A stretch of 62,786 nt of DNA, counting the filler, from Folioceros fuciformis (Eukaryota): NCBI GenBank assembly GCA_049999805.1. It is 12 parts of 12 records of this genome, joined end to end, with 100 filler letters (N's around TTAATTAATTAA, not from the genome) between each part and the next. Parts side by side here need not be neighbours in the genome. Positions count along the whole stretch, not along the records: positions 10,094 to 15,246 come from JBNGIO010001620.1; positions 15,347 to 16,693 come from JBNGIO010001621.1; positions 16,794 to 19,271 come from JBNGIO010001622.1; positions 19,372 to 21,929 come from JBNGIO010001623.1; positions 22,030 to 34,367 come from JBNGIO010001624.1; positions 34,468 to 47,226 come from JBNGIO010001625.1; positions 47,327 to 49,111 come from JBNGIO010001626.1; positions 49,212 to 53,904 come from JBNGIO010001627.1; 4 more parts are not named here. One strand, 5' to 3'. This document shows, piece by piece, positions 1 to 62,786 of the stretch (the stretch's first letter is position 1; each line of letters opens with the position of its first letter). Under the pieces are notes generated by a model, which was not told where the DNA came from, ran no database searches, and saw nothing but the letters and a program-made list of their open reading frames with translations. A program made the translations under genes and the position numbers.

Positions 1-1021
1 AGGCAAACCATCCCAGGCAAACTCGTACTAGCGCCAATAGCTCCACTCTAGGCTCGTACGGTACGAGGGCCAATGGATGCATGAAAATAATGAGGAAAAG
101 GTTTCTCATGCTCTATTGCGCTCTTCCTTCATGGTTTCATTTTACTATCCCCATACTTTCAAATTCTATGGCACTATACCCATAGTTTCAAATTTCATTG
201 CACTTTTCCGTCGTATTTTCAAGTGTCATCGCACTATCCCACGTGGCCATATTTCCAGATTCCTTTCCACTATCCGTAGTGGCCATATTCCAAGTTCCAT
301 TGCATTATATGAAAAAGACAGAAATTCTCATCTGGCACCCAGCAAAAAATGCAAGAAGGCCGTGGCACCTACCACCGATTATTCAGAACCCGGTTCGATG
401 TATACAAACATAGAGTTTAGTGTATGACACGAAAGTTTATATAACACGATAAGTTTTGTGTGACAAGACAATTTTTAAACGAGATAAAAAAACACGCGAA
501 CCCGACCTCGGCACCGTTGGACTACGCAGTCTCATCTTCCATCGGTGACTCTACAGCCATTGTCAAAGGTTTCCTAGCTTTACGGTTAGACGGGCAGGGG
601 GATTTCTCGCAGATTTATCCCTTGCGATCTGTCAGAACCGTAGACGTGTTGCCTAGTGCACTTGAACCCATGTGCTGCAACAACACACGTAACGAAATTT
701 GAAGGTGCTCAGAATGGCTCAAATCAATTGGTACTCAAAAGCCCCGAATGCTGTGTAACCTTCAACTACTCTGCACCGTGTTTTCCTAAAATCTCGTGCC
801 TAAACCATGAAAATCAGTAGATAACTTACATAGTTGCCTATGCCACTCCAAGAGCTCGCAGGTCTTCGGCTGAAAGTAGATAGTGACAGTCCCACTCCAA
901 GAGCTCGCCCATCTTCGTGTTTCTGAGTACAGAAACTCTGTGGAGCAGGCTAAGCCTGGGAATTTCTCCAAAAATTCACGTGTAACAAGCAGAGTTTGTG
1001 CGATAAGAACACACCTGAAGC

Positions 1022-2424
<1,403 letters not shown>

Positions 2425-3494
2425 ATCTGACCGCCACCAAACACCAGCCCTACAGAAGAGCGCACTGCAGCAACAATTTCGAGCTCGCGCCCGGATGCCA
2501 CAAAAAACTGACGAGGAGAATAGCAATTGAGGGTGAGGAAGTCTTCATTTTTTATTTAGGGCTTATAAGGGTTTAGAGAAATGGCGTTTTCAATGTAGAA
2601 AGAACGTTGGATGTTCTTTATTTTCGTAATACACGTAGTTTTAAATTATATTCATTATGGACGTGGGTTGGTAGCAAGTCTCAATACTGATGTTACAGTC
2701 AATTTCGGGGTCATCAATCTTCTATTAATAGCATATCCCAGCAGTTGAGGTGGTCCCTATTCTAGATTCTGCCAAGGGTCTAAGGGCGGATATGTTTCCG
2801 GCTCTCTTCCGTAAGTTTTTTAAAGTGGTGGCAAACCGAACCCACAACTCTTCCCAGCATGTCTTCCGTGTCTTCACACATTGGACTGAAGACATAAGCC
2901 TGGCATTCTCAAGTAGTGTTTACATTGCGTTTGAGGCATGCTCCGTCCGTCCCCCGTATACCAAATCACCCTGTTTTTAGGGTGGTTTGTCGGCAACAGC
3001 TGCAAACGGAAGTTTCCATCTGCAGCTGTTATCGACGGACCGTTTACCATTTTAGTAAGTCTTATTCATTATAACCATTTTACATAATGGGTCAGTCTGC
3101 CCGTCAAGGGAACACCGACCCCGTATGTTCGCAAGTATCAAGCAGTCTTTCACAAGAAAGCCCGCCTCCATCGCAACCCGCCTTTTTTGCAGCCCGCCTC
3201 CATTGCTACCTTGCGAGAATTGCATTGCTCACACTGTTGTTCGCAAGCCGTCCTTCCTTGCTCACAGGCTGTTCTCTTCGCAAGCCGATAGCCTCGCTTG
3301 CGGCTTGGACAATTCTCACTTGCAACTTAGACAGCTCTCACTTGCAACTTGGGCTTGGGCCTATTGTCATTTCTCCTTGTTTAGGTTCATTTTTTTCATT
3401 GAAGAATAATGGACCTCCCGAACTTGCTAGACTCTTCTATTTCCTCTTCTCAATATATTGCACTGTCTTCTCAACCCCCTCTACTACTCGCAGC

Positions 3495-4304
3495 ATGAGC
3501 TCTAGCACATGTGGTTGTCACCAAGCTGAAGGCCAACCTTGCAGCATGGACAGTCGACAGCACTTTTGCCTTGATTGCAGCTTTTGAAGACATCTACATA
3601 GAGCACCTTCAGCGGGGGAATTGGGCAGCCCACCACTATGACAACATTGTCGTGCTAATTTCTCCTTTGTGTCAAGGTTTTCAACCTACGGGAATTCAAT
3701 GCAAGAACAAAATGGACATTTTGAAGCGGTAATATAAAGCGGAGGCCAAGAAGCTCACAACTGGGGTGCATGCCTCGGAATGGGTGTTTTGGGAGGCCAT
3801 GGATGCATTCATGAATGATAATCCTCAGGTAGTTGGAATTCTGAACTCTCATGACCTTGGGCTTGTTGATTTGTCGATTTTAAATTACTACTCTGAGTAA
3901 GCTGTTGTTCCTCTCAGCACTGTTGAAGACCCCTTTATTTCTACAATGGACCCTCCACCTGTGCCTATTGTTTCACCAAGCTTGCCAACTTCATCACCAC
4001 CGGAAGAAGAATGTGGTCCTACAACAAAGGTAACCAAGTTGAAGGGTATAACAGCTAAGAAAGCCAAGCCTGGCAAGTATAGGTGTAATTAATCGAGGTC
4101 TGATAGAATAGCTGATATTCTAGGTTTAATGAGGTCTTTGCAAAGATTGAGACAACAAAGTTAGCGATCATGCATGTTGCTCAAAAGAGTAAACTAGATC
4201 AAAGCTTAAAAATCTCGGAGTTTCAACAATACACGCAGTTGGAGGTTGCAAAGTTGCTGGTACAGTCCTTTACAAGAGCAAGGAGCAGCTCCCCTTCAAA
4301 CTAG
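3495..4304 (+). pseudogene. Degenerate trihelix (SIP1/ASIL-like) Myb/SANT DNA-binding protein; possibly PIF/Harbinger ORF1
   Basis: WTVDSTFALIAAF...LQRGNW...TGIQCKNKMDILKR*YKAE...SEWVFWEAMD matches the trihelix Myb/SANT pattern. The C-terminal RFNEVFAKIETTKLAIM...QYTQLEVAKLL resembles the SIP1-clade coiled coil. There is an in-frame TAA at 3730-3732 plus frameshifts. Confidence 0.75.
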
Positions 4305-4393
4305 TTGCAAGTATTGTTCGTGTTACAAGAAATGCTCAGAAACTGTGAATGTGAATTTCTAACTTCGATATTCATACAAAAACACAAACAAGT

Positions 4394-4995
4394 ACTTCAG
4401 AGAAAACTCGTTTCAAACACTTCACAATAATGCATAGCACGTTTTATTTGGAGAAGTGTGCTGTTCAAAACAAAGCCTAAAAGTAACGGGATTGTTGTTT
4501 GTGTTTTATGAAAGCATAGAAATAAGAAACCGCCATGTCTCACTCCAGTCGTAACAAAAAAATGTAAGTGAACACTTCAAAGAAAGCTTGTTTCAAGCGC
4601 TTCACAATGATGCATAGCATGTTTCAACAAGTTTGCAATTCAGAATGAAGCTTGAAAGTAACAGGATTGTTGGTTGTGTGGTATGAAATCATAGAAACTA
4701 GAAACCATCATACCTCACTCCAGTCGTAACGAAAAAATGCAAGTGAGCACTTCAGACAAAGCTCGTTTCAAGCGCTTCACAATGATGCATAGCACATTTC
4801 ATTTCAACAAGTTTGCAATTCGAAACGAAGCCTAAAAGTACCGAGATTGTTGTTTGCGTTGTATGAAATCATAGAAACTAGAAACCATCATATCTCACTC
4901 TAGTTGTGATAAAAATAAATGCAAAAGAGCACTTCAGAGAAAAGCTCGTTTCAAGCGCTTTACAATAATGCATAGTAAATTTTATTTGGACAAGT
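4394..4995. repeat. Tandem repeat, ~180-bp unit, ~3.3 diverged copies
   Basis: The motif ACTTCA...CGTTTCAAGCGCTTCACAATGATGCATAG (with variants) starts at 4394, 4574, 4749 and 4931, giving periods of 180, 175 and 182. Confidence 0.9.
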
Positions 4996-5228
4996 GTACA
5001 TTGTGGAATGTAGTCTGAAAGAAACTGGAAGTAACTTAAAAGTAACAAAGCTAGACAACATGCATATTACATTTGTATGCTACAAAGGACTTATGCACAT
5101 CCGTTCAACCAAGCATTTCTCCAATAATTGACTAAGGCAGCATGTTGCACTTCTATTTGACTCTTCAAGGCCTCTTCTTAAGCATTTGTTAATGAGATGT
5201 TCACTGGATGTGGGAGTCTATGCTCATC

Positions 5229-5328
5229 NNNNNNNNNNNNNNNNNNNNNNNNNNNNNNNNNNNNNNNNNNNNTTAATTAATTAANNNNNNNNNNNNNNNN
5301 NNNNNNNNNNNNNNNNNNNNNNNNNNNN
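5229..5328. other. Artificial contig spacer N44-TTAATTAATTAA-N44; identical spacers at 9994-10093, 15247-15346, 16694-16793, 19272-19371, 21930-22029, 34368-34467, 47227-47326, 49112-49211, 53905-54004, 57494-57593
   Basis: Eleven identical 100-nt blocks whose core places stop codons in all six frames, as in a contig-concatenation linker. Confidence 0.98.
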
Positions 5329-6101
5329 AGATAGGGTTGGATGCGGGGATGAAATTGCTTCAACATTTCTAGGAAACATAGAGTTATGTGACTTAATTTG
5401 ATGAATTGTGCAGTGAGAGGCGGAGATGAGACATCCGTCCTTCTAAGTCGGAAGAAATGTCAGTCTCACCGTCGCAAAATAAGCTCAGGTGCGTGGCTCG
5501 GGTTGTGAGAAACAAAACAACGAGCAATGAACAAAAAGGGTGCAAAGCACAAAGCACAAGAGTGCACATCAAATTAACTTACCCCAAGGTGAAGAAGCAA
5601 ACAAATTGCCAATCTTGTTGGCATCCATTCGTGGAGCCAACTCCCGAAGGGGACAATCGTTGCTCCATCTCCTGTAGTGTTTATTTGCCACCTGCCAAAG
5701 CCCAAGCGCACCATGTCACCACATCTGATGGCACCCGCAACCAATCACGCAGTACTCAGTACAAAAAGATCCACGGCACTGCCATACTAACCTTGTAACT
5801 TCCATCAGCTAGCCAAGACTTTTGCTCCAGCTCACAGCTTGCGTCTGTTCTCAACCAAGCATGATAAAGCACAAATAACTTCAATGGAGAAAACGTATTG
5901 AAAAGCTCGTTGTTTTGTTTCTCGCAACCCAAGCCACGCACCTGAGCTTATTTTGCGACGATGAGACCGACATTTCTTCCGACTTAGAACGGCGGATGTC
6001 TCATCTTCGCCTCTCACTGCACAATTCATCAAATTAAGCCACATAACTCTAGGTTTCCTAGAAATTTTGAAGCAATTTCATCCCCACATCCAACCCTATC
6101 T
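5329..6101. mobile_element. Foldback / non-autonomous TIR element (Mutator-like, ~197-bp inverted arms 5329-5525 and 5906-6101; left end cut by contig edge)
   Basis: 5329-5525 is the reverse complement of 5906-6101 with scattered mismatches (e.g. AGATAGGGTTGGATG vs CATCCAACCCTATCT). The interior is ~380 bp and has no transposase. Confidence 0.8.
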
Positions 6102-6281
6102 ACCACTAGATGTTGGCAAGTCCAACATCCAACTCCCTCCCTATTCACCTCCTTACATTTGTAAGAATCTTGACAACAACATATACAAACAACATTATTA
6201 TATTCTTGTCTTTGTGGTTGTTAGATTACCTTGCTTCGTGAAGCTAGATTATTGCATCTATTCATAGAAGGTGTGAGCAAC

Positions 6282-6788
6282 TGTAAGAGCCATGATAGTA
6301 ACTTCCCCTTCCTTACGCAGCGTAAAAGGAAGCAATGGCCTCGAATCTCGTCTATTCACTTCGCAGCGTTCCACTTACAAATCACTCACTTCTTCTCACA
6401 CGACTCAGCACTAGGCTCCAAGTAGCCCGCCATCCACTGACGACTCGCAGACCACCTCCTCTGGGTGCTGCTCTATATTCAAGATACTTACAAAAGAGTC
6501 TGGCGATCTACGCCCCACTGGCTACCGGCCTAGACTCAATCTGACAAGCTTGCTCTTCAAGCCCTCCACAGCTATGCCTCAAGGATAGACTTCTCACCGT
6601 CTACCTCTGTGCCTCTGTGTATCACAGTATATCTTTAAGACCCTAACACTAGCCTATTTATACTCCATAGCTTATCACAGTATATCTTTAAGACCCTAAC
6701 ACTAGCCTATTTATACTCCATAGCTAAGCCACTGCTAAAGGTGGGAATGATACACACCACTCATTTCAGAATACTAGTGGTCATTACA
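6282..6788 (-). mobile_element. Probable LTR (minus orientation) containing a tandem duplication of its TATA region
   Basis: Termini TGTAA...TTACA. A minus-strand TATAAATAGG occurs twice because of a ~54-bp-period duplication (6621-6724). A purine-rich PPT-like GAAGATGGAGT lies just upstream on the minus strand. No TSD is visible. Confidence 0.5.
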
Positions 6789-7262
6789 ACTCCATCTTCA
6801 TAGAAGGTTTTGCTTGGAACACACATCTTATTTCCCAAGGGAGTGGGAGCAAGAAGTATACTTGCTTCTTCATCAAGACAGCTCTAGATTTAACTTTCTC
6901 TTTTCTATTTTTAATTTTCACCTTATTTCACTTATACCATTACTATGATAGTAGAACATGCATAAAAAAACAATATGGCACCAGTAAAGTGATTTTCCAT
7001 TCATGCAATACCCTAAACCTCTAATTCTCATATGGTGCATGAATATCAGAAAATAAAAATATTGCTACCAAAACTATCACAACCCACAAGAACGCTTCAG
7101 CCGCAACGCGTGATCTGCAGCAAGCTGGAAACCAAGATCAATCAGCAAGCTAGAGCAGGACGTAGGGACACTACGAGCCATCTACAAATTGAGAGTAGAT
7201 AGCTGTGCTGGATTCTTGAAATTGTCAAGCAAGAGTACTTCGTAGGACTCTCTGGGGGAACC

Positions 7263-7345
7263 TCTTCTCATCTTGCCTACTTGGGGGACCGAACGTCTTC
7301 TCATCTTGCCTATTTGGGGGGCGGAATCTCTTCTCATCTTGCCAA
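7263..7345. repeat. Short tandem repeat, 33-bp period, 3 copies (TCTTCTCATCTTGCC core)
   Basis: The core is seen at about 7263, 7296 and 7329. Confidence 0.75.
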
Positions 7346-9420
7346 CCCTCAAACCAGAGGGCCTGATCTGCAAAACATTGTCTCCGCAAAAGCGCTTGCT
7401 TGCCTCTCTTCTTGGAAAGTCTTTTTACAGCAAGTGGCTGCGCCCAGCTTATTGCGAGGGTGCTGCTCCTCACAGCTTCGCTGATGTGCTCCAAGCTGGA
7501 GCATATCGTGGAGCAATTGGACTAGTCCTGAAAGGCTTCATCCCGAAGAGGCCTAGTCGTAGGCTGACAACGACTCCCTAAAAATGATCAACCAATGGAG
7601 CTAAGCTCGAGCTCACACGATGATGGACAGTCCAGATGCATGTACACTGAACGTCGCAAAAACACCATGTCCGGTGCGCTGCTGGCCAGTCTTCGCAAAG
7701 GCGCCAGATCGTCACGGGAGGTATCCGATTTGGTTAGGAGCTGGTTTGGTTAGGAGAGAAAATGTGAATATCCCGTGAGATTCAGATTCCATACGACACT
7801 CGCCATTCCATAATAGACATCTAGGACGACCTTGTCGAAGGTGTGCACGGCATCCTCCAATTCGCCGAGAGAAGCATCCATGTCGATGATGTGGTTCGCC
7901 GCAATGCGTCTGACTCGTACGACTTACGTTTGGGGGCTTAGGGCGCGGCGACTCGAGATTCCTATGAGCCATGCATTTTCTTGGAGGACAACCTGAGGAA
8001 GAGAGCACGAGAGATGTTGTCATGGATGCTGCTGCAGAAGGTCCAAAAACCGTCTCTAAAGCCACTCCTCACAACGCCTGGTCATTCAGGCTGTGAGTGA
8101 ATGCGCGTCCCAGGCAGAAGCGGCAGAAGTAGTGCGTGCGCTGTGTTAGGCATTGGACTCTCTGTGTCTGATGTGGTCGGGATAGCCTGAACTCCTCTCG
8201 TCCAGGTCTTTATCCTCCCGCCATTGAGGGAGCTCCGCCCAGAAGTGCTCCCGCGGCTCTTGCATTGTGACGGTTCCCCAGCAGCAGCATCTTCATAGAC
8301 AGGAGATGCTGTTCTCCCAGTCCGTTGCGGCCACGGTAGCAACAACGAAGGCAGCTGCACCACCATCGTCATCTCATTTGCCTGCCTCATTCTTTTCACA
8401 ATAGTACTAAAAAAATTAAAACAAAATCCGCGAAAAGGAAGATCGAGCTGTCGTAAAGAAAATAAATACCAAAAGGATGTTGTAACCCTTCCATACCTCG
8501 CTGTTATGTGTACACTTCTTCAGTCTCGTGTATGACCAACAAGAAACTTGGCACTTGAGGCAAGGCCTGGGCTAAATTTGGCAGGTATTGCTGCCCAATA
8601 GCAATACATGTACATATGGTACACGTAGGTAGATTGGCATTGCCAACGCCAATGCCAATGTCGTTTCCATTTCCATTCCCAATAACAGGAGCTCTCGGCA
8701 TTCTCGGAACCAAACGGTCAATAAATAAAATCTCCGACTGGGAAGGGAATCAGGGCCAAATTCAGCAACAGGTGGCCCGGGCTGATCTGAGGCCTGGTTC
8801 TCTTGGCTGCATACGTGTAGCATTGCTTCCGATTCCTCCCACCATCTGCGCCACAATTGCCTCTGCTTATCCGTACTGTGTACCGCTCTCACGGTACGCA
8901 TTCTCTCCCTCTTTATCGTGCCCGGCCCCAGTTTGCTGTGGGCTGCCTGTCGTCCGCGATTTTCGGACACGCAACTGGGGTCCTGCTCCCTCGAATTTCA
9001 GCTACCATTCTCTGCTCTCGGATGAGGCTTTGCCTCTGCCTCTGCCGCTGGCCGTTGCCAGCCTCCTGTTCGCAATGGCACAGTAGCTGGGCTGCTGCTC
9101 TCTTTGCTTCTCCAGGACGGGAAAGGGATTTTGAGTTGGCCTGACGTTGGCAGGGATTCTGGGAATGATGTTGGGCACTACCAAGGTCTTTGCGTCCAAG
9201 GCGGCTTTTGGGATTGGGCACAGGGTTTTGGGTCCGGTGGAAGTGGTGGCTTGATCACTTTGCGGACGGGGTTTTGGCTGGGTTCCTCCAGGTCCGGTGC
9301 CTTCTTGAGACACTCCGGGCTTTCTTGATTGGAAACCTAGGGGGATTGGACCGGGAGCGAGGCGCATTCGTGGAAGCTCCTCCGAAGGCTGGAGCACGTG
9401 ATGATCGAATTTGCGGAATC

Positions 9421-9982
9421 ATGTCTGCGCAGTTTGCGGAGGAGGATGAGGCCGGGTCAGCAGCAGGAGCCCTCGGGGTGCCACCTCGCCTGCCGCCGGA
9501 TGTCCCCGTCAACCCCTTTCACAATGACAGCAAGTTTTCGTGCCCGTACGAAGTTCTCAAAACAATTCTGATGGCACCCATCTGCGTCTTGCGATTGCTG
9601 CTCTGGGTGTTGTGTCTGCTGGTGGGATTCTACATGACTAAGCTGGCTCTCATTGGTGCCAAAGATGTTTTGAAGAAGCCTTTTCCTCCATGGCGCAGAC
9701 GCCTCTTCTGGCCGGTGAGGATATGTGCCAGGGTGCTCCTCTTTGCATGTGGGTTTCACTGGATTCACATTAAGGGAAAGCCAGCTGATCGGAGCCGGGC
9801 TCCGATCCTTGTCAGTAACCATGTGACGTTTGTGGATCCGGTCTTTATTTTCTTCAAGCACTTGCCTGTCATCGTGACAGCACAGGAGAATTTGGGTATG
9901 CCAATCGCTGGAGCTATTATGAAGGCCATGCAGGTCATTGCAGTCAACAGGGTGTCACAGGATTCGCGCCGAAATGCTTCAG
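9421..9982 (+). CDS. LPEAT2: Lysophospholipid acyltransferase LPEAT2/LPCAT-like, first coding exon; rest of gene beyond contig end
   Basis: NPFHND...YEVLKTILMAP, a hydrophobic helix, PFPPWRRRL...GFHWIHIKGKPA...APILVSNHVTFVDP (acyltransferase motif I, NHxxxxD), AMQVIAVNR. The exon ends at AG|GCAAGT. Confidence 0.88.
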
Positions 9983-10093
9983 GCAAGTAGTCANNNNNNN
10001 NNNNNNNNNNNNNNNNNNNNNNNNNNNNNNNNNNNNNTTAATTAATTAANNNNNNNNNNNNNNNNNNNNNNNNNNNNNNNNNNNNNNNNNNNN

Positions 10094-13000
10094 TAGCATC
10101 TCCCTACAACCAAGGAGGGCGCAAGTGTGAGCATGTAGAAAAACATACAGATAAGTTGACCGTGAAATTAGGACCTTAGTGATCATGCCCATTCATGATG
10201 ATTAGGACCTTAGTGATCATGCCCGTTCATGATGAATAGTCGTGACTCTTCGTGACTCATCTCTCATATACTTTCTAGCATTTTCTTATACACAAGATCG
10301 ATTTACAGTCTCACCATTCTCAATTTGAGACATGGTATCAGAGCTAGATCCATGACTCCAATAGCCTACAATGGCTTGCCATAATCAAATCTGCAAACAA
10401 AGGCATCACAATCTCATAGCACAGGCTAACAAGTTGAGATTGCAAAAAAACTTCTTACAACAATAGGTCATAAGCATACCTCGTCCTCCTTGCCACCAAT
10501 GCAAGGAGATGAGGCAGACCATGTAGAAGTTAGAACGAGTTGCAATTAATAGCCACAAACAAACAGCAGAATTGAAAAGGCACATCAACTACTTACATGC
10601 TATCATCCAAGCCATCATATTTAAGTAACTTAGACCTGTGACACCCCTAAGCAGCAGGATGGCTAGTTCTAGTGCTCTCCCTGCCACACAAGCGAGACAT
10701 TACCAGATAGAAAAATTGACTCACCAAAATTACGCAACATGGTCCATAAGGGTAGAATCTCTCCTCAAAAAATTAACGCTATGGCCTATGGTGGATGGCT
10801 CTGAAGTCAGACCAGCCAAGGGTCATGCAAATGAGCCTAATTAGATCGTCAAAGATGCCTCTACCCACACGAAGATCATCTTGCACATAGGAGACAGAAT
10901 CCTACCCAGTGTTAGGCAACAACCTACTGCCAAATCGTTATGGGACAAGCTCGCTACATCATTGCAGGAGGTAAGATTACCATCACAACTCCTCGCTGCT
11001 CAAAAATTGGCCTCCATCAAACTCAAGGACGGAGCTTTGGTCTTGGATTTCCTGGAAAACTGGGAGAAGACACTAGACGAGGCCATCTGCACAAGCCTTG
11101 ACCTAAAGGAGGAACAGCAGGTTACACAATTGCTCATGGCCCTTCCAAAATCCAGGAGGTCGTTTGTGTATACACAAGCTAACTAGGCTACCAAAGCAAA
11201 CCCATTGACCTTACCAAATCTTTTGGTCAAAATTCACAATGAAGATGTCTTGATTGCAAGGGACAACTCTCCTCCTTCAGCTCTCTTTGCAGGTAGACAC
11301 AAGAACCCTAGATTCAAAACTGGATCTAGGCCGAATTTTCGTTATGCTCTAGGATCCAACCAACCACCACCTCCAAACTCTAATCACAGGGACAAAACTT
11401 GTCACTATTACTCCAAGAGAGGGCATGTAGCCCCAGACTGCAGAAAGAAACAGCGTGACAAAGCCGCTAGAATTTACAATCTACTAAGAAGTACCTCTAG
11501 CACATCTGCTGTAGCTACTACTTCCAAAAATGCTTACCTATTCTCCGCTGTCTCTACCTTGGCTGCAAGTCCCATCCTCCAACATCAGTGGCTACTTGAT
11601 TCAGGAGCCACCGAACACATGACCCCACGTAAAGAATGGTTCCTAGACTACTCTTCACTTCAGGTACCCCTCGCCATACTCATGGGGGATGACTCTCCTC
11701 ATATGGCAGTGGGTAAGGGCACCATACAAATTCAGGTACACGACTTTACAGCTCGCATTAGGGATGTCCTACATGTCCCAAGGCGGTCCAAGAATCTGCT
11801 TTTTGTAAAACAGATTATATGTAACCCTAACTGCAAAATTACCTTCAACTAACAAGGATGCGTGATACACACTACTACCTCTGGAGGTCAACATAAAACC
11901 ATCCTTTGCCCTCGTCAAGGGGGCCTCTTCCCTGTAGGTGTTGGGATTCCTACCCTTGCTAAGCCGACATGTGTCAGTTTAGTGGCTAACCTCAACCACA
12001 GCTCCTTGATTAAGCTCTGGCATTTGAGGCTAGCACACCTACAGTACCAAGGCATAAAAGGATGCAATCTAAACACATGGTAGAAGCTGTTACCTCATAA
12101 TTTTCAGGCTGATCTTCCTTTGCGTGAGGGCTGCTTGTTGGGCAAGCAACATACCCAACCTTATCCTAGGTCAGCCAGCACCATGACAAGTGTCTTAGAA
12201 GTAGTGCATGCTGACCTCTGTGGTCCCATACAAACTAAATCTCTAATAGGCAAATTACATAAGTTTGTCCTTCTGGACGACTATAGCCACTACACCCACC
12301 TTTACTTTCTGAGGCACAAGTTAGAAGCATTTGCCTCTTTTCAGCTGCACAAAGCCTTAATCGAGAATCAGACTGGTAAGTTCATCAAGATCTTCCGCAC
12401 AAACAATGCTTGAGAACTCACCTCTCCTACCTTTGAGAAATTTCTATATGCTAATGGCATAATACACCAGAAAATTGTACCCTATGCACATCAACAACTA
12501 GGGAAGGCGGAATGCAGACATCGTTCCCTTATGGATGCCACAAGAAGCTCCCTAGCCACAGCTACTCTACCTAATGCTTTGTGGGCTGATGCTGCTGCTG
12601 CTGCTGTTTGCTATGTCCAAAACCTATGCGACACCTCTACGATCCAGGATAAAACACCTTTTGAAATATGGATAGGCCACAAACCATAGGTCAACCACCT
12701 AAGAAACTTCGGTTGTCCTGCATACAGACATGTCCCAACCGAAGGGCGCCGCAAATTGGACCCAAGATCTGTCAAACTCACCTTCACTGGCTATGGAGAA
12801 AGCGAAGGCGTCAAAGGCTATCAACTTCTGGACCGAGCCACACGGCGAATATCTGTTGGTCAGAATGTCGTGTTTGATGAGAATTCCCTCCTCCAGCCTC
12901 TAGGGGGCCTGCCACCTCCTCCTCAATCAACACTGACGCCACCTTTGTTGACACCAGAAGATCCTGTTGAACCTCATTATGAGGAATTTGGCCTAGATTG

Positions 13001-14015
13001 ACAGCCCAGACCTATGGCAGGACCTGATGCACCTATACCACCTGCCACCCCTGGCCAGACCGACGGCTTCGTTGCACCAGTTCCAGTTCCTCTCCCGGCC
13101 TCACCTCCATAGCCCAGCCCTATCCTCACCACACTGGTTAGGGCTCACTCAACTTCAAGTACCCTGGTCACACCAACCCTTCCTCCTCCTCAACCTGCTG
13201 CCCAAGGACTACTTCCTCCCTTGCAGCTCACAAGGGAAGATATTCCCGGGACCAAGTTTCATGACTTAGATTTTTCCAGCGCCCATGGCTTGGCTTCTCA
13301 TACAATTGATCGACCCAACATAGTTTCAACCAAGGAGGCCCTTGTTGGCCCTGAAGCAGAAGGATGGAAAAAGGTCATGAACAGCGAGTATCAATCCCTT
13401 ATGGACAACAAAACTTGGACCCCTGTACCATTGCCACGAGGATGTCACGTTGTGGGAAGCAAATGGGTACTGTGAAAGAAATATAATACTGATGGTCAAG
13501 TTTCTAGATTGAAGGCCCGTTTTGTTGCAAGAGGTTTCACTCAGCGTAATGGGCTCGATTACTCATGTGATAGGGTCTACACCCCAGTTGTCAAATTGAC
13601 CTCCCTACGTATTATGCTGGCTCTAGCAGCCCTGCATAATCTCCATACCCATCAGCTCGACGTGCAGACCGAGTATTTGTATGGTACTCTCAAGGAAGAA
13701 ATTTATATCAGGCAGCTAGATAGATGTAGAAAACCAGGACTAGACGACTTGGTCTACTTGCTCCACAAAGGTCTTTACGGCCTCAAGCAATCTGGTAAAG
13801 AATGGTATGAAGAACTTTTCACATGCCTCCGAGATCTGGGATATACCAGGAGCGATGCTGATGCTTGTGTTTTCACCAAGAACATAGGCTCTCACATGCT
13901 AATGGTGGGTCTCTACGTTCATGACCTGATCATAATCTCTAATGATGCCAAATACCTATCGGAATGCAAAGGTGCACTCCTGCGTAGATTCTCCATGATA
14001 GATAATGGCAACTAA
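10094..14015 (+). mobile_element. Degenerate Ty1/copia LTR retrotransposon: partial 5' LTR (to 10332), PBS, gag-protease-integrase-RT; truncated within RT, no RNase H or 3' LTR
   Basis: LTR end ...GAGACA followed by PBS TGGTATCAGAGC (10333-10344). Gag KLTHQNYATW, zinc knuckle CHYYSKRGHVAPDC, protease WLLDSGATEHM, LWHLRLAH, integrase VHADLCGP, RT KARFVARGF...LYGLKQSG...LYVHD. Integrase precedes RT (copia order). Several nonsense codons. Confidence 0.95.
10333..10344 (+). promoter_or_regulatory. Primer-binding site complementary to tRNA-iMet 3' end
   Basis: TGGTATCAGAGC directly follows the LTR-terminal CA. Confidence 0.9.
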
Positions 14016-17000
14016 TTTTTGGAAGTAATTTGCATGATTTTGAAAATTTGGAAAACTCTTAGTACTTATAAATAAAAAGTATTTTAAGATTAAAAGAAAT
14101 GAAGATTAATTCTACATTAAAAATATTTTAGATAAAAGAACTCATAGAAAAGAAAACAAAGAGTCCTTCCATAAGAGAGAGAAAAGAATAGGATTGTATA
14201 AGATATTTTTTTACTTTTAGATTTGCATGGATCCAAATTTTGAAATGAAGTTCTCAACTGCATGACTTGCTATTACATCATGACGTTGCAGGTCGGCAAC
14301 ATCGCATCTTGCCTTCCTACTATAGTGCCCTTCATCGATAAAGTCTATATCATTTAATTTTCTTTTCTTTTCATTTGTGATTTCACGCATACGCTGATCG
14401 TCGCGGCAACCCCGTAAAATGCCAAAAGGCTCCTGTGGGGAAAAATATTGCACCTAAGGGTGCTGCGAGGTCCACACAAGCCCTCTATGTCGTTGTAGGC
14501 ATGGGATTCGATCCTAAGGGAATGATTTATGTTAAATAACACAGGTTTCCTCTAAAATTCAGTTACTGCCCGAATCAGTCCTTACCTACCTATCATGCAA
14601 CTACCACTCCCGACGTTGTCATTCAACTACTTTCGTCGCTACCATACTACCTTAGACCAGAACTTCCATAGCGGTCCACCCCACCACCCGGGGCCTCCTC
14701 AACTACCAATCCTAGGCCACCTCGGCCCTCAGCAACCCCCGGGGACGCTCCCCGACGGTCGTGAATCCAGCTACCCCGGTGGGCCCCACTTTCTCTCTCT
14801 CTCTCTCTCTCTCTCTACCCTGGCAACTTGCTCCTCCAGTAACCCCAGATTTCACTTAGCGTCACGAGGTTTTCTACCGTCTAAGACCCTAGGACTTTAC
14901 GGTGTCACTTCCCAGATACCCTCACCCGCTCCTGTTGCGGCTGGCTTGCGTTGGAGGCTTCCTCACCACCTTTACACTCACTCACGGCCACACTCACTCC
15001 TCATCGTTCACACACACACACACCAGGGCTTTGACCACTGATGGCACAGCGCCCGCGCACAGGTTACCCGTCACCTCGACCCTTAAACTCACGCTCCAAC
15101 CAAGCACCCAGACCCGACACCGTCACACACCGTTTATGCTTTACGCCCAAGCCACTACAAACCCGACTTGCCTCTCGCTTATAGCTTTTCTCACATTCCA
15201 CCTTCCCACTCGTCACTTCCCCATACATCAGTCACACCCTCTCTTCNNNNNNNNNNNNNNNNNNNNNNNNNNNNNNNNNNNNNNNNNNNNTTAATTAATT
15301 AANNNNNNNNNNNNNNNNNNNNNNNNNNNNNNNNNNNNNNNNNNNNCCTTACGGTCACGTTCATGACCACTGGACTAGCTAGAAAGTGAGTGCTCAGAAT
15401 TTGTCTTCTTCACACAATCCTGCTGATTGTTACTCAACTGATCAGGTTGACGTTGTTTAGCACGACATGGTGTCTGGTAGGGTCGTGGGTGGTGGCATGC
15501 TCTTCTTTGGGGTTAGTACAGTGACTCGTGCCGAGTGGGGGAGTCAATAGGAAAGTATAGAAGTGTCATGAAGGTGACCGCCGATTAGGTGAGAAACCCT
15601 CATCCAATGTCGTTTAGAATAGAATAGCAAATATATGTCTTAATAAACCAATGCTAGGATAAATGAACCTAGCTTAGCTAGATATTTTGCAAACTAGCTT
15701 AGAAATAGCTAGATGTTTCTAGGCAAGTTGCGTCGGAACACATGTTGGGTGGAACCCATGGTGTGGGTAAGGAAATTGCCATGTGACACCATGAACCTCC
15801 ACTTGCCCGCATCGAGTCAGAAAATCTTGCATGTCATACTGTTTGGAAAAATGCTTGCATGCATTCGACACGTTGTGAGAAATCTCCAAACCCCTTCAGA
15901 AATGACCATCCTCAAACATGGCCATACCCTATGGTTGCCCACATCACCCTACAGCCTTGGACGCTAACCCCACCCCTCATTCCTAGTGGCACCAATGTGG
16001 ATCAAATGTCGCCTAGTCCCTACACCAAGTCCCCATTCCCCGCTGATATGCCCTTCCTACAATCCATGAAGAAGGAAAATGGGAGGCATAGGAATTGTAG
16101 CATTTGTTTACAGTCTTTGCCTTGAAGACAATTGCATGGACATTATGCTGCGACCCAGGCAATGAGGGCTTGCATGAATGGCACCCCATTCCCCTTAAAA
16201 GACGTAATGAGTTTTGGGAGTGACAGCATAGGAGATCATGCCACGTCATAGTAGCTAGCGTCACTCTTGCATGTGTAGGGCCTTCTAGACTTCCAATGTG
16301 ATTAAATTAACATGGTCTCGTGAGGAAGGCGTATCACCAACTGTAACATCATAGGTGGCTTCGTTTGCACAGGGACACCGAGCCTCAACGTGTTACCAAG
16401 TGGGTGGGTTGTAACTTGTACTGTAAAAGAGGAGTGTACCATGACACCCGTAAACCCAGTTGTGTTTGTAGTGGCTAAAGGAAGCAAACACTTCACTCTT
16501 ACAAGCTTACAACTCTTAGGTAGGCTTGTTGAGAGAATACAAGTTGCTCAAAGGCTAGATTGAGCTTGGAAGTGTTAACTTTGCAAGCTTATTGCAAGAC
16601 ACAAGTTGCTAATGATTTGAAGTGCTGGACCTATGATTTTGCAAGGAATGATTTAAAGTGTTGCAGCTACAATTTTGCAAAGGAGAAGAGATTNNNNNNN
16701 NNNNNNNNNNNNNNNNNNNNNNNNNNNNNNNNNNNNNTTAATTAATTAANNNNNNNNNNNNNNNNNNNNNNNNNNNNNNNNNNNNNNNNNNNNGGCCCGC
16801 GGGGTTTTGGCTGCTAATCACACTTCTTCTCACCACTTCCCTTTTCTTTTCCCACTACTCATACTCCGCCCATGGAGGCAAGCTCAACCACCAGGGGGAA
16901 CAGTTGCCAGAGAAGGCTTTGCGGACAGCCATCCAGCAAGAAAGAGGTGGCGTCCACAAGATCTTTGAAGATCAGGTATCCTTCAAGGTTTCAAGATAGT

Positions 17001-17964
17001 TTAATAGGTGGTGGTAGGGTCAGCAGGTTGTTGAGCTAGCTCATCAATATTGGCGGCGGGATGTGCTAAAAAAGTTTAAATAAGTGGTTGGTGACAGCCG
17101 ACTAGGCTAGTTGTTGTAAAACAATAATAATTGTCAAGCTAAAGAGAGGTGAGGTAAGAGAGAGAGAGACTCCTATAAGATACAGTGAGCCCCTAGGAAG
17201 CAAGTCGTCACTTTATGATCTCTCTCGAGGTGCCCCTGCTTGGATACAGCAGTGTGTGCCGGTTGTGCATGTGTGCAACGTCTAGTAAAGCTTTGAGAAG
17301 TAGTGACCAAGGTTAAGGGCTAGGTCCCTTCAATTTTGGATCGTGCTCTCCGTGTCGTGCCCCATAATCTTTCATTCTTGTTTCCTCGCAGGGCTGGAGT
17401 GAATGCCGACCATGCTTGCATGGTTGTTAAGCCATATTGATTAATTAGGGTATCTAATTAATCAAATAGATATAATTAGGCTAATCATATGTGATTAGTC
17501 TAATTATATGATTAGGTAGATCAGGGATAGCTATGTAGGGAAAGTGTGACACGTTTAGGGTTCAGAACCGTCATTGTGCGAAATGGTGGAGAGGTTTCAA
17601 GCGTGGGCGGCATGGCGACAATGGAGAAGAGAAGGACTGGGGGTAACGGCCAGGAGCAGTGTGACAGATAAGTGCTGAACTTCTAGGCTCTATCCTGCAG
17701 TTGTTAGAAGTTCTCTCGTTGAGCCTAAGCCTGCGGTCAAGGTAGCTGGCCAAGGAACTACTTGTGAATCCACTGCTCAAAAATCAGAGTGAAAGCATTG
17801 ATGGGTTGCATTGTGGTGTGAGCATGTGTGACTAGCAATCTGAGCCACGCCGGTGCTAGGTGGAGAACTTACTACGACTCGCAAACCCAGCTGCTATGCT
17901 TGCAGGATCAAGATCTAGCTCACAAACCCCAGAGCTCAGGCAGGCAAGTTCACAAGAGCTGTTG

Positions 17965-18365
17965 GGCTTCGTCGCGGGCATCAGCACAACGTCGGTGGAC
18001 GACAATGCTGGACAGTGAGCTGAGGCACTCAACTCAATTGCCAAGGGAATTCCGGTAAGCTATGGTGTCCCGTCGCGGGCATCAAGGTAGCGCCAGTGCT
18101 AGATAGTGAGCTGAGGCAGTCAGCTCAAGTGCCAAGGGAATTCGAGCAAGTTGTGGTGTCCCATCGCGGGCATCAGGGTAGCGCCAGTACTGGACAGTGA
18201 GCTGAGGCACTCAGCTCAAGTGCTAGGGGAATTCAAGCAAGTTGTGGTGTCCCATTACGGGCATCACGGTAGCGCCAGTGCTGGATTTAGGGTTTAGGCA
18301 CTCAGCTCAAGCGCCAAAGGAATCCCAGCAAGTTGTGTGTCCTGTCACGGGCACCAAGGCAGCGT
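17965..18365. repeat. Tandem repeat, ~91-bp unit, ~4.5 copies, in non-coding TE-like contig
   Basis: CGGGCA(T/C)CA recurs near 17975, 18076, 18167, 18258 and 18348. AGTGAGCTGAGGCA recurs at ~91-bp spacing. Confidence 0.85.
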
Positions 18366-20354
18366 CAGAGCATGGAGCTGTTGAGCAGCGGGCTGGTGGA
18401 CAACGATGGATGGACGTGTACGTGAGTGCCAGAAGTCGGGAGGGAGAGACTTAGTCAGCGCAAGCTGAGGCTGTCCATGAACTCAAACTGAACCGACTGT
18501 GTGGAAGGCCCGCTCGTGGAGCTGAGGAGGTGACTGTACAGTCTATGATCTGCAGGGAGGCGACACCCAGGCGAACCCGAACTTGTCTAGTCGTGAGCTG
18601 GAGCCAACAGGGGCAGATCGCGTGTGTGGGAGACGACGTCTATGCGCACGCAAGGCCACCGTCGCCGCTTTCAGGACTGAGGAGCTGGGGATCGCGACGC
18701 AGTGCCAAGATCACGACACCGTGCTTGGATTTCGACGGGGTGCTTGGATTGTGACACTGTGTCTGGCCCGTGGCGTGGTGCCTGGATTACGAAGCTGTGC
18801 CTAGACCTCAACGCTGCGATTGGATCGTGTAGCTGAGCCTGGATCGTAGCGCTGGCCTGGCCTGGGCAGGAGGTGAGTAGGGGAGGGGGGGACTTGAGCC
18901 ATGGACAAAGCTATGAGGGCAAGGACAAGCACTGCCAACGCTGTTTGTAGAGGACACCACCAAGATCAGAATCAACACTTGCGAGGCTTTTGTGGGGACA
19001 CCGACATACGCAGTAATGTGTGTTGGACGATTGAGGGTCAGTCAGTTGACACAGACAACTGCTCTGGCTGGACATCACTGGAACATGTCGTGAGGCTGTG
19101 TGATGATGTTTTTATATGAGCTGCCACTGACGTTGTTACTTTTTGACGACAGACGTTTTTGGCGTATGAGAAGCGGATCAGGACTTGCAAGGGCTACTAT
19201 TTTGTTTGATGGACATCCCATTTACCTTACGGTCACGTTCATGACCACTGGACTAGCTAGAAAGTGAGTGCNNNNNNNNNNNNNNNNNNNNNNNNNNNNN
19301 NNNNNNNNNNNNNNNTTAATTAATTAANNNNNNNNNNNNNNNNNNNNNNNNNNNNNNNNNNNNNNNNNNNNGTACTTGGACATTAAATTAGAGTTAATAG
19401 GTTTTGCATCAACTATGTTTTGCAAACATTTGTTTAAATCACAATCGAGCCTTGGAAGCACATTGAATGTCAATGCTATAGCGCATTAGCACTAACAATG
19501 AAACACCTACTAGTAGTCTGGGAATTTGCTTATTCTACCTAAGATCTAGATCTTCAAAATTGTTATTTTCTTCCATAGTGTTTACAATCTAGGTAGCGAG
19601 AAACGGTGCCCTAACTAGCCCGTATCCCGCCGTCCTGGATAGGTTTAGGTCATTAATAAATAGCCATATATATACTTAAATATATTAAGTGCACGAACAG
19701 GTGCACCGAAGCGTCAACGGTTAACCGCCATGCCGTTTCACTTGACACGGCCACATAAGGGCCTCACACGCACATTCATTTTAGAATCTGAACACAAGCT
19801 TTCTCTCTACGCTGCGTGCTATCGATCCTACGCTATGGTATCAGAGCCTGTCTATGGATTCCGCTGCTCCTTCCGCTAGTACCTGTGAGACCTGCAAGTC
19901 AGAGTCCTGCATCAGAAGCCTGTCCCATGAACAATTTCGCGCAGCCATTGCAGCACTCAGGATTGCACTCACCCGGTTTGGGAGCATGGCGGACACATTC
20001 TTGGCGGAGGCAGTCAACCACTACTACTCCTAGTACTTGCGCACCTCCTGCCAAAGAGGTCTGTGTCTCATCTGATGGATTTGCGCTCTCTAGTGGGCTG
20101 TTTGCAATTTCCTGCACATTCTCACTCGACAGGTTTGATCAGTGCGCACCCCTAAGATCTCTGAGACTCAGCCTACTGTAGAAAAGAATCTAGAGCGACA
20201 GACCGAGGTCAAGTTACACTGATATCCCAGTGTCTAATCACACACCAGGGCACTAGCGTAGCCAACCCGGTCCGTCGCTCACACAACGGTCAGTCCGTAG
20301 ATTTGCACAAAGCATGTCAAAAATTCATACTCAAAATTCAGACTCTCTAAAACA

Positions 20355-20945
20355 ATGCCTCGCAATGGTCGCACAAAGCGCACACTCACTCCACATAGGG
20401 AAACAGCATCTTCACTTCTCCCAGCGACGAGTTCCTGCAACAACTGTGGAAGGAGTGGACACCCGCGCCCATCTGTGAGCACATCTGCCTCTGCACCTGC
20501 CCAGACAGAGCTGGTATTGAAGGCTGTTCGGGGCCTGTTTGTTGAAGAACGCCGTCATACCCACGCAACTCTGTGCGATTTCCGTCGCATGCGCGAAGTG
20601 CAAGAAGAACACCTCCGCTGCAAGATTGACAACATCAATCGCAGGTGCAGACAACTCTCAAAGGACTTGAACACACTCTTCTCACAGGTCGCACACCTGG
20701 AGAGAGCGTCAAAACAACAAGACTCAAAGTCAGCACCAAGTCAAAATTTGCCAACTTACTCTCCGAATTCGTCAGAGAGAGTATCTGAAGGAAGAACTAA
20801 GGACGATATCATTTCTGAAGTGGCTGCAGCGCTAACACGCATGTCACTCGAGGCCAAATCCGGGAAGATGGTGCTAGAGCATGTCGGCACCTTGGGATTC
20901 CAGCCCAGCGGGACGTCCTCCTCGCAGGATTCCTGCCAGATCTGA
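20355..20945 (+). CDS. 196-aa intact ORF between copia PBS and gag; CxxC-x4-H motif plus predicted coiled coil; function unknown
   Basis: ATG-to-stop ORF containing CNNCGRSGH and the heptad-rich MREVQEEHLRCKIDNINRRCRQLSKDLNTLFSQVAHLER. It overlaps the gag-containing frame by 65 nt. Confidence 0.6.
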   Translation: MPRNGRTKRTLTPHRETASSLLPATSSCNNCGRSGHPRPSVSTSASAPAQTELVLKAVRGLFVEERRHTHATLCDFRRMREVQEEHLRCKIDNINRRCRQLSKDLNTLFSQVAHLERASKQQDSKSAPSQNLPTYSPNSSERVSEGRTKDDIISEVAAALTRMSLEAKSGKMVLEHVGTLGFQPSGTSSSQDSCQI

Positions 20946-21929
20946 AAGGACTTCTCCAGCGACGAGACCTGAAACATCAACTGCTGCCACCGGATCTGAA
21001 GAGACACGTGAATCGTCACCAGTTGAAGAGGCACTTGAAGCACCGTTTGCATTCTTTGCACCTGAAACGTCGCTTGCATCTGTCCTTCCAGAAGACCCCT
21101 TTGGTGTCTCAGAACTAGAAGACTACACGGTCTCAGATCCTCCACCAAATCCTTCTCATACAGCAGACACATTGGCATCACCAGTAACTGCTCCTGAGCG
21201 GGATCATCAGCAGTCAGAGTCTCCCCCTAGTAGTCCGTCCCTGTCATATAAGTCTTCCTCCAGCAGTTCAGAGTCTTCGTTAGGATCCTTTGATAGTGCA
21301 TCTTCGTTTTCCCTCAATAGATTATTTGACCTCAGTCAAACACAATTCGGTAAGCATACTGTCATGGGTACCAATCCTCCTACAAACGTCACTGTCAACA
21401 ATTTCAAGTATGACTTTAAAGATAGAGACAGGTTCAATGGTCAGCACTTTGACATCTGGATGATTAGAGTTCGTACCATTCTACAAGAGCAGGAACTTTG
21501 GGATTTTGTTACTGGCGCAACTCCAATGCCAGCAACACCTGCTGGAGGTGCAACTGCTGCAAGTCGAGCAGACCAGCATGCCTGGAAGCTCAAGGATCTT
21601 CGGGCACAAAATGTGATCCAGTCAGCACTGGACTTAAGCATGATGTCTCATGCTCGAGAGGCCTCAAGTTCCAAGGCAATCTGGGACTCTCTCTGCCAAG
21701 TTCACCAAAAGAAAAGCGTGACATCACTGGTTCATGCTACACGTGACTTCTACAATTTAAGAATGCGTGATAATGACACAGTTGAGATTCATGTCAGCCG
21801 GTTTCGGATGCTACGCACCAAACTTATTACTGCTGGCACAACTGTGGATGAGCTCCAAGCAGCAGTGGCTCTCCTTATGTCGCTCCCAGAAAAGTACAAC
21901 AGCTTTGTGAGTACACAAAATCAGCACAT
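20881..21929 (+). CDS. Copia Gag (partial) with ~160-aa Ser/Pro/Glu-rich N-terminal extension
   Basis: The frame is open from 20881 to the contig end, with Gag motifs from 21364 onward. Confidence 0.85.
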
Positions 21930-22978
21930 NNNNNNNNNNNNNNNNNNNNNNNNNNNNNNNNNNNNNNNNNNNNTTAATTAATTAANNNNNNNNNNNNNNN
22001 NNNNNNNNNNNNNNNNNNNNNNNNNNNNNCAACACGACTGTGCCGGTCCCCGTCGCCAACCATAGCATCCCCATGCGCTTCCGGGGGGACCACGCCCTCG
22101 CTTCCCTCCACTTATAATAATATTATTTCTTCCCCCTTAAACACAACCAACGCGGGCCTGTACCTTTTTTTTTTTAATTTCTGTTCATTGCAATCTCAAC
22201 GCCTAACTGAATACTCAGGGTTCAAGATCGCCATTGTAAAAAGGGTTACCAAACGGCTCTCTCATAACCGCATATAGCTTACGCTGCAATGACTGCACAT
22301 AGATTATAAATATAACAGCAAGAAGCAGCATCTCTGCCTTTGCCTTCAAATTCGTGGTGTTCTGATCATGGAAATGGTGAAGACATTCCCCTATACCATA
22401 AGGACAGGGTTTTATATGTTCCATTAGGGTTTTATGTTGGTTGTCAATAAGTTTACTTGTGATTACAACTTGTGCCTCGTTATGCTTTCAACAGGCTTTG
22501 AGATCAAACTATTGATGCAAAAAGAACAAGAGGTTAGATTTGGAAGAAAGGAAGAGGCTTATGGAAGATTTGCAAGTCACTCGTAAGTAGCAATTGGTGG
22601 AGGATTATGGAAGGTATGCAAGCCATTATGTGAGTCGCTAGTAACCTACTCTTGGTGGAGGTGATTGTGAGTATGCTTAAGGTGATTTGTGTACCACAAG
22701 TGAGTAAGAAATAAGGCTTGCATTCTCTAAATGACCTGGTTATCCATGCTGCCATAGCCACCTTGCAATAGATTGTAGATAGGTTGCTTTGCAACAAGAG
22801 TTGTTCCTACTACAAGCATTCATGGCAAAAAAGTAGATACATTTGATAGATTTCTAGATTGTATCATGTTATTGCTAAGAACGTAGATAGGTTGCTGTGC
22901 AATAAGAGATGTTGCTGCTACAAGCATCCCTAGCAGAAAAGTGGATATATTTGATAGATTTCTAAACAGCATCATGTG

Positions 22979-23270
22979 CAAAAGTGTTGTTTTACATAAG
23001 AGAAGGAGATTAAATGTTTGCTTTGTGCCTTGTGAAGCTTTGATAGATTTCTAAACACCATCATGTGCAAAAGTGTTGTTTTACAGAAGAGAAGGAGATT
23101 AAATGTTTGCTTTGTGCCTTGTGAAGCCTTTCTGCAAAAGTGTTGTTCTACAGCAGAGAAGCAGATTAAGTGTTTGCTTTGTGCTTTGTAAAGCCTTTGC
23201 CTTTCTGCAAAAGTGTTGTTTTATAGAAGAGAAGGAGATTAAGTGTTTGCTTTGTGCTTTGTAAAGCCTT
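22979..23270. repeat. Irregular tandem repeat, 4 copies of ~58-bp core AAAGTGTTGTTTTACAGAAGAGAAGGAGATTAAATGTTTGCTTTGTGCCTTGT
   Basis: The core starts near 22981, 23070, 23137 and 23211. Confidence 0.85.
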
Positions 23271-23589
23271 TCTAGCCTTCTACAATGGAACATCTAAGTC
23301 CTCGAACTTGTGTGGCATGCATAGGGAACTCGTGTTGTATGCAAAAAGGGATAATGGCCACAGTGGAAACCCTTGGTACCATGAACCCTATTTGGTTGAG
23401 GATAGCAAGAAAGGGAAAATTGTCAAAAATAGTTGAGTCCAAAACAAACCCTAGTGCAAGCTTGTGTACTTTACATTAGATATAGTGCATCAAGATGGGG
23501 CGTAATGCATGGACAAGGTTTATTGGAAATGGAACGGTTTCAATATATATCTTATTTTAAGTGTAAAATACTTAGTAGCTAATACCTGC

Positions 23590-24340
23590 ATAGCCCAAAT
23601 ACAAGGTCTAGGTCTTCTCGAGCTCGCATTCGATCTTGTTCAGGTAAAGGTAAAGAAGCAGGCTCCTGGCTTTTAGCTCGACCTTGCATCCAGGCATTTC
23701 GAATCGCACCAGCAACTTTAGCCACCGCGATGAGATTTCACTTAGGTTTGGCCCACCCCTTGGCTTTTTCTCTCTCTACATGCAGTTGTGGGGTTGCCAT
23801 TGTCGATACAGGGTCCCATTTGGCACGTTGTCCCATTGGGGAGAATCGCATTGTAGTCATGATGCAGTTCGAGATGTCATGTTCTCAATGGCTAGGGAGT
23901 GTGGGTTTCTTCCCTATAGGGAGCGTCCATATACTTTGCGCAATGGGGTTTCACTTAGAGCTGACCTTTTCTTCACTAGGGGAGAACCGATTTGTGTTGC
24001 TCATGTGGTTGTTATGGATCCTACTATGAATTCAATTTGTGAGTACGTCATCATCAACCCCCCCTTGTTGGGCAGTAGAGGGTTGTGCAAGTGCCAAAGT
24101 CCATAAGTATTCTCCCTTGCAAGACGGGCATACTTTCATGCCCCTTGCTTGCTCTTGAGACTCATGGAGCTATGGGCAAGGACTTTTCAAGGTTTATCAA
24201 GGGTTGCGCTAAGGTTTATCAGAGTGATAGGAATGGTGTTCTCCTTCTTTCTTATATGGTCTTCTTTCGACAACATGTATCCATTGCTTTGCAACGAGCA
24301 TTGGCCAATGCAGTTTTCAGAACAGCAACAAGGGTGCAGG
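23590..24340 (+). mobile_element. Degenerate 3' part of a restriction-like-endonuclease (CRE-like) non-LTR retrotransposon
   Basis: Frameshifted fragments give AGSWLLARP...MRFHLG...CSCG...GSHLARC (CCHC), HDAVRD, RADL (PD-type motif), ALETHGAMG and VSIALQR. This is the motif order of CRE/R2-group C-terminal endonuclease domains. Confidence 0.75.
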
Positions 24341-24876
24341 TCAAGCGGCTTCTTTGGCACCGGTGGTTGGTAGGCCTTTTGTTATTCCACATCATTACAT
24401 TTTGGGAACAGTAGGTAGTTTTTGAAAATGATATTCGCAAAAGAGGATACCTCTGCCTTTGGCCCTAATGGGGTTGTTCCTCCAATCTTTTGGAGTAATG
24501 GGATTTTCAAGTAGATGGGGATTTTCCATTTCTTTTTCAATCTCTTTTTCAATCATAGAAAATATGGAATTTTAATACAAGTCAACAAAGTCCACATTTA
24601 ATGATAAATAAAGTAAATAAAAAAATTATTTATCAATAATAATATACATACTAAATAAAATAATAGTTTTAATATATAAATATAATTTATATTTATGAAT
24701 AGGTCCATAAATCCAGTATAGATAAATGCCCTCCACATTCCATTGAAATAAATTCCGTGCGTTATAGAACAGGTGGCTTTCTGTACATACATATATGTAC
24801 ATATGTGGTACAGTAAGTATTGAATTTACGGTCCCACCATCCAAGCTATATCTCGATCAGTTGCAACGTACCACGG

Positions 24877-24890
24877 AAACCCTAAACCCT
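24877..24890 (+). promoter_or_regulatory. Telo-box (AAACCCTAAACCCT) at probable INTS3 5' end
   Basis: A plant telomere-type motif where AT-rich intergenic DNA gives way to the GC-richer leader. Confidence 0.5.
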
Positions 24891-25751
24891 GAAGGTCGTC
24901 CAAGAACCTTCAAGTAGGCCATTCTGAGCGCTACAGAGCACTACCATGATGCTCTGCTCAGAGCATTAGGGTTGCTTGTAACCTGGAGTAGATATTCCCA
25001 AGGCATGGAATTCCGGGTGCTTGATGATGGCATATCTAATCCATGCCTGGTGGACGAGGATGTGGTGTTGTACAGGAAGAGGAAGATGTCTGGGGCTGGG
25101 CTTGTCTCTGCTGCAGCGTCCTTGCAGGTGCGGAGACTGTGTTTTCGATTGGCTGGTTTTTCCGACGTCAGTAACGCTATGAAATGGAAGATGTATCTTT
25201 GGCCTCCGATTGACGTTTGTTGGAAGCCCAGGACGATATAGGGGGTTTGGTAGACCTGAATTGGGGGTAGCTGGTTCCACATTTTTTTTATAAATAGCGG
25301 TTACATCCGGGACTTTTATGCGGCCTAGTCTGCGGCTGTCCAGGATGCCAGTTGAGGCTCGGTGCAGGTGCTGGGAGCTTCTTTTGTGTCCCGGCTATGT
25401 TTTTGTAGGTGTTGCTGTCCCGTACAGGGCCAGAGAGACGCATAGCTGACCGGTCTCTTCCGTCATGGATGCCTTCTGCTTCTGTGGCATCAAACAGCTT
25501 CTGTGATGAGAGTATTAAATCGTGATGGAATGCGGACTGTCTCGTGCAGGAGCTGCTTGGAGGAGGAGGAGTTGTAGGTTTACGGACTTGAGATTGTATG
25601 CAATGCCCTTCTTATTCTGGTATGGAACAGCTTGACATGTCAGGCAACGACATGGTCGCTGAGTATGGAGTGAGCGGGTCTGAATCCCAGGTGGGACGGA
25701 TGGCAAGGATTTAGGGCAAACAGGAGATGACCACGCTGCGTGCGGAAGGCA

Positions 25752-28700
25752 ATGGCATCAAAATTGATGATCAGGGGGCAGTTGGAAGCTGTAGACGAAC
25801 TCGAGAATTCCCTTTTGCAAGCTTTCACTGGTCTGCAACCTATGCTCACTCCCCCTTATCACCTCGCTAGCCAATCTCCTGCTCAGCATGCGAATCTTCC
25901 TCAGGCCCTTCTGTATGCCATCCTCACCCACCCGGCCTCCGCTGTTTCCTATGCTGCCCAGCTGACAGCAATTACACACGATGGATATGCATCGGTTGTG
26001 TCCATCTTGAGTCGTCTGGTAAGCGAATCCTACCCGAAGCTTTTGGATCAGCCACGAAGCCAGATAACCTGGCTCCTCCGCCAGCTCATATCCTACTCTG
26101 CTGCTGATGTTGATTCCCTTTGCCTTTGTCTTCTCCGGCAAGTTGCTGGCGGGGATCTAAGAGAGCGGAACCTTATACTTGCAAGGGATTTGCTGGATAT
26201 TATGCGCAGCAACTGGTTGTGGTTCAACTCAAGTGTAGTTTTGCTGACCACTGCAGTGTATACCTATTTGCGCCTATTACCAGATCATGCCATGGCTAAA
26301 AGCGCCGCAGCAAGTGAGCTCAAGCAGAAAGAGACAGCGTTCTGCATCCAGATTCTGCGAGAACGTTTTCAAGATTGCAAGATTATTGGCCGGGACCTGG
26401 TGAGGCTTCTGCAGGATGTGGCTCTTATCCCTGAGTTTGAGCCTTTGTGGAGGGATTTGCTCTCAAACCCTTCTGTTTTTGGAATTGAGGACATCTCCAA
26501 GCTCTATGAAATCCGCACCCCTACTCGATACATCACCTCACGCATAACACCGGAAATGGAGACTCAAATCCGTTTTATGCTCAACAGTGTAAAGATGGGG
26601 TACCAGCGTAGATACCAGACCTGGTTTGCCCACAAGTATTTGTCGAGTCCAGAAAGTGAAACCCTTGTGTGTGACCTTATTAGGTTCATATGCGCTGTGA
26701 TTCATCCTTCTAATCAAATTCTTCAGTCTGACATTGTGCCAAGATGGGCAATCATAGGCTGGTTATTGAAATGCTGCAAGAGCAACCACCTTGAAGCCAA
26801 TGCAAGGTTCGCGTTGTTCTATGATTGGTTGTTCTTTGGGAAGAGACATGACAACATCATGAATATAGAGCCTGCTATTCTACTCATGACACACTCTATA
26901 CCCAAGTATGTCGATATGACACATTCTCTGTTGGACTTCTTGTTTCTTTTGATTGAGAATTATGACCCTCCCCGTAAGGCTCTCATTCAACAAGGAGTAA
27001 CTAGTTCCATCGGCATCTTAGTCGAAAAAGGTGTAGTGAGGTCCTTAGAGCCGTTGTTAGCATCCTGCAGTGTTGTGGCTTCTCCTCTGCGCGATAAGCT
27101 GATGTTCTACTTTCCAGCGTATTGCAAGGTTGAGCCTATCAGAATAGACTTGAGGCCAGAGCATGCGCCAGTGGGCAATGCCATGCCCTCTGTGCAGGCA
27201 GTATGCGGAAGCAGAGGCGCACAGGTCCAGAGTGGAGTTGTTCGGACTGCAGAGCTCACAGATGCTGAAGCAACGAAAATGGAAGATGTCAAGCCGAATG
27301 AGTATGGAGTCGCTGAAGCAGCCAGCCGTAAGCGAAAGCGGCCACCAGATTCGGAGGGTCTTTGGGCAGAAATGCCTTTGAACTTCAAGAAACTTACAGA
27401 TGCCTTGGACATTTCAACTGAGGTGGCAGTCAGTGCATTGGAAAAGCTTGTCTTGTCTTTTACGTCTGCTTCAGACCAACTTGTGACAGGAAGGTTTGCA
27501 GGGCAAAACATCAATGATAATGTCACAGGTTACGATGGGTCTTCAAGCCCTGTGAATCACATTCTGGACTCCGCCCTGGGTAACTTGGCGAAGTTTGCAC
27601 ATGAGGTTACTGAAATCCTGAAGAAGGGTGGGTATGATATATTTGGACCTCTTAAAAAGGTACCTTCGAATAACTTGGAGGCGGATGAGACAAATTCTCT
27701 CACCTCAACGTTGCTTAGGCTGTATGTGGCAAACAGGCATCCCCAAGTGAGGAATCTTCTTGTGTTTTGGCATCGTGAGGGCCACTCTGTTGGCGCGCGT
27801 CTGCTGTGCTATGTATCACGGCTTGCAGAGGAACTTGAGCAATCGGCATCTTCAAGCTTGGGCTTCAGCCACATGCAAGATGTAGATAACTCCAAGCCTG
27901 CCAGAATCGATGATGATTCAGTCGACACGAGCAGCATAGGAGAGGAAGGGGACGAAGAGGGAGAGGTGACCGAGAGCAATCCAGATGCACGAAAACAGAA
28001 AGCTGTGCCTAGTCAATCAGCAGGTCAGGTGCAGGTGGAGGGTGCGAATAGGAAAGCTGCTTCTAGAGGTTTGCAAGATACTGAGATGCACATGCGCTGT
28101 CGGACAGCTGTAGCTGATGCCTTCAGTGCCTATGAAGAATTTGTGCGACACATCATGAAGGAACTACCCTCCACCCAAAATGAGGCCCTCACGGTTTCCA
28201 GCCAGGGATTGCAAAACCACAGATTGGGTGTAGCAGTGAGGGCAGATGCTCAAGTTACGGATCCCAGTGTAGGCCTTCTGAGTGATCTACAAACCTGCCT
28301 TGTTTGGAATACGTACAGGTATTTGCGGGTACTTCCATCGGTTTTTCGCTACTTGCCGCATTTGGCAACAGGAAAGGATGAGTTAGTGGAGGAGCTAGTT
28401 GCGGTTTTGGATCCTTTGGAGCTTTGCAACTTCGAGTTTAGGCTGAGTCTCGGAGAATTCCAGATCCTGGGATTGGCTGAGGGTTTGGACAGGCTGATCA
28501 GGAAGTCCCTGAAGTGGGAATTTATGGAGCAGCAATTTTTTTGGCGGCTGCTTGTTGCCGAAGCGCTTGCAGTTCAGCCAAGAATGACTCTGCAGGTGCT
28601 GCGGACATGTGTTGCTTGTGTACAGCCATCTAGCAATGCTCAGGCCATGGGTGGTCTTATGTGTCTCCTGAGGGGGCAGCCACCTACGCCACTTCTTGTG

Positions 28701-29069
28701 AATACTGTGCTATCATTGCCGCATGCCTTTGGGAGGTTCGCGGCAGTAGTGCTGACAAACTGGATATCCTCACACTTGAAACTTTTGAGATCCTGCTTGC
28801 GTTCCTTGAATTCTGGGAGCCTGGCCCTGAAAGACAGGCCAAAGAAGGCTGAAGACTCCGAGGAGGATGCTGTAGCGGGGAGATACCATAGCTCCGTGGT
28901 TGTTTGTCTTCTGAATTCCCTTAAGGATCTGGAGAACGGACGGAGCAATAATGGAGAAGAAAGTGGTGTTCGAGAGATACGACGTGCAATTTTGCAACTC
29001 GCCGGAAGCAGGGGCTCTGGGAACCTGAGCCCAGGGCCTGGTGATGCCATGGGTTCACCTGATAGCTGA
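25752..29069 (+). CDS. INTS3: Integrator complex subunit 3 (INTS3 / SOSS-A), intronless, 1105 aa
   Basis: IGRDLVRLLQDVA, TPEMETQIRFML...VKMGYQRRYQTWF, DLIRFICAVIHPSNQILQSDIVPRWAIIGWLL and LFYDWLFF...NIMNIEPAILLM are INTS3 N-terminal signatures. The first ATG is at 25752. Confidence 0.95.
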   Translation: MASKLMIRGQLEAVDELENSLLQAFTGLQPMLTPPYHLASQSPAQHANLPQALLYAILTHPASAVSYAAQLTAITHDGYASVVSILSRLVSESYPKLLDQPRSQITWLLRQLISYSAADVDSLCLCLLRQVAGGDLRERNLILARDLLDIMRSNWLWFNSSVVLLTTAVYTYLRLLPDHAMAKSAAASELKQKETAFCIQILRERFQDCKIIGRDLVRLLQDVALIPEFEPLWRDLLSNPSVFGIEDISKLYEIRTPTRYITSRITPEMETQIRFMLNSVKMGYQRRYQTWFAHKYLSSPESETLVCDLIRFICAVIHPSNQILQSDIVPRWAIIGWLLKCCKSNHLEANARFALFYDWLFFGKRHDNIMNIEPAILLMTHSIPKYVDMTHSLLDFLFLLIENYDPPRKALIQQGVTSSIGILVEKGVVRSLEPLLASCSVVASPLRDKLMFYFPAYCKVEPIRIDLRPEHAPVGNAMPSVQAVCGSRGAQVQSGVVRTAELTDAEATKMEDVKPNEYGVAEAASRKRKRPPDSEGLWAEMPLNFKKLTDALDISTEVAVSALEKLVLSFTSASDQLVTGRFAGQNINDNVTGYDGSSSPVNHILDSALGNLAKFAHEVTEILKKGGYDIFGPLKKVPSNNLEADETNSLTSTLLRLYVANRHPQVRNLLVFWHREGHSVGARLLCYVSRLAEELEQSASSSLGFSHMQDVDNSKPARIDDDSVDTSSIGEEGDEEGEVTESNPDARKQKAVPSQSAGQVQVEGANRKAASRGLQDTEMHMRCRTAVADAFSAYEEFVRHIMKELPSTQNEALTVSSQGLQNHRLGVAVRADAQVTDPSVGLLSDLQTCLVWNTYRYLRVLPSVFRYLPHLATGKDELVEELVAVLDPLELCNFEFRLSLGEFQILGLAEGLDRLIRKSLKWEFMEQQFFWRLLVAEALAVQPRMTLQVLRTCVACVQPSSNAQAMGGLMCLLRGQPPTPLLVNTVLSLPHAFGRFAAVVLTNWISSHLKLLRSCLRSLNSGSLALKDRPKKAEDSEEDAVAGRYHSSVVVCLLNSLKDLENGRSNNGEESGVREIRRAILQLAGSRGSGNLSPGPGDAMGSPDS

Positions 29070-30873
29070 CACCTAAGGTGAACAGCTCAGGCGTATGTAC
29101 GTGTATGGTGTTGGCACTTCCATCCCTCCATTCCAGGGATTAGTGCCATAACCTTGATGGTCGGCATGCTGAATTCACCTGCTGACAGATCTGTCAATCA
29201 TTTGTGGGCACCGAAAAGTGCCCAGCCCTGGTTCACATTCCTGAACAGGTTCGGGCCTCCTAGCAGTTCTTGATGATATACCTGAGGTGGCCATGTTTAG
29301 GAGCTGTCAGTTTGTGTATCAGTGTTGGACGTTGCTGACATTTTGTTCAATTCGTTTTCAGAATGTGCTATGTAGACCCCAAACCACGGGGTGGGAAGCT
29401 GTGTCCGGCCTAAAGCGTCCGTCGCTTTGAACTCAAGTGGGCGGCACGGTCCGGATCGCCGTGGATTGTCTCGGCAAATTCAGGTGGTTCAGGCTCTCTC
29501 TACTCATAGAAAGTAGGTTTGAGCCTGGAGGGTATATTTGTCCACGAATGCGAAGTTGGGAGAGTAGGGGACTGCAAGACATGCGGAAGCCACCCGAGCG
29601 ATCACGGCATTGACTGTGTGCTGAAATATAGTTGGGCGAACATGACCTCACTCTCTGTTCCGAAAATACTACTGACAAACTCATCTGGCTCAACAAGTGA
29701 CTAGGTGGCGTCTTTGCGATTAGTTCCTGTTGAGAGAAACGCAGTCCTGTCCTGTTGAGGGCACCGTGTTCCAGTTCGAGGCTATGAAACGTCCTCACAT
29801 CAGTCAACGACGTCAAGAAGTTCCGGGGTGTATGCGATAAGCACGAGTGTTGTGCAAGCACGTGCTCCGTATCCGAAAAGGCTCCGTATCTGAAAAGAAG
29901 TCCATGAGGCATTACTCAAAGCAAGCACGTTCGAGACACGGAGGAAGATACGACAATTGAAGTACATCCTTACCATCCTGCGTACGTAGCTTGAAGGACT
30001 AAGCAAGGCTACGGTCATGTCAATTCATCAGTCATTGTGTTTCGGTCATCTCATTTCTTGCGACTGTAGCCTGGTTCCGACAAGCACGCGCGTATTGAGC
30101 CAATTGTGTGACTGGTACTTGCAGGGATTCCTTACCCAGCAGCATCAGCAGTGTTGGAGGCAAAAATTAGGGCAAGCACAGTGCAATCCACTGTTCTAGC
30201 CTCCCTTATGGAGATGGCACCGCCCACGACGCTTCCCCTCGTGGTTTTACTGGAAGCTTGTGGCCCAAGGCTCACGCGGGCGGCTAAGCCCCACGACATG
30301 TCCAGATCCAAAGATGCCTCCTTCAACAGCTAGCACTCCAGTGAATCCCCGCTTATCAGCTGCTGAACTGGTACGCCAGCGACGAAACCATCGATGCTTC
30401 CTCCTGGGCCTGGGACGGCAAAGGGCAAACTAGTACATGCTTGACCTCGTCTCTCACAACTGATTAGAAGACAAAAATTGTTGTCCTATACACCAAGACC
30501 CGGTCGATTCCACAGATTTCAGCCCTGTGAAAGACTACCCGCCTTCTGCCTATCTGATCCCCTGGCCCTGCTTGTCGTACGTAGGTACGTCCTGAAAGGG
30601 TCTTGGAATTGGTTGCAACGTTCTCAGTGGAAGCTTTGATGTGCACACACACGACGTCGTGTACATTTTCTTTTTTGTTTTCCAATTAAAAACCTTGTTT
30701 ATCTCCACCACCGTATCTGCTCGTTTCCCGGCACAGCGCTATTCCCCACTTACATCACGTCATGCAGCATATTTCTCACGCACCACTCAGGCACGAGATT
30801 CGTCACTTGTACAGTTTCTTGGCTGTGCACAACGTTGCCCTGTTGGCCTGTTCGTGTTGTTATTCCCCGTTGC

Positions 30874-30956
30874 TGTGGACCACAATCTGCGGGGGTATGG
30901 GCCACAATCTGTGTTGTTATGGAGCACAATCTGTGTTTTTATGGACCACAATCTCG
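30874..30956. repeat. Minisatellite, ~22-bp unit x4 (core CACAATCT)
   Basis: TGGACCACAATCTG / TGGGCCACAATCTG / TGGAGCACAATCTG / TGGACCACAATCTC in tandem. Confidence 0.8.
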
Positions 30957-32028
30957 CTACTGCTTCGGAGAATCGAGGTGGGAAGTTACACAGCTCTCCG
31001 GGCCAACGCAGCCCCAGCGCAAGAGATCTGGATCTCGGAAAACCACTAAATCTCAGCCAGCCTGGCCCACCTACCGTGCGGCATCAATCAAGCAAACAAG
31101 GTTGGCACGAACGGGGTCCTGGTCCTGGTACTGGTAGTCCCGTTGTACAAGCTCCCCCTCAACCTGGGCCACACCCTCACACCTGGTTTAATATCAAGCA
31201 GCAGCTACAGTCCTAACCACATACACATGCACATAACCCGAAACCCTTACCCTTTTGACCATGAAGTCTCCCTTGGTCTCGGAGACAAACAGAGCGGTCT
31301 CGGACACTCGTCTCCTCCCTTTTGTCCCCTTTCTCCAGGTGGTCTTCCTGGCATCATGCATCTCCAACATTGGTATGAAGCCCACACGAAGTCTAAGACA
31401 CCAACCACAGTCTCGCACAACCCCCTAAAACCTCCAAACCCCTAGACCCAACATTGACTCGCACAGTGGTCAAAACCCTTGCAGCCTCCGCCTAAGCGCC
31501 CGGCCCGGGCCCCCACCCGGCTGTAGCCACGGTGCTCAAGAACGTGACCTGACCCCGCCCTCCGGAAGGGCAAACAAATCACACACACCCTCTGAGAAAG
31601 GGACAGGCTGCACACATCAAATGAAATAAAATGCGTCTCCCGCCCATCAGCCTGGACTGGTGTAAAGATGTGCACGCCTCTTCCGCCGTGCAGCCCTGGT
31701 GCACCCTGTTGCCCGTCGTCATCGTCACCCACTGCAACTCGAGTACACAGCTACCAGTTGCCATCTCCGCACAGACTGCACAGACTGCAAGTCTGCATCC
31801 CCATCCGTCTCCGATCACATCCCTCCTGTGTGGCAACACTAAACAAATGCGAAAGCGACGCGCAACGAAAAAATATTCCGGGCCTCCAACCACCCACTTA
31901 GCGCCCTCCTCCCATCCTGCAATCAGAAAACAAGGAGAAGCCCGGGACCCCGATTCCGTCATTCCATCCACGCATCGACGAACCAGAAACCCGCGACCCT
32001 AATCCACGCAAGCCAAGTGGCATACCAT

Positions 32029-32298
32029 CCACGTGTTCTCCACGTCATCCGCTCCCCCGAAATATCTGCTGGAATCGCATCCTCATCATCCCACGTCACC
32101 AGCACCCCGATCCTCGTGGCGTAGGGCCACGTAGGCGTGCTCTACACTTCTCTCCTTGTCGTAGAGCGCACTTAGTTTCGGCGTCGAATACCAGAGGGCG
32201 CGAAGCATTTTTCTAACTTCCAAAAATAGCCATCTCCTCAATTTGCAAGATGCGATCCCGGCCCCGTCCCTCGGCGGCCTCGAGGGCGCGGCCCACGT
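32029..32298 (-). promoter_or_regulatory. Cluster of five same-strand ACGTGG (ABRE/G-box-type bZIP) cores
   Basis: CCACGT at 32029, 32040, 32091, 32127 and 32293. Confidence 0.5.
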
Positions 32299-34470
32299 CG
32301 GCCCTACGTCTGCCCCCGCCGTCACCAACCGAAATAACTGCCGCAAACTGACGCCGTCAGCTCTGCCACTCCTCTGCTCTGCCCCTCCTGTCGTCCCCAC
32401 ATGCCGTAAACGCCGCTTTATGGCAAGTCCTGTCGCCGGGACAGGAACGGGGAGCGGTTATGGCGTCGTCAACCGACGCGCCGTCCCGTTCCCGCCTGCT
32501 CCTGCAAGAGCTGGCAGGTGCGTACAGCACTCGGTGAAAACGGTTCGCAACTTGACAGCGCACTCACACCACGCGCAGATCGCAAGAGTAACTTCGCAAT
32601 CTCAATCTTCCCCAGTTGGGCGCCTGTTAAGATCACAGATGCAAGTGACCTTAACTTTGTGGGCACTCGACTCGACCCTTCCTCACGATATGTCACTCGA
32701 ATGCTGTTACGGGAGTAGGTAAATCTCATCACTCCCATCGTGTCCCACACAGCCATTCCTCCCACTGACATCGACTTGCCTCCCACGCATGCTGCGAGGC
32801 TCGTTCGCTTTGCCTCAACGTTTTCCAACTTTTTCACAGAAGCCGGACTCGTTGTCAGGCTGTTGTGGTTTGGACACACCGTCTTGCTCGTCGCTTGCTG
32901 GCAGTTCACAGTTCAGCTCACGGTGTGTGCGTTATACAGTATGTCGGGTGTGGGGCTTGCTCCCGTAGGTTGGGGGGGCGGCCCTGACTGATGGTTTAAG
33001 GAGACCCACCTCGGGAAGTGGAATCGCGGAACCCAAGTGTCAAGCGAGGCTAGTCTTGGGCAGAGTAGTTACGGTGCGCAGTGGATTTGGAAGCTTCCAG
33101 CGGTGGTGTATCATTGTCATGTCCACACTGGTATGGCGTTGCGCTTTGGAGGGAAGTCACACAAAGCACTTGCCACGAGCAGCATATGGGCTCTGAGGCC
33201 GCATTGAATGCGTCTGGAAAAGAGTGACGCTGCTTTATGCGGACCCACGAGCCTACGAAATTGTATTCTAACATCCCTGGGCCCCGCATGTTCTTTCAAC
33301 GAGGTCGGCCCTCTGACGCTTGGACGTTCTGCTGTACGCCATACGTACTGGGCATGTGTGTATGTATGTCTTTTGTGGAGTACAGTACATGCATAGGGTA
33401 CGTTTTGTTCGTGGGATACGGGGCAGTCGTATCGGACCTGACTGGAGCACACCACATGGCATGTTCACTGTGCAGACCTGATAGGGGTACTTTATGCAGG
33501 CGCCGAGCTAAGGAAAAGGAAGAATGACAGGGGAGATGGAGAGGTGAGCTCGGATATGGTTCTCGGTACTGGTATATGTCCTGGCACTCGGTACATATGC
33601 ATATGCACTGTATGTATGTTTTTGCGGGCTTGTTGTTCTAGAGGGAAGGAGGGCAGGAGGAAGGGAGGGAGGAAGCGTGGTGTGATCATCAGCCCGGGTG
33701 ACAGGATTTGACGTTGCCTGGATGTGGGCGCTGCATTTACGCAAGTGATTTGTATTTACGCAGCTGGGCCGGGACCCGGAGGGCGTGTGTTGTGTACATG
33801 TGGGTGCAGGGAGGAGGCCGTTGAGCGGGAATTGAGGCCAAGAATCCGCTTACGGGCTGCTGCTGAGGCTGGTAATATGTCCGGCTGAGATCTTTATTTG
33901 AACGCTAATGTGTCCTGTTACGGACCCGTTTGTCCTGTTTGCCCGCCCTGCACGTCTCTCTCCTGCCTCCTGCTTGCCGTAGAGCCCTGCAATCTGCGGG
34001 GCAAGGGGACAGGGCTTTCCCGAGCTCCTGCCTCCGCCTCCGCCTCCGCCTCGCCGGAATAGATCCAGAAACTGGCAGGCCCCACCGGGAGGCAGGCCCA
34101 GCAGCTTTGTGCTCTCCCTATTTCGTCAGGAAAGCTTTCTCCTCTCTGGCCTGTTGCACTGCTGAAGGAGCTGGTGGGTGGGCAACTGTGGCAGGCATCT
34201 CAAAGGAGTAGGAGGTGTTGAAAGAGGGAGGAACAGGAACAGGTTGCAGCAGCCTTCCCCCGGCAAAACTCGCGACGAGGACTGTGGTTGGAGGAATTCT
34301 GGCAGGATAGTGGGACCCTGCGGCCTCTGGTGCAGTGTTAGTGCTTCTGGCACGCGCACTTCCTTCTNNNNNNNNNNNNNNNNNNNNNNNNNNNNNNNNN
34401 NNNNNNNNNNNTTAATTAATTAANNNNNNNNNNNNNNNNNNNNNNNNNNNNNNNNNNNNNNNNNNNNTAC

Positions 34471-36174
34471 CATCACTGGGTGCCTCAGGGGTTATGTATA
34501 CACCAAACCACTGCTGAGCCAACGCAGAAGCTAATCTCAACCGAGTCTCTACAGCCTTCAAGGACATGTAAGAAGGTGGCGGATACGTCAGAGTACAGAA
34601 TCTGCAGCTTTCAGCACTAGAAGGACACTGCAGGAATCATTCCTACGAACACTATACTGCTTACAAGAAGGAGCCTAATAATAGGTACCTGATCGATTAT
34701 GTTCTCATTGAACAAAAGGTAAGAACTGAGAATAGTCACTGACGCAGAGACACAGACTGAGGAAACTGCAGACTCTGTGTTGATAAATACATGCTTGTAG
34801 CAAGCATAGGGGAACGGGGCACCCACATATTCTTCAAACCAGCTGGACGTACAGTAGAAATCATGTGACTCACACACACAGAAAGCAACTAGGAAGGCAA
34901 GGCATACAATGCAGAACTGTATAAAGCACCTAACTCGTAATACCTAAAGACTGAGTGAAATAAGCTGATGGTACACTCGAGTTTAGTCACATTGTCGCCA
35001 CCCGGCATGCAGTAGTGTAGGATGGATGAGTTGTGGCGATCTGGAACCTCCTCGAGAGGAGCCACCACGAGGGAAATGAAGTTGGCAGCAGTGGGAATGC
35101 CCAGATGATATGCAAATGTCTTGAGCCCGGAGTTGTCTGGACTCGACACCTGCTCGACAGAAATTTCACCACTTGAAACGGCAACTTCCCACAGCAGCAG
35201 CAGTTGTCGCTACACAGCACACAGAGAGACACCCCACCTGGTGCAATAATTCGCCGCAACTCACAACGAAATAATTGGCATCAACTGTGAACTCCATATC
35301 GTAGCTGCATGACCGACACGCACAACCGGGGCTCAGCCGTCCACCTGACCGAAATCTCCAGACAGGCGGATAGAGAGAGAGAAAGGCAGACAACCTGCAT
35401 CGCTGCGACGGAGAGTCCATACACGGGAACCACCAGCGAGCATGGCGCTGCTGGGTATTCACGTGCATTGTATCGCCCGAAAAATAAGCTCCTAGCTCAG
35501 GGTCTTCCACCCAGTACTCTACCCACACAAGCTTCACCTCCTCGGTGGGATCGCCTTCCGCGGGGACAGTGGAAGCAGGAGCTTCCCCAGCAGCCTCCCC
35601 CGCAGTGGGCTCAAGCTTGGGCCCCGGAGCCGGCCCGGCCACAGGGATCAGAACATCAGGCACCGATTCCAGCTGCAGCAAGGCGGTATACCTGGCGTAG
35701 GCAGCGTCGGCGGCCTGAGCTGGCGTGAGAACCTCGCCCTGCTCGACGCCGGCAGCGGCCTCATCATTCGGCCGCAGTAAGTCATAGTTGATGGCCTTGT
35801 CGTCCACAAGAACGCGCTTCAGATTCAGACCCCTAGTGCTCAGCCCGATCAAGCTCCCCTTGGTGCACGCAACCGTGAGTTCAGTGTACCTGCAGGAAAG
35901 AAAATGGAGCTCACGGTCACGCCCAGCCCAGGCTAGCCCAGCCAAGGCCAGAGACACCAAACCCTAGATTGCAGCTGCCCCTGAAGCTCCAGGTGCAGCT
36001 GGATTGAGTGAGGCAGCAATCCAGGCCCCCAGCAGATCCCTACCCCTCCAGCCGCCTCCTCTGCACGTCGATGGCCACGCACAGCTTCTGATGGCGCAGC
36101 GTCACGCTGGGCCCAGCGGCGGCCACAGCGTCCCCCTTTCCATCGCGCTGCTTCTGCTTGCGCTGTTTGGCCAT
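34471..36174 (-). CDS. TAF2: TFIID subunit TAF2, first 6 exons (36174-36044, 35889-35395, 35304-35238, 35149-34944, 34842-34689, 34555-34471); rest beyond contig end
   Basis: HQKLCVAID...[53 protein letters not shown] match the aminopeptidase-like N-terminal region of TAF2. GT-AG introns keep the frame. Confidence 0.92.
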
Positions 36175-36840
36175 GCTCCGGCCCCTGCCCCCTCACCCTG
36201 GCCTCCGGCGACCAGAGCTCACACATTTATATGTATGCTCCTCCAGTATCACAGCCAAATCTCCTTTTCCTCTCCTGGAAATTCGCGAATCAAATGGTCA
36301 ATCGTCTGGACGCTCCAGGTGCTAGGTTTCGTTTTGATCCGACAATGCCAGCCATTTGCAGTACGTACGCACAGCTAATAGAATGTATTGTATGTACATA
36401 CAGACATATGCATTGTATTAGGTCACACTGTTGGCACCCAGGTCGAGGCCATGTCTTAAACTAACGAGGAAAGGAAACAAAGCACTTCAGAGTACTCCAT
36501 ATCGCTCACATGCGGTACTGTGTAAGGGAGTCGCAGCGGTCCATCTCACAGCTCGTACGGGAGCGTGGGGCAGGCCTGCTCTTCCCTCAACACTTCGCTT
36601 TCCCTTGGTTCACACAGAAATCGCGAAAGGGATTCATATTCAGGCAAAGCGCACACTGAGCACAGAGGATAACATGGAAGAGTGATGCCTAGAACAAGTC
36701 GACCAGGAATCCCCCGGACGTTCGTGAACCTGATGCTTTGGGAATGAAGGAAGGATAGTGCAGCGCGGCTTGGTATGTATCAGGTGAGGTGAAGTGGCGT
36801 ACATACATATACTGTAGATGGTGGAAGGCGGGAAGGTGAC

Positions 36841-39800
36841 TTATGATTTGCGGCCAAAGCGAACGACGGGACCGGGCGAGCGGTGTTGGCGAGCCAACGG
36901 ATTGAAGTGCCTGAGCAGGCTGCCAAAGACAGATCGTGGCTTGCTCTTGCCAATGCCGGCTCCGTCGACATGCGAGGCGGCCTCGTCGCCTTCTGCAATT
37001 ATCTGTTGCGACGGATGCAGCTGCGCAAAGATTGCGGGAGTAGAGCAGTGGGAGTCGCTACTGGAGTTCTCCATCTCGCTCTCGCTGGCCAGGTAGCAGT
37101 AGTCGTCGGAGACGCTGGAGATGCGCTGATGCCGTTGTAGCGTACCAGAGGAGGAAAGGGAGGTGATGGAGGCCAGGTGCGAGAGCAGTAACCTGGCCTT
37201 AACCTGCGCTCTGGAAGATCCCTCCACCGACAATGCAATCAGGGCAGGCACCACGCCTTCTTCCTTCACCAGCTGGCTATGGTGCGCACTATTGCCGCAC
37301 AGCATCCACAGCGTGGCCGCCGCGTGTTCCTTCTCCTTCTCCGCCGCGCTGTCCGAGTCCAGGACGTCGCACAGAACGGCCAGAGTCCCGTTTGTGGCGG
37401 CTATGCTGTCCCGGCCTTCCCTGGCGGACGACAGGCTGTAGAGCAGAGCCGTACATTTCTCCCGGATGCTGGATGCGGAGACCGCGGGATCGTCCGGGGA
37501 TGGAGACTCGCCGTAGTCTCCGGTGGCAAGAAGGCGAGTCAGCACGCGAACTGCCCCCGCGCGGATCACCCGCAGCCTGTTGCTCATGGAGATGCTCAGG
37601 TTGATGAGCGCAGTCAGCGCGTCCTTGCATCCCTGCTTCGACCCCCGCCGGACGACGTGCACTAGCTGGCTGATGGTGCCCCGGGTTGATCCCATATGAG
37701 CGTGGTTTTCAGGGAGGCACGAGAGGGTGAGGAGAGCCGCCACCGCAGCTTCCTTCGTCTTGGCCCCAGCCTTACCCCGGAGAAGCTCCACCAGCTCCGG
37801 GACCGCGCCCGCAGCCACAATGGCGGCCTTGTTCTTGACGTTGTTGACGCCGAGGTTGAGAATTGCGAAGGCCGCCATCTCCTGTGCCCGGCGCAGGCTG
37901 GCCGGCTCGACATGCAGCTCGTGGTGGATGGCGGAGTGGAGGAAGGCTACCAGGGCTGGGATCAGGCCCGGGGAAGTGGATCCTGTTCTGTTGCTCGAAT
38001 CCGCGTGCCCTAGCTCGACTCTGGCTTCGGCGTTCACCTTGGTCAGGATGCGGATCCTCTCTGCTGCCTGGGACTGCCGCTCCAGGGAGTCACTCAGCAG
38101 CTCCTGCACCAGATGCTGGACCAGTGCTTGCGCTGGGTCGTTCCTCAGATCCGAGGCTGCTGTGCCGATTGTACAGAAGGAGACTCGGTCCTGCAAGTCC
38201 AGAAGAGGAGACCGAGGGTGCGAGGACCTGCTTGATTCCACTGATTCTAATGGGCCTCCGTAAGGATCAGAGAAGGCCTCGAAGCTCTTGGTGCGCCGTG
38301 AGGAACTGCCTCTGCCTGTCGGATTTTCTTGCAACTCAATTTTCCTCTTCTCTAGCAACGTCGTGTACTCCCCAGGCGGGGCACGTTCTACAACGAAGGG
38401 ATGGCATGGCGCGTGAGCAGGCGGATCTATCGAAAGTTCCCGACCAACTTGGTCCTCTCTGTCAGAGCTGTACCTTGCAAAAAGCATGACGTGAAACGTG
38501 AAGGACAATTGAAGAAGCGAGAAATAGTACCTGCAGGATTCTCGTACAAGACGATCTGCTGCTGTGATGGCGCACTCGAATGCTTGTCAGGCTTGTAGTG
38601 ATGCTCACTTGCTGGCTCTGCACCACAGCTGTCCACCACGCGCCCCGCTACGGATGATCCTGCACCACCTACTGTAACCGCATAGAGATCTCCATCGCTA
38701 GTCGTCTCCGGATCCTCCATGGCACCAGCTTGCCCTCGAGAGAGCGTGGTCTTGGAAACCATGTCGGCGGCCGCTGTCGGGATCTGCAACGGACGAGCGT
38801 CGCGATTGGGGCCTCGGCCGGGCATTTTGTCATCCTGCCCTTGCTCAAGGCTGTTGGGAGTTGATCCTCCATACTTCAGGTGGTGGCAGTCGGAAGCATC
38901 TATCGTGCGTGGAATTGTTACGTCCATGACGCTGTAGTTGACCACGTGATTCACCACATCTGTACGACCAACTCTATCTGCAATCTCACCCTTGGAACTG
39001 CCGCCATGATGAACAGCAGCAATGGGTGGAGAATCACGCGTGGTGTCCACGAGGCCCTGAGCAGGCACCGCGCTCTCTAAGCCTTCCCTGGTGATGCTGT
39101 TCTTCAAGCGCTGATCCTGCCCTTGCCCAGCCGCTTCCTGCGTCACCTGACTTCCCTGTGCTGCCATTGAAGGGATAATAGCAACGTGACCGAGAGGATG
39201 GTGGCCTGGGCTGACAACATCTGTCACCCGCTTCGGTGAAGCAACAAGGGAATGTTGCTGCTTTTTTTCTGTTGGACCGTCAGCAAACTCACCGGCGACA
39301 CAGCCAGAGACAGCTTGATCAGGTTGAGCCAGCGGAAAGGGTGGAGGATGCCCGCTCTCCCTAGCTGCTTCACAAGCGTCAGACCCTGAGCTCAGCCGCT
39401 TTTGCAATACCCTGACTTCTGCAAGGGCACTATCCAGCGACGCAGGGTAAGAGGGACGTCCCCACCACTCCAAGTTTCCTTCAGCGTCGCGTCCAGAAGG
39501 CCGGGTGGCATCTGCCTGGGCAGGTAGGCTGCCTTGTTCCACAGCTGTAGCAGGATACGACCGAATAAGGTGCTGAGAAGCAGCAGGCACCTTATTGTCC
39601 AACTCCCGCGAACTTCCCTGTGCCTGCGAGATGTCAGTGGGCCCTGAGTCCGGGAAGTCCTCCACCGCTCTCCTGCTGATCCAAAGCGCGTGAACAGGAA
39701 CGACATCGACTTTGGCATCTCCGGAGGTTTCTCCAAATTTGGGTTTCCAATCCGCATGCTCCCCGTTTCCTTGCTTTGCAGATATTGTGTTACTAATAAT

Positions 39801-40241
39801 ACGCTCCTCGCCTGGCTCCCCGCTATCTGGAGCCTCATGTCCACCAGGCTCAGCTTCGTCCTCCTCTGCGGCTTGCTGCGGCTGCTGCTGAGGCTGCCAG
39901 GCCTGATTCCAGCTGAAGCCGTTTAACCCTGATGTGCTGCTGCAAGGTTTGACGCCGGGAGGCGCCTCAATCCCAGCGATCTCCCAAAACTCAGCAGGAG
40001 CAGCTCTGTGCCTGGATATCTTTCTCTCTGTCGGCTTGACAACACCAGAGTAGTGGCCTCCTCTCCCTTGCCCCTCCTGCTCAGCACCGGAACGCCAGAC
40101 CTGATCCCCTGACAAGCTAGCCGGGGGCTGCACCTCCGCGACCCCCACCAACCTCAGCTGCAATTCCCGGATTGAAAGCCTCTCCAGCTCCTGGGTCTCC
40201 GGACCCGGTTCCTCTGGGATTGTGGCGAGGGGAGCCGGCAT
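36841..40241 (-). CDS. ARM-repeat protein (PUB-type ARM array, no recognisable U-box) with long low-complexity N-terminus; exons 40241-38531 and 38426-36841, ~1098 aa
   Basis: ARM motifs AAERIRILTK, AILNLGVNNVKNKAAIVAAGAVPELV, AVAALLTLS, DALTALINLS, EHAAATLWMLC, GSSRAQVKA. A 104-nt intron (GCAG|GTACTA...TTTCGATAG|AT) joins the two overlapping ORFs in frame. Confidence 0.8.
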
Positions 40242-41012
40242 CTTTCCGCCCAGTGATCCTTCACTCTGTTCACATGATCAGCGCCAGCAACAACGACCCA
40301 GACAGCGTCCGGGCGTGAGACAAGAGTACTCAGTAGCAATGCAAGCAGATGCAGAGGCAGCTATAGCTGAGGGGAAAACGTACTGTTGCCTATCGTACTA
40401 TTGCACTTCTACGCAAAGATTCATCGGTTTATTCTTCCAGCCACAGACTGAAGCTCCCGGACGACCAAACTCCAGTGCGTATTTGCATTGCTGACCCTCG
40501 TTTCCTTCGCTCACCAATGCCGGGCAGCCGGAGCGCAACTCCCAGTCGGCGTTGGCAACAGCAGCAGTTGCCGGGGACTCTGCGCCCTCCGACTGGGCTG
40601 GGGGGCCGCATCGGGAAGGGGAAGGAAGGAGACAGGCGAGCCTCACCTTCTGGGTTGCATCGGGCAACGTTCACAACCTGAAGAAGATGAGAACAGGCCT
40701 TGGGAGGCGCGCGTCAGTGCAGGGTGCCACGTCTGAACCTGAGTGCCCACCGGCTATGGCACATTGAACTGGAGGCCATGCCGCAAATGCAGATAGCGAG
40801 CAGACGCTGATGAGCACCTCTAGACGACGGCCACGAGCCCAGGCAACGGCAACGGCATCGGCATCGGGGAAGCGACCGGTCAGAACGAGTCCGATGTCCG
40901 ACAAAAACCCGAATGGCGGTGAAAGCTTCGTATCTCCACAAGAAGAACAGAATACAAATCTAGCAGACTGTAAAATATCCGTCCCGACACTCAGTTTCTC
41001 TGTCCGCGTTTT

Positions 41013-43933
41013 CTACCTTCCTCTACTTGAAAATCGGTCCACCACTCCTTTCGCTTCAGTGGGTGCCAGATACCGCGCCTGGAATAGAACAGATGATGCA
41101 ACTTGTCACGTCGGGTCGCATCAGGTCATCAGCAGGTCAGGGTCAGGTCAAGTCAGGTCATGGAGGTCAGATGATGAAGCAGCAATGAAATGGCGAGGGA
41201 ACAGCTGCTAGAAAGCTGTAGGGATTCGAGAGCTGGCCTGTATAAACATGCGTTCTGCTTCACCTGACTTGCCCTTTTCTTTCAACAAGATGCCCTGCAA
41301 AACGAAACCCACTCGCATTGCACCATCGCATGTAAGCGGAAACAGCCCAGCAAGAACTTACTTCACGTCAACGCAAGCGCCCACTGTTCGTACCTTCGCC
41401 AGGTATCCTCGAAAATCGTCGGGGTGAGTGGATATTAACCGCTCATACACAGATATGGCGTCCCCAGTGTGATCCCAAGCCACGTATGCCTTCCCAAGTA
41501 GAAGATCAATCTGCACGACACGCTCCCTCTGGACTAGTCAGCTCCAAAATACCATATCCAACGACAAACGGGGACGACGAGGAAGACCGAGTGGGAGGAT
41601 GAGGGAGTCATACGTCTACGAGGTCGGCTTTCTCTATTAATGTTCCTTCACTCCCCGAATCCGATGATGGCGGGTTGGCTGACCCCACCGGGGTTTGACT
41701 AGAGCTTTCCAATTTTGCTTTCAAGCTCAGAAGCTGAGAAACAGCCTGTAAACACGAGTGAAGAAGTTGTCAAGGCTCTACATGGAGTGAACGGAACAAT
41801 CAACTCCACCATCACCGATAGGATGGGATACCTCGCTAGGCTTGTTGTCGGAGATCAAAGCATCAGTTAACCCCTGCACAAGGGCAAACGACTGCGGCAC
41901 CGACAGCTGCTCAAACAGAACCGATTGCCCGCATTGTGAGTTTCGACGTAACCCCGAAACCCTGAACAAAACGATCAGTACGAAAGGATGCAGTGCATAC
42001 ACTGTTCTCGACGTTGATGCCAGCTGTGTACGACGCAGCACTCAGCTTATACTCTCCTATGGCACTCTGGGAATCTCCGAGCAAGCACCATGCTTCCACA
42101 TTACCTGGATCCAACTGCATCACGGCTTGAATACAAAATCAATTGCCGTACTGCTTACCATCTCGATGCTCTTAAGATAGCACGTTACAGTCCACAGAGA
42201 AGCAAGGGACAACGATCAGCCTATCTGCCGTAAAACTCAGTGAACAGCCTTGCTGGCTGAAGCAGAGGCCTACCCTGGTCAGCTTCTCGAGTGGCGGTAT
42301 AGCATTCTGGTACTCCCCAAGCTCAGAATACGCCCTGGCTACCTTCTGCGGATTACAGAACACAATTAGCACCAAATGCTTGCGAACAAGTGAGAGAGAG
42401 AGAGAGAGAGAGGCTGATGCAAAGAAGAACAGATTGCGCAAATGTAACCCCGCATTGCAGGACATGTGCACGACCTGAAGAGCAGATTTATCTTCGGGGG
42501 AGTCCTTCAATGCGGCCTCAAGCTCTTGGACTTGTGCCTGCACAGCGCGCACTTGAGAGCAAGGAATAGAGCCCTCACCAAGTACAAGAGAAGTTGGTGG
42601 ACAAAGCACCAGTCGAGTGGCCCGCCGGTCCTTACGTTTAACCTGGCAGAGACTTCCGGGGGTAGCTGTTTTTTAGCTGGGTTCATAGCTTCTTCTTCTG
42701 CAGGTGGTCTGCCAGCAAGAAACCATAGTCAGATGGATCCTTGACCTCATGAGTCAAACCCGACGCAAATTCCCAAAGAATTGAAGACACCAGTGTGATG
42801 AAAGTGTGAGGATAGAGGGTTGGCTGCACCGAGGGTGGCCGACGCACCTTACAGATGGAAGAAAATCGCCAACAGCAAAAATAAAACCGAACACCACCAC
42901 CGCCACTCCGACACCGATCTACGAAATAGAGGATGGAGCAAACACGTTACAACCTTGGTACAAGTTCTCTCACAATGCCTTTCCCTCAACACAGCTTCTA
43001 CCTTCAAAAAAATGTTATTAGCAGGAGTGACTTCCGAGGGGGCAGCTGGCGCGTCATAATCTATGGGTCTGAATTTCCTTTCTTCCTCTCGCTGCCTTTG
43101 CTCAACGACAGACCTACACAATCTCAAAACACCACTTAATGCAGCACACCTATGGCGACAGAAGAAGAAGGTTGAGGGATGCGGAAAGCGGAAAGCGCAT
43201 TCACCTTTGGATGGATTGCAGACGACTTTCAAATAGCTCGTCATCTTCTGGCCTGGAGGACGACCTCTCCAAGGCATCCGAGTCATCTAAGGAGGGAACT
43301 TCCACATTCTTGAGCTGTGCACTGGTCAGCTGCTCCCCGACTATGGCATGCCCAGCAGTTACAATGAGACGACCCTAAACCCTAAACATGCCACATGCTC
43401 CACACTGTTAAACCACAAACGAGACAAAGCCCGGTGTCTGAGTGGAATACCAATGCTCGAGCTAGTGCCGTCCTGTTGTTGTCTTTTCCTTTCCAGAATT
43501 GTCCTGTAAAACAGTCACTACAAAGGAGGTGACTCACGGACGGACATGGCATCCAAGTCACACAGAGAGGTGCCCATCCATCAGCAACGACATTGAAAAA
43601 TACCTGGCTTTGTCAATTGCAGACTCCTGCTTGCTCCCTGAAGCGATATCCTTTTTCTGTTCACAGACAAGAAGCACGTCTCAAGGCGCGGTTCCTACAC
43701 TCCTCGAATAACCCACAAACGCAGCAGCGCCTCACCTTGGATCGTTTCTTGCTGGATTGCCTTCCAGAAGCTTGCACATCGCCGCGGGAAGCCCTGAGCA
43801 TCGAAATTTGGTACGAATTGCTCTGCGCGAAATCCCACACCCGCTGGAGACGTCGGTACGAGATCGAGCTTCCTCTACCAACACAAGGGATCCGCGGAGA
43901 CCACACCGCACATCCTTGCGACAAGATTGTCAT
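41013..43933 (-). CDS. Plastid-targeted membrane-anchored TPR protein (resembles Arabidopsis At1g78915 family, from memory), 15 short exons
   Basis: Transit-peptide-like N-terminus, then PIDYDAP, TM segment IGVGVAVVVFGFIFAVGDFLP, TPR helices ELGEY...LLGD...LLLGKAY...HPDDFRGYLAKGILL...AERMFIQ|ARYLAP...VDRF. Exon phases were checked through the gene. Confidence 0.88.
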
Positions 43934-44337
43934 CGTCTCCTACGTCCAGATTTCCCGTAGACAGGGTAATGACTTGTATTGGCGAAACGTGCACCAATAG
44001 ACAATTTTCAACGGGAAGATTCGGATACAAGCGGCAGCAATCAAACTGCAACTGAAACCATCCACATCCAGGGATGCACTTCTAATCAGGAGCTTCTAGC
44101 ACAACGCACTATCTCATCGCGTTCCGGAATTTCCTGCCCAACAACTTTTACTAATCGATCCCAAGAAAAGACTGAAGAAGTGGTAAGTGCGGTCAAAACT
44201 TGATGCCCTGGGGCAACCTGGTAGGCCAGGGGACCATACTTGAGCCCACGTGAGAAAAGCCATGACAACTAATCCCCAGCTCCACCGATGCAAGGTAAAC
44301 AATCGCGGCCTCCATTGGGCCCTCAGCTCTCCAGCTC

Positions 44338-47014
44338 TCAGCTTATTAGCTTAGAGACGACGCCCGCACCGACTGTTCGGCCACCCTCCCTCAGTGCGAA
44401 GCGTTGCCCTGTCCTCACGGGGGACGCCACCAGGTTGAGAATAAGGTCACTCCCTTACAAAACAAACTGAACTGACAAACGAGTTGGAGTCCAAAAGTTG
44501 TCGCTTACCATGCTCAATCGGGACAGGGCAGATGAGCTCAAATGTTGCCGTAACGTTGTCCCCAGGCATAACCATCTTCACGTTTTCTGGCAGTTCCACT
44601 TTACCGGTCACGTCAGCTGTTCTTAAATAGAATTGAGGTCGATAGTTTGTTAAGAAAGCTGTATGCCGGCCACCCTCCTCTTTCGTCAGGACATAAATCT
44701 CGGCTTCAAACCTCTGATACGTCTTTACAGAGCCAGGCTTGCACACAACCTGGAAGTACCATTTAAGTGTGAGAGTTCGAGTCCTACACAATGTATCAGG
44801 CCGTCTCTGGCAGAATCATTAGACCAATACCTGTCCTCGCTGGACATCATCCCGTTTCAACCCTCGTATTAGCAAGCCAACATTGTCTCCTGCCTGCGAC
44901 AACACAACAGCATTGGTGAGACATCCAAAAGGCTGGGAAAAGTCCACAGCCACCTCACCAAAGAAGGGCGCCAAACAGTACCTGTCCTTGATCAAGACTC
45001 TTCTTAAACATTTCAACGCCTGTGACTGTTGTCTTCTGTGGTGGGCCCTGTGAACATTATTATTCAATTAGCTAAATATTCATCCACAAGCCACACCAGA
45101 TTCATGACAGATATGGGAAAGGGAGCATGTGACTACTACTTACTGGCTTAAGCCCCAGAACTTCAATTTCATCTCCAACCTTGACTACACCTTGCTCCAC
45201 TCGGCCAGTAACCACAGTTCCACGACCCTGGAATGGTTTGAGTGGAAGGGATCCAGAAGGTTAGGGCGAATGATTCTGGTTGCCAAGTAAAAAGAAGAGA
45301 GGAGTAAAAGAAGACAGAGAAGACAGAAATACGCTAGAAAACAACAATTGTCACCTGGATTGAAAAGACATCCTCAATGGGCATGAGAAAAGCCTTATCA
45401 AGCATCCGCTTCGGCTCTGGGATGTACTCATCGACTGCCTTCATAAGATTCAAAATTGCATTTTTCCCAAGCTCTTCGTTGGTGCCTTGCAGAGCTGCTA
45501 AGGCAGACCCTCGTACGATGGGTATGTCATCACCCGGAAACTTGTAGAAACTCAACAATTCTGCATGTAGGAGAACGTAACTTTAGCTCAGGAGGTATCT
45601 TCTAACCCAAAACCCATGAACTTTCGCTGACTCGTAACACATACATAAGTTGGCCTCACCTCGTAACTCCATCTCTACTAGCTCAAGCAGTTCTTCATCC
45701 TCAACAGCGTCCACCTTATTGAGAAAGCAGACCAGGGAAGGCACACCAACCTGCCTTGTTTCACATGGACAGACAGAAGAGGAAAATGGTTTCAACACGA
45801 AGAGAATCCTGTGAGAGTTACCACAAGATGAAGACAAAAAATGAGAATTATTTAGTTCCAACATCAAATGACGTAAACCTGGCGGGCAAGGAGGATATGC
45901 TCCTTGGTCTGAGGCATGGGCCCATCTGGAGCTGATACCACAAGGATGCCACCATCCATCTGTGCAGCCCCTGTGATCATATTCTGTGGCAACCGAAAAG
46001 AATTGACATGGACAATGAGGACGACAAAAAAAGGAAGTCCAAACCGGCAAAATAGAGACATGCAACCATCTTCAGCACACTTTCGCCCGCCCAATGTTCG
46101 TACCTTCACATAGTCAGCATGTCCCGGACAATCAACGTGTGCATAGTGCCGCTTGTCCGTTTCATACTCAACATGTGCCTGTCATTGAAAATCCATCTGA
46201 ATTCAGAACAAGACATACATCAAAGAAATGCTGAGCAGTCAGCAAGGACGGTGGCACCAAAAATGCCCATAACAGAAACCCCTAACCACAAAGAACCCAC
46301 CGTGGCAATGGTGATTCCGCGCGCTTTTTCTTCCGGCGCTTTGTCAATCTCATCGAACGCAATAGCTTTGGCTTTGCCCTCCATGGCAAGAACCTGAAAG
46401 AAGAGAATGCATGTCTAGACTTAGAACAAGCCCCCAAATCAACCCTTCACCGAATTCCAGGAAACAGGAATTCCACGTCCGGCACCTTCGTGATAGCTGC
46501 AGTGAGTGTGGTTTTCCCATGATCGACGTGGCCAATTGTTCCAATGTTCAAATGAGGCTTCCTGAGACCAGGCCACCAAAATAGAGTGAAACCCCTCTGG
46601 GTTTAGGGTTTAAGCGAAACCGGCCCTAACTAACTAACACCTCAAACCTCTCACGACACGCCGTCTGAGGCGATGCCAGAAGAATTCAGCTACTGCTAGC
46701 AACAGAATTTCATTAGAGAATGTGGAACGTTCTGAACTTCAACTCCCCAAGCAAGAGGATGCGCAGGAGAATAAGATCGAGGCTGAAGAGGCACCGAACA
46801 GCACATCAAGGCGGCGACACGTGACTGACCACGCAAAAGTGAGGGCAACCTACGTGCGATTAAATGTGGCCATATGCCGACGGAGCAAGAGGAAGGCAGC
46901 TGCAGGAGCGCCATCCTGTTGAACACCAACGGATCCAGACACGATAGCAGCAGAGGCAGAGGACGAGCGCGCAGCAGGGAAAAGGCGCAGCACGCGTCGC
47001 GCTGCCGCAGCCAT
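44338..47014 (-). CDS. TUFM: Mitochondrial elongation factor Tu (nuclear-encoded, multi-exon)
   Basis: Arg/Ala/Ser-rich presequence, [77 protein letters not shown]. No plastid-type insertion was noted. Confidence 0.95.
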
Positions 47015-47326
47015 GGCCGGGCAGCGAGTGAGCTCAGCCTGCTCCCAAGACGAGTCCCGAATTCCTAACCAGTCGACCACATCGCGCCAGCCGTCCCAAG
47101 GCAGGCAGATCCCGGCTGCTATCACTCGCCGCCAAATGTCTTAGATGCTTGGTCGCCAAGCCTGCTGCTCCTGCTCCAACTCCTAAACCGTAATGCGGTT
47201 TCCTAACGGAGTTTCGCACATTCTCGNNNNNNNNNNNNNNNNNNNNNNNNNNNNNNNNNNNNNNNNNNNNTTAATTAATTAANNNNNNNNNNNNNNNNNN
47301 NNNNNNNNNNNNNNNNNNNNNNNNNN

Positions 47327-47993
47327 ACGCCTGCTCTCCTTTATGTTGTTTTTGCAACCCGGCTGAAGTGAGCCGAGTCTGCTCTTCCTGGTAAAGGGCT
47401 CCTATCAAATCTTCCATAGTAATGGTAGTTCATAGGGTGCCACCTGATGCAGAAGCTGCAACAGGGCCATTCTGATAACTTGTAACAAAAGATTGATAGG
47501 AAGGAGGCAAACTGGTAAGTAACTGGGAGATTGATTCAGATTCCGTCATTTGTGTTTTGGTAATAGATTGAATCTGAGCTCGAAGGTGATGAAATTTGCT
47601 GGTATGTGTAGCCATCTTGTCCCCTTCTTTCATTCGCAGTGTATAGAATTCTATACGAACTGCTGATAATGTGGCCATGGTGGTTGTGTGATAGGTTTTC
47701 TCCAACTGGTTCCAAATATCTTCAGCTAATGTGAGGAATTCAACATTGGGAATAAGGGCTGCATCTAGCCCATTCACTATCACAGCCATTGCAACACCAT
47801 TGTTGTGCTCCCATTTGGCAAATTCATCAGGTTTGGTTTGCGGGTCAGGTTTCTTAAAGGAACCATCGACAATAGACCAAACACCTCGAGCTGTGAGAAT
47901 AGTTCTCATTCAAACTCGCCAGATAGAATAGCCAGTACCTCTAAACCTATCCTTATCTTTGACATCAGAACTAAACGAGGCATGGTTTGCCAT
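47327..47993 (-). mobile_element. Degenerate copia gag (partial, cut by contig end)
   Basis: MANHASFSSDVKDKDRFRGTGYSIWRV*MRTILTARGVWSIVDG...AEDIWNQL...LRMKEGD...QLLTSLPPSYQSFV...*...LIGALYQEE, with two in-frame TGA. Confidence 0.88.
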
Positions 47994-49982
47994 GCTTGTG
48001 TTGAGTGAAGGCTGCAGACTTAAACTGTTGAAGCTTTTTATCAACGTATCCAACTGTGAGGCTGAGGTCATAAGGTACCTACAACCATCAAGAAACTATG
48101 GTTCCTGAACGACAGGTGAGTACACTTATGCATTTTGTGGGTGGCTGATTGGTTTGGTCTCTAAGAATTGATAGAAAACAAAACTACTCATGCGCAGGAT
48201 TTAGAGGATATACCAACTTTTCGAGGTATATGATCTAAAGAGGAAGAGCTAGCAGTGAAGGCTGCAGAATCCTATGAACAACGTAGTCCTGAGCATGACA
48301 TCCAGGTCTAGTGTGAACGGGTAAGTAGAAAAGAACCCTAAAAACTTAAAGAAGTTTCATGTTCAGAAGAGACCTTTCTCAAAAAACGAAAACCTAACCG
48401 TCGTGTCTTATCCATGTGAAACGACAGGTTAGGTACACCAATCACAACAACACAGAAAACCGTATGGAAAAGATGCAAGTAGAAATGCACCGCTTCGAAT
48501 CTGGACAGGTATTGCTCCTGCTGCTCTCGCTTTGCTCCTATGTAGCGGAAGAATTCATGGCGTTGAGGGATCAATTACTGAATGAGAGCATCCAACCTCC
48601 ATTCTTTGAAGCTTAGGGTCCATACACCTCAAAAGATCAGCAACTTCGTTGATGTTCTTCTGGATATTCAATTTATATTTGGTGATAGATTGCTTAGTAT
48701 CAGGCGAAGAACAAACCAGTATGTCTTTGAGGGTTTTTAGATTGAAGATGGCAATAGAAAGTACTTTCTCCACCCTAAATAATAGAGATCGTGTCTCATT
48801 GTGAAGCTCCAAAGTTTGGGGTAGTAGTTTGTTTTGGTTGAAAAAGGGTTAATAGTGGTATGGTTTGGTTTTCTTTTTCTACTTATTTTCCCTAATTTTA
48901 CTTGATTTTCTGGTCATTTTCCTATTTTTCTTTGTGCTAATTAGGTTAATTGACCAGGAAATAGTTGGTTTGGTTATAAGAGTGGGTATAGGTTTGGTTC
49001 CAGACCTGGGAAAGTTTAGGTCCGGTACCGGGCCATAGGGTTATTAAAGCCCAATGTGCTTAAACTAATGTGATTAGTTTAATTAGGCTAATGTGATTAG
49101 TTTAGTTAGGCNNNNNNNNNNNNNNNNNNNNNNNNNNNNNNNNNNNNNNNNNNNNTTAATTAATTAANNNNNNNNNNNNNNNNNNNNNNNNNNNNNNNNN
49201 NNNNNNNNNNNAATTCAGGGCACTTGGAACAAGATGTGGGGCCCAATATTCTTGCTCAGGTAAGCACCACAAATCTCTTCTATGAATAGAGGGCGGGATA
49301 TACAATGGGCCTGCTTGAAAACCTTGAACTGATTCGAGAAATGAAATAATACTGCGAAGAATGGCCTCGAGGAGGTCGCAGTAGTCCGCCGAGCTTGGCG
49401 ATGGCTTGTTGTCTTCTGGACTTTGTCCCATCTTCAGGTGCATGCTTTTGCAGGTGGATCGTTTGTGTGAGGGTCCAGGTCTTGCGGGCGTCTGCAGAAA
49501 CTCTTCGAGAGTTGTGTGTTAACAAAGCGGTGGCATTACCTGAAAAAGGACAGTGAGGCTCTGGTAACTTTGTCTTACGCTATCCTTCTTTCCTTGTCGT
49601 CTGCGGTAGCTTGCCTTGCCTTCTGCTCTACTCCATTCCTTGCATTCCTGCGGGTGCTTGTCTACCTCTTTCATTGCGCCTTTACCACGAACCTACAATG
49701 CGGAATGACCAGACACGGGCATCGATCATGTCAACTGCAACCCTAAACCTAGAACGAGACACCTGAGAGGCGAAAAGCAGAGATAATCGGCAATGGCGCC
49801 AGGTCACCGAGCCTGAGGGGCCCCCCCTGTGCGTGAGATGCCGACGGAGCTCGACAACGTAAGAAACAGACATGAAATGGTGTCACCCAGGACAGGCTCA
49901 CCCCAGCCCAGGTCCGGTCCGGTCCGGGCCCCGGCCCCGCCACTCGGCGCCGTCAGCTTAGGCTCAATAAGATCTGCCTGGG

Positions 49983-52394
49983 ATGGCGGGAGCGATGTTG
50001 AGCTCGAGAGCGATGGGTTGGAGCTTGGGGGCGGACGTGTGGCTGGCCCTGGCACTGGGGGCTGCACTCTTTCTTCTGGCCTCCATTTTCAGGTACTCCC
50101 AGTCGCTGAAGCGGGCGGTGGATAGGAATGGAACGGCAGCCCCCGGCAGATTCTGGCAGCTACCTCTCGTGGGGGAGACATTCCAGCTCCTCACCTCCGT
50201 CAATCCTGAAGATTTCTTGCTGCCTCGAATCCGTCGGTGAGAATTGGCCCTGACGTGCATCCAATTGCATCCTACTGCCTAGGCCCTGCTCAAATAAAAC
50301 AAGTGTTCAGTGTCAACACCTCGCCTTTAGACGCCTGGAACCTGGTGTGCAGATACGGGCCTGTTTTCCGGACGCACCTCTTGGGCCATCCAACAGTTTG
50401 CATCACCGAGGCGAATGGAGTGAAATTCGTGCTGCAATCGCCCAAGTTGTTCCAAACAGCCCTTCTGCGAGGGCCGATCAAGCACTTGTTGGGTACCGGT
50501 GGCACTGTCCAGACGGAAGGACATGCCCACGAGCAGTTCCGGAGGCTGGTGATGGCCCCTCTCACTCCCGAATCTCTCAAACGGTCCACAGCCAGGATTG
50601 ACATGGCCGCACAAGACTGCCTCCGATCACGAGCACCTTCGGCCGCGGATTCGTGTGTGGTGATCAACACTTTTGATGCGGCCAAAAAGGTATTGGCCGT
50701 TGCAAGTGCGCTGACTTGAAGATCGTCACGGCGGGAAACCTGGTCAATGCATGGAATAACTGGAGCTGATGCGAATTTTTGGGATTGCGGCAGTTCACAT
50801 TTGACGTAGCAATGCTCTTCATCTGCGACAGTCTGACGGATGCTGCTGTAAGGGAAAAGCTTCGTGCAAGCTTTTCTGAGCTGGAGAAGGGCGTGTCCAC
50901 GACGTTTCGTGTCAATTTACCAGGAACTGTATTTAGACGGGCTCTGCAGGTGCAAACATGCCTCCACTCTTCTCGCTGTCAGTTCTGATGAACATTTCGA
51001 CTTTGCATGAACGGTTTTGCTTTGGATTGTCAGGGGCGACAAGAAGCAGTGAGCGTGTTCAGAGATTTGATTGACAAAAGACGAGCGGAGAAGGGATCAA
51101 GGCAGCATGATGATATGGTTGATTCCTTTCTACAAGTGGAGGATCTTGAAATCACGCAGATAATAGATAACCTCGTCTTTGTATTGTTTGCTGGCTACGA
51201 CACCACGGCAACAGCAATCTGTTGGGCGTTGAACAACCTGTGCCTGTATCCTGACATCTTGCAGGAAGTGAAGGTAGGCACTTCAACTAGTTTCCATATC
51301 CAATGCTAGCGGTGGTTACTCTGGGACTCCTGTTCAAACTGCGGTGTCACTGGTTGCATCCGCAGACGGAAAATGATGCTGTTGCGGGAAGGCGCGCATC
51401 TCGCGACGATCCTATCACCTGGGATGACGTACAGCAGCTGCCCCTGACCCGACGCGTATGTGTCACAAGGGCCGTGAGGCTGATGCTTTCTACTCTATTT
51501 CAAGATCATGTAAAACATGAGCAGTGTGTTCATTCATGCACAAACGTTTGCAGGTGGTTGACGAAACCTTGAGGCTTGCCAACGTTCTTCCGTTTGTGAT
51601 GAGGGTGGCAATGGAGGACGTCTCCTACAACGGTACAACATCGAGCTCCATTCGCCAAGCCCTGTGTTGTATCTCCATGCATGTCAGCTTAGACATGAGA
51701 CAAAGTGAAATTTGACCCTGCTTGGATGTTGCAGGGATGCTTATTCCGAAAGGCTGGTCAGTAATGTCCTGGTTGCGCTCTCACCATCTCGACTCCAATT
51801 TGTTCCAAGATCCTTACAGATTTGACCCTGACCGGTTCAAGGTACCCATGGAGACGAAAGTTGGACAAGCTTGCAATTGGGTGCTTCCAGGACAGATCAG
51901 ACAGTGTGTTGTCGAGTTTTGAACCCTGAGCATCATGTGTCAAGTATAGTTTGAGTAACTCCCAGGAGTTAAAAGGGTGTGGAAATCGGAATTTTGAGCA
52001 TCGTGTGGTGGTGTTTTGTGGATGCAGACGTCTCCAAAGGTAAATACGTACACACCCTTCGGAAATGGTTACCGAAGATGCCCGGGTAGTGAGCTGGCCA
52101 AGCTGGACGTCGTTGTGTTCCTGCATCGCTTTATTCAGTCTTACGAGTAAGGAGCTGGCTAGTTGAAAGCTACGCACGTTGAGTTTGAGGCTGTGAAGTG
52201 TTCGGGTTGGTTGTCCACCTGTAGAAGCCCACTTCACTTCTCGGTCCGACTAGGCTCATAACATAGAATTGTGCTTCCCGGTGCTGTGTAGATTTGAGGC
52301 AGCTGTGGCGCTTGAGGCAAAGCCAAGACGAGTGAAATGGATGTTGCCACAGCCTCCGCAGGGATTGCCTTTGATCATTCGTAGAAGAAAGTGA
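49983..52394 (+). CDS. Cytochrome P450, CYP85 clan; 9 exons (49983-50236, 50353-50689, 50794-50949, 51034-51273, 51366-51455, 51554-51632, 51735-51841, 52028-52146, 52292-52394)
   Basis: N-terminal TM anchor, LPLVGET, RYGPVFRTHLLGHPT, I-helix AGYDTT, ETLR, PDRF, heme FGNGYRRCPG. The intron layout is typical of the CYP85 clan. Confidence 0.93.
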
Positions 52395-53184
52395 CAAAAC
52401 CAAGGGGAGACAAAAGGACGAATGAGGCGAAGGAAATGGTTCCGTTCTCCATAGTTCGTACAAGTGGTGATACAGTTTCGCTGAGCCTGTGGTCAAAAAA
52501 CAAATTGTGTCCTAATGTGGAAGTAGGTTTGGCGTACTGAGTGTACTGATCGATAGCGACAGCCGTGGTCCCACAAACAACAATTTGTTACTTCCTGTTC
52601 AGAGGAGCAAATGCAGTCACTGCAGGACGTTGCTTTTGGTCTTATCCAATGCAAAATGCATTTGAGGCTTGAGGGCAACCTCTTGCTTTAGCCTTGCAAG
52701 CACATGTACAATACGTGAGAAAAAAAGGTTCTGTCTGCCTGGTTGTGGCTTGGAAGGCCACGCCCTGGGGGAGTGGGTTAGAATGCGGGCGGCCCGTGGG
52801 GCCTGTAGACAAAGTCGAAAATTGGCTGAACATGTTATATCGGCACCAGCTGTAGGCTGTCTTCTCTGGAGGACAGGCCCCAATCGACGTACACGCACGC
52901 AGTAGAGAATGGGGGAATCCTGAATGGGCAGCCGTGAGTGGGCAATTCCGCGATGATATCCCGTTTAGGGGTATGCCCATGAAGGCGGGCTGACTAGCCA
53001 TCCTGATCGTGTCTCATGTAACCAAGAAAACGAAGCTACTATCCTTGTCTACGAAAGCTTTTGTGGCCCAGTTAGAGGCTCAGGTCACTAATTCACTCAG
53101 CTTTTTGGACTCTTATTGCAGGAAAGGCTAACATAGACTTGAGATGGCTTGGCATTCCTGAATGTCGCGGCCGGGAGAGCGAGC

Positions 53185-53620
53185 ATGTTCAGGGCGATGG
53201 ATTATTGGAGTTGGATAGCATATTCTTGGAGTTGGATAGCATACGTGTGAGTGGCCCTGGGGCTGGGGGCTGCGCTCATTTCGCTGGCCTACGTTTTGTC
53301 GTACTCGCAATGGTAGGGGATGCAACGACAATGCCAGGCAGAACCTGGCAGCTGCCTCTAGCGGGGGAAACCTTCGAGCTTCATATTGATATAATAGGAA
53401 TAATAGATTCTAAGGTTAAAGGTCAACATGCATGGTAATCTTAACTTAGAACCTATTATTCCTATCACTTTTCTGCACTAATCCCGACGATTTCTCGGCG
53501 CCTGGAATCAGCAGGTGAGATTCACGTAAACTGCGTCTGTTGAGATCTCACACGTCTATCAACATACCGGATTCAGAAGCTGAAACTGACGAAGCTCACG
53601 TGGGCAGACACGGGCCTGCC
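53185..53620 (+). pseudogene. Truncated duplicate of P450 exon 1/intron 1, interrupted by an AT-rich hairpin insertion
   Basis: GTGGCCCTGGGGCTGGGGGCTGCGCTC, PGRTWQLPLAGETFEL, NPDDF, donor AG|GTGAGA and CAG|ACACGGGCCTG parallel 50040-50365 of the intact gene. Stops and frameshifts are present. Confidence 0.85.
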
Positions 53621-54004
53621 TTGGAGGATTTTCTGGTGGGACACAGGACGTCCCACCTAGCTATCGTGGTAGTATGAGCGATATCAGTATCACCATCCAC
53701 CCTAAACTCTAAGTTGCTAGTACATAAGGCGTGCAGAGTCCCACTTCTTTAGTGACCTCATGACATCCCTTGTAATTGAGTGACTTCAACAGTTGTTCCG
53801 AATTCATCTGCACATTTGCTCAAGCCCTGGCGATGGCATCCTCGTTACCGTACAGGAAATGCTGACTGAACATTGCGAATTTGCACGAGCGTACAAGACC
53901 TGGANNNNNNNNNNNNNNNNNNNNNNNNNNNNNNNNNNNNNNNNNNNNTTAATTAATTAANNNNNNNNNNNNNNNNNNNNNNNNNNNNNNNNNNNNNNNN
54001 NNNN

Positions 54005-54715
54005 GCGCATGCGGTGCACCCCATCACTGCCATACAGCTGGAGTGGTCTCTTTGGTCTCGGGATGTGGAGGAGGAGATCATTCCTCTCTGCAGGTGTGGT
54101 TTGGTGACCTTCACCTGGCTGCCCTTTGTGTTTGCGGCATCCTCTTCATCCCGACTCTCGGCTGATTGTCTACCTGGCTTGCGCAGAGAGCTCGGTATCG
54201 GCATCGTGTCTTACAGTCCACTTGGCAGAGGCTTCTTCTCCGGGCTCACGGCTGCCAGCCTCACTGAATCTGATTTCCGCAAGGTTTGCGAGCTTCCTCA
54301 ATGAACTGAGCTGTCTGCAGCCTACGATTCTCCTCCGCTGCGCCTGATGCCGTTTTCGATCGCCTTGTTGCAGAACAATCCTCGGTTTTCGGAGGAGAAT
54401 TCCCAGCGCAACCGGGCCTTCTACAACGTTTTGGCGGAGATCGCTGGCAGGAGGGGGAAGACACCTGGCCAGCTGGCGCTTGCGTGGGTCCATCACAAGG
54501 GAGATGATGTGGTGCCCATCCCAGGGACAACCAAGGTGCAGAATTTCGAGGAGAACGTTTCCGCGCTTGACATCAAGCTTTCCGAGGAAGAGATCCAGGA
54601 AATTGAGCGAGCTGTTCCACATGAAGCAGTTCACGGAGATCGATACCAAGACAAAAACTTCCTCTTTCAAACTGCTACCACACCTCCGTGGTCAACTTGG
54701 AAATCAACGTCGTGA
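54005..54715 (+). CDS. Aldo-keto reductase (plant auxin-induced / perakine-reductase-like group), last 3 exons (54005-54093, 54187-54283, 54374-54715)
   Basis: [47 protein letters not shown]...[25 protein letters not shown]...TPPW. Confidence 0.93.
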
Positions 54716-56650
54716 CTACGTGAGCTTTGCGGAGAGCTTTGCGTCCACCCTGCGATGGAATCGCGTCCTCACACGGGAATCTGTGGTGCGCGCTGCCAGG
54801 CACTTTTGTATGTTCAAGCGGAATAGGCAGATACAAATGACACCAAAATGTTCGAGTTCTTGTATAGTATTCCTACAGGCTTTTACAGAGAAAAAGCATT
54901 GTAAACATTGTGTCACCTCCCGCTTGAACTGCATTCTACAGCCCGAGGAATCGGGAGCAACCATTCCTCTCCACAGTTTCGACCTACATTACGCCGCCAC
55001 CAATTCCACGGAGTCACATGCAGTGGCGTGTACTTTGGAGACAACTTTGGCCAGGCTGCCCTTGGGCAGCCACGGTGGATTCTCCATAGTCTCCAAGGGA
55101 CTGGCAGTCGTCCTTGCACCTTCATATTTGAAGAGCTTGCGACTCCATGGAGCCTCACATGCGCCGGTAGAAGTGGGAGCTTCGAGAGACGCGAGCTCAG
55201 ACTCTGTCCGACATGGGGAGTTGGAGGTTTTCGAGGTTAGCTTGTGTCTTGTTCCTCTACAATTCCAGGCTTTCGGAATCCGAGAGTACATTGTGACGAA
55301 CGGACTGGTACTTATCGCCAAGGCAAACAGACAAACATCAGCATAAAAGACCAAAGGTTGAAACTCAGAGTGTCTATCCGTACCGGTCCCCCATCCCTGG
55401 CGACATGTCAATGACAGAGCGACATATGGGGACCACTGAGTTCCAACCTTAGGTTTTCCAGGCTTGTCTCCGTCAGACTTGACGATGGACGAATCCATTC
55501 TTACAAGGAACTCTCGAGCTCATGGGAAAGCATAGAGTTGCGAAGAAAAAAGATGTCCAGCTAAACTCGACTTCCGGCAACACCCCGTGCCACACCCCGT
55601 CTGAGCTATCGTCTCAAAACCATCCACATCTGCAAAGCTTGCCTAAAAGTATTGTAGGCTAGGTGCAAGTGGAGTATCCGCGGAGCCCATACAAGCCCTC
55701 AAATATGAAGATTGCCAAGAGCGATTGCCAAAAGCCTTGTTGACGATGGAGAAGCCAAAAGAGCCAGAATCATATCCACACAATCCAACTAGGCTGCAAA
55801 CAGATTGCTCCGGAAACAAGGCTTTATCCTCAATCTACATCCATACGCACATGGTTTGGCCACGCAAAGCAATTGTTTTTGTTACAAAACAATAAGCTCA
55901 AGGCAGAGTAAATTCAATCTGGTAGGGCGGTAGGCTATGTGGACATATATAGCCTTCAAGCATGACAACGTTCCGACCATGATATCCTTTCTTCGATCTT
56001 AATATTATTTTATATAATTGAATTCATTTTATTTATATTTTAATATAGAAGAATCGTATTAATACTAAAGGTTTCTAATACTCTCAATGAACACACCAAT
56101 TTTTAGGTACAATAATAAATCAATGAGTATAAACTCTTTTTTTATCCTAATTTTATTCTATTTATTTTAATATTTATTTTTTGGCTTCTAATATAGATGT
56201 ATTGTATTAATGCTAAAGGGTTTTAATAATCCCACTTAACTTATCAAATTCTTACTCCTCCTAAAGTCAAGCATCTTAATAGTAAAACTTAACATACTAA
56301 TGGTTTTTTTGTTCAAGTTACCGACGAACTTTTTGTTCAAGTTACCGAAGAACTTTCTTGTAGAATACACGCAAACAATATGTGTCAACAAGATGAAAAG
56401 ATAACATATTACTGGGCAGACCAAAAGTGGTTAAAGACATTGAAGTCTATGATTTAGAATGACAACTTTTAGCCATGCCTACTTAGTCAAGATATTGTGA
56501 TGCCCTAAGCATTTGGTTTGAAAGAAGGAGGAAGAAGAAACACCAATGCTCTTCTCACAAATACGACATATGTATCAATTGGGTTGTTCGTAGGCTACAT
56601 TTTCCTCGACTATGCTCAATTTGGTTATGGTTGCCTTATTGGAGACCTAT

Positions 56651-57335
56651 CCTTGGTTTCTGGAGGAGAATTTTGCACACAACCGGCCTTCTACAACGCC
56701 ATAGTGAAGATTGCTAGCAAGAAGGGGAAGACACTTGGCCAATTGGTGAGTACATGGGTTCATTCATCACAGGGGAGATAACATGGTACCCATTTGAGGA
56801 ACAACCAAGGTGCGGTAGATGCTCACACAATACGATGATGGTGATGTGATTTTCTTCGTAAGGCACTTGAGCCTTGTTTGTTAAGCAATGTGCTTCGAAT
56901 GCCAAGTGTGCGTGTAGAGATTGCTTGAGCCTTATTTGTTAAGCAATTTGCTTCCGAATGCCAAGTGTACGTGTAGAGATTGCTTGAGCCTTGTTTGTTA
57001 AGCAATGTGCTTCCGAATGCCAAGTGTACGTGTAGAGATTATTCATGCCTGGTTAGGCTGCCATAAGGCAGCTACATTACCTTCTCCATAGTCTCCAAGG
57101 ACAGGCATTCTTCCTTGCATGCCCAGATTTGAAGAAGATGGGTGACTCCATGGAGCCTCACCTACACTAAGAGAAGTGGGAGCTTCGAGAGATGCGAGCA
57201 CAACCATATATCCAAGTCAGAGGATGGCATGGACATAGTCATGAGTTTTAGCTTGTGTCTTCTTCCTCTAGAATTCCAGGCCTTCAAAATCCAAGAGTGA
57301 GTTGTTATGAACAGGCTCGTACTCATACTCAAGGC
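56651..57335 (+). pseudogene. Diverged duplicate of AKR last-exon fragment (56651-56816) and of the downstream segment 55050-55325 (57051-57335)
   Basis: Shared strings CAACCGGCCTTCTACAACG, GGGGAAGACAC, ACAACCAAGGTGC, TTCTCCATAGTCTCCAAGG, GACTCCATGGAGCCTCAC, AGAAGTGGGAGCTTCGAGAGA. Frameshifted. Confidence 0.85.
56866..57041. repeat. Tandem repeat, 58-59-bp unit x3
   Basis: CTTGAGCCTTGTTTGTTAAGCAATGTGCTTC(C)GAATGCCAAGTGTACGTGTAGAGATT is repeated three times with few changes. Confidence 0.9.
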
Positions 57336-58121
57336 TAATAGTATGGGTCCATGTGGGTGCTTCACTAAGGCCTATCATGCAATAGAAGTGAAACTTTTTC
57401 TTCCACAATGAACACAAAATCTACGTAATCTTTTGTTCGACAATGAACATGAAACCTATGTACTCTTTCATTCCACAATGAACACAAGTGTATNNNNNNN
57501 NNNNNNNNNNNNNNNNNNNNNNNNNNNNNNNNNNNNNTTAATTAATTAANNNNNNNNNNNNNNNNNNNNNNNNNNNNNNNNNNNNNNNNNNNNATGCATT
57601 GGAAGTAGAGGTGGTTCAAAAAAGATACAACACAAGACTGGAAGGTTAGCATAAAGACCATGGAAGATCGGCGGTGTCAGGTTGGAAATACCCGCAATCA
57701 TTTGAAGTATTAGATGTGGATATGAAAGATTTTAGTGAGAAGATGCATGACAGAGCAGTGAAGGTGTTGGAACAACAAGTGAGTAAGAGAACGCAGGTGT
57801 CTCAGAGTGATGTGATTGGTTGTATCTGAAGTGTGTTAGAATTGGGCATCAAAGTAGGGGTGAGTGAGTCAAAAATTCGAGAACTTTTGAAGGACGTGAT
57901 AGTAGAGTGGCCTGATGCAAGTGGAAAGCTAAGCAAAACAGTTTCACTATGTCTCAATAGTAATATGCGAAATAATGGAGACAGAACAAAAGTTAGACCA
58001 TGAATTGCATTTCTAGACAATGATGGATGTGAATTTTTGATAGAAGGTTTTGCGCCAAAAAAGGCATTGATAGAGTCAGGAGCGCAACCTACATTGATTC
58101 ATTTCAGCGCGGCATATGCTA

Positions 58122-61100
58122 TGTGTGGAGTGATTTCTTGCACCCAAGAACCACCAAAGGACCACACTTTCCTTTATTATTGTCGCAATCTTATGATTCG
58201 CTCCCAAGGGAGTGAACTAGCGTAAAGGAACACCTACGACTGTCTACTCACACTTCTACCTATCAGCCGGTCCCTAGACCTGACCACACACACCAGCAAA
58301 AAGGCCAGAATCCTAGCCTATCTTCAAATCAACCCACAAAACTCACAATCTAGCTCTTCAGCCCTTCAGCTCTTCATGATTCCCACTTCAGTCCTCCCTT
58401 CTCCACTTCAATCATTCACCCTTCACTTTAGTACATACTCCTGCACCTCAGCAACTCACTCTTCACTTCACTGCACTTCACTCTAGCTCTCCCTCTCTTT
58501 GCTTCAACTATCCCCGGAAATTGGGACACAACTGCCTCACTCCTTATAGTCTTCAAGCATGGTGTGGATACTAAGACTGGATAGCCCTCCTGGCTCACGG
58601 TCCTGTCACTTCACTTCAGCCAACCTACAAAACATTCAGCCAACCTACAAAACATTCAGCCCTTGCGGATCCGGCCACATAGATCTTGGCAGTCTTGGGA
58701 TCCTCCACATTCCCCTAGTGGCAAGGAGAATCAAGACCTCGGTTCAGTCTTACACCGGCTCAGCACCCTAGGCCGGGAAATCTGCACACAAGGTCAAGGG
58801 AAATTGCACAGTAGATCCCCCCTTTCAATGGCAAGTCTTCCCTCTTATACTGCCTAACCCTCCATCTCTGTCTATTAGGGGTAATCTAAATCAACTTCCT
58901 AACCACCTCTGTTTGCCCTAAACTATCCTCCACCCGATTCTGACCTAACTCTGACCTAGGTATGACCTAACCTAGCCCAATCTAGGTCTGACCTAACTCG
59001 GAGCTGACCTAAACCTAACCTAAGTCTAACCTAGACCTAACCTAAGTCTAACCCATACCTAGACCTAACCTAAGTCTAACCCATACCTAAACCTAACCTA
59101 GATCTAACCTAGACCTAAACCTAACCTAGGTCTGACCTAGACCTAACCTAACCTAACTAGGCTAGGCTAAACCTAATCAGACCTAGACCTAACTTAACCT
59201 AACTAGGCTAGGCTAAACCTAATCAGACCTAGACCTAATACCAACCAAGAAACCTAACTCTAGCCTACCCCTCTTCTAATTGCCCGTTACCCCTTGTCAC
59301 GGTGAGCTGCCCTCTATCCAAAATTATTAGCCCCTCCCATCTACCAAAAAGCAGGGGTGCTTCTTAACATCTCTCTCCTCTCCCGGATCAGATCATCTCC
59401 TCCCCTCTGATCATCCTGCCTTCTTCAGAGTCTTCCACCTTCGGGCCCTTCCCTCCATCCTGCTGATCACGGCTGGCCAAGACTCCTGTCCCGGCAACCT
59501 GTCCACCAAGCGCTCCTGAATAAGGGCCTTGCAAGTTGGACACTGGCAACGACATCCGCCATCCTGTCAACAGAACCACCACTAGGCTTCCCACCACTAG
59601 TAGCACACCTATGCTAGACCTTCGGCCTACAAGCAACTAGGTTGCTACTAATGGATGGAAAGCCGAGTGCCACTTATGTCCTTGGCTGGCCACAGTACAG
59701 GGGATGTACTACCCTTGCCTTCGATGCTTAGGTGGGGCAGTTCACACACCCCCCCCCCCCCCAACTCCATCTCCACACCCTAAGATGGCCTGACGATAGC
59801 CTACAACCAGTGCTTCAGGGTCATGTTGTCATCCTTAGAGTGTCCCGAGGGACACTCCCCTGTCTTCCCCCTGGGTAGTCACCTACTCGGCTGTTAGGCT
59901 TGCTGGCTTTCCGACCAGCCATCTGGCCAGTCTTTGGCTTCTAGATCCGGTCGAGACCCTTCTGTCCAGCCCGAACGAATGTCCATACAGAACCGCCGAT
60001 GGGGGGGAGCTAATCTGCACTACACCTGGTTTGACCGGGATTCGGAACAAGCCGCTCTCCTTGGTTTGCAGTGCCTAAGTGCGAGTCCGTCCATGCCTGG
60101 GTGCTCTCGAATTCGACAGCTTATCCTCAGCCACCGCCTGAATTCGGCCAGCACGCTGTGACTCCCCTCGCTTTGCTTCCAGCCAAACTGCTACTGTCCC
60201 AGCTGCTCGGTCTCCGGCTGATGGGTCCAGTTAGCTCGCCATAAACCTGTCCCAACCTCCCCCAACCTGGATTGGCTAAGTAGCAAGTCCGTAGCTTGTT
60301 TGTTGCATCCCTGGGCTGGGTTGGGTTGGGCTGTTGGTTAGTCTCCTCAGCATCCAGCCACCCTACCAGCTAGCCCTCAGTATCTTTGTTGGCGAACAGG
60401 CGGCGCAGGTTGATGACCGACAGCTCCGTGAAGCTCCCTACGGTGATGTCCCCGCTTGAGCTCGTAGGTAGGATGGAAACCGATAAGGCCCACAGCCCTC
60501 ATACTGCAGTTGTGGGTGGCAGCGATTCTGCGAGGGTCGTCCTCGAAGACCCCACACTTGCAAGGTGCCCGGTCCAGCTTCACAGCCATGGACAGAACCC
60601 GGTGCGTCATGGTTCCATCCCAACCCTCCATGGACACCACAGGCCTGAGATGCCGCCGAGACCCCATCCTAACAAGAAATGAGATCCGGCTAAGGCGATC
60701 GAGGGGTGGGGCCAACACGCACGGCCCCCCCAGCAGCCCCAGCGCCTCCAGAGACCACCCCGGTCCCGATCCAACTCTGGCCAACTCTGCTGGATCTTCT
60801 ATGGCTAGGCTCTTCGACCAGCCGCCACCAGCCAGGCTCCCTCCCGGCCCGGACTCCCTCCTGGTCTCATCCTCTTGCAGCCCCCATCAAACCGGCCACC
60901 TGCTCAACCAGCCTCCAGCACTTGCCCTGCCGATGGCGCCTGGCTTGCCAACCCATGGCCAGGTCTAGCAGCGTCCCCAACGGCCTGCCTGGCGCTGCCT
61001 CATCTACTCCGATCAGCTCCAGCAAGCCGGGTGACTTCCTACTATCGGCCCGATCTGGCCTCCGTCACTTGAGCTGATTCCCCGGTCCCTGGCTCCCTCC

Positions 61101-62786
61101 TCTGCCGTCCAGGCCGTCCATCGCCAGTCTAGCATGCCCCATGAAGTCTGTGCCGGTGCCTGGTCTGCCTCCTTAGCCAGTCGCCATCCGCCTGGAGCCA
61201 TCCCGGCACCAACCTAAGTCTGATCCATTCCTCCCAGTTTTTGCCTCAGCCAGGCCACCTCGTTCCACCAGCCACTTGGCCCCAACCCAACCAGATCCAG
61301 CAGCCTCGCCAGTTTTTGCTTAGCCAGGCACCAGTTGTCCATAGGGTCGGCCAGCCAGCACGCCACCAATCTGGCCTTCGGATCCGCCTCAGCCAGCTAG
61401 CCTACTTCCACCTGCTTGGCCGGTCTTCCGTTGGCTGGCTTCAGCCGGAACGCCCGCCCGGATCTGGACAGGCGGCTAGCCACCGGGCTGCCTACTGGGT
61501 CGTCCTCCCAGCCCAAATCCGTGCCCAACCTAGGTTCGGCCCCGCTTCGCCACTCCTGGCCCGGCCAGGCTCCTACTGCATGCCTTCTGCTCGGCCTGCT
61601 TGCACCAGCCCGTCCTGGCCTGGATCTGGCCATGCGGCCTGCTAGCAGCCAGGTTGCCTACCTGGCGGCTGCCTAATCCTCCCTCGGCTTGCCGGTTGCC
61701 TCGTTGCTTGGCTGGATCCACCTACTAGCCACACCACAGACCCTGCCGGAACCTCAGCCTGACCCCGAATGCATCCAGTTTGCCTGACCAATCTGTCCAC
61801 CTGGCTAATCGATCAGCCCGGCCAAACTGGCCCGCCGACTTGCTTTGGCCCAGCCCCTGGCCAGCTGATCACCACCAGTCGGCTCGGCTAGGCTCAGCCG
61901 AGGCCTGCCGACTTGGATCCAATGCCGCGGTCCAACCATATTGCCAAACCGCCATGGCCCGGTTCAGCCAGGTCGCTTCCTAGTTGATCTCATCCGATCT
62001 GCAAAGCCTACTCGGGCCTGGCTAACTCTCCCGGCCACCGGCTGGATACTCCTGCAACCTGCCTTTGCCAGCCTGTTTTCCGCCCCGGCCAGACTGCCTG
62101 TTTATTGCCAATCGGATCCCCTTGCCATCCCGACTGGCCCTGGGACGCTGCCCTGCTATTGACTGGCCGCTCTCCCTCATGGCAGTCAACCGCCTGTCGG
62201 GATCCATCCCAGCAGCAGGCCAGCCCGCCTCCCGCTGATCCCGGCCAGGTCCCCAACTCAAGTCTGGCCTGATTCTCCTGCTTGCCCTAGCCCGGGCTGG
62301 ACTGCTGGTTATCTTCCTACAGGGTCCCTGCCCATGCCAGCTCGTCTCAGCCGCTACCAACCCGGCTCCGGAGTCGGGCAACTAGCCGACCCCTACTGAC
62401 GCTGGCCACCTGCCCTGCAGCCTCCAGATCCAACTCGCCCTGCCTCGCTGATTGGATCTTGCACCACCCGCCTAGCCTGGACCCGGCTACTGCTGAGCAG
62501 CCGACCCTTGCTGAGCCAGCCTTGACCGGTCTCCTGTCTCGATCAATCGGGCTGCCCAGGCCACCAGCGAACTTGCCCAGCCAGCCCCGCTTGCCGAGCC
62601 TCCTCAGCAGCCCTCTCTTCTGCCTTCCGGCCCGGACTCAGCTTGGATGCTCTGCCTCCGACACCTCCAGGCTGCTAATTGGCTGGCAAGATCTGCCTCG
62701 GCCAGCCGTTAACAATGGGGCCACCCACCCTTCAGCTAATGGCGGCGCCCACCTACAGCTCGGCCACTTCGAGCTTGAACTCAGCC
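58122..62786 (-). mobile_element. LTR retroelement, minus orientation: probable 3' LTR (~58122-59369), PPT 59370-59384, GC-rich degenerate internal region to window end
   Basis: On the minus strand, the polypurine tract GGGAGAGGAGAGAGA is followed directly by TGTTAAG. The LTR contains a low-complexity AACCTAGACCT array (58940-59250). No RT or integrase motif was recognised in 3.4 kb of internal sequence. The distal LTR boundary is a guess. Confidence 0.6.

Follow-up and report, generated by a model that had tools for sequence, protein, structure and literature searches.

Selected open reading frames ahead of gag in Ty1/copia elements of the hornwort Folioceros fuciformis

Many copia elements in the genome of Folioceros fuciformis carry one or two extra open reading frames (ORFs) under selection 5′ of gag. 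We analysed a 62,786-nt stretch of assembly GCA_049999805.1 (the window), a chain of short contigs that holds three copia elements, each on a different contig, as an earlier sequence-only reading had recognised (Table 1). Other copies in the genome show that in all three families ORF0 is an ORF of its own between the primer-binding site and gag with a conserved stop. Both ORF0 and, in elements that have one, a further upstream ORF (uORF) are distinct genes whose protein sequence is kept by purifying selection. The elements have the gag-PR-INT-RT order between LTRs and a copia-type gag that define Ty1/copia. The primer-binding site adjoins the 5′ LTR in all three families and is of the TGGTATCAGAGC type, which we take to be the type matching the 3′ end of whole tRNA-Met.

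Table 1. Features of the three copia elements along the window
Feature	Position	Strand	Remarks
Family 1 5′ LTR, approximate	10125..10332	+	Same stretch at both ends of full-length copies
Family 1 primer-binding site	10333..10344	+	Presumably initiator-Met tRNA type
Family 1 ORF0	10371..10628	+	85 codons: basic start, CxxC, heptad helix; dN/dS 0.34
Family 1 gag-pol, degenerate copy	10659..14015	+	Pfam DUF4219, Retrotran_gag_2, Pol_BBD; order gag-INT-RT
Family 2 primer-binding site	19836..19847	+	
Family 2 uORF	19854..20033	+	59 aa; CxxC-x4-C (Cys3) and amphipathic-looking helix; dN/dS 0.15
Family 2 ORF0	20355..20945	+	196 aa, open: Arg-rich start, CxxC, long heptad helix, second short helical part
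Family 2 N-terminal Gag extension	20881..21363	+	Ser/Pro-rich; dN/dS 0.36; indels multiples of 3 in 14/17
Family 2 Gag core, cut at contig end	21364..21929	+	Pfam; dN/dS 0.08
Family 3 gag, stops in window copy	47327..48071	−	26-codon N-terminal extension, core Met at 47993
Family 3 non-coding spacer	48072..48554	−	T-rich blocks; indels multiples of 3 in 6/37; dN/dS 0.61–0.77
Family 3 ORF0, C-terminal 80 aa and stop	48555..48797	−	Heptad helix
Unrelated high-copy repeat in place of family 3 5′ part	48800..49111	.	91–98% matches at a separate set of places

In family 1, the window copy of ORF0 is in frame with gag and has two internal TAG stops, and the gag-pol AUG lies 30 nt past the ORF0 stop, ten codons away. 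The terminal stop is TAA or TAG depending on the copy. ORF0 is uninterrupted in copy L111 and missing from L112, L113, and L115; in the copies that lack it, a short direct repeat at two start codons marks the loss. The LTR pairs of L109 and L112 are ~ 200 nt long. The family 2 uORF has homologs at 47–57% identity in four other families, with invariant cysteines, and this Cys3 uORF is kept across families whose RT has diverged. The ORF0 behind it varies from 196 to 233 aa among copies, and an AlphaFold model of copy L099 contains a helix at residues 73–147 (pLDDT about 95). The end of this ORF0 is overlapped in another frame by the Gag extension, with the gag AUG 59–65 nt ahead of the ORF0 stop; the extension, the only one scored for heptads, gave no heptad signal. 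The uORF and the Ser/Pro-rich extension had both been overlooked by the sequence-only reading.

For family 3, the stretch 48338–48812 (−) had been read as a single coding interval. This did not hold: 48554–48338 is part of the non-coding spacer and 48800–49111 is a foreign repeat, so the window copy lacks the primer-binding site and the start of ORF0. The proposed coding-like intervals were confirmed for the other two elements and, here, only for 48797–48555 (−). In complete copies, ORF0 is 201–235 aa long with an Arg/Gly-rich start, and the AlphaFold model contains a helix at residues 108–194. A 7-bp hairpin just past the ORF0 stop is found in six of six other copies and is worn in the window copy; no two-sided change was seen among the six. 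Downstream, dN/dS is 0.31 in the gag extension and 0.09 in the core.

Selection acts on the ORF0 frame specifically. The earlier reading had named dN/dS of the interval between primer site and gag as a check, and the values indicate purifying selection: 0.34, 0.28, and 0.40 for ORF0 of families 1, 2, and 3, against 0.54–1.2 for shifted frames and spacers. The helix gives lower values still (0.20 in family 2, 0.29 in family 3). Nine disjoint pairs of ORF0s fall between 0.18 and 0.53, and upstream ORFs of other clades give 0.15, 0.29, and 0.49. ORF integrity was the companion check. In-frame stops are few across copies of the three families (11/699, 3/1656, and 4/1554, compared with 34–125 in shifted frames). 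In family 1, a single copy out of nine keeps the reference frame open. Indels were multiples of three in 8/10 cases in family 2 ORF0 and 14/17 in family 3, compared with 5/24 and 6/37 in spacers; those of family 1 ORF0 (4/15) have no frame bias.

Beyond these families, a primer site was located in 18 more of the sampled elements, and ten of them carry ORF0. A basic start followed by a heptad helix is found in the ORF0 of each of the three families, in agreement with the helices first proposed; their heptad contrast was matched by 0/100 shuffles in families 2 and 3 and by 4/100 in family 1, and the CxxC noted ahead of two of the coiled coils is indeed present in elements 1 and 2. Across 19 upstream ORFs, 16 have 5–10 Arg/Lys within the first 30 residues, and 15 have a heptad contrast matched by at most 5/100 shuffles; no heptad signal was found in L141, L155, L179, and L113b. 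The N-terminal halves of the two ORF0 models are of low confidence, each followed by one long helix. All upstream ORFs are 53–235 aa long. None of 24 ORFs has a stretch of transmembrane strength (maximum 19-residue hydropathy 0.41–1.52), and the central transmembrane helix with basic region of an MDG1-type sORF2 or FAST-like protein was not found in them.

The modules had been described as without obvious mutual similarity, and eight hhalign comparisons detected no ORF0 homology between main clades (best probability 5%). Pairwise scores against shuffles were high within clades only, apart from a few weak cross values (z 3–8), and ORF0s are unalignable between families whose uORFs are homologous. 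A search of 1.84 billion representatives returned no outside homolog of family 2 ORF0, and searches with family 3 ORF0 and the uORF gave none either. No ORF0 or uORF scored above a curated Pfam cut-off, and no homolog or fold match links ORF0 to a protein of known function. The leads from ESM Atlas (0.80 and 0.90) all pointed to clusters without a name; Foldseek against viral models gave nothing at E of 0.001 or less, and Rfam 0 matches across six loci. A 3875-aa frame at C6165 is only apparent and corresponds to a run of N.

The suggestion of one copia lineage was borne out in part. Families 2 and 3 belong to a single RT clade (support 94/97) that includes no named element from the search and in which most sampled members have ORF0; family 1 is unplaced in the RT tree, where a joint clade with families 2 and 3 is neither established nor rejected (p-AU 0.49). 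Named matches of one clade-A RT are mostly at about 50% identity or less over the full RT. The sampled elements are 5.2–7.0 kb long with LTRs of 195–281 nt. Of the 40 sampled stretches, 14 belong to the most abundant young family, which lacks such an ORF wherever its leader is visible. We did not find the half-tRNA-Met primer site that characterises the Bryco/Osser lineage (PMC6317226). Families 2 and 3, at 6.2–7.0 kb, are longer than Lyco elements, which are 4.7–4.9 kb and without an extra ORF (PMC6317226). Element and LTR size do not fit SIRE/Sirevirus, and neither does the position of the coiled coil, in a separate upstream ORF instead of inside Gag (heptads were scored in upstream ORFs and the family 2 Gag extension).

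How ribosomes would reach gag-pol appears to differ among elements. The ORF0–gag gap is 11–30 nt in 8 of 17 elements, which suggests reinitiation; the uORF–ORF0 gap is ~ 9 nt in four families. Simple reinitiation does not fit family 2, where the ORFs overlap, or family 3, L149, and L177, where gaps of 261–453 nt contain 1–9 AUGs. In leaky scanning of the Badnavirus type, upstream ORFs are cleared of internal AUGs. The 13 leaders examined retain 149 AUGs against ~ 185 expected, with 5–24 per leader and none under five, and ORF0 occurs in all three frames relative to gag, also within clades A and B; both leaky scanning and a general ORF0–Gag fusion are therefore unlikely. The calicivirus-type motif UGGGA, which we considered but do not accept, precedes the ORF0 stop in 5 of 17 elements; four of these belong to family 2, in which the motif doubles as the Trp-Asp codons of Gag. 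Among 72 listed alignment gaps, two could be GT/GC-AG introns of spliced copies fixed in DNA, and neither removes ORF0. An RNA run compared with one family 3 copy gave short pieces only, with no joints, a neutral result.

The explanation we prefer as a whole, at a little under an even chance, is a polycistronic 5′ end ([uORF]–ORF0–gag-pol) in which ORF0 would be an oligomeric RNA-binding accessory protein. Its disordered, Arg-rich N-terminus may bind nucleic acid or carry it to the nucleus, and its long helix may oligomerise as a coiled coil. The most likely substrate would be the element's own RNA, for which ORF0 would provide a scaffold that helps to export, stabilise, or package it, much as Rev/Rex does in retroviruses or the virion-associated protein in caulimovirids. 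ORF0 would be accessory and not core, given that one subfamily of family 1 has spread in its absence. Gag-pol could be reached by termination–reinitiation where the gap is 11–30 nt and, in family 3, through the structured spacer by internal entry, splicing, or an internal promoter. The Cys3 uORF probably encodes a small protein that binds zinc and serves as partner or regulator. A basic tail with a coiled coil fits several roles, however. One is a host-directed antagonist: ORF0 or the uORF would act in anti-silencing or chromatin targeting and use its coiled coil or zinc site to bind a host protein. The arms-race-like turnover of ORF0s beside homologous uORFs would suit it, as would a basic N-terminus usable as a nuclear signal and expression first from the LTR; we consider it rather unlikely given purifying selection in every region tested, no known silencing-related domain above the Pfam cut-off, and an abundant young family that does without such an ORF in the leaders seen. 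A particle-associated adaptor for transport within or between cells, comparable to the coiled coil of Sirevirus Gag or the virion-associated protein of caulimovirids, is less probable again. Coiled coil and basic part are compatible with it, and LC8 binding is reported for the Sirevirus coiled coil (PMC2829016) and a tie to cell-to-cell spread for upstream sORF2 of MDG1 (PMC11952523), but ORF0 has neither a transmembrane segment nor a structural match among viral models at E of 0.001 or less, and copies without it amplified.

The long, AUG-rich leaders should lower gag-pol translation and family 1 tolerates loss of ORF0, as expected if ORF0 limited copy number or if the upstream ORFs mainly throttled gag-pol; this is improbable, as a pure throttle would not preserve amino acids (dN/dS 0.15–0.40), heptads, and invariant cysteines. 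The wording "ORF0 or extended Gag" of the earlier reading resolves to a separate ORF0, with its conserved stop and variable frame, although Gag extensions exist too. We regard an N-terminal Gag part joined by readthrough, frameshift, or splicing as very doubtful: the in-frame, ten-codon spacing of family 1 and the overlap in family 2 are set against a stop that switches between TAA and TAG, the variety of frames within clades, an AUG of its own for each gag, and a family 3 spacer of 346–453 nt with stops. We hardly credit the view that the upstream frames arose by chance or are host sequence captured and since decayed, even though a homolog was found nowhere searched and many copies are broken, because dN/dS, stop depletion, and indels are frame-specific and the uORF stays conserved between families whose RTs have diverged.

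Among LTR retrotransposons, copia elements pass for the simplest, and their extra genes are known mainly from the 3′ side, in SIRE. A copia clade with selected 5′ genes reveals an accessory-gene layer in a layout unusual for copia. Caulimoviridae (virion-associated protein), HTLV Rex/HIV Rev, and LINE-1 (ORF1p) offer examples of small, basic proteins that oligomerise, bind nucleic acid, and are encoded next to a polyprotein or in front of it; the likeness is a "works like" lead, with no sequence or fold match and leaders that are not AUG-free. The Drosophila MDG1/412 group (Ty3/gypsy) has two small selected ORFs 5′ of gag on an unspliced full-length RNA, nuclear sORF1 and the membrane protein sORF2 (PMC11952523); the hornwort elements resemble these animal gypsy elements in having two small sense-strand ORFs there, but ORF sizes and motifs differ, and no hornwort ORF has a stretch of transmembrane strength. 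Sireviruses also add a coiled coil near gag, but inside Gag and 3′ of the zinc knuckle; they are ~ 10.5 kb long and their LTRs measure 1.28 kb (PMC2829016). The upstream ORFs described here sit in 5–7-kb elements with LTRs of 200–280 nt and do not match that known Gag extension.

In REXdb, 5′ sense extra ORFs occur in Tekay (33%), TatII (23%), and Ogre (21%) (PMC6317226 Additional file 5), and within copia only in Bianca (~ 5%) and Ikeros (~ 4%) by our own reading of a column with empty cells (PMC6317226). The hornwort ORFs are likewise sense, between primer site and gag, and heterogeneous in sequence, but unlike in those copia lineages most members sampled from one clade share the trait. That survey counted ORFs from 250 codons up (PMC6317226), so ORFs of 53–235 aa would escape it. 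Only tentatively, with the odds somewhat against it, do we extend the preferred explanation to a copia clade, so far uncatalogued, that would belong to seed-free plants and have two- or three-cistron genomes (Cys3 uORF, ORF0, gag-pol) and coupled reinitiation, in which ORF0 would be ancestral, fast-evolving, and of Rev/Rex or virion-associated type; short 5′ accessory genes might then be widespread in copia and missed through the cut-off. What extra ORFs do in plant LTR elements is recognised in the literature as an open question (PMC7264820, PMC6317226). These elements add to it the route by which plant ribosomes pass 85–235 codons and 5–24 AUGs to gag-pol, and their natural variants (11–30-nt gaps, overlap, long structured spacers, and ORF0-less copies) form a ready comparison set.

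Copia-type gag was present at all three sites in the window (Pfam), on short contigs with N spacers between them; the genome as a whole comprises 87 Mb in 7240 contigs. Its small size, taken together with the abundance of DYW deaminase-domain matches given below, suggests a seed-free land plant with much RNA editing, of hornwort or Selaginella type. Families 1, 2, and 3 are the Ty1/copia families of elements 1, 2, and 3. ORF0 denotes a separate ORF between the PBS (primer-binding site) and gag, uORF a small Cys3 ORF ahead of it, and leader the sequence ahead of gag. For element 3, the sequence-only reading had placed coding-like sequence at 48338–48812 (−), which holds in part: it includes the end of an ORF, and the remainder is spacer and another repeat. 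Complete family 3 copies carry a 201–235-aa ORF0 that starts directly after the PBS. The repeat that cuts element 3 is high-copy (~ 30 scored matches at 91–98%), and is unrelated to family 3. Read on the + strand it starts with TG, and it could represent either an LTR or one end of a DNA element.

Features of the three copia elements, in window positions
Feature	Position	Strand	Remark
Element 1 PBS	10333	+	
Element 1 ORF0 frame	10371–10628	+	85 codons, two internal stops
Element 1 gag AUG		+	30 nt downstream of ORF0 frame
Element 2 PBS	19836	+	
Element 2 uORF	starts 19854	+	59 aa
Element 2 ORF0	20355–20945	+	196 aa
Element 2 gag frame opening	20881	+	161 codons upstream of Gag core
Element 3 ORF0	48797–48555	−	terminal part only
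Repeat other than family 3	48800–49111		element 3 is cut here

ORF0 is real, under selection, and more widespread than the three window copies. Pairwise comparison of natural copies (Nei-Gojobori on pooled pairs, with codons bootstrapped) drew on 10 of 28 family 2, 8 of 12 family 3, and 9 of 18 family 1 stretches examined, after dropping near-duplicates, truncated copies, and copies without ORF0. dN/dS was 0.28 (0.21–0.37, n = 10 copies) for family 2, 0.40 (0.32–0.49, n = 8) for family 3, and 0.34 (0.20–0.52, n = 9) for family 1. Non-coding spacers gave 0.54–0.77, the fair neutral baseline because the method was used without transition correction; shifted frames gave 0.62–1.2 and Gag cores 0.08–0.23. 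The proposal that the modules 5′ of the Gag core are coding was thus borne out in all three families. Pooled pairs are non-independent, and nine disjoint ORF0 pairs yielded 0.18–0.53. One stretch is weak: over its initial 50 codons, ORF0 of family 3 gave 0.63, with 0.44 in a shifted frame. Values for the element 2-type uORF and the family 2 Gag extension were 0.15 and 0.36. ORF0 pairs in two further clades gave 0.15, 0.49, and 0.29 in protein-guided alignments of ORFs picked as open, which favors low values. Indels kept the frame in 8 of 10 cases in family 2, 14 of 17 in family 3, and only 4 of 15 in family 1, which is more decayed, and ORF0 was open in the reference frame in 6/10, 4/8, and 1/9 copies, respectively. 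In three family 1 copies ORF0 is missing owing to a 294-nt gap that runs from one start context to the other, and one such copy nests among ORF0-bearing copies; ORF0 was therefore lost in these copies and is dispensable in cis in family 1.

From at least 150 RT matches (2920 candidates), we picked 40 stretches that had room upstream or long frames (stretches bear L numbers). At the threshold used, RT was missing from one; 10 showed no gag in range and 11 no PBS in range, leaving 18 with both gag and PBS. Ten of these contained an ORF of 141–213 aa beginning Met-Pro-Arg/Lys (that of L181 inside a longer frame), six had no AUG-started ORF of at least 50 aa (five copies of one abundant family, plus L173), and L155 and L171 were ambiguous. 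Among young copia families the most abundant in the sample, with 14 of the 40 stretches, has a leader of 539 nt; none of its five leaders in L142, L143, L144, L166, and L169 held an AUG-started ORF of at least 50 aa. At least 700 nt more sequence lies upstream of ORF0 in L172 and L181, and the 1.5-kb leader of L171 has frames that depart from the ORF0 pattern. A uORF with 47–57% identity to that of element 2 occurs in four families (L154, L174, L175, L176), with three cysteines invariant. Gag in these four has N-terminal extensions with many Arg-Gly repeats, possibly RNA-binding.

When 32 outside proteins were included in an RT tree, with two long rows omitted, families 2 and 3 grouped together with the other ORF0 clades (bootstrap 94, SH-aLRT 97). 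P0019, P0073, and P0078, unnamed Logan-contig proteins, were the sole outside members of this group; they came from a partial outside sampling limited to candidates sharing words with one RT of clade A, a group of sampled elements. The abundant ORF0-less family clustered with named angiosperm elements. Placement in one group thus applied to families 2 and 3; family 1 was a long branch lacking a resolved partner. The AU test did not reject a constraint placing it in the main ORF0 group (p-AU 0.49), a result that falls short of demonstrating a clade.

A basic N-terminal start was found in 16 of 19 upstream ORFs and a heptad pattern, equalled by at most 5 of 100 shuffles, in 15 of 19. Neither the uORF nor the Gag extension showed such a pattern, nor did L141, L155, L179, or L113b. 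AlphaFold predicted a low-confidence N-terminal half and one long helix for family 2 and 3 ORF0 (shallow alignments, pTM 0.24–0.30). From the predicted basic disordered arm and coiled coil, we infer that ORF0 would best match an oligomeric RNA-binding accessory factor. Sequence comparison detected no ORF0 homology between the main clades, and database searches found no outside homologs of ORF0 or uORF. ORF0s were unalignable even among families with a common uORF, so fast divergence fits as well as separate origins.

ORF0 closes with its own stop, lies in any frame relative to gag, and among 17 elements ends 11–30 nt before gag in eight, overlaps it by 59–65 nt in the four family 2 copies, and is separated from it by 261–453 nt in five on the family 3 side; general fusion of ORF0 to Gag is therefore unlikely. 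Leaky scanning to gag is also unlikely, since ORF0-bearing leaders contain 5–24 AUGs, ~ 80% of expectation; the ORF0-less leader of L142 has one against 5.7 expected. The close stop–start spacing tentatively suggests that gag-pol is reached by reinitiation, a reading we hold at slightly below even confidence, in which ribosomes would end ORF0 and then reinitiate at a gag AUG 11–30 nt on. Gag-pol may instead be reached by splicing, by internal entry, or from an internal promoter, above all in family 3, where the spacer diverges less than synonymous sites and opens with a 7-bp hairpin kept in 6/6 copies without covariation. The same spacer (L127, L064, L129, L128) contains T-rich tracts and two TAGGGTTT-like blocks, which we take to be telo-boxes, and is possibly an internal promoter or intron. 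A stable stem follows the ORF0 stop in L149 (645–755, z −2.4) and L177 (4342–4452, −; z −1.6).

Extra ORFs of LTR elements are already known, and a selected 5′ ORF0 in copia is a variation on them. In the accessible parts of PMC6317226 and its Additional file 5, extra ORFs, counted only from 250 codons up, mark SIRE alone among copia, at the 3′ side, and Bianca and Ikeros have 5′ extra ORFs at a few percent. Its main text lacks the words hornwort and Anthoceros; element-level cases may stand in Additional files 1 and 3. PMC7264820, as far as accessible, concerns 3′ ORFs. The sequence-only reading had noted that some Sirevirus Gags are extended. The modules are not the Sirevirus extension: according to the available text of PMC2829016, the coiled coil of Sirevirus Gag follows the knuckle on its downstream side, whereas here a coiled coil-like helix lies in a separate ORF upstream of gag. 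The nearest layout to uORF-ORF0-gag, in the portion available of PMC11952523, is in gypsy, and PMC3485330, likewise available in part, reports an ORF0 for a rice element. Literature searches, mostly without subscription papers, turned up no account of a copia clade of this kind with 5′ ORFs.

Elsewhere in the window, 5329–6101 holds a MITE-like inverted repeat (197-nt arms, 94% complementary, 379 nt apart) and 58985–59268 a degenerate, telomere-like array of short ACCTAA/ACCTAG-like units. A worn duplication with ~ 2-kb spacing (54305–57341; repeats D9, D10, D12, D13, D16) involves a region that resembles an aldo-keto reductase gene, and an intronless 1112-codon frame (25731–29069) presumably resembles Integrator subunit 3. 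The 47 nt at 15347–15393 and 19225–19271, one contig's start and another's end, are identical, probably an assembly overlap. Genome-wide, at least 150 DYW deaminase-domain matches exceeded the cut-off (150 of 150 scored; 488 candidates).
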